From Amoebophrya sp. A120 (Eukaryota; Protista; Dinoflagellata): a stretch of DNA of 64,000 nucleotides. The stretch spans positions 4,113,709-4,177,708 of the forward strand of contig CAJINV010000006.1 in assembly GCA_905178155.1 (NCBI GenBank), in the 5' to 3' direction. Shown in pieces: positions 1-64,000 of this stretch. Both the position numbers and the translations under genes were made by a program. The stretch's first letter is position 1. The number at the start of each line of letters is the position of its first letter. Under the pieces are notes generated by a model. It saw only the letters and a list, made by a program, of their open reading frames with translations, was not told the origin of the DNA and searched no databases.

Positions 1-481
1 TGAATTTCTCGTAGTCCGTGAAGTACAGGTACACTTCAGCCGCGTATTGAACTAGGAAGAGAAACCCGAGGAGCCGGTGGGACAAAAATTTCTTCTGTAG
101 GAAAAACAGGTTGGTAATTGTGTACGGAAAGCGGAGAACCATGCGAAGGATGTTTTTAGAAGTTGTACCAGAGCTGCTAGAAGTGGAAGATGTAGTTGTT
201 GAGGACCTCCCTAGTGCCGCTGGTTTCGAGTTGGTTACTTGCTCTGCGTCGTCCTCGACTTTACAGCTACTTCCAACGGTTGATGTAGCACAACTGCGGT
301 CGACCAGACCATCTTCTTGTGTGCAGTTCCTCGGTGTGCTCAAGGTCGAGTTTGCGGCACTGGAGGCTGTCGTGCTGGGGTATTTTTGTTCCACGGTGTC
401 TACTACTAGGCCGGCTCCTTCCGCCTTGCCGCGGGGCGCGGCTGCGGAGGGAGAAGTAGAGGTGGATGCGAGGACAGTCAT
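1..481 (-). CDS. 5' part of a putative membrane protein, running off the window edge
   Basis: Open minus frame from ATG 481: MTVLASTSTSPSAAAPRG...LFFLQKKFLSHRLLGFLFLVQYAAEVYLYFTDYEKF. S/T-rich N-terminus followed by a hydrophobic segment. Confidence 0.6.
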   Translation of the reverse strand, partial: MTVLASTSTSPSAAAPRGKAEGAGLVVDTVEQKYPSTTASSAANSTLSTPRNCTQEDGLVDRSCATSTVGSSCKVEDDAEQVTNSKPAALGRSSTTTSSTSSSSGTTSKNILRMVLRFPYTITNLFFLQKKFLSHRLLGFLFLVQYAAEVYLYFTDYEKF

Positions 482-2322
482 TGCAGCTTTATTTGTGTTG
501 TGGTCCTAGTGGTACGGCTTCTATGGACGTCGAAATTCCCAGCCAACTGTATGTTGGTGGTTTTGTAGAATGCGGCGCAATTCCTCCATACACAAGTGCT
601 GCAAATTTTTTCAAAAAGCTCGCGCCCTTCAGCAAAGAAATTCATCATCTCCAGGCGACCTCTCCGTCACTCGCGGCTCAAAATCGTGAGTGGTCGGCTC
701 AGATCTAACCAATGATCAGGATCTATAACTCGCTCCAAACCTCGCCTCTCGTGTTATTTCCTTGTGCTCGGCGGGGACAGATTTCCCTTGCTCCGACGGC
801 CCGCCGACACACGACGGAGCCAACTATATGGCGCAGGACCCTCACTCCGAACAGGAACAACGGGAACGGCAGCAGGCGCCCAAAGTAAGTAAAAAAGCGA
901 CTGCCGCCCGAGCATCTTCTACTTCTTCAGTCCGTGAGCCTCCAACTTGGGTGCGTAAGTTTCTTTGCGTCGTCCGTTCCGCCGAGACTGGCGGCCGCGT
1001 GCCTTCTTGCATGCAGCGCCACCACCGGCCACTCAGCCCGGCGGGCCAACCAAAGGGCCGCCGGCCGACAAGCCAGAGCGGCCAAAACCAACCGCGCGCC
1101 CTGGCGGGCCAAGTAGGAACGAGTCCGCGCGCCCGCAGCACAGCCTGGTGGCGCGGGGGCCCCACGAAACCGGGCAGGGAACAGGGGCCACAACCCCGCG
1201 CCCAAAGGGCTGCAAGGAGGGCCATGCGCGCGGCCCCTGCCCCCCACGCTGCATTATGCGAAAAGGGGCGGCAAACGAACGCGGGCGCGTGGGGAGCGAG
1301 CACACAGGCCCGGCCGCGCCGGCCCGCCGTGCTGCGGCGCACTGAATTCTTCCAGCTCTGGGCGTCCTCGCGTCCCCCGCGTCCTCGTGCGGCAATAGGG
1401 CTGAGCGCCGGCGCGTTCGCCGGCGGCAGACGCGGGCCTGGTGCTGGCGCCGGCGCGTCCAGACAGGCTGGCCGCTGCAGCAGTCGAAGACAGAGAGCGC
1501 CGCCGCCGGCCAGCCCGGCGCCGTCACTGACAGAGGACAACACCCCGGCCGCGCCGTTCCTTTCGCCTTGCCGCGCAGGTCTCCCACGGGGGAAAACGGA
1601 GGACGGGGAAGCAGCCACTTTCCTTGTGTTTGTGACAGAAGAGCTGCAACGAAATTAAAGTACCCCAATCGGCCTAACAATGAAAATCCCGCCTTGTTTC
1701 GTCTTCATGGAACCTGTCTTCCTTCAGCCTGGTCGAGTAGAAAAGACGCAACTAGACCCAAGACTACTACATCATCACCCTGCACTCTCCGAATAAAACC
1801 ATAACTTTATCTCAGCACAGTGACAGCCCGGCGGCGAGTGAAAATAAGTACGCGTCTCTCTACTTCGTTCTGCCAAAATTGTATACAGACAAAACCAAAC
1901 GGTCACAAAGCTGAAACGAGCAACCATTATTGCCTGCAAGACTTATCCGGCCCTGCAGGAGTGGCAACATGTCGCCCAGGAGACCACTCAGTGGACGTCT
2001 GCCGTTCTACGAAAAAGAAAAACGCCAGTCCGTCCGACCGGCCACACTCTCACCAGACAGCAGCCGCGCACCAGATTTCAACACATTTTTGCGTAGCACA
2101 CGAAAAAGGCCGGCGCCGGCTTAAGGCGTTCCGCCACATCTACTTCAATGGGAGAAGCATAGTACACTGCGCGGGGGCCTCTACTGCTTCATTGCATTTG
2201 CATTCTAATATTCTTATAAACCTACGACTATATTAGCGGTGTAAAAAAAAAGTCACTGCGTGATCCCGCCTGAAATGATGACTTAAATCTATTCGAGGCA
2301 GTAGTCCCCTCATGATTGCACT

Positions 2323-5300
2323 CTAGGTAGTAGTCCCCCCTAGGATTAATATCCTCTTCCGTCTTGCACTTCGTTGCTTGGATTGTTTTCCGTAACCGCC
2401 CCAGATATCGGGCTTGTCCAAGCAGGCCTCCACAAGTTTCACATAGTCTTCGTCCCCCTCCACCGTCATGATATCTCTCCAGGACCTCAAATCCTGCTTG
2501 AACCGTTCGCACTTATCAAACATGAACTCCACATCTTTCAACTTCGCCACATATGAACTGCAAAAGTATCGTAGAAGTAGTACAAATTGCATTACAAATT
2601 TGCTCAGCATTACAAATGGAATTTGTAATGCGGATTTGCCTATAAGCAAAAAATTTGTGATGCATAAAAGCAATTAGTACGAGTACGATACTTTTGCACA
2701 GGATACCACATTCCAATCTTTGATATCCTGATTGAAATTCTCGCACCCCGCAAACATCCCCTATCAAAATGAAAAATTCCCCCTCCCCACATCAAAAAGG
2801 GAAATTTGTGATGCTGATTTGTGGCCACAAATCAGCTTTGTCATGCTAGAAGGCAAATAAAGATGCGGACTGTAGTGCTGGGTTGCGTGGGAAACAAGCC
2901 TTGCATCTTCAGCATGACAGGAGGCAGCTGGAACAAGTGGGAAACAGCGTGACAAATTGCCTGCAGACGAGACCACGACTGCGCCTCTTTGCCTTCTAGC
3001 AATACAAGTCGATGTATGCACTCAGATACAGCATGACAAGTTTCGTTTTCGATATGGGGAGGGAAGATTTTTCCTCACGATATCCCCCGCATCGTGGTCA
3101 CGTTGGAAACGTCCCAATGCTTCAGCTTATGGAAGCGTCAGGACTGAAATCGTCAAAGTTGAAATAGTTTGTGATGCATGAAATGCAACCCACAAAATGC
3201 CTCTCTTGCAGAGTAGGCTAGGGAAGCAGATTGCAAGCCTGTTGAGGGGTAGAAATAGAGCTGCTAAAGTTGCATGACGAAAGGCGTCTTCCTTACCGAA
3301 ACAGCATGACAAACTGGATGTAGGCACCACCAAAATTTATCATGCACCACTTGAGAGCTGGGCTGTGACTGGACTCCATTTTATGCATGGCAAATTATTT
3401 CAACTCGGTCGATTTCAAACCTGACAGATCCATACAGCTTCCGGTCGAAATACGCACACCCGAGAAACATGCCGGCCATGTTCGTAGCACCCGAAACGTC
3501 CCACGCACTGTATGACCTGCTCAAACGTTACAATCTCAAACGTTACAATAGAGTCGGGAAATCTGTGATGCAAGAAATGCATGATCTAGCCAACTCTCAT
3601 AGGACTGCGCATGACAAGTTCCGGAGTCCCACACCGCACTACAATCTGGCGAAATTTGTATTGCAGAAAGTGGAACGGTCTACGAGTCTGTAATGCTCAT
3701 GATGCAAGACAAGTCCCAGATTCTATTGTAACGTTTGAGATTGTAACACCTGAGCGGGTTATACACTGATATCGCTGTTGAAGTAGCTCGTTTCAACATC
3801 ATCGGGATTATTCAAACGGGGATACCAGCGAGCAGTAGAACTGAAGTTGGGAAAGCGCGAGAAGAGAGCGGAAAAATCTTGTATCAAATGTAAAAATGTC
3901 TGGGTCTGGAAGATTGTGAGACTTGTCATGCATATTTCGGATCACGCAAATGGCGTCTGATGCAGGCAAAAGCATCACAGGTTCTGGGCACGTCTCATGA
4001 TGCCTGTCCCGCATGAGAGACTTCCTGCTTCCGTGCGAAGAAGTGGACAGCTTTTGGCGCTCATGCAACACAAATTTTTGTGTGTTCCAGAGTTTGCATC
4101 GCAAGTTCCAACTCTTCCAGACCCAGACATTTTTGCAATCCATATCTTGGATGGCACTGCAATCCCAAATTCGAATCGGCCCGTAGAGCTCTTCGGCTTC
4201 CATATCAAATGCAAAAATGTCTGGGTCTGGAAGATTTCTAGAGTTGTCATGCATATTTCCCATGATCCGTGTCGTCTGGAATGCAGGACCTAGCATGACA
4301 GATTCTGCCAGATCCCTATCATGCTTACCCTGCATGAGAGACTGCCTCGCGATTAGGTCAAAAGTGGACAGCTTTTGATAATCATGCAACACAGATTTTT
4401 ACATGATTCAGATTTAGCATGACAAGTTGCTTTGTTCCAGACCCAGACATTTTTACAGTCGATATTCCAATTGCGTTCGCGAAACTTCTTTGGAACGGTG
4501 AAAAGTCCGGTTTCGCGTGTCCAGGTAGGGGAGTAGGATCCGGTTTAGAATATTCCGACTGGGAACCGGATATCACACCAAAGAGTGTTAACGTTAACGA
4601 AATTTGGCATGCAGGAATGCAGGATAAATGATGCCCAAATACAAATTTGTATTGCATAGCATGCATGATAGCGAAAATTTGTCATGCATGACTGCAGTGC
4701 CCCAAAACCGTTAACGTTAACACTTTTTTGCTCGATACCGGATCAAAGGTCTTGATGAAGAATTTCAGATTGAAATAATGAACAACTACTTGTTCATCTA
4801 CATCCGCACTGTTCATCTTCCGCTCCTCCTGATCGACGACGTGTGCTGGCCTACTTTCGTTATGATTTGTTCCCACGTGGGCGGAAGTACTAGATGTAGA
4901 AAACGTAGAAGAAGATGGTGGAGAATTTTCAAAAACGTAGTTCCGCTTCTTGTTTTCCCGGTCGATGTTCTCTGAATAGTTAGCCAAGTACCGTTTCACC
5001 GTTTCCGCTACCACAGAGTCTATTTTTTCCTGGTCTACCTTGGTCCTCGAAGCTGATGAAGATGAACACGTAGTTTCCCTCACCACGCGCATGATTTCTT
5101 TGTCCTGCTTCATTTCCTGTTCGAGGAGAAAGCTCAACGCGTTTTGGCTCGGCGTGGCGGTAACGACATCTGGGTTTGCTTCATCCACAGTCCGAACAGC
5201 GTGGTTGTATCAAATGTAAAAGTATCTGGGTCTGGAAGAATGTCATGCTAAAAATGAAGCAAGCAAAAATCTGTGTTGCATGAGTACCAAAAGTCGTCCA

Positions 5301-8300
5301 GTTTTGACCAAGTCGGGCGGGAGTTTCTCATGCAGAATAAGCATGAGAGAGATTGATCGCACAGAATGTGTCATGCTAGGTCCTGCATTCCAGACCTCAT
5401 GGGTCATGGAAAAGCTGCATGACAAGTCGCCTTCTTTCCAGACCCAGACATTTTTGCATTTGATAGGTTGTTAGCCGCGACGATTTTCCAGGAGGTTCTT
5501 GTCGACTCCTGTTTCGCTGCACAGTTAATCTCCCCGGTCGTGCTACTGCTACAACTACCCGCTGAAAATAAATCTTCAGGTCGTCGTGGAGAGGACAACA
5601 TCACGCCTTCTACGTCTTCGGAGTGAACATTCGTCCCGTTCTTGGATGTTGAACGATGGTTGGAATAAACAGATGAGTTGCATGCTTGTTCGGCTGCATT
5701 TCTTGTCGTCGCGGCCACGGTAGAAGAAGAAGTACTTGAAGCAGTTGCTCTTATCGTAAGGAAAAACCCCCCCTCCCCATATCAAGAAGCTACTTCTCAG
5801 AAAATTTGCAATGCTGATTTGTGGCCACAAATCTTTTTGTCTTGCAAGCAGGCAACTCTACAGTCTCCGCCGCATTATGCGGACGGTTTGTGATGCTGCT
5901 TGGGCTAAAGCATAGACATTTGTGATGCTAAGCGTCCACGTCAGAAGCTCGGTACTCAGGCACGGCATATGCCTGCAGTCCTCTACTGCAAGACAGCTCT
6001 GATTTGTGTACGGAAATCCAGCATCAGAAACTTCGTTTTGATATGGGGAGGGGGGATTTTTCCTCTCAATAGTTCTGCCGCTATCATCAGACTCGATCAT
6101 CAAAATGACGTTTTCCCAGAATATCAAATTTAAAAATATCTGGGTCTGGAAGATTGCAACTTGTCATGCTAAATCTGCAGCATGCAAAAATCTGTGTTGC
6201 ATGATTACCAAAAGTAGTCCAGTTTTGACCAAGTCGGGAGGTAGTTTCTCATGCAGGATAGGCATTAGAAAGGTCTCGCAGAATCTGTCATGCTGGGTCT
6301 CGCATTCCAGACCTCATTGGTCATGAAAAACCTGCATCACAAATCTTGCATTCTTCCAGACCCAGACATTTTCACATTTGATACAGAACACGGGCCGCCG
6401 ACGGTGGGACAGCTCTCGCGGAGGTCGGGCGGGTTGTAATTCTTCAACACTAGAACAAATGACACCAGGCGTGGCCGTGGTCCCGCGACCTCCATGGTCT
6501 GGTACAGCAGTGCGGAGTTTTCCGGATCGTCCGCCGGGGAGATCTCGGTCAAGCCCTTCTGCACGTTGTTGATGAAGCCCATCAGCTGCACAATCCGCTC
6601 CTCGACGTAGCTGTGCAGGTACATCGAGTACTTCTCCTCCCACTTCGCGACGTACTGCACCAGGTTGATCTTCACGGGCTGCGAGTTGATGCGCAGCCAG
6701 TGGATGTCCACCGGGGTTTTCGTCCCCGCAATTTCCTCTTTCAACCGCTTGAATCGCGTGATCTGCTCGTCGAACCTATGCAATGTAAATTTCCCGGACA
6801 TGTACAAAATGCATGACAAATTCCGCTAACTTGCAGTGTCCAACTTGTCATGCTAGACTAGGATTGAAGGCAAGTTTTGTCATGCAGAGACTTCTGCATT
6901 TGTACGTGTACGAGAAATTTCCTGTGGATAGAACCGCTCGAACGGCGGGATCTTGGGGCCCATGTCGATGCCGGCCGTGTCCATCAGCGTGTGGAAGTCC
7001 ATGCCGTCCTCCACTTCCGGGTTCACCAAGTCCTTCGCGCCGTCCAGCAAAAAGTCGGCGAAGGTCTCTTCGAGGGATTCCTTCCACAAAAAGCTGTGCT
7101 GCATGAACGTCTGCCGGTAGTCGATGCACTTCATCTCCGTGTTGTCGATCAGCTCGAACACGAGAGACAACAAGCATTGCATCTGAAATATCAAATGTAA
7201 AAATGTCTGGGTCTGGAAGGTTGGAACTTGTGATGCTAACTTTACACTCTAAAAAAATCTGTATTGCATGACCAGCAAGAGAGGTCTCGTTTCTGCTACG
7301 CGGGGAGGGCATTTGTCATGCGGAGTAAGCAGCAGGAAGCCCTCTAAAAATCTGTGATGCTAGGTCGTGCATTACAGACATCCTGGGTCGTGCACAATAT
7401 GCATGACAAGTTTCAGAATCTTCCAGACCCAGACATTTTTGCATTTGATATGAAAGTGCTCCTTCATCTCGTTCAGGTAATCCCCGGTACCGGTGTCCAA
7501 ACGTGGCATGGTGACCGCCGCCATGGCGAAGAATTCAGAACAAATGACACCAGGCGTGGCCGTGGTCCCGCGACCTCCATCTTCTTCCTCTTCTCTTCCA
7601 AGTAGCTCATTAGATGAATTCTGCCTTCCGTAGGAGCCATCCTCTACTTCGGTCCTCCGCAGTTCCGTCACCCGCCGGGCGATGGCTTTTCGCAAGGCCA
7701 AAATCGTGGTCCTTTCCGCGTCGAAGGCGATAGAGTCGTCGTCGAGGGCCGAAGGAGTAGTATGATCGTCTTCTGCCCCGGGAGACGGCCCGGCACAAGA
7801 ACCTAGTACCGCGGGGACACCTTCCTTATAATTTTTATTTCCTCGTACTACGATTGATTCTTTATCCTCGTGCGGGAACGGGAACCGTAGCGGCTCTCCC
7901 GACAGCGCGTTGCGGATGGATAAGTAAAACACGAGTTTCCTCCTGTCGCGACTCTGCACGCTGTCTGTTCTCTCCTTTGTTTGTTCTTGTTCCCGCCCTG
8001 CGGGCCGCTTCTTGAATGCAGTAATTATGCTCCTTTTTTTTTCCTGCTTTTTCGGATCACTATTTTTCAGAACTTCTTGATCGTGGTCCACTTTTTCTTC
8101 ATCCTCTGCTACCAACCTTCGGAACGAGAGAGGCGTGAAATAAACTGAGGAAAATGCCTGTCTTGCAGAGTAGGCAAGGGAAGCAGATTACAAGCCTGTT
8201 TCGGGGTAGAAATAGAGCTGCTAGAGTAGCATGACAAATGGCGTCTTCCTTACCCAAACAGCATTACAGACTGGATTTCGGCTCTAGTTACATTTGCCAT

Positions 8301-11051
8301 GCGCCGCTTAGAAATTGGGCTTCCATCTGGTATCGATTTTATGCATTACAAGTTATTTCAACTTTGTCGATCTCCTAGGCAGCATGATCTCGCGAGGAGG
8401 AGGAACAGGAAAGATCTAGTATGCAACCACTGCTACCAACCTTCGGAACGAGGGAGGCGTGAAATGAACTGAGGAAAATGCCTGTCTTGCAGAGTAGGCA
8501 AGGGATGCAGATTTTAAGCCTGTTTCGGGGTAGAAATAGAGCTGCTAGAGTAGCATGACAAATGGCGTCTTCCTTACCCAAACAGCATTACAGACTGGAT
8601 TTCGGCTCTAGTTACATTTGCCATGCGCCGCTTAGAAATTGGGCTTCCATCTGGTATCGATTTTATGCATTACAAGTTATTTCAACTTTGTCGATCTCCT
8701 AGGCAGCATGATCTCGCGAGGAGGAGGAACAGGAAAGACCTAGTATGCAACCACTGCTACCAACCTTCGGAACGAGGGAGGCGTGAAATGAACTGAGGAA
8801 AATGCCTGTCTTGCAGAGTAGGCAAGGGAAGCAGATTACAAGCCTGTTTCGGGGTAGAAATAGAGCTGCTAGAGTAGCATGACAAATGGCGTCTTCCTTA
8901 CCCAAACAGCATTACAGACTGGATTTCGGCTCTAGTTACATTTGCCATGCGCCGCTTAGAAATTGGGCTTCCATCTGGTATCGATTTTATGCATTACAAG
9001 TTATTTCAACTTTGTCGATCTCCTAGGCAGCATGATCTCGCGAGGAGGAGGAACAGGAAAGAACTAGTATGCAACCACTGCTACCAACCTTCGGAACGAG
9101 GGAGGCGTGAAATGAACAGAGGGTTCTTGTCGACTCCTGTTTCGTTGCAATATTGATCTCCCCGGTCGTGCTACTGCTACAACTACCCGCTGAAAACAAA
9201 TCTTAAGGTCCGGGTCCCCCGACAGGAAACGTTGTTCCGGGCCTCCCGCACAGGAAAATTGTAGGCCTCTCTGAGCCGCGGAAAGTTTCGGGCCGAGAGG
9301 CCAGCTAAGGTGCATCCGGGACCCTTGCATGAGAAACGGCAGGCCCCCCGTGGCGTGGGAAAGTTCAAGGCGAAGGCGAAACAGAGCCCAGGGCGCAGTA
9401 TTTCTCTCTCTTGCCAGGAGCTCGACAACCCCAGGGCCGCCCCCCCGGCGTGCCAGTCCCTGCCTCCCGAAGGTGAAGAAAACTCTGGAGCCCCCGCCGA
9501 GGCGGGAAAACATAAGCCTCCCGTGGGGAGAAAATTGTGGCCCGGCCGGCAGGGGAATCCAATTGGTTCCTGGATTCCGGGAAGACAATGCCCCGGGCCT
9601 TCCGGAAGGGCAAATTCCGGGCCTCCCGGGCATGAATGTGACGGCGCCCCAGGACGCAAAAGCCTCGGGGCTCCCCGGCGCAAAGGCTGTAGACGTCCCC
9701 AACCCCTCAATCCATCACTGTGCATCAGTCGTTCGGTGCGCCTGCCTTGGTCCAACAACATCACGAGCGATAGATTTTTGCTCGATGAACTCTACTCGCG
9801 AGAATGGAAGAACGCACGGCCGGTGATGCGTGGACGCGCCGAATATGCATGGCAATGTTGCGCGGGCTATGCGTGGCGCAACATATTTTTACTCATGTTT
9901 ACGCGGGCTACGCGTGGCATTTAGCTACCAACCTTCGGAACGAGGGAGGCATGAAATGAATTGACGCCCCATTCCAGAGTTGTATATGCAAAATGGCATG
10001 CCTAAAATGTTTCTCATGCGCAGCCCCATGGGAGACATTTTGTCATGCTATCTGGAAGTTTGTGATGCTGCAATCAGGATAAGGTAGTCGATTTGTCATG
10101 CGGCTGCACTACCTGCCCAAACAGCACTGCACTACGAGTCTAAACTTGTTATGCGAAACAGCCAAAACTTGTTTTTTTGTGTAGCAAAATCACCATCTTG
10201 ACTCTGGGGTGGGGACGTTTTTCCATATGATACTGTCTGTTCTCTCCTGTGTTTCTTGTTCCTGTGGTCCTGAGAGGAGCTTCTTCTTGGATGCAGCTGC
10301 AATCATGCTCCTTTTTTCTTCCTGCTTTTTTGGGTCAACAGTTTTAACAGCTTCTTCGTCGTGATCCGCTTCTCCTTCTCTTTCTTCTTGCGTCTGCGCG
10401 TCCAACTTGCCATAATTTGATGTGCCTCGGGGGCCCAGCACTGCAGCTTCCTCTTTCGTTGGTTTGGACACTCCTTCTCTTCTGCTCGCATGCCGCGATA
10501 GTATCCGGTCGCTTTTCTTGCTTCCTCGATTTTGCTCTGCACTTCTACCGAAGAACCGCGATCTTTCTGATGGCGTTCTTGGTTCGCCAATGTTCTTCTT
10601 CCCAATTCCGATCCACTCTAGTGCAACTTCTGGTTCTGCTCTGTCCCTGTCCGCTGTGATCATGTAAGAATAATCGCCGGCTTCTTCATCTTCATCCTCT
10701 GCTACCAACCTTCGGGACGAGGGAGGCGTGAAATGAACTGAGGTTCTTTTTTATCAAATGTAAAAATCCCTGGATGTCTGGAAAAGTGTAGACTTGTCAT
10801 GCAGATTTTCCATGACCCATGAGGTCTGGAATGCGGGACTTAGCATGACAGACTCTGCGAGGTCTCCGCCATGCCTGTCCTGCATGAGAAACTCCCTTCC
10901 AACTTGGTGAAAAGTGGACAGCTTTTGGCACTCATGCAACACAGATTTTTGCATGCTTCAGATTCACCATGACAAGTTGCAATCTTCCAGACCCAGACAT
11001 TTTTGCAATTCATATTTTTTCGCAACGGTGCGCAGTAGATGAGCGATTCAT
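2323..11051 (-). CDS. DUF285/BspA-like (PARCEL) repeat protein, split by introners; middle rearranged, so possibly a pseudogene
   Basis: Excising elements gives YGPIRIWDCSAIQDFSALF...FNSDISAWDVSGATNMAGMFLGCAYFDRKLKHWDVSNVTTMRGMFAGCENFNQDIKDWNVAKLKDVEFMFDKCERFKQDLRSW, stop at 2323. The frame is continuous from 6495 to 2323. Candidate start MNRSSTAHRCEK at 11051. Confidence 0.8.
2552..2705. mobile_element. TIR introner, family E
   Basis: TATGAACTGCAAAAGTATCGTA...TACGATACTTTTGCACAGGATA; TSD CCACA; excision in frame. Confidence 0.9.
2762..3082. mobile_element. TIR introner, family B
   Basis: TATC..GAAAAATTCCCCCTCCCCA / TGGGGAGGGAAGATTTTTC..GATA; TSD TCCCC; excision in frame. Confidence 0.9.
3128..3434. 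mobile_element. TIR introner, family F
   Basis: TATGGAAGCGTCAGG...CCTGACAGATCCATA; TSD CAGCT; excision in frame. Confidence 0.9.
3511..3763. mobile_element. TIR introner, family J
   Basis: Long TIR with TTACAATCTCAAACGTTACAATAG and its inverse; TSD CACTG; excision in frame. Confidence 0.9.
3882..4144. mobile_element. TIR introner, family A
   Basis: TATCAAATGTAAAAATGTCTGGGTCTGGAAG TIR; TSD TCTTG; excision in frame. Confidence 0.92.
4203..4464. mobile_element. TIR introner, family A
   Basis: Family A TIRs; TSD TTCCA; excision in frame. Confidence 0.92.
4571..4737. mobile_element. TIR introner, family H
   Basis: TATC..AGTGTTAACGTTAACG / CGTTAACGTTAACACT..GATA; TSD CCGGA; excision in frame. 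Confidence 0.9.
5208..5465. mobile_element. TIR introner, family A
   Basis: TSD GGTTG; excision in frame (VAANN-HAVRTVDE). Confidence 0.92.
5752..6071. mobile_element. TIR introner, family B
   Basis: TSD GCTCT/GTTCT; excision in frame. Confidence 0.9.
6122..6383. mobile_element. TIR introner, family A
   Basis: TSD CAGAA; excision in frame (RRPVF-WENV). Confidence 0.92.
6777..6930. mobile_element. TIR introner, family I
   Basis: TATGCAATGTAAATTTC...GAAATTTCCTGTGGATA; TSD GAACC; excision restores PFERFDEQI. Confidence 0.9.
7189..7450. mobile_element. TIR introner, family A
   Basis: TSD TGAAA; excision restores KEHFQMQ. Confidence 0.92.
8106..9117. repeat. 324-bp tandem repeat, about 3.1 copies
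   Basis: CTGCTACCAACCTTCGGAACGAG recurs at 8106, 8430, 8754 and 9078. Each unit is an exon fragment plus the internal part of a family F introner. Confidence 0.95.
9964..10232. mobile_element. TIR introner, family C, left terminus deleted
   Basis: Right end ACTCTGGGGTGGGGACGTTTTTCCATATGATA followed by CTGTC; left TIR truncated. Confidence 0.8.
10752..11014. mobile_element. TIR introner, family A
   Basis: TSD TTTTT; excision in frame. Confidence 0.9.
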
Positions 11052-12326
11052 TTTTTCATGTGGACAACGACAAGCAATAAGACGCGGAAAAATAAAAAAT
11101 TGAAGTTATTGTATATTTTGCGTCAAACGTGGAGTACTATATATTTTGTGTTGAGTACTCGCTTGTCGTAGTGGGTTTTCCTAGAGAAGATGACGTAGTA
11201 TCCGATTCCAAGTTGATGCGAAGAATTCTGTTTTTATTTACATTTACTCCCCCCATAATAACACTTTTTCATGATAGATTAAGATTTTTAAATCAACGTG
11301 GCGGAACAAATAGATTGGAGAAAGCTTGAGAAGATGTAGTTGCTTGCGTACTATCAGAATAGTACCATTAACAGGACCTGATCAATGATCATGGAGTTAT
11401 CACATCATCAACCGACAGGTGAGTGAAGATCTGGTGAGAGCAGCTGCTTCCGCCTTGACAAAGACATCAGTCAAGCTTGTCTACAGTGCCACCTCCAGGA
11501 GCCGCACGACGACAGACATGGCATCGACAGATGAATTTTTACCGTCTGCTCTACAACCGATACAGTGGCGAAGAAACCGACTAGACGTAGTTCTTGAAAG
11601 CGGCACTCTATGACACATGCGCCCAGAAGTACCGGCAAAACCGCTTGAGAGCTGTTTTCCCTTTCACTTCCCCCTCCTAGCCTAAACCGATACCTCGGTC
11701 CAGGCACGTGCCTCGATTTTACTGTTCTCCCGGACCTCGGCAAGCCTCGGCTTCAGGCCGGGTAGAGTCTCTCCGGTTGTCGTTAGTGTATATAGAGCTG
11801 TAAAGACAAGGCAGAAACAACTTTCGATCATTTATTCTGCCAAAAATGTCTCCTACCGATCAAGAGATTGTTGGGATTCGTTTTGATTCCTAGTACGCAA
11901 ATTGCTCATACACGGTGTTTCTTTTTCATGTCGAGTTGAAAAAAAGAATGTAGAATCAAAAGAAGGCCGTGTTGCTACGTTCGCGCCATCCGTCCCCGGT
12001 AGATGACTCCTGAAAGCAAGTGCTCGGGTCTCCATGAAAGAACAAGTGAAACGGCAAATAGGAAGAAGAATGGAAAGTAAGATATGAAAGTGGAAAACCT
12101 AAACTGAACAGAAAAAAAACGTGAAAAAAAGCGTAGCGTTTAAACAATCGATGACGAACCATGCTCGCAAGACGTCCAACAAGAACTACCTTATGCACAA
12201 GTGCTGCTTTCGACATGTTGATGATAAGGATGGCACTAGAGATATTGTAATTTTAAAGACATGATTGGCACATGTGATTTATGTCTGATATTATTTCGTC
12301 CTCCCGCTTCTACTACCAATGGCCCA

Positions 12327-15300
12327 TCATGTAACTCTATCAAGTGCAAAAGTGTCTGGGTCTGGAAGATTGCCAGGTTTGTCATGCATATTTTTTTTTT
12401 TTTTTTTATTGGCTCGCAAATTTTTCAGTTTCAGTTCAGTTTCAGTGGAGCGCCCCACCGGTCGAACACTTCTGATGGTGAACGAGGACCTGGGATTTGC
12501 GGCTTCGCGCCGCGACGACTTGATGGGGGTCCCGCACCCACCCTCCGTTTCCAAAAATGCAGCTTGTGCGTGAATGCTGCAAAACCTCCGACACCGCGGC
12601 ACTAAAAAGGAGCAAGCTCCTTATTCACCATACACAAACCCAAAGAAGGAAATCATCGGGAAGAGATTTTGTCGACCACAATCAATGACACCAATGGCAA
12701 CTACAACCCGAAGTAGGGGAGGGGTAGCTACTCCCGCACAACGCGCGAGATTCGTTTTCTACGTGTCGAGCCGGTAGCAGCGGCACACGTCCGATAAAGC
12801 TTTTTCCACGTCGACGAAGAGCTTGCTTTTTTTTTGCTGAATCGGAAAACCCTAAGCCCGTAAACCCATCTAATTACAACGGGAGGAAGCAGCCCCGGTC
12901 TTTTCACGAAGTTCGTAAAACGGTCAAAAATGATTAAGCTAGTGCGCTACGCTACTGACTGTGTGCACGCTTCAGAAAACTTAAGCCCACACAGGTCCGC
13001 ATTTAGCTACCGCCCGCCCTGAATGAGGCACGTCCTAACCCCGGTAGCAGCGAGGCAGATCTTGTTTTTTGAAAATTACACCGGGCGTTTGCAGAGTGGC
13101 GATAGCCGCAGATGCAAGCCTGCGGCTGTTAAGACGGTTGTAAAAAACTAGCGTACTTGTTTTTGCAAAGCTAATAGCACCCCCCAAGCAACAATCCGCT
13201 GGCTAGGCGGAAAAAAAAAGAGAAGCCCCTGCGAGGATGCGGGGTCCGCGGAACGCCTAGCGCTACAAGACGTGGATCAAGCAAGACTAAGTGCGAAGGC
13301 CACAAGACTGTAAAAGGGTAGAGACCTACATATACGTGGGACAACACCGGGCACAGGGAAGATCTAATTTTTCAAAGGCGAAGGAGCGCACGAATTTGCG
13401 ATCTAGCTCCTTGGACAAAACGAACGAAGAGCGGCAAAGACAAAGTGCTGAATAACGACTACAAGGCGGCAGGAAACATACAAAGCATACATAGCAGCAG
13501 CAAGCAAATCGGATTCACATTGCTGTGCACCGGCAGAAACTTCAATCACAACGAAACCCAGCCCCTCAGCCGCGAGGCCTTAAACTTATGCGAGGCCCAG
13601 CATATAAATTCATCATTTTTTTTAAGCTAGGAGCCGGCGTGCGTTACTTACTTACTTTTCATCATTCACTATTTAATTTTTTGCGCGAGCGGGTGCGATC
13701 TCTGAAATGTGAAGAGTGTAGCACAATTCACATACCAGGTTACGCGGGTATACGGCATTTTTTCCCGATTTGTACCTTTTCGGCTCTCGTCCTCTGGTCC
13801 TGCACTTCGTTGTCGATTCCTGTTTAGTTCCCTCACCCACTCTGCTGGCAAGACAGAAAAAAAAAACGTAGCCCCTGTCAGATTAATTAAGCAGGAAGAA
13901 GCCCACACAAAAAATTCCCTCATCTACCTAGGGGCGACTAGGCAGATGGGGTGCGCCGAAGCAGGAAGGGGATGTTTCTAGTTGCAATGAGTTTACTCGG
14001 GAAAAGCATGAGGGTATTTTGGCGGGGTCCGCTAAAAATATCGCAAAAGCGGCAATTGCAATAAAATCAGCTCTACTTCTACTCGACGGCAAGCTAGTAA
14101 GGGGCACAGCATAGACTAGAAAAACTACTGGATCTTTCACGATACGGATCCCGCCCCGCAATGCGTGGGTCCTTTTGCTTGTACGATACGGATCTTCATG
14201 ATCTTTCTCTTTCTTTATAGGTCAGCATTGCAACAGGGGCCACTCTCCCCTGTGCATGCTACCTTTTTATCTATCAGTGCTCCCCAACTTACATCCCGCC
14301 GGGTGAGGCGATTTGTATTGCTAGATTCCACCCAACTTGACTACGGGGTCGTGGGGACGTTTTTGCTTAGGATATGCGCTCTGTCATCTTCACCCCCACC
14401 GCAACAGGAATCCTCGACAATGTCCTGGACGATTTGCTGTTGTTGTTTCTCCACCTGCTGCCGCGCAGCGGCCGCCGATGAAGCAGCAGCTGCAACTTGA
14501 AGGGTCGTTGCAGCTGGTGTGCCCGCTTCTACGTGCTGGTCCGCAACTACGTCTTCTTGAAATGCTGATGCTGCGCCTCCAGGAGAGGCAACATGATCCT
14601 CGTCATGATCTTCCATGATCTTGTTTACAGGAATAACTTCTTCTTGCACGAACTTCTGGGCAACTGGTGTCCTTCCTTTACTGTGAAGAGCAGCATGTTG
14701 ACCCCCGGCACCGCCTCCACCCGTAGTCAAGCTGGTGATGGCAATCTTCCGCCTCTTGGTCGCACTTTGTCCTTCTCGCTTCTCCTTGTTGCGGCTTTTC
14801 TGTGCCGTGAAAGACAGGGCGTTCGCGAAGATTGTGATTTTGCCATGGTCTTCTTGGCCGTTGATATTAATACAACTACTTCCTAGAAATAGAAAGCGAC
14901 AGTAGAAAGAACAGCCTGAAAAAGACAATACCAAGAAGGTCAACATCTTTTCCAACAAATTGAAGTTTTTAATACTCGCTCCCCGCCGCGCGGCCAGGTT
15001 CATGACCAACAAGTCCGGCGGGAAACGAAGAAAGAAGAATTTCTTGTGGACAAACAGCGACATCAATTTGTTCTGATTTTTCGAGGGGTCGTGGTAAGAA
15101 CAACCTTAACCTTTCGGGAACAAGATGGCGCTTGAGCCAAAATGGTTTGTCATGCATATTTTGCACAAGTAATCTGTGATGCTAGGTCATGCATTACAAG
15201 TAATGCATGACCTAGCACCGCAGATTTTTAAAGGGCCTTCTGATGCGTATTCCGAATGAGAAACGCCCGCTCCGCGTAGCACAAACTGAACTCCTGTTGC

Positions 15301-18300
15301 TGGTCATGCAATACAGATTTTTTTTACCTTCCAATCACAAGTTGCAACGTTCCAGACCCAGACATTTGTGCATTTGGTAAACTCGACGGAGAGCTCTCGC
15401 CGCGCCACTTTCCCCCTTTGCACCGGGGTACGCGGCACCGGGGTACGCGGCACCGGGGTACGCGGCACCGGGGTACGCGGCACCGGGGTACGCGGCACCG
15501 GGCGGGCCCCCCTTGTTTCCTTTCGGCCCAGCATGGGGACCTCCTCCTCCTGGGCTAGTACTAGCGCTCTTCCCCCAGGCGGCCGCTGGTGCGCTCGGGG
15601 AGGTCGGACGGCCCGCTTTGTTCCACGAACCGCTTTGTGGCGCAGCCGCAGCCCCCTTGCTGCTCCAATGGCCATACGAGCCGCCGCCCTTTCGCGGGCC
15701 CGCCCACGAGGAGCCTTTTCCCGCCTGCGACCAGGACGACTGCGCCCAGCCTCCGCCGGCATATCGTAAGGAAAAATCCCCCCTCCCCATACTGAACAGG
15801 TACGCTTACGGAGATTTGTGTTGCTGATTTGAGGGCACAAATCGCATTTGTCTTGCAAGAAGGCAACTCCACAGGTTCCGCCGCATTATGCAGGCGGTTT
15901 ATCATGCTGTTGGGCCTACAGCACGGACGTTTTTCATGCTAAGCGACTAGGCCAAAGCCTCTCTACTCTGGCTTGCTATGGGTCTGCAGTCCTCTCCAGC
16001 AAGACAAAGCTGATTTGTGTACGCAAATCCAGCATCAGAAGCATCGTTTTGATATGGGGAGGGGGGATTTTTTCTTTTGATACGGCACGGCCAGACTTCA
16101 CGTACGATCCCCCGAAGAAGGCGAGCACGACCACGACGATCACGAGCACCGCCACCCACCACGCGTTGTCCTCGTCCACGTAGACGGTTCCGTCGTCAGT
16201 GGCTGCTGGTGCAACCACCGCCGGTTCCGTGGTGGTGCTCGTCGTGGACGACGACGTCGATGCCGGGTTCGCGCTCTCGACTTCCCGCGGTGGAGCCACC
16301 CGAGTCGGGAGGGAGGTCACGCTCGCCGCCGCGACCTCGGTATTGCGAAAGGTGTTACTGCTGTCCGCGGCAAACGCGTCGCTTAAAGCCTCCGCCACGC
16401 CGGCGGCAGTTAACTGATTCTCGAAGCGCTCCAAGGCCGCTTCCAACTCTGCCGTCGAGGAAGCCACTCCGTCCTCAAGGTACAGGCCGTACGACGAAAT
16501 GCGCACTGCGTAGGACGACGACGCACTGGCCGCAGAAAGCCCACGATCTGCGTGGAGCAGGTTCCTCGATCGGCTGCGCGTCCGCGACGAATCGGACGCC
16601 GGAAATGTTTGAACCACCTCGGACTGGCTGCCCGTGATCTTGACCAAGTTGGCTTGCTGCATCAGGAACGCCGTTGGAACGCCGGCGTCAGTAAGCCACG
16701 GCACCACGACCTCCGGCTGTTTGTGCAGGGTGCGAACCCCGTTCTCAACGAGCCGGAAAAACGTTGCTGCGGTGGCCTCGTTGGTGCCGACTTCGTCCAT
16801 GAGGGTCGCGAATCTCTCTGGAGACAAAGTAGATGACATATGCATTGCAAAGATCCCTGGATGTCTGGAAACTTGTGACGCAAGGAAGGGAATAGTAAGC
16901 TCACCACAATGCGCTGCCAGGCATGACAAGCTTTTTCATGCAGCTTCTGAGTTGCGCATTCCGCACGAGAAACGGCGTCTTTGCATGACAGGGACGAGGA
17001 GATCTTCGCGGCCATGCAATACAGAGCTCAGAGCCATGCCAGACTAGCACGACAAATCTCGCGATCTCCCAGAAGACCCAGACATCTTTGCAGTTGATAT
17101 GACAGGGCGACATACAAGTTCTGCATCCGTGCGCGCAGATCCTCACTGGCTCCCTCTTCGGCCGTGACGCAGCAATGCTCGGCAGAGTCGCAAGCACTGC
17201 CGTCCGCGGGACACAACTTCCACTGCGCGAACCCCCGGATTTTTATACCGGCTCCCGCACTACTCTCTGCAGCTTCCCGGCAAGCTTCCCGGACAGAGGA
17301 GTCCGCGTCTGCCTCTTCGCACGTCGACTGGCAGCACTCTGCTTTGGTGCACGCTTCGGCATCTGCACACATTTGTGAGCCGAGAAGAGCGGCCTGCGTA
17401 GGGCAACCGTCATGGAACCCGCTACCGCAGCTGCCGATGAGCTGGCAGCAAGTGGCCGCGTCAGCAGCGACTGTGCAACTCGTACCGGCGCAGCGTGCGG
17501 AGGCATCCGGTGTCAAGGCCTTGCCAACTGGACAACTCAGCTGGCCGCTGGCGCCGCCAAATGCCGCAGCGCACAGCTGTTTTGGGGAACAGGCTGGGCT
17601 GTCGCTTTCCGCACCGATCAGAACGAAGTTTGGATGGCACTCACGGCACCCAGAAAGGCCGTCTCCCTTGCAAATCTCGCCGCTTGACGCACCGGTGACA
17701 AGCGGATCTCCATTCGTGCAGGTGCACACATTGGGGTAGCACTTCTTTTGCTGCCCTTCCAGAGAGTGCTCCCCGGTCGCACACTGAACCGCCGGAGGGG
17801 CATACACTTCGATTTCGTCAACATAACGGATCGTGCGGAGCTTAGCCGGATTTGTTTCGAGGACGCCATCAGTATCCTTGGTCTCCTGTTCCTCGGCCTC
17901 CTTTTGCGTAACGCCGGGGAACTCCACGATTACGTAGTTTGCTTCCTTTCCCTGGTTGTGATGCAATGCAAATACCCCTTTTTCAGGTCCCGGTAGGCTG
18001 TCCGAGTTTGTCATGCTCATGCCAAATCTGAATCGTACCGCATCAAAAGGTGCCCACTTCCTACCACTCAACAGGTAAACTTCTCATACGGAGTGGGCGT
18101 TGAGATAAGAAGCTCTTTCAAAATTTCTGATGCTTCTGGGTGCACTGAATAATGCCAACTTTGTACAATATATATCGTAAAGGTAAAGAACCACGAGACG
18201 CGTGACAAGTCTTCCAGTCTTCCAGGCGAACAAGATTATTTGCACTGGATAGCAGTCGACGTCGACATAAAACATTTCCCGGCTGCACAGCCACCATGCG

Positions 18301-19311
18301 GCTCCATATGCCTTGAACGTTGAGGACTGAATATCACAAGGAAAGACCCCCCCTCCCCATCTCAAAAGGAAGTTTCTGATGCTGGGCTTGCGTATATAAA
18401 TCAGGGCTGTCTTGCAGTAGAGGGCTGCAGGCTCCTGCCGAGCCTGAGTAGAGAGGTTCTGGCCTAGGCGCTTAACATGGGAAACGTCTATGCTGTAGGC
18501 CCAACAGCATCACAAACCGCCTGCATAATGCGGCAGAGTCTGCGGCGTTGTCTTCTTGCAAGACAGACGTGATCCGTGGTCTCAAATCAGCAACGCAAAT
18601 TTTCGGAAACATACCTTTTCGATATGGGGAGGGGGGATTTTTCCTCTCAATACTGAACGGGGTGCACCGGATCAAAATACTTTGCCAAGAAGCCGCCTTT
18701 ATCAAATGCAAAAATGTCTGGGTCTGGAAGATTCTAAACTTGTGATGCTGTCTCTGGATTCGAAAAAAATTTGTATATGTATGACCAGTAAGAGGAGTAG
18801 ATTTTGTGCTCCGCGGAGATGGCATTTGTCATGCGGAATAGGCATGAGGAGGCGCTCTAAACATCTGTGATGCTAGGCCATGCATCAAAGGCATTATGGA
18901 TCATGCAAAATATGCATGGCAAATCTTGCAATCTCCCAGACCCAGACATTTTTGCATTTGATAGTCTTCTGTTTGGCCCGTCTCCGACAGGTCGCGAGTG
19001 CCCACGAAGGCCGCTTGCGCTTTGTGCCGTGCTTTCGCGTGATCGTATAGTGGCTTAAAAAGGTCGCCCATTTTGACGCCCCCGGATCCGGAAGCGGCGC
19101 TCTTAATATGCATTGCCAAAATAAGAAACAGCGACCAGCCCTTTATTGAAAGCGCGAAAGCGGCGACGCCCGGAACGTCAGCACTACACGTGTGCTGCGA
19201 AAGCTGCAAAACCAAGCCAAGAAAACAGGCTGGCGACCACTGAAAAGGTTTCGCGTTTTGGCTAGAATTTATTGAACGCTTTGCAGTATACATGTTGCAG
19301 ATCTTCATCAT
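12327..19311 (-). CDS. Type I membrane protein: lectin/discoidin-like and Cys-rich ectodomain, TM helix, G/A/Y/P-rich tail
   Basis: Six introner excisions join the exons in one frame: ...VDCQGKEANYVIVEFPG...EIEVY, Cys-rich repeats, WWVAVLVIVVVVLAFFGG, (GAAYP)5, ...RRVT stop at 12327. Start position uncertain. Confidence 0.72.
14290..14374. mobile_element. Solo right end of a family C introner
   Basis: ...GTGGGGACGTTTTTGCTTAGGATA; no partner end found; left limit approximate. Confidence 0.65.
15131..15145 (-). other. Relic dinoflagellate spliced leader (3' 15 nt)
   Basis: Minus strand reads CCATTTTGGCTCAAG, the exact 3' part of dinoSL DCCGTAGCCATTTTGGCTCAAG. Confidence 0.9.
15421..15502 (-). 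repeat. 15-bp coding minisatellite (GAAYP x5)
   Basis: CACCGGGGTACGCGG repeated 5 times. Confidence 0.95.
15762..16082. mobile_element. TIR introner, family B
   Basis: TSD CGGCA; excision in frame. Confidence 0.92.
16839..17099. mobile_element. TIR introner, family A
   Basis: TSD TGACA; excision in frame. Confidence 0.9.
17960..18251. mobile_element. Degenerate TIR introner
   Basis: 12/15 terminal IR; TSD GTTGT/GCAGT; excision gives in-frame VDCQGKEANY. Confidence 0.6.
18332..18652. mobile_element. TIR introner, family B
   Basis: TSD CTGAA; excision in frame. Confidence 0.92.
18700..18963. mobile_element. TIR introner, family A
   Basis: TSD GCCTT/GTCTT; excision in frame. Confidence 0.9.
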
Positions 19312-19370
19312 GCGCGCCGACTACTTCCGTTGTCCCGTTTTCGCCATCGCAAAAAGCTGGTAGCTGTTTG

Positions 19371-22369
19371 TTATAATTTTGCCCATGAATAATCGACAGG
19401 CATTGACTGAATTGCGATTCCTTCAGGGTCTGCTGCTGTTCCGGGAAGGGTTACAATGCCGCAGACTTTTTCATCGTCCCCGACGTCTGGATCCGGACAG
19501 GTTTCATAGCTTCGCTCCCCGTTTTTTTCCGTTGACATCCTCGCCCGCTGAGTATCAAAAGGGAAAATCCCCCCTCCCCATACATTTTCCGAGGGAAATC
19601 TGTGCTCATGCGCGATTCGTGTACAGGAGTCGGCTTTGCCTTGTAGCGAGAGACAGCAGGCCGCAGGTGGTCCTACGCCTGCATAGAAGTGCCTGGCATA
19701 GGTGCTTCGTTGTTACTTAGCATGGCAGTGGCCTGCCCTGTGCGCACCCGCACAAGAACAGCTGCAGATATATAATGGCGGATCAGCTGCGTAAAAATGC
19801 GGCGGGCTCTCTGGATTTGCTCTCTTGCAGGACACCAGACGCGGTCTGTGAAGATTACAAATCAGCAGCACAGATTTTCAGAGGCACGCATGTCTTTTCG
19901 ATACGGGTAGGGGGATTTCGCCTCATGATACGGAGCGTTTGCGACCTTGACCCGAAGCCCGCCCTTCTCGAACAAAGACGTCAAATGGTCCAGTTTTGGC
20001 CTCAAGTCCTGTTCGTTTGTATACGTAGATGGCGTGCCCCACCCGGGCACCCAATCCCCACCCGTGAACCATATCAAAATGAAAGAACCCCCTCCCCATT
20101 AGATCAAGAGCGAAGACTTCTCTTGCTGGATTTGCGTACACAAATAGGCTCTGTCTTGCAGCAGAGGACTGCAGTCAGATACAGATCCTCGGCCTGTTTA
20201 GGAGAGTAAGTGTCTGACAAGCCATATGCCAAAGGCCAAACGCCTTCCCCGGATGCCATACAGCATGAGAAGTTCCTTTCGTAAAGCGGCGCGGCAGCCC
20301 TCTGCGCTTGCCTTTTTGCACGACAAAGGTCACTTGTCCTCACATATCAGCATGGTCACAGATCTCGCTTTTGAGCATAAATAGGGGAAGGAGGGATCTT
20401 TCCTTGCGATAAGCCAGACCCGCACTTTTCCAACTGACACGGGAGAGGACTGTGGCGAGGGCACCAGCTGCATTTGGTACCAGGGACACGCCTATCAAAT
20501 GCAAAAATGTCTGGGTCTGCAAGATTCTGAGACTTGTCGTTGTCATGCACGGTTTGCATGAGCCATGATGTCTGTGATGCATGCTCTAGCGTCACAGGTT
20601 TTTTGCAGGATTCTTGATGCCTATTCCGCATGAAAAATGCCCTTTCCGCGTAGCAAAATCAAAAATTAGAATCCTTTATGCTTCTCATGCAACACAAATT
20701 TTTTAGACATCCAAATGCAGCATCACAGGTTGCATTCTTCCAGACCCAGACATTTTTGCATTTGATAACGCCGAGGTCGCGTGCTCCAGCCCGTTGAATA
20801 TCGCCAGGAAAAACTGTTTCACTGTAAACTTGTGATGCAGAAATTGGAACACAGAACTACTTATTTGTCTTGCTACACGACCTGCAAGACCTTGGATCAT
20901 TTCCAAGCGTGTTTTATCCCCTTGGGACGTGCGCATGGCAAGTTTTCGTTGTCATGTTTGTAGAGCGAACTTGTGATGCGAAACTCGCAAAATCGTTACA
21001 GTGGAACACTTTATTTTTCCCGTGATATTGAACGTAGTCTGGCTGCTGGTTCCATCGTAACCATCCCCCCACTATGGATTGCAAAAGTGTCTGAGTATGG
21101 AAGAGTGCCAGACTTGTCATGCAGGTTTTCCATGACCCGTGAGGTCTGGTATGAAGGACATAGCATGACAGATTCTGTGGCAGAAGTTCTATCATGCCTA
21201 TCCTGCATGAGAAACTGCCTCTCGATTAGGTCAAAAGTGGACAGCTTTTGGTAAACATGCAACACAGATTTTTACATGATTCAGATTTAGCATGACAAGA
21301 CTGCACTCTTCCAGACCCAGACATTTTTGCATTTGATACCCACCGACCCAGCAGACCATCGTAAAGCTGCGGGTAGTCAGGGCCCGGTTGTATCCTGAGT
21401 AAAAACGTCCCCACCCCAGAGTCAAGATGGGGATTTTGCAACACAAACCTGGAAGTCTTGGGACTCATGCATCACAAGTTGCAGTCCGTAGTGTAGTGCA
21501 GGCTAGCACAGGCAAACGCATCAGAAACCCATCTGCTTATCCTGGTTACAGCATTACAAATGCCAAAACACGACTAGAAATTCAAATTCCTCTCATGGAG
21601 ATGCCCATTACCAATGTTCCTGTCGTTGCAAATCTGCATGACAACTCTGGGGTGGGGACGTTTTTACAAATGATAGGTTGTGCGCTTTGCACAGCGACAG
21701 CGTGCGCGGTCGCTCCGTACACCTGCAGTTTTCCCGCGCCGGGAGTCGTCGTGATAAGTCGCGACGTAGGGCCTACGCGTACAACAACATCCTGACAAGC
21801 GTCGTCATCAGGATCTGCTATCTCACATGTTCGCTCCTATCAAAATGAAAAATCCCCCCGCCCCATCTTGAAAAGGAAATTTCTGTTGCTGCATTTGTGT
21901 ACACAAATCAGCTCTGTCCTGCAGTGACGTACTGCAGGCAAAGCCTCAGCCTTCGTAGGGGTGTTTTGGTGTAGGTGCGTAGCAACGCAGAGGCCTGCCG
22001 TGTAGACGTAGCAGCATTACAAACCGCCTGCATAAAAAAGCAGCATTACAAACCGCCTGCACTCTTTGGATTTGCCCTCTTGCAAGAGAAAGAGGATTTG
22101 TGGTCGCTTTTAGAAGCATTCCGTTCCCTTTTAGTATGGGGAGGGGGGATTTTTCCTCACAGTAGCTCCTCCTGCATGTTCAAGTCGTAGGCTCCGTAGA
22201 AGTCGAAGGCGGCGTTTCGCTCACTCTCTAATATGTCGCTCCCATCCGCTTTTTTGCGGTCCTGTTTTCCGTACCATGGTGGACAGGTTGTGGTTACTGT
22301 CGCCTTCACCGGTAAAACAGCTGTGCCCGTGACGAGACACAGCAACCGCAGGACGCGCCCGGTGATCAT
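19371..22369 (-). CDS. Putative secreted protein with a discoidin/F5-8-like segment
   Basis: Signal-like MITGRVLRLLCLVTGTAVLPVKA. Seven introner excisions give one frame ...PQLYDGLLGRWGDGYDG...ACPWYQMQLVPSPQSSPVSVGKVRVWFTGGDW...YSWAKL, stop at 19371. The ORF may extend upstream to 22609. Confidence 0.72.
19553..19930. mobile_element. TIR introner, family B (diverged)
   Basis: TSD CTGAG/CGGAG; excision in frame. Confidence 0.85.
20072..20411. mobile_element. TIR introner, family B (diverged)
   Basis: TSD AACCA/AGCCA; excision in frame. Confidence 0.85.
20493..20767. mobile_element. TIR introner, family A
   Basis: TSD ACGCC; excision in frame. Confidence 0.92.
20799..21027. mobile_element. 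TIR introner, family D-like
   Basis: TATC..AAAACTGTTTCACTGTAA / TTACAGTGGAACAC..GATA; TSD TTGAA; excision in frame. Confidence 0.85.
21073..21338. mobile_element. TIR introner, family A
   Basis: TSD CCCAC; excision in frame. Confidence 0.92.
21391..21675. mobile_element. TIR introner, family C
   Basis: TATC..GTAAAAACGTCCCCACCCCAGAGT TIR; TSD GGTTG; excision in frame. Confidence 0.92.
21838..22164. mobile_element. TIR introner, family B
   Basis: TSD GCTCC; excision in frame. Confidence 0.9.
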
Positions 22370-22739
22370 GTCCAGCCACATACTCTGCTTACTCGGAAAA
22401 ATTAGCAGGAGCTGACAGAAATTTATAATTTCTTTTTCAATACGAACCACGATCATAAAATTGCGAAACGTCTTCACATAGTAGACCAGCAGTTCAGATC
22501 GGAGGTCGTGTAAGAGGTGATCCAGGTTCATCCGATCTTTGTTTCGTTCATCGCGGAAAAAGTTCACTTTTTGTTTGACATCGAGATGGAGATCGGCTTC
22601 GAAGAACATGAAAAAATAAACAAAAAAAAATGTATACCTCTCGGCCTAGTCCACCGTGGTGAAGATTGTCTCCAGCGAACAAGGAAGAGTCAGCTTGCGC
22701 TTAGCCTCAAGGATCAGGACAGGCGGAATTGGAGCAGAG

Positions 22740-23011
22740 TATGCATTTTGCAAAAATGTTTGGGTCTGGAAGAGTAAAAGGTTGTGTTGCTCTACTTGCA
22801 TGTTGACTCCCAAATCTGTCATGCAGGATACAACCCAAAAGCTCCGATTTTCTGTCATTCAAAAACTACGCAGTTTGTCAACATGCTGAATAGACAACAC
22901 CTTGCAAGAACTCAGAAACTTGTCATGCTGCGCCGTCATTTGTGGCGTCTTCACGCTTCGCCGGCCAGCATCACAAGTTCTTTCCAGACCCAGACATATT
23001 TGCATTTGATA
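22740..23011. mobile_element. TIR element, family A
   Basis: TSD CAGAG; host frame unresolved. Confidence 0.9.
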
Positions 23012-24017
23012 CAGAGCTAATCGAGAGACAGTGAAGTTGTAGACAAGGACGACACTGACACTGCTGCTGCTTTTCTTCGACTACACAAAAATGAAACGAG
23101 AAGGGGAAATAAGTGTTCTACTTCGTGCAGTTCTGGGTATTATTAACTTAACAAAAGGTCCTGAAATAAGAAAGTGGTCCGGAAAGGTAGTGAATAAAGG
23201 TTGTTTATTATTATCCTACGGTGCAAATAATCGCAACTGCGGATTTTTCCAACATTTCTCAATAAAGGGGTGGTAACTAGAAAATGGAGGACGAAGTCGT
23301 GGACGATGAAGTTGCTGTTTCATAGCGAAAGGACGAGGATGGAAGAACGAACAACTTTTCTTTGAATATTCATTTTGAACGAAACGTAAACCGACAACGA
23401 CACTACGGTACAAATCTCGAGTACTATCATGTCGAATGATATTATTCGACATCATGCAACTGCACGAAAAACGTTCAACATCTCCTCGTCGTTTTTAACT
23501 GGGATTTCTATTTATTGTTGACCGATCATCAAACAACTTTCTCTTTTTCGACGACCACGCACGAGGAAATAAATAATAACCCGCGGCTGCGCTAGTTGTT
23601 GCGTAACAAGACGACGACCTTACAAAATAAATTCACACGAGCTCCGATTGGTCGCGAACAACAGCAGGGCGACCTTTGGAAGTTGTTGTATATTCAAAAG
23701 GAACATCTTGCGGGTGGTCGCACCCCTTTCTTGCTCGCATTTATTTTGCCAAAAATCTCTTTTCTACAGATCAAGAGAATGTTGAGATTCGTTTTGAAGA
23801 TTCCTACGCAAAGTCCTCGAAATAAATCTCAAACAAAGTTCGGCACCTCCGCAGAATCTGTCGATAAAACGAAGTACTAGTTTATCGCTTTGTCAAAATG
23901 TTGAGCAAATAAATGGTAGCTCACCAGCACTGCAAATTTCTGTATTCTAATGCTATTAACGCACAAGTTGTCAGGCTAGTAAATGCAAGACTGCTGTAGA
24001 TGTCCTAGAAGAACCCT

Positions 24018-26677
24018 TCAGAAAAATTGTCGAAAATCATCCCTTCTCCTCGTCCGACCGGGCTCGGTTCTATCCGGGACCTCCCCCGCCCGGACTCCCG
24101 GGCTAGCGGTCCCGACGAGCTGCGGCTCGCCTATGGAAGTGTCAGAATCGAAATTGGCAAAATCGAAAAATTTGTGATGCACAAAATCGATGCCAGTTGG
24201 AGCCTCAGTTTCCACGTGGCGCATGACAAATTTCGGGAGCACCCAAATCCAGTCTGTCATGCTGTTTGGGCAAAGAACGCTGCTCCTGTCATGCTACTCT
24301 GGCAGCACATTGCGTACCCCTAAACAGGCTTACAATCGGCCTCATATGCCTGCTCCCCAATACAGGCCTTCAGTGCTCTACATTTTACGCATCACAAATT
24401 TTTCGATTTTCTCGATTTCGATCCTGACACATCCATATCGTCATCTGCACTAGAACTTTTCGCCGTGGTTAAAAAAACCGCTCCCAGAACTGCCGGCAAT
24501 GGCTATCAGAAGGAAACATCCCCCCTCCCCATATCGAAAACGAAATTTGTGTTGCTGTATTTGAGTACACAAATCACATTTGTCTGGCAGTAAAGGACTG
24601 CACGCAGATCGTAAGCCGAAGGGGGGCCCCTTGGTCTAGGGGACTAGCATGGCAGACGTCTGCCCTATAGGCCTTGCAGCATTACAGATCGCCTGCATAT
24701 CGTGGCGGAGTCTCTGAGTTTGCGCTCTTGCAAGAGAGACAGGATTTGTGGTCACAAATCAGCATCACAAACTTTTAGAAACATACCTTTTCAGTATGGG
24801 GAGGGGGGATTTTTCCTTTTGATAATGGCATACCCGCAGCCGTTACCCCGTCTATCCACTGCAAATGTCGATCAGATCTGGGTCTGCAACAAACTTCAGA
24901 TGCAGGCTGGACAAAAATCATGAGCACCCCGCACTTGAAGACCAAGGAGCATACGTCGTTTCTCTAACTGCATGCCAGAAAATCAAAATTGGGGTGTAGG
25001 TGTAGAAGTTCGGGTACTTTTTATACGTGCATGATACACTTGAGTGTGGTCATGCTGGTCGAGCATGACAGACCTGGAATCATTCCAGAGCCAGATCGAT
25101 ATTTGCAATACATACCGTCCAACGCGTGGCAGAGTATCCTATCGTAATTCCCAATACAGAAATATGGAATAGGACAGTTGTGTTCCTTCTTGCCATGCAC
25201 TTTATCATTATTTCCACTTTCAAACTATTCTAGATCGAATTTGCTAAAAGTAATTGTGCATGACAAAGACCACTTCTGTCAATTCCATAATTCGAAGTGG
25301 GACACGCAGCCGGGATGTCCCGGCCGGACTTCGTCAAAATCGAACACCTATGCACTGCAAATATGTTTGTCTGGGTCTGGAAACCTGTGATGCTGAATTG
25401 AGCATGAAAGAAGCGCTTCCAATGGCAGCCAAGCACGACAAGTTTTTGAGACAGTTCTGTTGATGCCTAGCACGCATCACAAATTGACTTTTTGCATGAC
25501 AAAGGAACCTGCTCTTTTGCTGCTCATGCAACACAGATTTTCCAGGAATGCAAGACACGCATCACAAGTTCCACTTTTCCAGACCCAGACATTTTTGCAT
25601 TTAATAACACCAAACCTGAGCCGTTTTCAAAACAGAGTCTGTGAAGATGCACACCTGGTGGACAGTCCGAGCCCTATCTGTGGTCAAGGTCAACATGCAC
25701 TCAAACCTAATAAGTACCAATAAATAGAAGCACAATATATTATACCTTGTTTCAGCACGTTCTGGGGACATTGCCCCTGGCAAGTGGACCAGCAGCGATA
25801 TGACAGTGCACAACTCCCCCTCCCCCTCATCTGGATGTTGGCATCCACAGCAACACGAGCGCTGGCACAGATGCGGCTTTTGCATCACAAATTGTTCACG
25901 ACCGACTCTAGTGCTGTCTTGGCTTCGAGAATCTGTGCTGGAAGCAGTGTCACAGGGCGAAGGGTGGGTTTGGCATTTTGCATGACAAATGAGGGGGAGG
26001 GGGAGTTGTGCACTCTGGTAAGCGATCACCCGCCGATAAAACCCCGTCCTCCAAATCTTCACACAGCGGCGCGACCGGCGACTCCGGGTGCGCCTGCATG
26101 GTGGACGCCTCCTTCCAGTCCAGCGTTTCGTCTTGCTTTGCCGCGGTCGCTATGCAAACGAAAAAGTGTTTAGACTCACACATGATTCTGGCGCAGGCCA
26201 AGCAAGACAAAAAAGGCTAGCCAACTACATGCCGGATATGCATAGGCGCTGCGAGCCTTGTTCTTCTTTTATACGTAGGCTGGTATAATTTCTATTTTTT
26301 TCTCATAGAAGCTGAAGCATCTCTGCGTTTTACAAATTTTCTCTTTCTTCCTTCAGACAAAATCTGTGTTGCTGCATTGACCACAGCAAATGTCGTGTAT
26401 TAAATAAACTGTAACACTTTTTTCGTGCGATAGCCGCCGCGTCTTCCACACTGTCGAAGGCGGTTTTTACGACTGCGGGGTGAAGAACTGTGTGGTGCAA
26501 GAAGGGCACGGCACGACTGGATGTACTGATGGCTCTCGCAAAAGAACCGCTCGCAGATGAAGCTGCATTTCCGGCCGGTCGAGCAGCTACAAGGCTGTCG
26601 AAAAACGACGTCGCGTGGATTTGGATCGGTGTCGTGGTGGAGCCCCCGTGGTCGAACATTTTGTGCTGCTGAAACAA
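24018..26677 (-). CDS. Hypothetical protein split by introners; central junctions unresolved
   Basis: In-frame joins across 26151-26432, 25799-26020, 24853-25114, 24504-24824 and 24132-24437. Region 25135-25750 not resolved. Confidence 0.45.
24132..24437. mobile_element. TIR introner, family F (opposite orientation to the 3128 copy)
   Basis: TATGGAAGTGTCAG...CTGACACATCCATA; TSD TCGCC/TCGTC. Confidence 0.9.
24504..24824. mobile_element. TIR introner, family B
   Basis: TSD ATGGC. Confidence 0.92.
24853..25114. mobile_element. TIR introner, family G
   Basis: TATCCACTGCAAATGTCGATC...GATCGATATTTGCAATACATA; TSD CCGTC. Confidence 0.88.
25349..25606. mobile_element. TIR introner, family A
   Basis: TSD ACACC. 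Confidence 0.88.
25799..26020. mobile_element. TIR introner, family L
   Basis: GTGCACAACTCCCCCTCCCCCTCAT and its inverse; TSD AGCGA. Confidence 0.9.
26151..26432. mobile_element. TIR introner, family D
   Basis: GAAAAAGTGTT / AACACTTTTTTC; TSD GTCGC/GCCGC; excision in frame. Confidence 0.82.
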
Positions 26678-28194
26678 GCGGCGCTTTCTTCAAAACGCGC
26701 AAGAATGGATGAAAGAAATAGAAAATACTAGCCTCGCAGTACAACTCATCCTGAATAAAGCCAATAAGTTATTTTTGGCTTTCTACACATACTCAGGCTC
26801 TTCAGGTAAAAAAGAATGCTTTCTGAATATAGCTCCTTTCCTAGTTATTCGCAACGAAAGTTCTTGTTTTTGATCTCTATCCCTCCTCGTTCAACCACTA
26901 AGCGCGACCGCACTTTTTCGAGCGATGGTTGCGAAGACCAGACTATCACTCTGAAACTCTCTCGAAGAAGAGGAAAATGCTCCGATTCATTTTTCTGGTG
27001 GAATCACGAGGGCGATAAGCAAGAACTCCGCTCAAAAGCATCAAATATACGACAAACGAAAAATTGTAAGAACGCGACTCACCTGTAATCAGACTTGTAC
27101 CGTGCTGTGCAGAACTCAATTTTTTGGCCTCCGATAGACTACAACAGAAGGAGGCGAAACGTAACGAAGGCGCTTTTTTGGTAAAAATTTTCTCGTGCCA
27201 GAGTTGCGATGTTGAGGATTTTGCGATTTTGCAGCCAGCTTCTTGCGCTTCTAATTTTCTCTTCTTCTTTAAGATTAAGAAAATCCGCCACTAGTACTTG
27301 CAGCCAACCCTTCACGTACTTGTCTTTGAAGCCGAAGGGTGCGACCACCTCGGTGTTCCAATCTTCATCCGTTGCACACGAATAGAAACAGAATCGCGAT
27401 ACAGGTTGTCAAAGCTTAAGAAATTGAAATTATACTAAAACGATAGACCTCTCGACCCTAGAATTTCAGCTTGGCCACGGTTGATAGCTGTCATCAAGGA
27501 TAGTTTTCAACAATCAAATCGAGAGACTAGAATATACTCCTCGAGGACACCAGTACTCGAGGCAACTGCGCTAAACAAAGTAATCATAATTCGAAAAGGT
27601 ACTGAGTAAAAATAAAAATGGTAAACAACAAATACAATGTTCTGAAAAAACTTAAAAACAATGGTGAAAAAAATTATGATATCAAATGTAAAAATGTCTG
27701 GGTCTGGAAGATTCTGAGACTTGTCATGCATGTTTTGCATTGGCCATGATATCTGTGATGCATGCCCTAGCGTCACAGATTTTCTGAGGGCTTCGCGATG
27801 CCTATTCCGCATGACAAACAAGGTCCACGCGTGGGGACAGGGTCCCCACGCTGGGGCCTTGTGCGCATCCCTAGTGGCGCGAGTGGGAGAACATTGCTCG
27901 GCATCGCGGCGGACAGAGTCCGCCCTCGCCTCACATCAGGCGCGCGCGCAGTGGCTTAGTTCGCAAAGCGGTAGTGGGGGAAGGGTGTTCGGCATCAGTG
28001 CGGACAGTGTCCGCCCCTCGGCCTCGCCTCGCATCAGGCGCGCGCATAGTGGCTTAGTGCGCGAAGCGCTACAACCGGGCGCAGGGTGTTCCTTCGGCAG
28101 CGGGGCGGGCAATTCGAAACCACCCCGGGAAAAGCAGTCCGGTCTCAAAGTTAAAGCTGCCTTTGTGCATCACAGGTCGGAGACTTCCCTCTCA

Positions 28195-31100
28195 TAGCGG
28201 TATGGAATTTCTAAGCCGCCGCTGAAAATGAAACTCGATTGCAGCATTGCTTTTGTGCAATACAGATCGGAGACTTCGTCTTCAGGATGGTAGGGAATTT
28301 CTACGCCGCCTCCTGCAGGAGCCAAGTCGATGGCGTAGAAATTCCATACCGCCCGGAAAAAGTAATGTCCGCTCTGTATTCCACAATCGCAGCCTTGCGA
28401 GGGGATATCTTTTCCAGGGGCGGCGCGGAATTTCTACACCCTCGCCTGGGCTCCCGCAGGACGCGGCGTAGAAAGTCCATACCGCCCGGGGAAAGAAATC
28501 TCTGCTCTGTGTTGCGCAAAAGCAACTTCGGGGCCGGATTTCTTTTCCGGGGCGGTATGGAATTTCTACGCCCCTTCCTTGGCTCCCGCAGGACGCGGCG
28601 CGGAATGTCCATACCGCCCGGGAAAAGAAATCTCCGATCTGTGTTGCGCGAAAGCAACTTCGGGGCCGGATTCCTTTCCCAGGACGGTATGGAATTTCTA
28701 CGCTCCTGCCCCGGCTCCCGCAGGACGCGGCGTAGAAAGTCCATACCGCCCGGGGAAAGAAATCTCCGATCTGTGTTGCGCAAAAGCAACTTTGGGACGG
28801 GATTTCTTTTCCAGGGCGGTATGGAATTTCTACGCCCCTTCCCTGGCTCCCGCAGGACGCGGCGTAGAAAGTCCATACCGCCCGGGAAAAGAAATCTCCG
28901 ATCTGTGTTGCGCGAAAGCAACTTCGGGGCCGGATTCCTTTCCCAGGACGGTATGGAATTTCTACGCTCCTGCCCCGGCTCCCGCAGGACGCGGCGTAGA
29001 AAGTCCATACCGCCCGGGGAAAGAAATCTCCGATCTGTGTTGCGCAAAAGCAACTTTGGGACGGGATTTCTTTTCCAGGGCGGTATGGAATTTCTACGCC
29101 CCTTCCCTGGCTCCCGCAGGACGCGGCGTAGAAAGTCCATACCGCCCGGGAAAAGAAATCTCCGATCTGTGTTGCGCGAAAGCAACTTCGGGGCCGGATT
29201 CCTTTCCCAGGACGGTATGGAATTTCTACGCTCCTGCCCCGGCTCCCGCAGGACGCGGCGTAGAAAGTCCATACCGCCCGGGGAAAGAAATCTCCGATCT
29301 GTGTTGCGCAAAAGCAACTTTGGGACGGGATTTCTTTTCCAGGGCGGTATGGAATTTCTACGCCCCTTCCCTGGCTCCCGCAGGACGCGGCGTAGAAAGT
29401 CCATACCGCCCGGGAAAAGAAATCTCCGATCTGTGTTGCGCGAAAGCAACTTCGGGGCCGGATTCCTTTCCCAGGACGGTATGGAATTTCTACGCTCCTG
29501 CCCCGGCTCCCGCAGGACGCGGCGTAGAAAGTCCATACCGCCCGGGGAAAGAAATCTCCGATCTGTGTTGCGCAAAAGCAACTTTGGGACGGGATTTCTT
29601 TTCCAGGGCGGTATGGAATTTCTACGCCCCTTCCCTGGCTCCCGCAGGACGCGGCGTAGAAAGTCCATACCGCCCGGGAAAAGAAATCTCCGATCTGTGT
29701 TGCGCGAAAGCAACTTCGGGGCCGGATTCCTTTCCCAGGACGGTATGGAATTTCTACGCTCCTGCCCCGGCTCCCGCAGGACGCGGCGTAGAAAGTCCAT
29801 ACCGCCCGGGGAAAGAAATCTCCGATCTGTGTTGCGCAAAAGCAACTTTGGGACGGGATTTCTTTTCCAGGGCGGTATGGAATTTCTACGCCCCTTCCCT
29901 GGCTCCCGCAGGACGCGGCGTAGAAAGTCCATACCGCCCGGGAAAAGAAATCTCCGATCTGTGTTGCGCGAAAGCAACTTCGGGGCCGGATTCCTTTCCC
30001 AGGACGGTATGGAATTTCTACGCTCCTGCCCCGGCTCCCGCAGGACGCGGCGTAGAAAGTCCATACCGCCCGGGGAAAGAAATCTCCGATCTGTGTTGCG
30101 CAAAAGCAACTTTGGGACGGGATTTCTTTTCCAGGGCGGTATGGAATTTCTACGCCCCTTCCCTGGCTCCCGCAGGACGCGGCGTAGAAAGTCCATACCG
30201 CCCGGGAAAAGAAATCTCCGATCTGTGTTGCGCGAAAGCAACTTCGGGGCCGGATTCCTTTCCCAGGATGGTATGGAATTTCTACGCTCCTGCCCCGGCT
30301 CCCGCAGGACGCGGCGTAGAAAGTCCATACCGCCCGGGGAAAGAAATCTCCGATCTGTGTTGCGCAAAAGCAACTTTGGGACGGGATTTCTTTTCCAGGG
30401 CGGTAGGGAAGTTCTACGCCCCTTCCCTGGCTCCCGCAGGACGCGGCGTAGAAAGTCCACACCGCCCGGGAAAAGAAATCTCCGATCTGTGTTGCGCGGA
30501 AGCAACTTCGGGGCCGGATTCCTTTCCCAGGATGGTATGGAGTTTCTACGCTCCTGCCCCGGCTCCCGCAGGACGCGGCGTAGAAAGTCCATACGGCCCG
30601 GGGAAAGAAGTCTCCGCTCTGTGTTGCGCAAAAGCAACTTTGGGACGGGATTTCTTTTCCGGGGCGGTATGGAATTTCTACGCCCCTTCCCTGGCTCCCG
30701 CAGGACGCGGCGTAGAAAGTCCATACCGCCCGGGAAAAGAAATCTCCGATCTGTGTCGCGCGCAAGCAACTTCGGGGCCGGATTCCTTTCCCAGGACGGT
30801 ATGGAGTTTCTACGCTCCTGCCCCGGCTCCCGCAGGAGGCGGCGTAGGAAGCCCATACCGCCCGGGGAAAGAAATCTCCGATCTGTGTTGCGCAAAAGCA
30901 ACTTTGGGACGGGATTTCTTTTCCAGGGCGATATGGAATTTCTACGCCCCTTCCCTGGCTCCCGCAGGGCGCGGCGTAGAAAGTCCATACCGCCCGGGAA
31001 AAGACATCGCCGATCTGTGTTGCGCGAAAGCAACTTCGGGACCGGATTCCTTTCCCGGGACGATATGGAATTTCTACGCTCCTGCCCCGGCCCCCGCAGG

Positions 31101-32197
31101 AGGCGGCGTAGAAAGCCCATACCGCCCGGGGAGAGAAATCTCCGATCAATCTCTGTTGCGCAAAAGCAACTTTGGGACGGGATTTCTTTTCCAGGGCGAT
31201 ATGGAATTTCTACGCCCCTTCCCTGGCTCCCGCAGGGCGCGGCGTAGAAAGTCCATACCGCCCGGGAAAAGAAATCCCCGATCTGTGTTGCGCGCAAGCA
31301 ACTTCGGGACCGGATTCCTTCCCCGGGACGGTATGGAATTTCTACGCTCCTGCCCCGGGCGGCAGGCTCCCGCAGGACGCGGCGTAGGAAGTCCATACCG
31401 CCCGGGGGAAGAAATCTCCGATCTGTGTTGCGCAAAAGAAACTTTGGGGCGGGGTCTCGTTTCCAGGGCGGTATGGAATTTCTACGCCCCTTCCCTGGCT
31501 CCCGCAGGACGCGGCGCAGAGAGTCCATACCACCCGGGGAAAGAAATCTCCGATCTGTGTTGCGCAGCAGCAACGCTGGGACGGGATTTCTTTTCGAGGG
31601 CGGTATGGAATTTCTACGCCCCTTCCCTGGCTCCCGCAGGACGCGGCGTAGAAAGTCCATACCGCGGCCCGGGAAAAGAAATCTCCGATCTGTGTTGCGA
31701 TGCGCGGAAGCAACTTTGGGGCCGGATTTCTCTTCCAGGGCGGCATTGAATTTCTACGCCCCTGCCTCGGCTCCCGCAGGACGCGGCGCAGAAAGTCCAT
31801 ACGAACCGCCCGGGGAAAAAAATCTCCGATCTGTGTTGCGCAAAAGCAACTTTGAGACCGGGCTCCTTTTCCAGGATGGCATGGAATTTCTACGCCCCTG
31901 CCTTGGCTCCCGCAGGGCGCGGCGTAGAAAGTCCATACCGCCCGGGGAAAGACATACCCGATCTGTGTTGCGCAAAAGCAACTTTGGGGCCGGATTTCTT
32001 TTCCGGGGCGGTATGGAGTTTCTACGCCCCTACCCTGGAGCCCGCAGGACGCGGCGTAGAAAGTACATACCGCCCGGGGGAAGAAATCTCCGATCTGTGT
32101 TGCGCAAAAGCAACCTTGGGACCGGATTTCTTTTCCAGGGCGGTATGGAATTTCTACGCCCCTGCCTTGGCTCCCGCAGGACGCGGCGTAGGAATTC
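28195..32197. repeat. Satellite: 132-bp palindromic monomer with a 264-bp higher-order dimer, about 30 monomers
   Basis: 44-aa periodicity in the spanning ORFs; identical lines at 28681 and 30001 (5 x 264 bp); homogeneous core with degenerate edges. Confidence 0.97.
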
Positions 32198-32561
32198 TTC
32201 GCCAGGAACGTCCGCCCCCCGCCTCACACCAGGCGCGGCGCGCGTAGCTAGTGACTTAGTTCGCGGCGCGCTAGTGGGGGGAGGGTGTTTGCCTGTCGTG
32301 GCCACCTGCCGCAGACAAATGTCGCGGCCACCTCTCGCGGCCACCTGTCGCGGTCACCCTGTGTGTCGGAGGGTATGCGTTACCAGAACCCGGAAGGCTT
32401 TTCTATTTTTGAAAAATAGAGAGCTGCGCAAAAAGTTACTCTTTGCGTTTGCGCATGGCGATGGCAAACATGCTCGAAATAAATTCGAACTTCTTTGCTG
32501 CAGCGGAGGTCGCAGCTTTATGGTTTATTTCTGAGAAGGAAAAACGAATCTGACGAGGCGC

Positions 32562-33207
32562 CCGGGTTCTGTAACTGTAATCAGACACCCCAGGCGACAG
32601 GGGGCGGCGACATGTGGAGGCGACAGGCGACGGCGACAGGTGTGGCGACAGGTGAGGCGACAGGCAGAACGACAGGCAAAACGACAGGCGAAGGGACAGG
32701 CGGCGGCAACAGGCCAACAGTGCCAGCTTTTATTTCTTTGACGCGGTTCCGCACCAGCAGCAGCAACAAAAAAACCAAGAGCCCTTTTTATTTCCGAGAA
32801 GAAAAAAGCAGCTCTTTCATTTTTATTCACACGCAAAAAATAACTTATTTCCGAGAAGAAAAAAGCAGCTCTTTTATTTCTATTCACACGCAAAAAAAAG
32901 CTATCACGCTTCGGATATTATGAGTAAATTAATTATTTTTTGCGCGTGAATATTTTTGAAAATAACAGAGATGCTTTTTTCTTCTCGGAAATGAATGACT
33001 TTTTGCTTTTTTGTTGTTGCTGCTGCTGGCGCTGAACCGCATGAGAAGTTGCCGCTTTTGGCCTGTCGTCGGCGCCTGTCGTTTCGCCTCTCCTTTCGCC
33101 TGTCGCTTGGCCTCTCCTTTCGCCTGTCGTTTCGCCTGTCGCCGTCACCTCTCGGCGTCACCTGTCGCCGTCACCTGTCGTCTGGGGTATGTGATCACAG
33201 AACCCGG
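32562..33207. repeat. Foldback inverted repeat with 12-bp CGACAGG minisatellite arms
   Basis: CCGGGTTCTGT...GCGACAGG repeats on the left; CCTGTCG repeats...ACAGAACCCGG on the right; centre near 32915. Confidence 0.8.
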
Positions 33208-33400
33208 AAGTCAAGCAATATAAATATTAATGCCCTCTCCGCGTAGCCAAAATTGCATTGCCTTTGCTGCTCATGCAATACAAATTTTTTTGGAATCCAA
33301 ATTCAGCATCACAAGTTGCATTCTTCATCCAGACCCAGACATTTTTACATTTCATATATGAAAAAGCCAACCAGTGGCTTCATCAGCCCGCCTGTTCCAA

Positions 33401-33653
33401 TATCAAATGTAAAAATGTCTGGGTCTGGAAACTTGTGATGCTGGCTGGCGTCTCAAGATGAGGCCACAAATGCTGGCTCAGCATGACAAGCTTCTGAGCT
33501 TCTAGGTGTTGCCTCTTCTGCATGACAAACTGCGTTCCTGCATCACAGAAAAATGGAGCTCTTGGGTTAACGTGCATGACAGATCTAAGGGTAATGCCAG
33601 ACAAGCATGACAAACATGCATTCTTCCAGACCCAGACATTTTTACATTTGATA
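33401..33653. mobile_element. TIR element, family A
   Basis: TSD TCCAA; host frame unresolved. Confidence 0.92.
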
Positions 33654-34242
33654 TCCAAATTATGGTTTGAACCGCCCCGAGTTGTGCTCGTATCCTGCCC
33701 GGGATACAATTTGTTTTCGCCGTGTGCTTCTGCTTCTCTTTTATTTAGCATTAGCAATCAAATTCTCTAAGTAATTGTAATCCGTCTCCCATGTAGTTCA
33801 TCATCGAGATGTCGCTTTGAAAAAATAGGGCAGCTACGTACACCCTGTATCTTTAATACTTTTGAAAAAAAACCGGCAAAAAAGTAGTGGTAAACAAAAT
33901 CATGACGTGGGCAAGGATAATTCAAGCGGTGGTCCATTTCAAAATCATCATACACTGCCACTAGAATATCAGCTTGCACCACGCCAATCACGATAAGAGG
34001 CTGAGTACAGGTATAGTCAAAATGTCGTCGGCATAAAAAAAAAAGTGGATTTTATTCTCAAGGGGCGGGGGTTAGTCTTAGTACGGTGGAGAAAGGCAAA
34101 CAATAACTACAAAAACGAATTGGCAAGAACAATGAAACTCCTTGTAAAAAGGAGTAGCGAGCTCGTCCTCTAGTGCTATAAAATAAGTGTACAAATAAAT
34201 CCTGCACGTCGCAGCAGACACAGGAGTACAGCACAAACCGCT

Positions 34243-36664
34243 TTACAATTCCGAATAGTCGTAGCGCAGCATTTATGAACTGCAAAAGTATCGCACTCGT
34301 ATAAATGCATTACAAATTTCCTCAGCATGAGAAATAAAATTTGTAATGCTGATTTACCTGAAAAACAAGATTTGTAATGCAGGATTGCAATACGAGCACG
34401 ATACTTTTGCAGGGGATAGCATCTTGTCCAGTTGTCGCAAAGCCCGGACATCATTCTCCTCCGGGGACAGTAGTTCCCCGTTCGTTCCGTAACCCACTTA
34501 TCGAAAGGAAAAACCCCCCCTCCCCATATCACAACGAAATTTCTGATGCTGGATTTGTGTATACGAATGCGCTTTGCTTTGCAGGACGGCACTGCGGCCA
34601 GATCCCCAGCCTGGGTAGGGGCGTCTGGGTCTGGTTGTTCAGCATGGCAAATGGCTCCCCCTTAGGCCCAACAGCATGACAAATCGCTTCCATAATGGGG
34701 CGGAAGCTTCTGCCCTTGTCTTCTTGCAAGACAAATGCGATCTGTGACCTCAAATCAGCAACACAAATTTTCGAAAACATACCTTTTCAATATGGGGAGG
34801 GGGACTCTTTCCTTTCAATACCATTAACCGGATCTTTTTGTCCTTTTTCTTCTTCTTCTCGGTCTTTTTCGAAGTAATCACCTGTATGCATGGCAAAAGC
34901 AACGCACAACTAGTATAAATTGCATTACAAATTTGATCAGCACGATAAATGGAATTTGTCATGCTGATTTGCTTTGGGAACAAGATTTGTAATGCAAGAC
35001 TTGCATTTATACGAGTGCGATACTTTTGCAATGGCATAATCTCCTCCACGTCCTGATTTTTCCTTCTCTCCTCGGAAATCTCCCGCGCCCGCTTCGCCTC
35101 ATATCAACTACAAATACGTCTGGGTCTGGAAGATAATTCCGAGACTTGTCATGCAGTTTTCCCAAGCTCCGCCAAGTCTGGAATGCAGGGCCTGGCGTCA
35201 CAGGTTCTGCAGCCCGCCCTTGGTGATGCCTATTCTGCATGAGAAAAGCCCTCTCAGAAATGGCCAGAATAAATGGGGACCACTTGCAAGTCATGCAACA
35301 CAGATTTTTGTATGATCCGCGACACGCATCACAAGTTCGCATCCTTCCAGACCCAGACACTTTTGCAGTTGATACCTCATCGGACTGAAACAAACCGGCA
35401 AGCTGGCGCATGGAGTCCTTCTGCGCGTTCGCTAGCCGTTATCAAAAGGAAAAACGTCCCCACCCCATAGTTGTCATGCAGATCTGCATGGTAAAAATGT
35501 GCCTCATGCGGAGACCTATGCGAAGCATTTTCTATTCGCGTTTTGACGTTTGTGATGCTAAAATCAGCATGCTATGCTAGATCTGTTATGATTCTTAAGT
35601 AGCTAAACAGGATTACACTACGCGGACAAACTTGTCATGCCAAACAACCAAAGCTGGCCGATTTGTCTAGCAGATTCCCCATCTTGACTCTGATGCGAGG
35701 ACGTTTTTCCTCGCGATAGCCGTTCCTTGTAACTCATGCTGCTCATCGGGTTGTGGTAGGTCGCGGGATCCAGTTTGTTGTAGCCATAAGCATCCGCTGT
35801 CGTGAATTTTTTCTCCAAAGCCTCCGCGTCGATCTGGATGGGGATTTCCTCCGGGATATTCGACCGCTGATGCTGAATTTTCCCTTTCAGGGTTGCTTGG
35901 ATCCCGGCTGCAGAAGAGTTGTCGACGTCTTGACTGCTGTAGATCCCGGCGACGGCATCGTAGACTTTTTTGTTGCCCTTGCTCCCCGACTCCGGTAAAA
36001 CTGGCGAATCGTAGGGGAAGAGCGAGTTTTTCTCTTCCTTTTCTTTTTTCTTCTTCTTCTCCTTCTTCTCCTTTGTCCGCGGGGTTTCGGATTGGGGTTG
36101 CGAAGTGGAGGTTGGTGTGGATAGTTGTAGTACTTGTTCCTGATAATGATCATGATGCCCTACTGCCACACCGGGTTGCGCGGAGGCGAGAATTTGGCTT
36201 GCGGTGGTGGAGAAATCAACGGCGAAATGCTCCGTCGCTGGACTGTTTTGTTGGTTATGGTTTTGTTGGTTTTGCTGCTGCTGCTGCTGCTGCTGCTGCT
36301 GAGATTTTCGCGTTTGCTGTTCGTAAGTGAGTTCTTGCTGGTCTTGCTGCTGCTGAGAGAATCGCACTACATCATTTTGAAGATCATTTTTGCCTCCAGG
36401 AGACGGAAGCTGCTGCTGCATTGACGCAGACGCTCGCGCTCCTGGGATTACAGTGTTAGAAAAGTTCTGGTCTTGGTCAGCAACCCCAGTTTGGTGTAGT
36501 TGACTTTTTCTCTTTGTCGCTGTGGTCGTCGTCGCAGTACTATCTACACGGTCGCTGGGGTCTTGGGGGTTAAGGTTGGTGGTGTCTGGTGGAAGAGCTG
36601 TCGGAGTTTTCTTGACTTGTTGTTCCGTTGAACTTGTAGAAGTTGTATTTTTTGATGTTGCCAT
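34243..36664 (-). CDS. Hypothetical Q/K/T-rich protein with five introners
   Basis: Joined frame ...SYKERLANAQKDSMRQLAGLFQSDEAKRAREISEERRKNQDVEE...KKIRLMGYGTNGELLSPEENDVRALRQLDKMLRYDYSEL, stop at 34243. Confidence 0.75.
34274..34418. mobile_element. TIR introner, family E
   Basis: TSD GCATT/GCATC. Confidence 0.88.
34499..34820. mobile_element. TIR introner, family B
   Basis: TSD CCACT/CCATT; excision in frame. Confidence 0.9.
34885..35038. mobile_element. TIR introner, family E
   Basis: TSD ACCTG/ATCTC (3/5); excision in frame. Confidence 0.8.
35102..35374. mobile_element. TIR introner, family A
   Basis: TSD CCTCA; excision in frame. Confidence 0.92.
35440..35718. mobile_element. TIR introner, family C
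   Basis: TSD GCCGT; excision in frame. Confidence 0.9.
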
Positions 36665-36697
36665 TGATTTCTGGTACTCGACAGTCTCTCCCTTTTG

Positions 36698-39600
36698 TCA
36701 TGCGGAGTAGATGTCGGAAACCTCCGTTTTCAGTTTTTTCGTGGTCAAATCTATCAACTGCAAAAATGTCTGGGTCTGGAAGATGCGAGATTTGTCATGC
36801 TAGTTTGGTATGAGTCTGCACTCTGTATTGCGTGGCCACCAAGAGCAGGTCCTCTTGCCTGTCATGCAAAGTCGCAGTTTCTCATGCGAAATACGCAGCA
36901 CAGAAGCACGAAAAAACTTCTCATGCTTGGTGGCGCATTCCAGAGCTCTTATTGTTCACGGACTTGCATCACAAATTTCCAGACCCAGACATTTTTGCAT
37001 TTGATAAAATCCAGGGAACAAACAAACTGCGTCGGGATGGTATCCCACGAAAAAAGTGTTACAGTTTACACATTTGTTAGCATAAGTAACAATTCAGCAA
37101 CACAAATTTAGTTCTCTGCATGAGTAGAGAGAAAACTTGCATCAATGCAGAAATTTTATAAGGGAAATAAACACGAATGGAATGAGGCTGGAATTGGAAA
37201 GCATTTTATGCATGACAGAGCTTGTCTCTGATGCTTGGTCTGCCTAGACTATGTATATAGAACTGTATACTCTTTTTTCTTTGCATAGATGGGCATCTCT
37301 TTCCAGTCGTCGTTCTGCATGATGTTCAAGTTCAGGTTCTGCGACTATCAATTGCAAAAATGTCTGGGTCTGGAAGATTTGTCATGCAATTTTTGCATGA
37401 CCCGTGAGATCTGTGATGCAAGTCCTAGCATCACAGATCATTTTTTGAGAGCTTCTTGATGCTTGTCACGCATGAGAAATGCTCTCTCCGCGTCGTGCCA
37501 AGAACTGGACTCCTCTTGCTGCTCATGCAACACAGATACTTTTAGAATCCGCAGAGAGCATTACAGGCTCCGCTCTTCCAGTAGACCCAGACATTTTTTC
37601 ATTTGATAGCGACAGGCTGTGCACAATCTTCGCGTTTTGGGCGCTCTCGGTGTGGAGGTACACGTTCAACCCGTCGACTTTGTCGGACTATCAAAGTGAA
37701 CAAAGCCCCCACCCCATACTAAAACGGAGATTTGTGTAGCATGATTTGCCACCACAAATCTGGTTGTCATGCTAGAAGGCAAAAGATGCGGACTGTAGTG
37801 CTGGGTGGCGTGGCAAAGCCTTGCACTTTCAGCATGAGAGGAGGCAACTGGAAGTGGGAAACAGCATGACAAACTGCCTGCAGTCCAGGCCACAGCTGCG
37901 TCTCTTGGCATTCTAGCAATACAAGTCGATTTGTGTACGCAAATCTAGCATCACAAGTTTCGTTTTCGATATGGGGAGGGGGGATTTTTCCTCGCAATAC
38001 GGACTGAATGGTGTTCACGGAGCCCTGGCAGTGGAGGTAAATCGTCTTGCAGTTGATGATATCAAATGCAAATATGTCTGGGTCTGGAAGGTGGCAACTT
38101 GTCATGGTAAATCTGAAGCATGCAAAAATCTGTGTTGCATGAGTGCCAAACGTTGTCCACTTTTGACCAAAGTGGACGGGAGTTTCTCATGCAGGGGAGA
38201 CATGGCAGAGACCTCGCAGAGTCTGTCATGCTATGTCCCGCATTCCGGACCTCATGGGTCAAGGTCATGGAAAATCTGCATGACAAGTTTACACTTTTCC
38301 AGACCCAGACATATTTGCAATCCATAGATCACTTCCACCGCAGATAAGACGTCGTTGATGGCCAGCCCAACCTTCTCGCAGTTGTTATCAAATGCAAATA
38401 TGTCTGGGTCTGGAAACTTGTGATGCAAGTCCGTGAACAATAAGTGCCCTGTAATGCGCCGCCAAGCATGACAAGTTTTTTCGTGCTTCTGTGATGCGTA
38501 TTTCGCATGAGAAGCTGCGCTTTTGCATGACAGGCAAGAGGACCTCTTGGTGGCCGCGCAATTATACAGAGTGCAGAGTCATGCCAGACTAGCATGACAA
38601 TCTTCCAGACCCAGACATTTTTGCATTTGATAGTTGTCAACCGTGATTGATTTGATTTTGTTGTCGATTTTAAACGTGGTGCCGTTGCTGTTGGAAATGT
38701 ACCTGATTTTTTATTTGCAGTCGGGAAAAATCAAAATGTGCAACATGTACTAGAGACCTTTACTTTATTTACCTATCGTGGTTTTATTCATCCAGTCTTT
38801 TACGAAAATTCATCGGACATGACGATGACCATGAGCAGTAGGTACTTAGCACGACAAAATAAAGGCGTCTCAGATGATGTTGTTTGCCCGCAGAGAGCCT
38901 CAAACCTAGATCTCAGTAAAAAAAATAGTACGCGCTCTGCTTCTGGTTTGTGTCCGGCAACTCGACCATACCGCCGTTTTCGTAGTTTTCCACGATCCAA
39001 TTCGCATCCCGCTCCAGTTCCTTCTTCGGTTCGCCCTTTGGTTGTCCAATCTTCTTCACTGCCTTTTGCTGGGCGGCGGCGCCTATCCAGTGCAAAAAAT
39101 ATGTCTGGGTCTAGAAGGCATCAAGCTTGTATTGCAGAATTCCCATGCCCCATTGTGTCTGTGATGCACTACATGCCCTAGCGTCACAAATTTATTTCTG
39201 AGGCCACTTTGAATTTGATGCCTATCCCGCATGAGAAACTCCCTCCCCCCGCGTAAGTGGTACAAACTGGACTATTTATCTTGCTGGTCACGCAATACAG
39301 ATTTTTCCACCATCCTGAGACAGCATCACAAGCTGCAACCTTCCAGACCTAGACACATTTGCATTGCATAGCCCCGCCGCCTCCACCGCTACCCTTGGCC
39401 GGAACGACGGACGACTGTTTTGATCAGAGAAAACGGTTTTGCTTTTGTACTAATTGCAATATATGCATGACAAATCTTGTCCTGAAGGTCAAACAGCATG
39501 ACAAATTCGATTTGTCATGCTGAGGTAATTTGTAATGCGATTACTACTAGTACGATGCTTTTGCAATTCATAGGAGGACTGTTTTGATCCGAAACCGGTT

Positions 39601-39847
39601 TTGCTTTTGGTTGCTGTTCTTTCTGCATCACGTCAATTTTTATATCGCAGCTTTCTTTGCGTACTACTTTGTACTTAGTTTATGCATCGATGACAAAAAA
39701 AATATCATAAACGTACATTATTACCGTGCTCGCATCTTTGTTTTTGTAATTTTTCTCCGAGTCGTTGACTTTTCTCAACTTCCCCGCCGCACCCTCCTGG
39801 ATGCCGGAGAGCAGGCCGCTTTGCGGCGCGCTTGGTGACTCTGTCAT
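36698..39847 (-). CDS. CAP: Cyclase-associated protein, WH2 plus C-CAP (CARP) portion
   Basis: Seven introners and two GT-AG introns (39415-39724, 38703-38931) removed give LLSGIQEGAAGKLRKV...NWIVENYEN...KQSAYISNSNGTTFKIDNKIKSITVDNCEKVGLAINDVLSAVEVINCKTIYLHCQGSVNTIQSDKVDGLNVYL...DDWKEMPIPTQF...LKTEVSDIYSA, stop. Confidence 0.93.
36752..37006. mobile_element. TIR introner, family A
   Basis: TSD AAATC; in frame in CAP. Confidence 0.93.
37041..37287. mobile_element. TIR introner, family D
   Basis: TSD GATGG; in frame in CAP. Confidence 0.9.
37346..37608. mobile_element. TIR introner, family A
   Basis: TSD GCGAC; in frame in CAP. Confidence 0.93.
37689..37999. mobile_element. TIR introner, family B
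   Basis: TSD CGGAC; in frame in CAP. Confidence 0.93.
38060..38326. mobile_element. TIR introner, family A
   Basis: TSD GATGA/GATCA; in frame in CAP. Confidence 0.92.
38386..38632. mobile_element. TIR introner, family A
   Basis: TSD GTTGT; in frame in CAP; inverted relative to the 36752 copy. Confidence 0.93.
39084..39370. mobile_element. TIR introner, family A
   Basis: TSD GCGCC/GCCCC; in frame in CAP. Confidence 0.88.
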
Positions 39848-40862
39848 GGTGAAAAGCTACCTACGTTTATTTTGCCCCACAGAGTAGATAATGATATTAA
39901 ATTTAAACTCACGAATGCTTATTTCTCAATAATACTTCTAACTAGAGCGGCTATAATTTTTATGCGAGTTCGTCATGCAAAACGTGTAGTGTTGTGGTAC
40001 TTGTTTGGAAGTGTAGTACACAATGTGCTGTCCACTTCAAACTCTTTGTATTCTTAACCAGGCTTATCTTGCAGTCACAAGAATCTTTATGCTGTACTTA
40101 CTTACTACTCCGATAGAAATGCTCGCATGGCAACAGACAAATTGAAGCGAAAAAAATGTTGCGAACTTTTCATTCGCAAACAGGAGACCACGTTTCATGT
40201 AGTGGAGCAGATCTTGCTTGCGGAAATAAAATTTTCTGATTTTTTTCAGAAAAAACTATGAGAGCCCGAAGATTTTTCTTGGAGGTGAACGCGAATGCTT
40301 TATTTTTCTTGTCGTTCACTAGCTTTTGGTTGTCTGAGTATTTCATACGTACTTGTCTGGAATAGGGAGCTGCATCACTGGAACACGACCGAACTACAAC
40401 TCGACCTGGAATAAGGCACTTATATTTCATTTCATCAGTACAGCAGGACCACAAGTGGACATGGAGCAGGAGGTGATACTACTAGAATTACCATAGCACA
40501 GCTCCAATAGAAGGTGCATTTTTACCTACGAGAACCGATCGTGGAGGCAGCTCTATCATAAGGCAAGACACGAGCGACGTGTTGTTCCAGGCAGGAGCTA
40601 CCTCCCGTGAGCATGGGCTTCACCTCGCCTAGCTAGCTTTTAGGTAGAAGTACTGTTGACGTATGCGCCAGGAGCCTATATGATGTCTAGAGCCTCGCGC
40701 GATGAACGTCGATTCTTTTCAGAACGTAAGTCGTACCCAGGGATGTGGGTTCGTCCCCATCAACTACGCATATAATGCAACAACCCTGCTTGCATAATAT
40801 GATCGCGAAGACCTCCTGCTCCATACGTCGCACTTTACTCGTCCCTTCTGTAGTTGCAAAGT

Positions 40863-43800
40863 TTAGTACATCCTTCCTCGTGGTGCCGCGCATTTATATG
40901 TAATGGTAATCTGAATCTCCCATAGGGCAAAAAGAAGTACATAACTTTTCACAAATTGGATAGCTGTTGGTGGCGCTGGGATCTTTTTCTCCTTCTTTTC
41001 CACCTTCTTGCTCGTCCCGCTACTCCGCTCTTCCGGTGCCGCCATTGCCGGCCCAGCTGATCCTTCTTCCTGCGCCCCCGCGGGCGCTGGTGCTTCTCCT
41101 CCTGACGGGGTAGGAGCAGCGGGTGCAGCGGCTTTCTGGGTCGTCGTGACAGGAGCGGAAGCGATCGCGAGCTCTGGGTCCGGCCGCGAATTCCACTTGA
41201 TTCCCATGCCGAGGTTGGTTTATGGATTGATAAAAGCTGCCATATCGTACTTCGGTTCTCGTATGAAGAAAACTCGGCGCATGATAATCAATTTACAAGA
41301 GTGCTCGTCCGCATGGAAGAAGATGGAGTTCTTGGCATGGTACGGAATAGGTGCAGTTCCATCGTGTTTCATGTTTTTGCTTTAAAAGGAATTGAAAAAG
41401 TAACAACAGAAGATCTTAAAGGCAACTCATTTAGAGTAACGCACTCCATAAAATGGTAGACATTTGACACACATAAAGAGGAGGTTGTTGGTCTCCGGTC
41501 CTCGGTCCTCAGTCCGTCGCGAGGTAATATATGAGGAGATAAGAAGGGAGAAGCGCCAGGCACATAAGAAGGAGGTTGTTGGTCTCCGGTCCTCGGTCCT
41601 CACTCCATCGCGAGGGAGTAGATGAGGAGAGAAGAAGGGAGAGGCACCAGACACATAAGAAGGAGGCTGCTGGTCTCCGGTCCTCGGTCCTCACTCCATT
41701 ACGAGGTAGGACGTGAGGAGATAAGAAGGTAGAAACACCAGACACATAAGAAGGAGTCAGGCAGACAGCCCCGGGCGGTTTCTGTTTCTAATTATTTCCT
41801 AAAAGTTGGCTAATTGGGGAGCTCGATGGGTGTCTTGTTGGCAGCAGGGGGGCCGCGTTTGGCCGCCCCCGGGGCAATGGCGTGGCGCCGGTTTTTGTGT
41901 GTGTTTTGTGGGTACCGGGAACGCCCCGGACGGTGTGGCGCGTCGACAATCGGAGGCCCGCCGCATCCTCTCTGTGGATCCTCACCGGCCCCGAGGTGCA
42001 GGCTTCGCATTTGGGGCCGTTGCCGTTTTGTCATTCCCCTCGGGAGGGCGCCAGGGTTCCCGGATTTCGGTCTGTGTGTGGTGCCCTCTGCCGCGCGGGG
42101 CCCGCGCCCTGACTCCGGGGTCGGGGCGACAGGGGATCGCGCCATTGGTCTGTGTTCTCCATCTTTTCCCGGGGCGGCCGTCCGGTATTCTCCCCCGGGA
42201 AGAATCGGCGGGGCCTCGGGAAAAAGGCCCGCTTTTGCTTGCTAAAACACCTCCCGGAAAATTCTAATTTGAAATTCTAAAACGCCGCTAATCTGTTTCG
42301 GGCCCAATTCTGGACCCGAAAAATGCCCTGGCTAATTGTTACCTAATTTGTTGCTAATTGATTGCTAATTGGCTGGCTAATTTGCATCGGGTGGGAATTT
42401 CGTGTGTGATTTCGCCTATACCTCGGGCATAGGCAAAATCGCACTTGTTTTTTGCGTTGTTCTGCAAATTAGACAGGGCCTGGGGCCTTGGGGTTCTGCA
42501 AATTAGACGCAAGTTAGCCCACCAATTAGAACAGGGGGGCAAAGAAATTAGATTACAAATTAGCAGGGTTTTTTTTGGGGGTCCGCCGGGTCCCGGAGGG
42601 CGTTCCGGGAGTTGTTTTAGCCACCAATTATCCAGCTTTTCTGCCTTTGCCGATTCGCAAATTAGCCGGCTTCGTTGTCTCCTGCTTCGGGTTTCTGTTC
42701 TGTGTTCTCCTCGCCCGGGTTCGGCGCAGGCGATGTCCTCCCCATTCCGTTTTTTTGAGTGCTTGGGGGTGGCCAGGTTAGTTGGGCGATGATGCTCGAG
42801 GTTGGGGCTCATGTTTTTGTGGTGCCGATCCCATGTCCCGGTCGTCGGGACAGCGTGCGCCAATTTCGCCTCTTGGGCGCAGGCAGACCCACGTCCGGAA
42901 GGTGTCCTTGGTTGTGTTTCTTTTGCCGGGCGCGTGTATTGCCATCAACATGTTTCGCCCATCGCTCGGACTTTGGGCGCCTGTCGTTTCAGGTGGGCTC
43001 GCCGAGGATCGACCCTTCGCGTTTTTTAGTACTCAAATTAGCCAAGAACCAGAATCCAATTAGAAGAAAAGGTCGCCCGGGCCTGTCTGCCTGAAAGGAG
43101 GCTGTTGGTCCCCGGTCCTCGGTCCTCAGTTCCTCGCGAGGTAATACGTGCCGAGACAAGGAGGCAGAAGCACCAGACACATGCGCAGGAGGATGCTGCC
43201 CTTCGGTCCTCGGGCCTCAGTTCATCTCGAGGCTAGCAATATAGGGCGGGGCAAGATAGAAGGTAGAGGCACCAGGCACATACCACCTTGCTGGGCGTTT
43301 CGCAGTGCGGGGGGAAATATGAGGGCAGGCATTTGCTTGTCGTTTCGCGGAAGATGATGCTCGTTGCTCTCGAGCATGCGCATCATCTCCCGCAGGCCGC
43401 AGGCAGATATCTACAGCTGCCGGATCTTACATGGTTCCGTGAAGCCGAAGCAGGCGGCGGAGTGGGAATCTTCCGGCTCACCGGAAGAGCCTTCCGGTTC
43501 CGTTTCCGGTTTTGCCGTCCGAAGTGCTTCTCTTTCATCTTCTAAAGCCGCGAAGCTGCGACTTTGTGTGTGATTTCGCCTACCCGGCAGCTTTAGCGGA
43601 TTTTTAGAAGCCTCGAAGCTGCCGCGTGGGCGAAAGAATTAGAAGAATTGCAGAGGCGGAATTAGAAAGCAGAACTAAAGGCATTGCTAAAGGATTTCTT
43701 CGAGGCCTTCTCAGAGGCCATAGCAGAAATGGACCACCAGGAGGCAGCTACTTGTAGCGCAGCACTGCGCAGCCGCCCTCGGGTTGTTGAAGCGACCACC

Positions 43801-46800
43801 TCAGCACCGCCCGCATTTGCAAAAGCTGAGGCGGCCACTTCGACCATTGGGGCGGCACGTGCTCCGCTGCATGTTCTCCGCTGCGCGCGGGCACCAGCGC
43901 GCGCCGCGAGCTTTTTTTCAGTTTGCGGGCGCGCGTCGCGCGCTTGAAGCGCTTTCTTTTGTTGCATCCGTATGCCAATCCACGCGCGCGCCGCGCGCGC
44001 CCAAGCAATATCTGTCGTTCTGCTTCATTCTGTTCCAGCTACACCGCAGAAACCGCGCAGCGACCCAGCTGAGAAATCGCAGCAAGCAAAGCAAATTTTT
44101 TCTCGCCGGGGCGGGGAAGTTGTGGCCTGAGATTTTTGAAGCCCGAAAAGGAAACACTGGTCGGGCCCGGATGGGCCCGGCCATCTGTGGATACCGTCAG
44201 CCGGCCGATGGCTCGCAAATTTGCCGTCTAAAAGGCTGCCGATTTTTTTCTAATATTGTGGGGCCCACATTGTTCCGGCTTGTGGCCCTCCTTTTTTCTT
44301 TTCGTCGTGGCCCCACGAGTGTGGGGCCCCAAGGGTTCTAGAGGTAGTCCGGGCAAGGGTTTTTTCGTCGGTAGTTTTTGCAGGTTTTGGAAATTGGGGC
44401 GCTGGGGATTTTTTTTAATTTTTTTGGCGAAGATTGCCCGCCCCAGTGTCTGCAGGGCCCGTGGCGCATCGGGGCCCGGGGTTTCCAAGGTTTGCGCCCC
44501 TGCGATTTTAGTTTTTGCCCCAGAGGGAAACGGCGCGACTGTTTTCCATTTGTCTCGGGCCGCATATCAATGGCCCCGGCCCGCCCGGCCGAGGTTTATG
44601 AGGGGCGCAGAGGTGGGGTTGGGGGGGGCTAATTTGGGGTCTAATTTCGCGTCTAATTTGTTTCTAATTCAAGCATAGGGAATGCGAAAGGGTTTGCAAT
44701 GAAAAAAATTAGCCGTGATTTAGCCAGGAATTTAGGCGCGAAGTTAGTCGCCTGCCTTAGCATCGATTTAGGCAAGGAATTAGTCGGGGCAAGAGGTGCC
44801 CCGCCCGGTCTGTTTCCGGCTAGGTGGTTGCTGTTGATCATTTCGCCGGGCGGTTTCCCGGTTTTTTGTGTGGGCGAATTGCCGCCCCCCCCTAATCTTG
44901 CACATCGCGCCTGGCCTCCCCTCGGGGTCGCCTCCCTTCTGGGCCATTTTCTCTCTGGATGGGAGGAGCCCGAGGGCGCTAGGTATTTGGCCGCGAAGTT
45001 CTTGGCCCCGTTCGTTTTTGGTGTCCCGCCCCCCATGATTTTTGCCCGGTGGTCTTCGGGTTGGGTGTTGTCTTTGGCGGCATTGCCGCCACTTTCTTTT
45101 TTTGTTTTCCTTCGCGACATTAGAAAAAATATAGCAAGTTTTAAGCCTCGGAGAATGAATGCCCGGGGCCGGCTGCCTGAGATACGGCCCGCCAGACGAC
45201 CGACCGCGCCTACGTATCGAGAAGGAGGCCAATTAATCGCGCGGCCTCTAAAACAAAAAAATAAAAATGAAAACAAAGTAGGGCACAAAAGTAGGCCAAA
45301 AAAGTAGGGCGAAAAAGTAAGACAAAAAACAACAGCAAAAAATAAGAACAAAAAATGAGAACAAAAAGTAAGACACAAACGCAAGCCCAAAACGCAAGAG
45401 CGTGAAAGCGCCCCCGAATTAGAGCGCGGCAAAGGTCTCGCACACAAGGGCGACGCCCCGACGGCTTTCGCCCAATTCCGGAAATGCCATGGGTGGGCGG
45501 CCGCAACACAACAGAGGACAGCGAAGAGGAAAAGGGGGCGCAGCCAGAAGCGAAAGCCTGCGCCGGAAATGGCCAAGGCCGACCGTAAATTTTTTAGGCT
45601 TTGAGTGGGGCCGTCTCCGCAAGGCGCGGCCCAGCAAAAAAAAAAAGCACATGGGCCGGCGCGATTCTGATTAGTGCGATCAGCTTCATGCCCGTAATGG
45701 ATCAAGATGGTCCCGCCACTTTGAAATGGGCCAAGTCCCGACCCGCGTGCCCTTCCTGATCTTTCAAACCAGGTCGCGGCCGACAAGCAACTGAAAGGCG
45801 AGCCGCGGAAAAAAAAAACGAAGGCCGCGCGGGTCGTTTTCATTTGATTGGGGCGGATACCTGCTGGGCGGTGCAGAAATGTATGCTGAAGGCTGACAAA
45901 CCGGCTGGATTTTGTTCATTTCGCCCGTAACTAATCGGACAGCCCGAAGCCAACCGGTCGGGGGTGGAAGCCGAAGGGGCCGGCGCAGATACCGCCTCGG
46001 ACCCTTCTCCCAGCGACAACGACGGACAGCAGCCCCCGGAGCCCCGGCCCGTCGCCTCGAAGTTCCGGCGATGACGAAGGCGGCGCAGGCGGCTAGTGAT
46101 TTCGGTGGGCGGCCACCAATCTGCCAGGTGGCGCGTTTCGTGTTGAAATGCAGGGGGGCGCAAAGAACAACAGCGCGCGCGCGTGGTTCACAGCCTGGCA
46201 GATCGCAAGCGAGGCCGGGCGCGCGCTGTGCATCGCTATCTTTGTTCCCGCGTAGTGCACCGCTTCGCCTTCAGAGCCAGGCGAAGGAATCAACGAAAGC
46301 CGTAAGACCCTGGCGCCGTATGTGGGCGCGCGCGGGCTCACGTCCGTCGTGTCGCTCGGTTGCCGGTTGTGTGATCAAAAGCAACGGGGGCCGGGGCGCC
46401 GTGGCGCTTCAGTTCGCCGCCTGTTCATTTAGTATGTACGGGCGCGCCCGCCAGGGAGGCGAGGTAAAATGGCGGCGCTCGGTCGCCTCCTGTTGCGCCC
46501 GGGCTCCCTCCGCGACGTCATTCATTTTCATGTGCGTCACGGCCGCGGCCGCTGGAACAAACAAAGTCCGGGGGCGGGGCCTGTGCGGGGGGAGCGGCGG
46601 CCGGCCCGATTGCTTTCGTTCGGCCTCCCTGCTGCCTAGCGCGACACGTATTGTTTGCGCCAACTCAGATATTACCAACCTCGGGAGGAACGGAGGGCCG
46701 AGGACCAGAGACCCACACGCCCCCGCCGATGTCCGTAGGCCTTCGACCTTTTTCTGTATGTAAGTGGTGCGCCGCCCCATGAGGGACGGAGGACCGAGAG

Positions 46801-49800
46801 CCGGAGACGAACAGGCTCCGTCGTAAATGCCTGGCCTTTGTACCATGCTAGCAATCACGCTCGCCGGGTCTGATCGCTCTACAGACTCACTCAGGGCCGA
46901 GGACCGGAAAGCAGCAGGCCCCTGCGTGGGGGCTTTCTGCCTTCTTATCTGTCTCGCCAGGCGCCGCCCCGCGATGAACTGCAGACCGAGTGCCGGAGAC
47001 CAACAGCCCGCGCGCATTTGTGTGAGCTTTCTGCCCTCTTTCTTATCTCGCCAGCTGCTGCCCCGCGATGGACTGAGGGGGGGCCGTGGACCAATTGGCC
47101 CCCTTTTTTTTGTGTGGGGGCTTTCTACCTTCTTTCCCCGTCGGATCTTGCCCGGTGATGGACCGAGGGCCGGAGACCAACAAACTCCCTTTGATGTGTG
47201 TTGGCCTTCTACCTTCTTGCCTCGCCATCTATTGCCTTGCGATGGACTGGGGACCGAGGACCGGAGACCAGCCGGCCCCCTGTGATGTGTGTGGGTTTTC
47301 TGCCTTCTTATCTCGCCAACTACTACCCTGCGAAGGACTGAGGACCGAGGACCGGAGACCAACGAACTCCCTCTGATGTGTGTGGGCTTTCTCCCTTCTT
47401 CTCTCGTCGTCTTTCTATTGCCTTGGGATGGACTGAGGCCCGAGGACCGGAGACCAACAAGCCCCTTCCTATGTGTGAGCTTTCTCCCTTCTTCTCTCGC
47501 TGTCTTCTATTACATCGGGATGGACTGAGGACCGAGGACCGGAGACCAACAAACCCCCTTTCTTGATGTGTGTGCGCTTTCTTCTTTCTTCTCTCGTTGT
47601 CTTCTATTACCTTGGGAGGGACTGATGACCGAGGACCGGAGACCAACAAACCCCCACTGATGTGTGTGAGCTTTCCCCCTTCTTCTGTTGCCTTGGGATG
47701 GACTGAGGACCGAGGACCGGAGACCAACAAACCCCCCTTGATCGATGTGTGTGGGCTTTCTCCCTTCTTCTCTCGTTGTCTTCTATTGCCTTGGGATGGA
47801 CTGAGGACGGAGGACCGGAGACCAACAGACCCCCTCTGATGTGTGTGAGGTGTCTCCTTTTGTGGAAGTTGAGTAGTTGAGTGGTGTCTGTTGTTGCTGC
47901 AGTTCTTGCTCAAGTAGAGAAAAAACACAAATCACGATGGTGCTGCACCTATTCCGTACCATGCCGAGTTCTTGTTCTTTCCCCTGCTGGTTCACACTTT
48001 GGAATTTGTTTTGATGTCATTCCCAAAAGCAAATTTGATGTAAGTATTAATGCGGTGTCAGTAGGTCGTGCAATGAGTACAACGAGTACGATACTTTTGC
48101 TTTTCTTCTTTTGCTTTTCTTTTCTGTATCTTCTTTTTCTTCTAGAAGACGCAGCTTCTAGAAGAAGCTGCTTCTTCTCCCTAGAAGAAGTCACAGTCAC
48201 CTCGCTTGGACACGCGGATCGAACTGTCAAGCGCAAGGCACCAAAGTTCGCAAGTACAGCCGAACTGGCACGGCAGCCTTATTTCTGGCCCCCCCAAAGT
48301 GTTGCGTGCCTATCACAGGAATCCTGTGATGGGCACACAATGTCAGAAAACCAGAAACAAAATCGCTACGCCGGTTCGGCTAAACTTGCGAACCGCCGCG
48401 CTCTGCGCGTGAAAGTTTGGGCCGCGACTCCAAGTGAGGCAATTGGAGGCACAACACACAAATCCAAGGAGCGCATTGCTGTAAGTCTACAGCGTAAGAT
48501 TATGCTGCGCAGTTCCTCTGACCTGCTAACTCGTGGATGTGCGCTCACATGTGAGGAGTTCTCGGACGTGAGCTCGCATCTGAGGAGTTCTCGGATTTGA
48601 GTTCGATAGCAACAAATTTTAGGAGCACACTTCTGCAGGCCAGAGCACGAGAGTGCTATCCGAGTTTGTATTCTGACCTTGAAACACAGAAAAACCCGCA
48701 CAAGATCATCTTAGGCGGGGGCTTTGCAGAACTATGATCCCAGGTCTCGATGCGGCGAAAATCCTAGGGGCGCACTTCTTTATCTCCCCGACGTCGGATG
48801 ATTTTGCGCGAGGTCTTCAGACCTGTCGCGGCCAGAGCACAAATCCGACGTGGGGGCCTTGCCGAAATGTGCTTCCAGGATTTCCAGCAAACCTTGGAAA
48901 CGCATTTCCGAAAGGCCAGAGCGTGGCAGCTGCTGGGCGACCCCTTATATTGAAGGCGCGTTGCTTTCGGGGACCTGGCGCTGAACACGAATTGCTTACA
49001 ATATACTAGCACAGCAAACAAAATACTTTCTATGCCAAGGCATTGCAAGGAATTCGTTTCCAATAGCAGGGCACTTCGAAGCAACTCGCTTTCAACGAGC
49101 AGGAGGGCAAGGCCCACTCCTGGCAGCCCGGCAGGACAAGCGCGGCAGCCCCGCCGAAGACGGCTGCCCATTCTCCCCCAAGCTCGCGCGCTGGCTGCTT
49201 CCCAGCCACAGTCTTCATGGCCTTCGGCCATTCCAAGCGACTGCGAGAGTGTGCAAGCTAAACCCCCCTCGCGGTTTGTTTCCATTTTTTTCAAACCTAG
49301 GCTTTCGGGAACAAGGGTAGGAACTAATTTCTGTAAGCCTTAAAGCAGGTCGTGCAATGAGTACAACGAGTACGATACTTTTGCAGTGCATACAGTTTTC
49401 ACAAACGCGATCATGTGCTTCACGTAATCGGTCAAGGCCCGCGTCTATCAAATGCCAATATCGTCGATCTGGGTCATCTGGACAAAAGCACACGGGTTCG
49501 GTTGTCAGTGTCATGCTGAGCATTGCATGACAGGCACAGGGTTCGGCTGTCATGCTGAGCATTGCATGACAGAGCGATCATGCTGTGTAGTACCCGGCAT
49601 TACCGCATGACAAATCTTCTCTCGCTCTTGTTGCGAGTTGTTCCAGTTCTCCTAGTATCCTAGTCAGCATGACAAACTCTCTTGTTCCGGCACTAAAGAA
49701 ATAAAAATCATCTTCACTCCGATGTATTTTCATGCATCACAGATACAGATCTTGTTGTCCTTTTCTCTTTCGATCTTTGTTCAGATCTTCTCGCAGTACA

Positions 49801-51552
49801 AAAAATCCAGACCCAGGTCGATAATATTTACTTGCACTTGATAGCATCCATTTCTTGTCGGGGTCGTGGCCGTTCTTAAAAATTTTCAAGGCGTGCATCT
49901 CCATCTGGTCTTGAAAAGTGCCGATGAAAGTCATCGGCGTGTCCGGCGCCATTCCCGGGAACATGGCGATTGGGAAAATCGAATTCAAAAAGTCAAAAAT
50001 CTCCGGCGGAATCCTGTCAGGGTGAATGTTGAAAATTTCCATACTATGTACTCACATGCAAATAAACCCACACGTCGTTGACAACCATCTTCTGAAATAG
50101 GCCTACGCCTAGCGCAACTACATGACAAAAGAATCTTCAAATACTCGTCCTCTCCCTGCTCCCCCTTTTTTCTCAATTCGTCTAACTTCGGGTTGGCCAG
50201 CTCCTGGATGGGTTATCATCTGCAAACACGCTCTCCGGGTCGTGTGGAACTTGTAATGCTTCTTTGACACGATATCGCGACTTTAGCTGGTTCTTTGTGA
50301 AAAAAGAATTGCTCATGTGGAAAAATTGCACCCAACTACACATATCTCCTAAAAGAACTTGTCATGCTTCCCTGCCAACTGTAGTAAACTGCTCAATACA
50401 AGTATCCGCGAACCAGCAACACAAGTTTCATCCAGGCCTCCCAGCTGACGTGTTTTTTTGTGATGCATATGGGCTTTATCAGTCCCATGATTTTGTCCGC
50501 CGACGGCTTCGGCCCCGCCTATCAAAAGGAAAAATCTTCCCTCCCCAAATCAAAACGATGTTTCTGATGCTGGACTTCCATACGCAAATCAGGTTTGTCT
50601 TACTGGAGAGGACTGCAGACCCATACCGAGCCTGAGAACAGGGGCTTTGGCTTAGGCGCTTAGCATCTAAAGCGTCTGCGCTGTAGGCCGAACAGCATGA
50701 CAAACCGCTTGCACAATGCGGCGGAGGTTGTGGAGTTGCCTTGTCGCAAGACAGACGCGATCTGTGGTCACAAATCAGCAACACAAATTTCCGAAAACGT
50801 GCCTTGCCAATATGGGGAGGGAGGATTTTTCCTCGCGATACCGCCGGGCCAATCTTCAAAACTATCTGCCCCGTAATCTGCATGGCGGAGAAGAAGAGCG
50901 CTATCCAGAGGAAAAACGTCCCCACACCAGAGTCAACATGGGGATTTCGCAACACAAATCCAGAAGTTTTGGGAGTCACGCGTGACAAGTTGCAATCCGT
51001 GGTGTAGAGCAGGTTTATGTTAGCAAGGATAGTCGCATTACAGATCCCCCTGCTTATGCCGTTCACAGCATTACAAATTCCAAAACACGAAGCAAAACGG
51101 CTCTCATGGGGATGCGCATTACAGTTTTCCTCGTACTTGCAAAACTGCATGACAACTATGGGGTAGGGAAGGTTTTACATAGGATAAGCTTGCACGCTTC
51201 CTCCACCGCGCCGGATTTCGGGGACACGTCCTTCTATCGCACGAAAACAAAACTGCTTCACTCTACTACACTTGTGATGCAAAAGATGCAACAGAGAAAT
51301 TTTCTGTGTTGCTACTTACACATGATGCATCAAGACAATGGATTTATTTTTTTAGCCGTGTTTTTATTTCTTAGGCAGAACGCATGGGAAATTTTCTGTG
51401 TCATGCTGAGCAATCTTGTGGCGTTGACGTAAAACTAGGAAAAATATTACACTCGTATACAGTGAAACACTTTTTTCCTTCGATACCTTCGCTGCTTCCA
51501 GCACCGGGTGCTGGAACTCCGTTATTAAGTGATCCCAGTCGGCTTTTGACAT
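40863..51552 (-). CDS. CAP: Cyclase-associated protein, N-terminal helical domain plus Pro/Ala linker (same gene as 36698-39847 or an adjacent gene)
   Basis: MSKADWDHLITEF...PKPSADKIMGLIKPIQELANPKLDELRKK...DPDKKWMRALTDYVKHMIAFVKT(N/D)LGMGIKWN resembles N-CAP. Needs six introner excisions and one GT-AG intron (50044-50144). The 3' limit is uncertain. Confidence 0.7.
41757..43094. mobile_element. Nested 1.34-kb non-autonomous TIR element
   Basis: TIR TCAGGCAGACAGSCCCGGGCG (20/21); 6-bp TSD AAGGAG; interrupts one subterminal unit; CTAATT/AATTAG-rich interior. Confidence 0.88.
46690..47850. repeat. Subterminal tandem array (about 90-bp units) of the 6.6-kb element
   Basis: About 11 copies of GAGGACCGAGGACCGGAGACCAAC, the inverse of the copies at 41490-41700 and 43105. 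Confidence 0.9.
48101..49346 (-). mobile_element. 1.25-kb insert with an A-rich tail, possibly a decayed non-LTR retroelement 3' end
   Basis: Flanked by a perfect 38-bp duplication (48063-48100, 49347-49384); A-rich tract at the minus-strand 3' end; no clear RT motif. Confidence 0.5.
49446..49843. mobile_element. TIR introner, family G (diverged)
   Basis: TSD GCGTC/GCATC; excision restores KKWMRALTDY. Confidence 0.82.
50214..50469. mobile_element. TIR introner, family M (diverged)
   Basis: TATC..AAACACG / CGTGTTT..CATA; TSD TGGGT/TGGGC; excision restores LIKPIQEL. Confidence 0.78.
50520..50840. mobile_element. TIR introner, family B
   Basis: TSD CCGCC; excision in frame. Confidence 0.92.
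50902..51186. mobile_element. TIR introner, family C
   Basis: TSD AGCGC/AGCTT; excision in frame. Confidence 0.85.
51235..51485. mobile_element. TIR introner, family D-like
   Basis: TSD CCTTC; excision in frame. Confidence 0.82.
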
Positions 51553-52503
51553 TTTTGTCTTTTGAATTTGAAATGAAATCTATTCCGTGAAATACAAGTG
51601 TCAAGTCGTAATTGAAAAAGAAAAATTATGTCAGTGAAATCATGATGGGGGTGCGTGGAAATAAAACTATAAAGTTTTTCCTGCTTCAAGAAGATTTTTA
51701 CGCGATTAGAATCAGAAATCAGAGCTCACACAACGCAATGCAGCCTATGCGGGATAGAGATTCGTCCTTCGGGAAAATTTTTTTCATATCTTCGTCACAA
51801 ACCGATGCAAAAAGCTGCGCAGGAGCTTCTCCCTATTGTGCTGGAGAGCTACTATCCAAAACCGAACCAAAACTTTTGCTCGGAACATACAACAACAGCG
51901 GCAGACCGAAGCTGATGTGTCAACACGACCGAAACCTTTTTTTTTTGATCGTGCGACCGACAAAGCCTACAGCACTTCACGTTCATTTTCTTACGGTGAA
52001 GACCTTACAAAAGACACCGAGTTCTGTTGTTACTGTTCTCCTCCACGATAATAACGATACACGAGGACTTCTTCTGCCACCACACAAACCGACGGTTGTA
52101 AGCGTAGCGATGTTGACTTCAGCAAGAAGAAACAAAGCGGACCGAGTCTGGAAGAAGCACGAGGAAATGATCTAGAAGTACCTAGCAGCACCAGAAGGAA
52201 CATACTACACACTGATGTGCTCCTGTAATCGTCGATACTGCCACACCAGAGCGTCTCCAGCGTTGCAAAATATCAATCGTGAAAAGGCCTCATCTCCTAC
52301 TCATCCTGATCTTCATCTGCGCATGGTGGGGTAAAATGGAAGTAGTTCTCTTTATATTTCAATAACATCTTCACTAAAACTACTGCATCAGTCGGTTGTG
52401 TCGTGGTCCTTTATAGTTTTGTGAAGATTTTTTGCATCTGTAAAAGTCTGTCCTGCTTTTTTCCAAAAGTAGCAGACAGAGTAGACATCTTCTTTCATGT
52501 CTG

Positions 52504-55500
52504 TCATTCTGGCTTCAGCGCTACTAAATGGTGCATCAATCGCTCGTTTTTCGCTAACTCCTGCCCGGACAGCCCCAGCAGCTCGTAGCAGTGGCGGACA
52601 AAGAAAACCAGGCGGATCCATTTTTTCGTGGCCTTTTTACGCAGTAGTTGTCTTCGCATTTTTTCCACTTCAACCTCAACGTCCGCGTGATTCTGATTCC
52701 CAACTATACCCTGCTCCCCGTCAAATTTTGTCTCGCCGGTCGCTCCTTCGTAGAAGAGCTCTTTCCCGGGGATCGCCAATACAAAAGGTTCCAGCACGTG
52801 TTGCAGTAACTTTTGGGCCTGAAGACCAATGAAGACCTGGTCGTGCTGCATATGATCCTTTTCTGATAGAAGTGCGGCAGAAGAAGTATCGACACTGTGC
52901 TTCTTGTTCGCTATATTTAACATTTCACGCTTGACTACTTCCTGCTCCGGTGACTGGAAATCAACAGTAGTCATGCTCTTTTCAACATTTTGACTCTCCC
53001 CCTCCACCTGCTTGTGCTTCTCCCCCTCAATACAATTTTTTCCAGCAGCATCTTGTTCGGGTGGAGAAGTAGACCCTCGCTTCAGTTTCTTCACCATGTT
53101 AGTTTTATTTCCCTTCCCCGGCGTCGTCTGCAACATCTCCATCACTTTCTCCGCATCTTCTTTTTCAGGAGCACCCTCTGGATGAAGATTTTGATGACCG
53201 TCGTGTTCCTGCTGTTCCCGCATCCCCGCCGGCGTTTCAATGTACCGCAACGGGTAATGTGAGGTCGGGAGTAAGGCGGAGGAGGACCCGCGATGTTGCT
53301 GACCTTGTTGACTGCTACAACTCGCAGCAGCAGTAGTGGTCCCAGCTGCATTGTCTTCCTTGTCGGCCACAAACGGGTTTCTTTTTCCTGGATGCTGGTC
53401 CGTTGATGTCCCAGCAGAAGGAAAAGAAGCACTCCCCCCGGAAGTCGTGATGTTCACCTTTTTCCTGTTCTTTCTGCAAGACTTTTTTGACACCAGAGCC
53501 GCTCGTCGTGTGCTGCTTGTTCCCGCCCCAATTTTATTCCTGATCAACATTTTTCTTTTCCTGATCCGTGTTTTCATCTTCCCGCCAGGCAGAAGGTGCA
53601 ACATGGAAAGACTCGTCTTCAACCGCTCGCTCAGAAACTTCGAAGTTACTTCGGGGTGGAAGAGAAGCGTCTCCGCAATGATGGGATGAAAAAAGTGAGT
53701 TCTTGGCGAGTTAAGGTTCGTTCCGTTGTTCTTACGATTGGAATCGTTCTTCGTTGTCGTGGTAACCAGATCGAGAAGAAACTGTAATGCTGGGTTCTTG
53801 TAGTCCTTTGTTGATGTTGTGCCACTACTTCCTTGACGCTGTTCATCTGCTTCGCAGTTTTCTGACTCCACCAACATGTGTACATCCTCGTCTGCAATTT
53901 TGTCGCCGCGATTTTTATCCCCAATTATACGTGGTTCTTCCTCCCCCCCATCGGATGATGTTGATTCCGATGAATCGTCGGAGGTGTAGTTGTCCTCCAA
54001 ATTGTCCTGATTTATTTGATCTCCACCCTCACTGCAAACGAGACTCATCACGAACCGGAAAAACAGCCCCGGGTCCGTGATCTTGCGCATCAGGATTTGC
54101 ACCAGTAAGGTCTTCCACTTCGGCGTGCTCGCTTCTCCTCCTTCTTGTGGCCCCGCTCTTCTCCTTGAGAGCAGCAAATTCGTGAACTTTTCGATCACTT
54201 TTTCTTTGGAAAACAAGCTTATTTCGTCCTGGGAAGTAGATGATACTGGTTCTGGCACTTGCCCCGGTCCGGCAGAGGTTTTCCTCGTCAATATACTGCT
54301 GTTGTTCCTGTTCCCACCGCAATCGAAGTTTTCCAGAAGCGCAACGGCAAGTTCTTGCAAATGGGCTGCGTCCATCGTCCCGCCCTCCGCCAGGTTCAGA
54401 AAGGGACTGACAGGTTGAAGATGTTCTTGCACTTTCATTCCGTTTGATGCTCGTCCCGCATGACAACTCGAGATGATCGCAGCCGAGCCGAAGAAGAAAA
54501 GTAACAGCTGCTTCTGCACATTGATATCAAACGCGTTTGAAGTTGTTGTAGAGAGAAACCGGAACAGGGTGAAAATCTGCTCGATCAGCAATTGGTTTTC
54601 AGCACTCCTTCGTAGTTCTTGCATCGTCGTCGTCGTCCCAGAGATGATGTTGATGTTGGCTCCTGCTGCATCGGGTCGCTGTTGTACCAACATCTTGTCG
54701 CTAGTAGTAGTGCTCAACAAGAACTCTGCATGTCGGCCTCCAGCGTGGTCCTGTCTGAGGAAAAACAGCATTTTCGCCCACAGCGACAGCCAGGTTTTCA
54801 CCTCCGCAGCAGCTTGTGCTTGTCGTGCAGCTGCGTGCGAATTTGGCTTGTAATTTTCTCGCGCAATATCAATATGTTGACCAAGGTCGGAAATAGTATT
54901 CACCGCATCCTGGTCAACAACATCGTGGTCTTCATCTTCCGAGCTTTTTCCGGACCGCTGCACTTGTTGATCAGGTACGACCAGAAGTTTATCACGAGAA
55001 AAAAGTGTTACAGTTACACATTTGTTGGAGTTTCTGCATCACAAATTTTCTCTGTGTGGCACAGAAAACTTGTAATGCGGAGATCATAATGGAAAACAGG
55101 AAGGAAACGCGACTCCCAAGCATTTCCTGCATGAGAAAGGTTGTCTGTGTTGCCGGTCTTGCATAGACTATGTGTGTAACTGTAACACTTTTTTCTAGCG
55201 ATAAAGTTTCTTCCGCAAGTAGTACAGGCTCTGGGAAGTGGTCGTCGCGTGCTGGTCCGCACTACTTTTAGTACTATCCGTCGCATGTAGAAGTTCAACA
55301 TCCTTGTTCATCATCGTCCCACGACCACCCAGCAGAAACACCGGCACGCACTTCCGGAGCCGCAGAGGGATAGCGTCCGCCGACTTCAGCTGCAGTTGCT
55401 CTTCGCTGGACAACGTCATCAACTTGGAGAGACAGAGGACGTCGAGCTCGAGAGGTGGAGGAAGCATCTTCGACGAGGAGGAACCAACCCCTTCTACAGG

Positions 55501-58500
55501 AGCGGTGAGGACACCAAGACCTTCTACGTCGCCACTCCCGACGCCATTCAGGAGAGGGAGGATTTCGTGCAAAAAGTAGTCCAGCTTTTTCTCGTAACTG
55601 TCAACGACGGTCTGCACCGCGGCATGATTATTCATCCGAGAAAGATGTTGACCTTGCGTCCCGTTAGAAGTACCAAATGTTGACAAAGACGTCGTTGTAC
55701 AACTTCCAAGCATCTTCATTTTCCAAAAGCCGCCTCCACAGAGCGTTTTTTGGACGAAGTGAAGGAGAAAGGCGACAACTTTCTTCTCCATGGTACTAGA
55801 ATAATTCGCTTGCTTCATCTGCATCATCCCGGGCCGCAGGTGGTCCCGTTTAAAAATGTTGGTCCGCCGGAGCTGCAAGAACAATTTGGCAATTTTTAAA
55901 TTCACCGCGGGAAGCAGCGCGGAGGTCGCGTGCGCCAGCGCGCCCTGGCCTCCGCGGCCGAAACCCGCGCTGCCAAACTCGCTCGCGGTGAGGGGAAACT
56001 CGTCGTAAATGTGTTTCAGCTGGGGTAGAACAACCTCTTGAATGAGTTGCAGCTCGTGGTTGACGTCGTTGTTCGAAGTAGAATTATTGCCGCAGAAATC
56101 TTCTTCCATACGACCATCGTCCACATTGTTCCCTTGATCATAATGTCCAGATCCACCACCACCACCACCACCTCTCAGCATCACCTCCAACAAAGACACG
56201 CAGTACAACCGCCGTTCCAGGTGGCTTGTGATGGTGGCGATATCGACGGTGTTCATCGCTGTATTCCCGGTCGAAGCTGTAGCTGATGTGTTGTTTTTGC
56301 ACACCTTCGACAACCGCCAAACTCGGATGATGTTCTCCACGCGCTCACGGACCTGCTGCTGCTGAAAAGAAGTAGATGTTCTTCTTGAACTACAGGTGGT
56401 TCTGGTGGCAGCCCCGGCTGCAGCTCCGCCGCCGTGCGTTTGATGTTTGGCTGACGCATGGGAATGATTCGCCGCGATTTTCACCATCATTTTCTTCTTC
56501 GCTGGGTCATCTACTACAACTTTGGGCAACACAGAAGGAGCTCCTCCTGCAGGAGAACCTGTGGACACCAACATCATTTCCGCGAGCGACAGTGCCTGCT
56601 GTTGTGAAGTGGATGTGTAGTCCACCACAACTTCTGCGGTCGTCCGTCCACATCCTGCTGCTCGTTCGTCCAGAAGTTGTTCTATTTTTGCCTCATACTT
56701 CCGGGGTCCTCCTCGTCGACCACCTCGTCCGCTACTTCCGTGCATCAGTAAATACCACAGATTTTCCAGCGCCAGACCGGACCGAACCATCCCCGGATCG
56801 AGGTTGGTGTTCGCGTTCGTGCTAGTTTGGGCGGAGAGAAAATTGGAATGCAACAGCTCGACAAGCAACTCGTGAAAGGTGAGAGTGCTGGCCGCGTTCA
56901 TCTTATTTGCTGGGGAAAAGTTCTTTTCCTTGCAGCCCTCTTCCTCTCCGTGCATGTTGATCATTCCGGAAAAATAAGAACTTGTTCCAAAGCCACCAGC
57001 ACCGGTAGTTGCACCACTCGCGGACGATTTCGAGAAGAAGAACTCGTGCCCAGCGTCGTTTTCACCTCCAGTTCGGTCCAACAGTTTTCCGCCGTTGTTC
57101 TCTACAAGAACTACACCTCCTTGTTTCATCGGCATCAAGAAGAACGTCGCAAAGAGCTTCACCAAGTACAACCCCGTCAGCTTGACGGACGAATCGACGT
57201 GCGACAGCGCCTATGCGTTGCAAAAGGAGCATCGTATTTATGCTCGTACTAAAAATCTTCGCATTTATGCATTACAAATTTTTTTGTCATAGTTAAATCC
57301 ACATTACAAATTTCATTTCTCATGCTGGGGAAATTTGTGATGCGATCTTTCATAGTACTAGTATCGGATTAATATACAACTTTTGCAGTGCATAACGCCG
57401 ATTTCAACTGGACCCGGAGCAAGGGGAAGTACGGAGTGAGCGCATCGAAGGGACCACGAGAGCTGCTGCTGCAGTTCACCGGGCTACTAGAGGTTGATGA
57501 CGATGTTAACCCACGTCCCGACTGCACGACCGCCAAAACCGCTTCCAAGTATTTCAAGACTTCCTTCCGATATCCTGTGTAAAAACGTCCCCGCGCCAGA
57601 GTTAGGATGGAGATTTTGCAACACAAGCCTAGGAGTTTTGTGAGTCACGCATGACAAATTGCACTCAGCAGTGTGGCGCAGGTTAGCAAGTGCAGCCGCG
57701 TCACAGATTCATCTGCTCATCCTGTTCACTGCATCACAAATTCCAAAACACGTCGGGAAATGGGAATGGCTCTCATGGGGATGCGCATTGCAAGTCTTCC
57801 TGTCTTTGCAAATCTGCATTACAACTCTGGTGTCGGGACGTTTTTACAAAGGATATCCGAACCGCGAGACTCAGGTCCGTGACAAGGCGAAGAATTTTGA
57901 TGGACAGGAGAACATTCATCTGCGAAATGACATATTGCCGTGCGGCCAACGCCAAGTTGATGTCCCCTGTTGTACAGTATGGATTGCAAAAATGTCTGGG
58001 TCTGGAAGATTCTGAGACTTGTCATGCACATTTTGCATGGGCCATGATGTCTGTATGTAATGCATGCAGTAACATCACAGACTTGTCGAGGGCTTCGCGA
58101 TGCCTATTCCGCATCACAAATGCCCTCTCCGCGTAGCCAAAATTGCATTCCCTTTGCTGGTCATGCAATACAGATATTTTCGGAATCCAAATGCAGCATC
58201 ACAAGTTCGGATTCTTCCAGACATCCAGGGACATTTGCATTTGATATACTACTTCTAGAAGCTCCGCCGCGGTCGTTCAACATCCTGTGGTCCCCTGGGA
58301 TAGTACTATCACGACCTTGTTGTAGTTGCAGCTGCTGCTGCTGCACGAGGTGGATCTGTTTCAGCAATTGCTGCACGAATTGCCGCAGTTGCGCCACCGC
58401 GGTCTCCCGCAATTTCGCGTTTGTGTGGGTCAAATTCTGGAAAAATTCCTGCTCAATGTTCACACGGAGCAGGTTCGGGTCGAAAAAGTTCTTGTGGGGC

Positions 58501-58832
58501 TGCGGGTCGTTGTTTTTACCATTTTGTTCAAGAAAATGTTGGGTGCTGGAGGATTTTTTGTTACGACCAGTAGAACTATTATTCATTGGTGTTCGTCCTC
58601 CACCACCGCCGCTAAACAGCTGCCGGCTTGCCTCGTGATCTTTCTGCAACCCCGCCTGGGTCGGCATCTGTATCTTTTTCGCGCGGAAATCCGTCCGCGT
58701 CGCGTTAGTCGCATGTTTTTTCGCTTTGCCCACCTTCTGCTTCACCTTCTTGAAATCCGCAGGGGCGTCGCGTTTCTGGCCCGGCAGGTTTTTCTTCCCG
58801 CCGGCCTTTTTCGCCGGTTTTTTGATGCCCAT
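52504..58832 (-). CDS. IPI1: Pre-rRNA processing protein IPI1/TEX10 (Rix1 complex) with long low-complexity extension
   Basis: N-terminal DFKKVKQKVGKAKKHATNATRTDFRAKKIQMPTQ. Four introner excisions join LVTDLSLAVRKEVL and YFPLLRVQLKSALSHVDSSVKL to ORFs 55195-57171 and 52504-54963. Confidence 0.88.
54990..55203. mobile_element. TIR introner, family D
   Basis: AAAAAAGTGTTACAGTTACACA TIR; TSD AAGTT; excision in frame. Confidence 0.93.
57212..57394. mobile_element. TIR introner, family E
   Basis: TSD GCGCC/ACGCC; excision in frame. Confidence 0.87.
57571..57855. mobile_element. TIR introner, family C
   Basis: TSD TCCGA; excision in frame. Confidence 0.92.
57978..58246. mobile_element. TIR introner, family A
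   Basis: TSD TACAG/TACTA; excision in frame. Confidence 0.88.
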
Positions 58833-59779
58833 GGCGTCGCTATCTGGTGGGTCGTTTTAGAAGTCCTCTGATATGCCCTTCTAATATCGAAGTTCCTTAA
58901 GTCTTGTAGTGAAAATTAAACACTCTCGCCTGTCGTGTGATGCACCATCAAGTAGAACTCGGGAACATATAGATGCGAGGACGCTAGTAGTGTCGCACAC
59001 TTCCTTTACTTACTTTCTACGGAATAGTAGTTTACTTGCTTCACCATCTTCTTCCTGTTCGCCTGTAACTTTTATTGGTGTAGTCGACATTGACAATTTG
59101 AACGTCGCCGGGAGTTGTTTCTCAAGGTCCTGACCTGCGAAGTTGATGTTAATATTGTAGATCTAGATGATCAATACAATGGAATAACTACAAAAAGCGT
59201 GGAAAGAAAAAATGTGGTCACCGTGGATCATCTTCCACCTTTGAAGGCGCTTCGACAACATCATTTTCTTGGCTAATCAAGATCTAATGAAAAGATTTGC
59301 ATTTGTTTCGAAGATCGGCTTTTTGAGCAAGAGGATCCAAAACCACATTACGAAACTCGTGGAGAGATTCCATTTACCAATCTTTGTAGTCGGGTCATGC
59401 CTTTTATTGTGACAATTTGAAAAACCTTTGCAACAGCGGTCATTTTACTCACCAGCTAATGGCAAAAATACCTTCCGATAGATAGATTCTGATCGAACAG
59501 TTGTGATGATCTCCTGTGGTTATCAAAAGGACGAGCCTCCAAGTTGTACGACTCGAATCTTCACAGAGGCGCACCAGAACGAGCTATGATCCAACTGTAG
59601 CACACTACACTTCAATGCGAGATGAAAGTCGAATTGGCTTTTCTTTATTCACATCTTGCAGAATTTTGCGAGATGGAAGCCGAATAATTGGCGTTTTCTT
59701 ATTAACATCTTCGAGAATTTCATCTATTAATTTCATCGTGGGGAATTTACTTTCAGCGCAGTGTTTCTTGTCACCATAT

Positions 59780-60028
59780 TATCCAAAGAAAAAACTGGCT
59801 CACTGTCATGATTGTGCAAGATCTGCATCACCAGGCTCTTGTAGTACACACATGACAAAGTAAACCTGCCATGCGCGCTTCCCAGGGATGAAAACTAGTA
59901 CACGCTTAAAAAATCATCCAATCATGGCTTGCAAGTGTAGTTGTAGTAGCAAGACAAGCACTGTGGTGTTTCGTTCTCTGCATCACAAGTTCTTCAACAC
60001 AGCGAGACAGCATTTTTTTCTTGCGATA
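59780..60028. mobile_element. TIR introner, family D-like
   Basis: TATC..AAAAAACTGGCTCACTG / CAGCGAGACAGCATTTTTTT..GATA; TSD CATAT/CATGT. Confidence 0.78.
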
Positions 60029-60343
60029 CATGTTCTCGATCACACCTCTGACGGTCGTCGGCTTCGACACCTTCACCACCTGCCCGGACTTTGTCCGCCA
60101 GAAACCCGGTCCGTCGCCTGGATCCTGAAACGCAAACGCATTCTCGCTCACGGTAAAGTCTGGCAACCCCATGAAATTCCCAATTCCGACCCTTGGCGTC
60201 CTGGTAACCGACCGCTCCAAAAGTTCCCTGGCCGAATCTGTCGCAGGAAAAGGCTGCCGCAGTCTCCGAGCTGCGAAGCTCTCGCTCAGCGTCAGAAACG
60301 ATTTGCTATGCTTCCTGTCGATGACACGCAAAACCAAAACCAA
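60029..60343 (-). CDS. Exon of a hypothetical protein
   Basis: Normal-complexity ORF (…GLPDFTVSENAFAFQDPGDGPGFWRTKSG…) ending at an introner; rest of the gene unresolved. Confidence 0.4.
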
Positions 60344-60517
60344 TGAAGATCATGTTGCGCCAGAAGGCGGCGGCCCCAGCAGTACAACATCAACTAGAGA
60401 GCAATTAAAACTACACGTAGAAAAAACATATAAATGCGAACCATGTAGTTGTCCTCGAAAGCGTCACGGAAACTCTTTGTTAATACACTCCGCACTTCGC
60501 AACTTCAGACTGTCACC

Positions 60518-63500
60518 CTAGTATATTTCACTTCCGATAGATTCGGGCAAAGCTTTCGCCGCGCCAAGCTCGACGTACTTGCGTTGTCTACCCACAGACA
60601 CCCGTCCGTAGTCGGTGGCGGTGGCGGCGGCGGAGGTTGTGAAGTTGATGCCCGACGAGGATGCGTATCAAATGTAACAATGTGGTCTGGAAGGATGTAA
60701 ACCTGTGATGCGCATTTCGGAACACGCAAAAATCTCTCATGCATAGGTAGCAAAAGCTGCTCACTTTCTGTCACCAAAATGGGGGATTTGTCATGCGGGT
60801 TCGGCGTTGCGGAAGCTTCTCGAAACCTGTGATGCTCGAGCTTCCATGCCAGACCTTCTGTGTCATGCAGAAACAGCATGACTGTTCCAGACCCAGACAT
60901 TTTTGCATTTGATAATGCGTCAACCGACGCGGCCGCCGAAGTCATTGGCGGTTTTAGTTTCCTTCCAGTCGATATCCTATGTAAAAACGTACCCACCCCA
61001 GAGTTGTCATGCAATTCTGCATGCCAAAAAAGTTTCTCATGCGGAGCCCTATGAGAAGCATTTTCTATTCGTGTTTTGGAATTTGTGATGCTAGAATCAG
61101 TATGGTAGGCTAGATCTGTAATGCTTCTGAGCTAGCGAAACAGGATTACACTACGAGGACAAACTTGTCATGCCAAACGACCAAAGCTGTGTGATTTGTC
61201 TAGCAGATCTGCCAACTTGACTCTGGTGTGGGTACGTTTTTACTCAGGATAGTAGAACTCGTTGACGTTCTGACAGGTGGTGTATACAACGACCTGGTCG
61301 TACTAGACGCTGGTTGCACGACTACGCGGGATAAAGAGTTGAAATTCTCGCTGGAGGTTCTTATATTGTTCATGTTCATCCACTTCCCCCCAGAGGAATT
61401 ATTGTAGTGCCCGCCCAGACTTGTAGTTCCACAGACTGGCGCGGTACTAGCTGGAACACCGACAACTCCACTGGAAAATTTTTCCTGTGATTCTGCTCCT
61501 TGTTGTGCCGAAGAAGCAGCAACGACAGCTGCATTGGACGCGGCTTTCACCGGAGGAGAGGTAGTGCTAGTGGTGGAAGCAAAGGGAGCAGCTGGTGCCA
61601 TCGATAGTTGTTGATGTGCAGTTGCTACTACCGGCGTCGTTTGTGGCATGATCTTCTTCATCTCGCGTGGTATAATCTCCCGCGCAGTGGTCTGCTGGTT
61701 CAACGGCGCGGGCCAAGAAGTCTTCCCTTGATGTTGCGTGTGAAGATTTGATGTCCTGTCTTGTAGTACCAGGTCTGGCTCCTGCTGCACCGGCTGCGAC
61801 ACACTCGGCCGTTCCCGCGACAACCATGGGTTGGGCAACATCGGCTGGGTCGTGTGCAACACAGCCCCAGCACTCATCTGCGGCGGTAAACTGCTTCGGG
61901 GCTGCAACAGGGTAGAAGTTTCTTGCCGCGGCGGAGGTTGCAGCGTAGTTGTACGGGGATTATTGCCGAAGGGCGCCATGAGGCGCCGAACATGATGATC
62001 ACCTTGCGCTAAAACCGGCTGGTGCACTAGTAGGCCGGCCCCTGTTCGTGGTGTGCTGCTAGTAGCTGGAAGATGATTTTTATACGAGTCCTTGTTGGCG
62101 TTTCCTTCCGCCGAGCTGTTCGTTGCCGTCCTCCTTCCCTCACTGACCGTACTGATTGCAGTAGAGAAGACACGTTGTCCGGCTGCAGGGGCCTCGCGGA
62201 CGTATCCTGTGTAAAAACGTACCCACACCAGAGTTGTAATGCAAATCTGCATGCTGAAAATGTTTCTCATGCGGAGCCCCATGAGAAGCATTTTCTAGTC
62301 GCGTTTTGCAATTTGTCATGCTCCAATCAGCATGAGAGACTAGATCTGTAATGCTGCTGAACTAGCTCAAACAGCACTACACTACGCGTCCAAATTTGTC
62401 ATGCGAAACAGCCAAAGCTTGTGGATTTGTCTAGCCGATTCCCCATCTTGACTATGGGGTGGGTACGTTTTTACATAGGATAGGACGTGCTGCAAAATCA
62501 ATGGGCCGACGTGGGCTGATACGTTTGCAACTTCTTTTGCGCGCGGCGGCCCAACTAGTACCTTTTCCTCGCTGTATGGCGCGAAAACCGTGCTGCTTTC
62601 CGAAACGCGCATGTCCATCATGGAGGAGGGTTCCTCGGGGTGCCGTGGACGAGGTATGATCGTGAGAAAAAAATGCTATACAGATCCACACTCTAACGCA
62701 AGACTAGCAAGACCGACAACCTCTGTCATGCACGAAATTAATATCTTCGAGCCTCGTTTCAATTTCGTGCGTGTTTCTGTTTTCCCTTAGTGTCTGCGCA
62801 TGACAAGTTTTCTTTGCCATGCAGAGCAACTTCGTGATGCTGAAATTATTGCAACAAATGTGTAAGAACTGTATAAAACTTTTTTCCGGCGATACGAGCA
62901 GCAGCAGGTGGTGCGGGATTACTGCCGTTTCCCGCGGCCACGACCGGCGCCGCCGCTCCTGTCTTGGGATCGAAATTGAATACTTCTGATGAAACGGCGC
63001 CATCGCCTCGGCGTCCTCCTCCTCCTGGAGCTTGAAGTTGTACTGTAGATGTAATATCATTGTTCCCGGAATAAAACAACCCATCCCCTCTTGCAGCTAA
63101 CTGCTCCTGCATTCGGCTCAGAATGGTCTCTCCTCGACTCATCAAGTCCGTTTTGCTATCGGCGTTTGATATTTTTGAAACGTCGGACAGAAGTACTTGC
63201 TGCATCTTCGTCCCAGCATGGTTAGAAGAAGTGCCACGACCACCTCTATTGTGAGGAAAAATCCCCCCTCCCCATATCAAAACGAAGTTTCTGATGCTGG
63301 ATTTGAGTACACAAATTAGGTTTGTTTTGCAAAAAGTACTTGGCGGCATTTTCTGAGCCTGTTTGGGTATGCAGAAGGCTAGCAATTACGCATGGCGAAC
63401 AGGTTTGCAGTAGCCGAAAGCGCATGACAGATCGGCTTTGAAATGCGCCACATGGCTCCTATTGCCCTATAGGCAAGACAAAGCTGATTTGTGGCCACAA

Positions 63501-63767
63501 ATCAGCATCACAAATTTCCATTTTGATATGGGGAGGGGGGATTTTTCATTTTGATAACCTCCAAAATTTATTTCGCTACTTGTTCGACGATCATCTAGAG
63601 GTACCGGCACGACAAGAGCAGCTTCTTCCACCCCTGTTCTTCTTGTCGGGGCATGTGCAATTGGCTCTTCTTGTGCAGGAGCTCCGGACCGTAACAACTG
63701 TTGAACTTCTCGGTGGTACGCGACTTCTGGCCACGACGCCGCCGGTGCTCCTGGGGTACTCTTATGC
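60518..63767 (-). CDS. 3' part of a low-complexity S/T/Q/P-rich hypothetical protein
   Basis: Joins checked across 60973-61251 and 60666-60914 lead to a stop at 60518. Upstream joins were not individually verified; the gene continues toward the window end. Confidence 0.6.
60666..60914. mobile_element. TIR introner, family A
   Basis: TSD ATGCG. Confidence 0.9.
60973..61251. mobile_element. TIR introner, family C
   Basis: TSD GTCGA/GTAGA; excision in frame. Confidence 0.9.
62203..62482. mobile_element. TIR introner, family C
   Basis: TSD GGACG. Confidence 0.92.
62655..62894. mobile_element. TIR introner, family D-like
   Basis: TSD CGAGG/CGAGC. Confidence 0.8.
63247..63556. mobile_element. 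TIR introner, family B
   Basis: TSD ACCTC. Confidence 0.9.
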
Positions 63768-63870
63768 TATCCTGCGCAAAAACGTCCCCATCCCAGAGTT
63801 GTACAGTGCAAATCTGCTATAGGCTCTCGGAAATTCATGTGAGAGTCCATTTCTGAAAATTTAAAATTCG
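63768..63870. mobile_element. Left end of a family C introner; partner end lies outside the window or is interrupted
   Basis: TATCCTGCGCAAAAACGTCCCCATCCCAGAGTTG; right limit approximate. Confidence 0.75.
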
Positions 63871-64000
63871 CAAACTTCGAAACCCTCTGCGAATCTTATA
63901 ACACGCGCCCAAAACCCGGCCCCGGCGAACCCCATTCAGCTTCCAAAGTCAACAAGGCCCCGAAAAGGGGGCTTCGAGAACTCTGAAAGGTACGCGCCGT

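Follow-up and report, generated by a model that had tools for sequence, protein, structure and literature searches.

How approximately 30,000 introners of Amoebophrya sp. A120 move when no transposase is known, and what allows their splicing in the absence of U1, are open questions according to the available text of PMC7789003. In that text, the U1 snRNP was not detected in A120 and no transposase was reported; Farhat et al. argue that transposases are not the general means of mobilisation (PMC7789003). We wanted to know what the introners of one A120 locus have in common, and whether it is read by a protein as DNA or as RNA. The locus is a stretch of 64,000 nucleotides, called the window below. 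It is eukaryotic and gene-rich, and its genes lie on the minus strand. The top match of a 97-aa dynein-family exon (6484-6774) was in Amoebophrya sp. A25 (89% identity), followed by Perkinsus (54-60%).

Our catalogue holds 60 complete TIR elements of 145-398 bp, which occupy 16,180 bp between 2552 and 63556 and form 18 clusters by BLAST. As far as the available text of PMC7789003 goes, they are A120-type introners, already published. The inverted repeats are described there as TAT, seven less conserved bases and at least three As, with direct repeats of 3-5 nt and non-canonical junctions (PMC7789003). TAT-N7-AAA ends, direct repeats and non-GT-AG removal are common to these accounts and the window, and the published lengths of ~149, 209, 252, 260, 278, 305 and 319 bp fit those of 150, 209, 252, 262, 279, 306-311 and 321 bp found here. 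The length of the target duplication (TSD) differs: it is variable in the published A120 accounts seen in part, and uniformly 5 bp in the window. The families were as follows.

2552..2705, no strand: introner of the ~150 bp family with an exact 5-bp TSD; others at 34274-34418, 34885-35038 and 57212-57394
2762..3082, no strand: introner of the ~311-321 bp family, ends common with the 321 bp family; another at 37689-37999
3128..3434, no strand: introner of the ~306 bp family, ends without AAA; another at 24132-24437
5752..6071: introner of the ~321 bp family; other starts 15762, 18332, 20072, 21838, 24504, 34499, 50520 and 63247
7189..7450, no strand: example of the commonest cluster (~250-270 bp, 21 copies), starts 3882, 4203, 5208, 6122, 7189, 10752, 16839, 18700, 20493, 21073, 22740, 25349, 33401, 35102, 36752, 37346, 38060, 38386, 39084, 57978 and 60666
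20799..21027: introner of the ~210-250 bp group; other starts 26151, 37041, 51235, 54990, 59780 and 62575
21391..21675, both orientations in genes: introner of the ~280 bp one-strand family; other starts 35440, 50902, 57571, 60973 and 62203
49446..49843, no strand: singleton introner in which the strict motif occurs 7 times
3511, 4571, 6777, 17960, 19553, 24853, 25799 and 50214: starts of the other singleton introners

Further elements were taken from metagenome contigs, which were scanned with the commonest TIR (16 of 64 parts). The 146 listed stretches represent 142 distinct loci and a total of 619,517 bp including overlaps; the first 80 listed all come from one other, related assembly. These loci gave 361 elements, called on ends and TSD without use of the motif, and served as the held-out set. 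Pooled with the window they make 421. Two loci are orthologous to the window. Locus L087 is an empty site for one introner, with a single copy of the 5-mer at the orthologous position.

60973..61251: introner of the ~280 bp family, missing at the orthologous L087 site

The earlier note had described the ends as TATS-N4-G-N-AAA, and the window indeed contains 95 matches to this pattern, compared with 3.9 expected in random sequence. The pattern was exact at 85 of 120 element ends and TAT-N7-AAA was present at 100 of 120, counts that are partly circular because the pattern helped to find the ends. The AAA is missing in two clusters (3128/24132 and 25799). The unpaired block claimed for the TIR exists as well, at positions 4-7 rather than 5-8. 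Pairing at positions 4-7 was 0.55, 0.58, 0.71 and 0.38 in the 421 elements, with 0.80 at position 8 (window elements, positions 4-8: 0.57, 0.55, 0.60, 0.33 and 0.77), and over the first 30 bp assessed it went down to 0.65 by position 29. Positions 4-7 evolve 1.6-1.7 times faster than the interior. We rejected selection for keeping them unpaired, as pairing within families equals that of independent ends; since the two ends act as independent draws, these positions are free and not forced apart. A splice-site role of positions 4-8 was rejected as well, the 5' and 3' ends being alike.

The 5-bp TSD was exact in 40 of the 60 window elements and had one mismatch in 15, two in four and three in one; its base composition is nearly flat. 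No 6-bp TSD was found in these 60. In the held-out set, 181 of 230 well-formed elements had an exact 5-bp repeat, and none had an exact 6-bp repeat.

Inside the elements we counted the motif TGTVATGC. There were 189 strict sites in the window: 158 in complete elements, 26 in partial elements or arrays and 5 in background. The enrichment claimed earlier is therefore strong (9.8/kb in the 60 elements versus 5 sites in 39,607 bp of background), and it holds against a composition-matched control, as dinucleotide-shuffled elements gave 3.9 ± 2.0 sites (maximum 10 in 200 shuffles). Both orientations are used, again as claimed, 94 and 95 times in the window. The sequence TGTCATGC occurs 95 times in the window, and TGTTATGC once. 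An iterated matrix led to a 12-bp site, RYYTGTVWTGCW, with 19.2 sites/kb in elements versus 0.72/kb outside. The figure of 5-10 copies per element was too high for the strict motif (median 3, range 0-7, with 0 in 4 of 60), while about 5 were reached with the 12-bp matrix (5.2 sites per element). With one mismatch allowed in the strict motif there were 6.3 per element, approximately one of them background. The matrix was trained mainly on large families, which may account for part of the low counts in orphans. The families had also been called unrelated. This is borne out in part only: the interiors of the main groups gave no BLAST alignment, but clusters 1/6/12 and 4/5/15 share ends.

The sites are not placed at random. 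Two sites in the same orientation lie 31-33 bp apart in 49 of the 60 window elements; counting one element per cluster, the pair was present in 9.9 of 18, compared with 1.7 under random placement (maximum 7 in 5000). The held-out set, scored with the window-trained matrix, replicated this (294 of 361 elements; 14.5 of 30 clusters vs 3.1). The subfamily consensuses contain 16 such pairs, in 8 of 9 subfamilies, and that of the ~321 bp family has three, at 32-33 bp. Three turns of B-DNA amount to 31.5 bp. Opposed sites show a weaker preference for 15-17 bp. The outermost site points inwards at about two thirds of the ends (cluster-weighted 93 vs 43) and outwards at about one third. Its distance from the end is mostly 33-35 or 41-45 bp; there are also sites in mid-element. 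Phasing of this first site to the element end on the helix is suggestive only, with a periodicity that is broad (9-11 bp) and of short range. Terminus and pair, taken as a single pattern, had 17 matches in the window and 0 in 100 shuffles. An example is given by one element of the commonest cluster.

7189..7267, plus strand: end module of terminus and two motif sites in the same orientation
7369..7450, minus strand: the same end module at the opposite end of element 7189..7450

Viral contigs gave 0 matches to two patterns. A prokaryotic match to the end-plus-pair pattern was rejected (1 match vs 0.8 by chance, with no TIR partner). In the text, as distinct from figures and subscription papers, of PMC7789003, PMC12130899, PMC12005148, PMC11282704 and bioRxiv 2020.10.14.339549 an internal motif or spacing is not described in the parts available. 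We provisionally regard the internal motif with its 31-33 bp spacing as apparently undescribed.

Such a regular arrangement could be a relic, namely a 32-bp subterminal repeat inherited from one ancestral transposon, with nothing binding to it now. The linkers between paired sites are mildly similar across groups (0.41 vs 0.34 ± 0.008 shuffled); this weak similarity and the ends shared by several clusters are what a relic would leave. We nevertheless consider it very improbable, as the substitution pattern presented below points to ongoing selection.

The site could also be read in RNA, by a splicing factor that binds the pre-mRNA motif or through internal stems that fold the intron. A gene strand could be called for 175 of the 421 elements, and in these we counted 452 sense and 404 antisense sites. 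Sense sites were lacking in 17 of them and antisense sites in 22. Every consensus motif site of the ~280 bp family is on one strand, and this family inserts 10 vs 11 times relative to the gene strand; one subfamily is biased in orientation (14 vs 2). The sense orientation expected to be required of a single-stranded RNA splicing enhancer was not observed. As sense and antisense sites are similarly frequent and the one-strand family inserts both ways, a single-strand RNA binder reading the motif is unlikely.

In predicted folds of 110 of the 175 elements, the TIR stem was closed at 76-95% of positions, and motif bases were paired more (~0.66-0.83) than others (0.45-0.66), often motif to motif in families of mixed orientation, as internal stems would predict. 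However, a single-strand binder would have to recognise the motif as well as its complement; 39 of 175 elements are without one orientation, and among the paired motif bases of the one-strand family only 10% partner another motif. A direct spacing of 31-33 nt would also have no obvious meaning in single-stranded RNA. Taking both sides together, we find an RNA-level signal hard to believe.

Evidence that the elements are removed as introns comes from the following genes and contigs.

2326..7534, minus strand: host frame of 2166 nt restored by excising 12 introners (+5 nt each)
52507..58856, minus strand: host frame of 5379 nt restored by excising 4 introners (+5 nt each)
24127..26432, minus strand: gene stretch with six introners and two GT-AG introns, covered by a contig of run X2
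10752..11014, minus strand: introner missing, together with one TSD copy, from a contig of run X3

Excision of every element together with 5 nt extended the longest frame of the 12-element gene from 588 nt unspliced, and that of the 4-element gene from 2532 nt, a result which fixes the removed length modulo 3 only, as +2 and +8 work as well as +5. Element lengths had no frame bias (modulo 3, 151/126/144 in 421 elements). The contigs of runs X2 and X3, the RNA origin of which is a guess, support removal of seven elements. In X3, 10746 is joined to 11015, that is, element plus 5. The X2 contig has 363 nt between 24126 and 26433, exactly the length left when six elements (+5 each) and two GT-AG introns (130 and 132 nt) are taken out. 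The sequence GCCGC, the right-hand TSD copy on the plus strand, is intact at 26433 in both X2 and X3; at this one site it suggests that the upstream TSD copy is kept through at least the fourth base. Raw reads of run X13 did not cover the host exons, and 98% of them continue unlike the window. Elements 24853, 25799 and 26151 carry two matrix sites each, but no pair at 31-33 bp reaches the threshold (in 25799 a partner at 32 bp falls below it); all three are still removed in the contigs. The pair is also absent in 35 of 175 elements of restored frames.

A multi-kb element with a DDE transposase ORF, envisaged by the earlier note, was not present among the long TIR pairs of the window or of 620 kb of loci. 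Four multi-kb TIR pairs with a TSD (27680-33356 and those in L039, L061 and L073) were rejected as autonomous elements, being short elements that hold nested insertions, and frames of 1000 aa at 28-32 kb were rejected as coding, being readings of a tandem array. A crude regular expression, which is a weak test, found no DDE-like pattern in 593 ORFs, and Pfam found no transposase family in 13 window ORFs, only a sub-threshold DUF285. Retro-like insertions were repeatedly observed at motif sites. Two introners of the window are split by insertions.

12338..15379: introner with intact 5-bp TSD, interrupted at a motif site by a retro-like insertion that has a poly(A) tail
27680..33356: introner with an exact 5-bp TSD, split just past a motif site by a 5.4-kb insertion that contains a 132-bp tandem array

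The timing of selection was assessed on trees of nine subfamilies, which include 329 of the 421 elements and leave out the smaller clusters. The four most invariant motif positions changed at 15 of 7000 sites on internal branches (0.0021) and at 180 of 7361 on terminal branches (0.0245). Other interior sites changed at 1400 of 37513 (0.037) and 2753 of 39299 (0.070), respectively. Thus the core is approximately 18-fold more conserved than the rest of the interior on internal branches and relaxes twelve-fold towards the terminal ones. Degenerate positions swap among C, G and A and avoid T: on internal branches 1 of 20 changes from C was C>T, and on terminal branches 14 of 52 were, compared with about half elsewhere. 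The internal-branch conservation and the avoidance of T indicate ongoing selection and not passive inheritance. This contrast largely refutes the relic described above, although common descent and binding are compatible.

What happens to the core after insertion can be compared with the TSD. The two copies differ at 88 of 1645 sites (0.0535), or ~0.027 per copy if both mutate, and the terminal core rate of 0.0245 is close to this clock. Were mutations confined to the intronic copy, the neutral rate would be ~0.05 and the inserted core would be half-constrained. On terminal branches the core changes at 0.41 times the rate of the interior. Regressing core change on interior change across copies gave a slope of 0.24, which change in the master lineage lying within terminal branches could equally give. 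Three orthologous pairs showed 2 of 88 core and 19 of 401 other changes (small numbers). The core after insertion is near neutral to half-constrained. Pair spacing shifted by more than 1 bp among inserted copies in 85 of 648 cases, compared with 110 of 854 control windows. Of the elements that have a neighbour at 90% identity or more (n = 107), 97% contain the pair, compared with 44% of the orphans (n = 41), and sites per element drop with TSD mismatches (5.27, 4.61, 4.54). Neutral decay in old, still spliced elements, which had been held to speak against a common protein, is approximately what we observed (with the rate fixed to within a factor of about two), and it counts against the splicing-factor option only.

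A host DNA-binding protein, possibly a domesticated transposase, might instead sit on the paired sites in chromatin, mark the elements as introns while they are transcribed, in place of the missing U1, and also be required for transposition or co-opted by it. Independence of strand and helical spacing suit any binder of double-stranded DNA, U1 is undetected and no transposase is reported in A120 in the available text of PMC7789003, and each RNA-supported element retains at least two matrix sites. The terminal-branch core change below the interior rate (0.41) and the recurrence of retro-like insertions at the motif, which tethering to a protein residing there would produce, also fit. Such marking is difficult to reconcile with the twelve-fold relaxation of the core from internal to terminal branches, which matches the TSD clock, or with a pair spacing that drifts freely once inserted. 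Pairless elements with 1-2 sites are found in open frames (11 of 175 elements have two or fewer), and three of them are removed in contigs. We regard this host role as unlikely. A variant in which one domesticated integrase-like transposase binds the 32-bp-spaced sites of tens of thousands of introners, mobilises these, flags them on DNA for U1-independent splicing and guides retroelements into such harmless sites, making the motif an intron mark encoded in DNA, appears improbable.

Our preferred reading, to which we assign a probability of approximately 0.65, is that the introners are short non-autonomous TIR elements and that the 12-bp motif is the putative double-stranded DNA site of one transposase mobilising all families. 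The earlier note had proposed one trans-acting protein for all families, either a transposase or a splicing factor. A single protein is still the best reading, and the fixed 31-33 bp spacing, the orientation random to transcription, the internal-branch conservation and the three pairless spliced elements favour the transposase on double-stranded DNA over the splicing factor. Its subunits would bind the two sites of a pair from the same side of the helix, about three turns apart, and so may load the catalytic domain on the TA terminus. Cutting at the TA ends would then lead to a 5-bp staggered insertion. Once inserted, an element may largely dispense with the motif, and splicing would rely on the terminal stem (TIR pairing and TAT...AAA) and not on the internal sites. 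The enzyme may be an integrase-like DDE protein, judging from the published annotation of another family: in the available part of PMC12130899, A120 introner family 38 (~810 bp) has integrase-like ORF fragments and is annotated 'Ginger, 5-bp TSD, TA/TA termini'. Among the first 38 of 58 A120 rows there, most families are filed as TIR DNA of unknown superfamily (PMC12130899). The preferred reading is weakened by the failure to find a transposase or autonomous element, by a core that on terminal branches still changes more slowly than the interior, by sites that lie mid-element or point outwards, by the one orientation-biased subfamily and by the raised pairing of motif bases in predicted folds.

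In summary, a common site of constant spacing brings together families that are classed as unknown or mixed, and implies one mobiliser. Two jobs would be separated, with internal sites serving copying and the terminal stem serving splicing. The surprise is limited by the earlier publication of the elements and their ends; the internal grammar is apparently new, as far as the available literature goes, and makes the open question testable. The end-plus-pair motif offers a way to search for the autonomous element and can serve as bait in a pull-down.

Among known systems, IS3EU/GingerRoot elements have TA..TA termini, usually a 6-bp TSD and no target sequence preference according to the available text of PMC10045372 and PMC6839031. 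The resemblance to IS3EU suggested earlier holds for the TA..TA ends, TA having been required in detection, and for the nearly flat TSD composition, and fails for the TSD length; the system would work in a similar way, but membership was rejected on this length (5 vs 6 bp). GingerRoot TIRs, as described there, are also 100-150 bp long; those of the introners measure ~30 bp and are poorly paired at 4-7. The nonconventional introns of euglenids and the non-canonical introns of Fritillaria share with introners a MITE-like origin and non-canonical junctions, and in euglenids TIR pairing draws the intron ends together (PMC11282704, available text); their terminal consensus differs, and that text describes no paired internal motif. 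In the accessible parts of the respective papers, Lemi1 proteins bind the subterminal repeats of Emigrant MITEs cooperatively (PMC1636448), and Tn7-like ends carry several TnsB sites, the placement of which is constrained by DNA structure (PMC13632737). Introners would work in the manner of these two systems. Unlike in the latter, as far as they are described there, introner sites span the whole element and are common to many families, and the elements are introns; superfamilies and termini differ as well. What introners do share with Emigrant/Lemi1 and Tn7-like ends is several short sites placed inside the ends.

We analyzed small insertions and deletions in the non-coding elements of the nine introner subfamily alignments, from the window and the metagenome loci. 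Private insertions of 3 nt and 6 nt formed peaks, with 80 and 30 counted, respectively, while those of 1, 2, 4 and 5 nt numbered 55, 36, 32 and 21. No triplet bias was observed among deletions in the same alignments. These counts suggest that the insertion process in introners is triplet-biased, which could bear on low-complexity, fast-evolving proteins.

In all families, positions 4-7 of the terminal inverted repeat (TIR) exceeded the interior in rate of change by a factor of 1.6-1.7, on internal and terminal branches alike, and their haplotypes recurred at either element end; exchange between ends is perhaps the cause. When the orthologous locus L087 was compared with window 60582-61513, the common introner differed at 2 of 249 sites and its exon flanks were 84-94% identical. 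One subfamily (16839/22740/33401/36752/38386) showed a 14 to 2 orientation bias relative to transcription, which is borderline given nine comparisons.

Other features were noted in the window:

25139-25270, minus strand: GT-AG intron, 132 nt
25607-25615: microexon, 9 nt, between a GT-AG intron and introner 25349-25606
8100-9120: tandem repeat, three 324-bp copies, 98-99% alike
41400-49400: GC-rich region

The 132-nt GT-AG intron holds a copy of the motif (the shared internal TGTVATGC site of introners) and a TATCC-like end; it may be an old introner that has become canonical. The microexon was backed by a joint in run X3, which we guess to be RNA. Every 324-bp copy contained an introner interior and exon-like sequence. 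Within the GC-rich region, a unit of about 60 bp formed inverted arrays at 41.4-41.8 kb and 47.1-47.9 kb. The region also held orphan introner ends, near 48050-48100 and 49345-49392. Four ORFs tested from this region gave no Pfam matches.

Insertions were found at motif copies:

Window 12378-15160: retro-like insertion, poly(A) run then motif
L061:6215-6935: retro-like insertion, poly(A) run then motif
L041:1078-1143: retro-like insertion, poly(A) run then motif
L004:9473-10727: second insertion family, between motif G and C
L039:3862-4492: second insertion family, between motif G and C
Window 27817-33229: 5.4-kb insertion, directly after a motif site

In the window and loci, the motif was the landing site of retro-like insertions. 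It directly followed the poly(A) run in 5 of 9 cases (runs of at least 12); foreign insertions adjoined three of these five runs, those listed here, and a low-complexity tract adjoined one. The opposite junction of the window copy also lay at a motif, within the end of a different introner family (14316-14374). Harmless sites are a possible homing target of such insertions. The two second-family insertions used different motif copies and were accompanied by duplications of 13-21 bp. The 5.4-kb insertion had no evident target site duplication; about 10 nt from one of its ends it carried a hairpin, and it enclosed a 132-bp tandem array (28.3-32.3 kb, at least 27 copies). By the usual criteria it is Helitron-like.

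What the first reader, a model, noticed from the sequence alone, without database searches (positions are those of the whole stretch)
12338..49392. Introners as Russian-doll safe havens: multi-kb cargo sits inside them
Seen: three elements keep both ends and their TSD but are swollen. 12338-15379 holds a 2.75-kb retrocopy, 27680-33356 holds a 5.4-kb satellite block, and 41221-49392 holds a 6.6-kb transposon with a nested element plus a 1.25-kb insert. Excision of the first and third restores host frames (RRV-T-stop; FVKT-x-LGMGIKWN). The host frame for the second is unresolved. Inference: end-directed removal tolerates large length increases, so introners shelter other parasitic DNA in a gene-dense genome.
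Basis: partly seen in the sequence, partly recalled or inferred. Interest (0 to 1): 0.8.

Follow-up and report, generated by a model that had tools for sequence, protein, structure and literature searches.

The report
Giant nested introners still spliced out
In the parasitic dinoflagellate Amoebophrya, three short transposon-derived introns have grown to 3-8 kb by taking in other mobile DNA and two are precisely missing from transcript assemblies (the third likely so), which suggests its unexplained non-standard splicing reads only the intron ends, while a special 'safe haven' preference of mobile DNA for these introns is not shown.

Summary
The anatomy is real. The window is Amoebophrya A120: two exon queries hit A120 proteins at 100% identity. 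Three ~260-bp introners have grown to 3,042, 5,677 and 8,172 bp (91-97% foreign DNA). E1 holds a spliced-leader, poly(A)-tailed retrocopy. E2 holds a 5.4-kb element with a 3.9-kb 132-bp array. E3 holds a 6.6-kb TIR element with two nested elements, plus a 1.24-kb insert. Transcript contigs join the exons across E3 (41216 to 49394, 8,177 nt, no microhomology) and E2 (27679 to 33362); E1's removal is inferred. E3 lies in the CAP gene, and the spliced 477-aa protein equals the public A120 protein, so that intron is already in a gene model. E2 lies in a 3' UTR (inferred), so it needs no host frame. 'Safe haven' as a preference is not shown: introners are 61% of non-coding target DNA here (P=0.14 for 4 of 4), and other insertions lie outside them. 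The value is as a natural experiment on Amoebophrya's unexplained non-canonical splicing: length, interior and a perfect direct repeat are dispensable. New variant of a known kind; interest 0.42.

The parts
12338..15379 (-). E1: swollen introner (274-bp shell), removed from the minus-strand host transcript (inferred); 5-nt direct repeats at 12333-12337 and 15380-15384
   Evidence: X3 and X6 contigs stop at 12332 with 70 and 42 nt left over; public protein P0002 reads across the joint
12395..15143 (-). 2,749-bp retrocopy: 13-nt spliced-leader relic at 15131-15143, poly(A) tail at about 12391-12408, 19-nt target duplication (12376-12394 / 15144-15162); multi-copy, no Pfam domain; orphan introner end at 14310-14374
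   Evidence: (leader sequence); X1 summed depth 134-268 against 44-61 in unique bins, transcript depth 0-1.3
12327..22381 (-). Host gene of E1: Cys-rich, likely single-pass membrane protein of about 1,000 aa; E1 sits one codon before the stop (RRV|T-stop)
27680..33356 (-). E2: swollen introner (267-bp shell) in a 3' UTR (inferred); direct repeats TATGA at 27675-27679 and 33357-33361; 5,682 nt absent from transcript contigs
   Evidence: loose ends of X3 and X6 behind 27679 read the 30 nt from 33362 on
27819..33228 (.). 5,410-bp non-coding insert: 43-nt terminal hairpin (27819-27861), 132-bp array of 29 copies (28332-32191), fold-back segment 32575-33200; at most a 2-bp duplication; resembles rolling-circle non-autonomous elements, class not established
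   Evidence: (z -4.8); X6 contig crosses the shell/insert border at depth 6
27201..36664 (-). Host transcript of E2: 407-aa ORF (36664 to 34243) and a 3' UTR of about 1.1 kb
   Evidence: the 1,963-nt X3 contig is accounted for exactly, ending at the CAG repeat at 36301 (inferred)
41217..49393 (-). E3 intron (8,177 nt; GT at the 5' end, CC at the 3' end); introner ends 41221 and 49392; flanks TGGTT (41216-41220) and CAGTT (49393-49397)
   Evidence: joint 41216 to 49394 in X3 (depth 279.7) and X4 (268.9) with zero shared letters, X6 loose end agrees, no such joint in X1
41334..47965 (.). 6.6-kb TIR element (GGCATGG ends, exact 8-bp duplication GAGTTCTT, subterminal 91-bp arrays), multi-copy, no transposase domain found
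   Evidence: X1 depth 107-472 in most bins
41758..43093 (.). Nested TIR element 1 (CAGGCAGACAG ends, 8-bp duplication 6 of 8) in the left 91-bp array
44197..45179 (.). Nested TIR element 2 (related ends); another copy of the large element lacks these 987 nt
   Evidence: X1 joint 44195 to 45183
48101..49344 (-). 1,244-bp multi-copy insert with a T-rich tail and a 38-nt exact duplication (48063-48100 / 49347-49384), likely a retro-insertion; shares a 14-nt word near its 5' end with the E1 retrocopy
   Evidence: loose ends at 49343-49344 in X3, X4, X6
36698..51552 (-). Host gene of E3: cyclase-associated protein (CAP), 477 aa; the E3 joint falls after residue 164, inside CAP_N
   Evidence: CAP_C E 3e-42; CAP_N E 8e-6, 26.4 bits against a cut-off of 27
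39837..40963 (-). E4: a fourth long (1,126-nt) non-canonical intron with decayed introner-like ends in the same CAP gene
   Evidence: joint 39836 to 40963 in X3 and X4

Best explanation
These are ordinary Amoebophrya A120 introners into which unrelated non-coding mobile elements likely inserted later; E2 and E3 are precisely missing from transcript contigs, E1 likely so, probably because the non-canonical splicing reads only the two termini. The inserts came by likely target-primed retro-insertion (E1, the 1.24-kb insert), TIR transposition (the 6.6-kb element and its two nested elements) and an unclassified route (E2). The cut lies one base outside the 5' TAT and four bases beyond the 3' ATA: unique at E3, compatible at the other introner-type joints. 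Passengers most likely persist because intron interiors are neutral and make up most of the non-coding target, as in any intron. Recognition probably combines an end motif (TAT-N7-AAAA and its complement) with pairing of the two ends. In E3, folding of the inner element's own inverted ends may shorten the loop (inferred).
For: Shown: target duplications around three of the four inserts, and shells matching normal copies; joints 41216 to 49394 and 27679 to 33362. The contigs are mRNA-derived: they skip GT-AG introns too, and an X4 loose end behind 51686 matches the spliced leader. Spliced CAP is an intact 477-aa protein identical to P0001. All 8 introner-type joints of the 11 on the CAP contig fit the -1/+4 rule, E3 uniquely; the other 3 are GT-AG introns. 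The internal motif TGTVWTGC (13 per kb in small introners) has 0 copies in the E3 shell. E3's true ends score above every interior position with an end profile. The true ends pair better than all interior windows in E1 (0 of 587 as good), E2 (0 of 1114) and E4 (0 of 203). A higher-scoring orphan 5' end inside E1 (14374) shows no sign of use: transcript depth is 0 at 14362-14938. No enrichment over target size.
Against: E1's joint was not printed. It rests on where two contigs stop, on length arithmetic, and on a public model whose C-terminus uses another frame (YMMGHW-stop). E2's two sides were never in one read lay. E3's ends pair weakly (-18.5 kcal/mol; small introners median -39.5; random pairs median -12.5, 5th percentile -22.2), and 44 of 1613 interior windows pair as well or better, so pairing alone does not explain E3. 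In E4 the motif profile fails (3 and 9 interior sites score higher). Contigs give no splicing efficiency. X1 gave no cover at 46052-46487 and little at 48232-49103 at 98% likeness. The enrichment test has only 4 events.
Confidence: 0.8

Rival explanations
1. True safe haven or targeting: mobile elements end up in introners more often than target size predicts. Either end-directed removal is more robust than canonical splicing to passengers, or T-runs in introner ends attract retro-insertions.
For: All 4 independent inserts of the finding are in introners; against all insert-free DNA (38% introner) P=0.02. Both retro-type inserts sit within 60 nt of an introner end, at T-runs.
Against: Against non-coding DNA, the fair null, P=0.14; counting two outside insertions gives 0.57. 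The coding mask in that count is approximate, and the elements were picked for being inside introners. Duplication-flanked inserts also occur in exon-like DNA (6452-7580) and in a GT-AG intron (39410-39609).
Confidence: 0.2
2. The joints are reverse-transcriptase template switches across a stem closed by inverted ends and flanked by direct repeats, so the elements are not spliced in the cell.
For: Inverted plus direct repeats are the known setting for this artefact (own knowledge); E1 and E2 have perfect 5-nt repeats and strong end stems.
Against: The E3 joint has zero shared letters and a weak stem. The joined form is the main contig (depth 270-280, with next to no cover inside) and restores a full CAP frame.
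Confidence: 0.04
3. The transcripts come from an allele or strain without the elements (or from DNA-level excision), or the interiors are misassembled.
For: No run gave long reads; contigs drop rare variants; part of E3's interior has no X1 cover at 98% likeness; DNA and transcript runs belong to different studies.
Against: X1 crosses both E3 borders at single-copy depth and shows no empty-site joint; the long listed exon pieces show no other letters. A low-depth X6 contig crosses the E2 shell/insert border. The A120 assembly used Nanopore reads (PMC7789003 abstract).
Confidence: 0.07
4. The swollen elements are compound transposons in which introner ends carry cargo to new sites.
For: A120 introner families with TIR ends and internal LTR-element homology in several near-identical copies are reported (PMC12130899 section 6).
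Against: Three of the four inserts have their own target duplication inside the shell, other copies of the 1.24-kb insert end next to different sequences, and E3's ends and direct repeat are decayed. No second copy of a shell-plus-cargo unit was seen, but the genome could not be searched.
Confidence: 0.08

Closest known systems
Amoebophrya A120 introner elements (Farhat et al. 2021, PMC7789003; abstract, passages, sections 4 part 3 and 5, supplement passages seen)
   Same: Non-canonical introns with inverted ends starting TAT, seven looser bases and an A-run; 3-5-nt direct repeats; co-oriented genes; U1 snRNA not detected.
   Different: The median A120 intron is 247 bp (longest 35,152 bp). The parts read do not describe nested elements in introners ('nested' 0 hits). 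Here a decayed repeat fixes the cut at -1/+4 and shows that length and interior are dispensable.
Secondary TE insertion into pre-existing introns (PMC9860276, passages seen; general in plants and animals, own knowledge)
   Same: Mobile DNA accumulates in intron interiors and leaves with the intron.
   Different: The host intron is itself a TIR element with a non-AG end; introner pipelines filter such cases out (family medians 30-654 nt).
Euglenid nonconventional introns (review PMC11282704, passages seen)
   Same: TIR-paired, non-GT-AG introns up to several thousand nt with an unknown removal mechanism; a precedent for long end-defined introns.
   Different: Independent lineage and other end motifs; nesting was not in the passages seen.
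Dinoflagellate retrocopies with DinoSL relics (PMC5585692, passages seen)
   Same: The E1 insert begins with the last 13 nt of DinoSL and has a poly(A) tail and a target duplication.
   Different: It is multi-copy in DNA, not covered in the transcript runs laid, and has no Pfam domain, so it looks more like a non-autonomous retroelement than a live retrogene (inferred).
A120 introner family 38 and similar families (PMC12130899, section 6 seen)
   Same: Long TIR-flanked introns with interior sequence from another TE class.
   Different: Those occur as several near-identical copies with LTR-element ORFs; the cargo here has no Pfam domain and mostly has its own target duplication.

Membership tests
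Amoebophrya A120 introner element | Inverted ends starting TAT, about 7 loose bases, A-run | tested here: met
   end-profile scores E1 20.6/15.2, E2 23.5/21.8, E3 11.6/17.5 (ordinary ends median 17.6, 5th percentile 3.9)
Amoebophrya A120 introner element | 3-5-nt direct repeat at the exon borders | tested here: met
   E1 5 of 5, E2 5 of 5, E3 only 3 of 5
Amoebophrya A120 introner element | Member of a repeated family | tested here: met
   E1 212/274 and E2 231/267 identical to window copies; E3 weak (132/250, terminal 27-40 nt at 82-93%)
Amoebophrya A120 introner element | Removed from mRNA with non-canonical borders | tested here: met
   E3 joint printed, E2 by loose ends, E1 inferred
Amoebophrya A120 introner element | No internal transposase | tested here: met
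   0 of 44 frames inside E1-E3 hit Pfam at E 0.05. These were 44 selected frames, not all: 13 of 27 listed for E1, 28 of 68 for E3, 3 for E2.
Retrocopy / non-LTR retro-insertion (E1 insert) | Poly(A) tail, target duplication, spliced-leader relic | tested here: met
Retrocopy / non-LTR retro-insertion (E1 insert) | Identifiable parent gene or reverse transcriptase partner | not testable with these tools
   no genome held; no Pfam hit
hAT / Merlin / MULE (6.6-kb element) | 8-9-bp target duplication and TIRs (criteria recalled, not from a call) | tested here: met
   exact 8-bp duplication (9-bp reading also possible), about 30-bp TIR
hAT / Merlin / MULE (6.6-kb element) | Superfamily-specific transposase | tested here: not met
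   no Pfam hit; not filed under a superfamily
Helentron-derived non-autonomous element (E2 insert) | 3' stem-loop, central tandem repeats, insertion in TT without duplication (PMC4067079, passages) | tested here: inconclusive
   terminal hairpin z -4.8, 132-bp array, insertion in a T-run of the minus strand with at most 2 bp duplicated
Helentron-derived non-autonomous element (E2 insert) | 12-15-bp subterminal inverted repeats | tested here: not met
   no inverted 9-mer shared near both termini; not filed as a Helentron

The most novel reading that the evidence does not exclude
Amoebophrya removes introners with a U1-independent, end-reading machine that is blind to length and content. This makes its roughly 30,000 introners preferred, nearly cost-free landing sites for all other mobile DNA. 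Some shell-plus-cargo units could move as compound elements, which would also explain the reported TIR-flanked introners with LTR-element interiors.
Probability: 0.18. Interest if true: 0.72.

Novelty: new variant of a known kind. Interest (0 to 1): 0.42.

Why it matters
How Amoebophrya removes non-canonical introns without a detected U1 snRNA is open (PMC7789003). Swollen, decayed introners act as natural mutants. E3 shows that 97% foreign interior, an 8-kb span, loss of the internal motif and a broken direct repeat are tolerated in a conserved actin-regulator gene, and it fixes the cut position. That narrows the signal to the termini and argues against a reverse-transcription artefact. Introner surveys that demand end-to-end similarity miss such compound introns. 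The safe-haven idea can be tested directly on the public assembly.

Tried and rejected
No whole genome is held, so there is no genome-wide count. Run X9 (raw RNA, same species label) laid only 47 reads, all partial, and was uninformative. The run search listed no holder on record as RNA; the transcript nature of X3, X4 and X6 is inferred from skipped GT-AG introns and a leader end. The joints table was filled by X1 and hid 807 rows, so E1's joint was not printed. Pfam on 44 insert frames: none. Rfam on the whole window at gathering score: 0 matches. The 5' ends of the two retro-type inserts did not fold notably (z -1.9 and +0.8), so a ribozyme reading of their shared 14-mer has no support. A PDB search with one CAP exon gave only designed armadillo proteins, taken as spurious. 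A coding frame across E2 was rejected: only a 64-aa AT-rich ATG frame crosses the joint, in the 3' UTR. Helentron and hAT/Merlin/MULE labels were not adopted. Earlier findings: none returned. Literature searches listed no paper on nested elements in Amoebophrya introners. Roy et al. 2023 (Curr Biol) was seen only as a reference, and the supplementary figures of PMC7789003 (S12 intron lengths, S19-S25) could not be seen and may bear on long introners.
Full report
Setting. All genes read in the window lie on the minus strand and are studded with short elements with TAT...ATA inverted ends and 5-nt direct repeats. I listed 60, of which 57 are 145-398 bp; a few more turned up later. Removing each with one repeat copy yields long frames, e.g. 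1,793 aa. Two exon queries each found one protein at 100% identity, named Amoebophrya sp. A120. The end motif matches the one described for A120 introners, and that paper reports no U1 snRNA and leaves the splicing mechanism open (PMC7789003).

E1 (12338-15379). Perfect AACTC repeats. The shell rebuilds to 274 bp, 212 positions identical to a normal copy. The 2,749-bp insert has a 19-nt exact duplication, a poly(A) tail and, at its 5' end, the last 13 nt of the dinoflagellate spliced leader (leader sequence from PMC5585692), so 'retrocopy' is right. It is multi-copy in run X1 (summed depth 134-268 against 44-61), nearly absent from the transcript runs, and has no Pfam domain. X3 and X6 contigs lie on the downstream exon and stop at 12332 with 70 and 42 nt left over. 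Stopping before the repeat is how the tool placed joints, and 70 nt from 15380 ends exactly where a 31-mer unitig would stop in the 15-bp array at 15420 (inferred). The public protein P0002 also reads across this joint, in another frame after skipping the array. The joint itself was not printed.

E2 (27680-33356). Perfect TATGA repeats; 267-bp shell, 231 positions identical to a normal copy. The 5,410-bp insert has a terminal hairpin (z -4.8), a 3,860-bp array of 132-bp units, a fold-back segment, and at most a 2-bp duplication. It resembles Helentron-type carriers of tandem arrays but lacks subterminal inverted repeats, so I leave it unclassified. In X3 (depth 402.8) and X6 (47.3) the contig on 27201-27679 continues with the 30 nt that start at 33362: precise removal of 5,682 nt. 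The 1,963-nt X3 contig is accounted for exactly by splicing all introners up to the CAG repeat at 36301.

E3 (41221-49392). The flanks match at 3 of 5 positions and the shell is old (132/250). Inside are a 6.6-kb element with an exact 8-bp duplication and 91-bp subterminal arrays, two nested TIR elements (another copy lacks the second; X1 joint 44195 to 45183), and a 1,244-bp insert with a 38-nt duplication. X3 and X4 (one sample) join 41216 to 49394 at depth 279.7 and 268.9 with no shared letters, and a loose end in X6 (second sample, same study) agrees. X1 shows no such joint and crosses both borders at depth 45 and 42. The spliced frame is a 477-aa cyclase-associated protein identical to public protein P0001, with CAP_C and CAP_N matches. 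The intron is therefore already implied by the public gene model; its nested content was not found described in four searches.

Mechanism. Shown: the E3 cut is one base outside the 5' TAT and four bases beyond the 3' ATA, and all 8 introner-type joints among the 11 on the CAP contig allow that rule. E3's two repeat mismatches fall at one position of each copy that is intronic under this rule, so a perfect repeat is not needed, and template switching at a repeat cannot explain this joint. The internal motif common in small introners (201 copies in 15,312 bp) is absent from the E3 shell. Predicted end pairing is -38.6, -45.6 and -18.5 kcal/mol for E1-E3, against a median of -39.5 for 57 small introners and a 5th percentile of -22.2 for 500 random pairs. 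In E3 the true ends win by motif but not by pairing (44 of 1613 interior windows as good). In E4, a 1,126-nt decayed intron of the same gene, they win by pairing but not by motif. In E1 a stronger orphan 5' end shows no sign of use. Inferred: both motif and pairing contribute. E3 also has a GT donor, and its inner element's termini pair strongly (-62.3), which could shorten the loop. Whether the spliceosome does the cut is untested.

Safe haven. With the four inserts removed, introners make up 18.0 kb, other non-coding DNA 11.4 kb and coding DNA about 18.6 kb (approximate mask). Four of four inside introners has P=0.14 against non-coding DNA and P=0.02 against all DNA, where exon insertions would be purged anyway; adding two outside events gives 0.57. 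Outside events exist: a dynein heavy-chain fragment between 44-nt repeats, a rearranged region at 8100-10750, and an introner fragment between 38-nt repeats in a GT-AG intron; whether their host DNA is functional was not tested. Secondary insertion into introns is described as common (PMC9860276), the longest annotated A120 intron is 35,152 bp, and euglenid end-paired introns reach several thousand nt (PMC11282704).

Limits. Evidence is from contigs, so there is no efficiency, strand or rare-form information. The transcript runs are labelled RNA by guess and come from one study. There were no long reads and no whole genome. E2's ends were never laid together. Papers seen: PMC7789003 (abstract, passages, two sections, supplement passages), PMC12130899 (passages, section 6), PMC11282704, PMC5585692, PMC4067079, PMC12005148, PMC9860276 (passages). 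Target-duplication criteria for transposon superfamilies, target-primed insertion and the template-switch artefact are from my own knowledge.

Verdict. Observation confirmed; removal shown for two elements and inferred for the third; a preference of mobile DNA for introners is not shown. New variant of a known kind. Interest 0.42, mainly as a natural test of an unexplained splicing system.

Noticed in passing
window 39837-40963 (E4) and 40031: A fourth long non-canonical intron in CAP. In run X6 a contig (depth 22, against 4.4 for the upstream exons) starts at 40031 inside it. The decayed 3' end supplies an in-frame ATG at 39847 that would give a 232-aa C-terminal CAP form. Possibly a stage-specific internal start, or intron retention.
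   Followed up: partly
window 15111-15124 and 49302-49315: The two retro-type inserts, otherwise unlike, share an exact 14-nt word within about 45 nt of their 5' ends (rough chance 5e-6); possibly a shared signal of one retroelement family. No Rfam match.
   Followed up: partly
window 6452-7580: A fragment of an outer-arm dynein heavy-chain gene (E 9e-12) with two introners in it lies between exact 44-nt direct repeats inside another gene-like frame.
   Followed up: partly
window 7961-10750 and 5494-5582: Rearranged region: a 41-55-nt word recurs six times around captured introner fragments, including a 324-bp unit in 3.1 tandem copies; 89 nt of exon-like DNA recur at 9122.
   Followed up: no
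window 39410-39609: A 126-nt introner fragment between 38-nt direct repeats inside a GT-AG intron of CAP. Long (19-55-nt) duplications around inserts recur in this window.
   Followed up: partly
small introners, whole window: The motif TGTVWTGC (either strand) occurs at 13 per kb in small introners of several families, against 0.8 per kb in coding DNA, and 26 times in the E2 array; role unknown.
   Followed up: partly
window 15420-15502: Public protein P0002 skips the 15-bp coding repeat (PGAAY units) and changes frame before E1. Contig arithmetic suggests the repeat is in the mRNA, so the model's C-terminus may be wrong.
   Followed up: partly
window 28332-32191: The 132-bp unit is self-complementary (first unit z -3.8) and alternates as a 264-bp dimer; it stays open in several frames for about 1,000 codons, probably by chance of the unit.
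   Followed up: no
window 560-2100 and 9200-9900: GC-rich stretches with no Pfam match in six long frames and, for the first, no repeat elsewhere in the window; possible further inserts outside introners.
   Followed up: no
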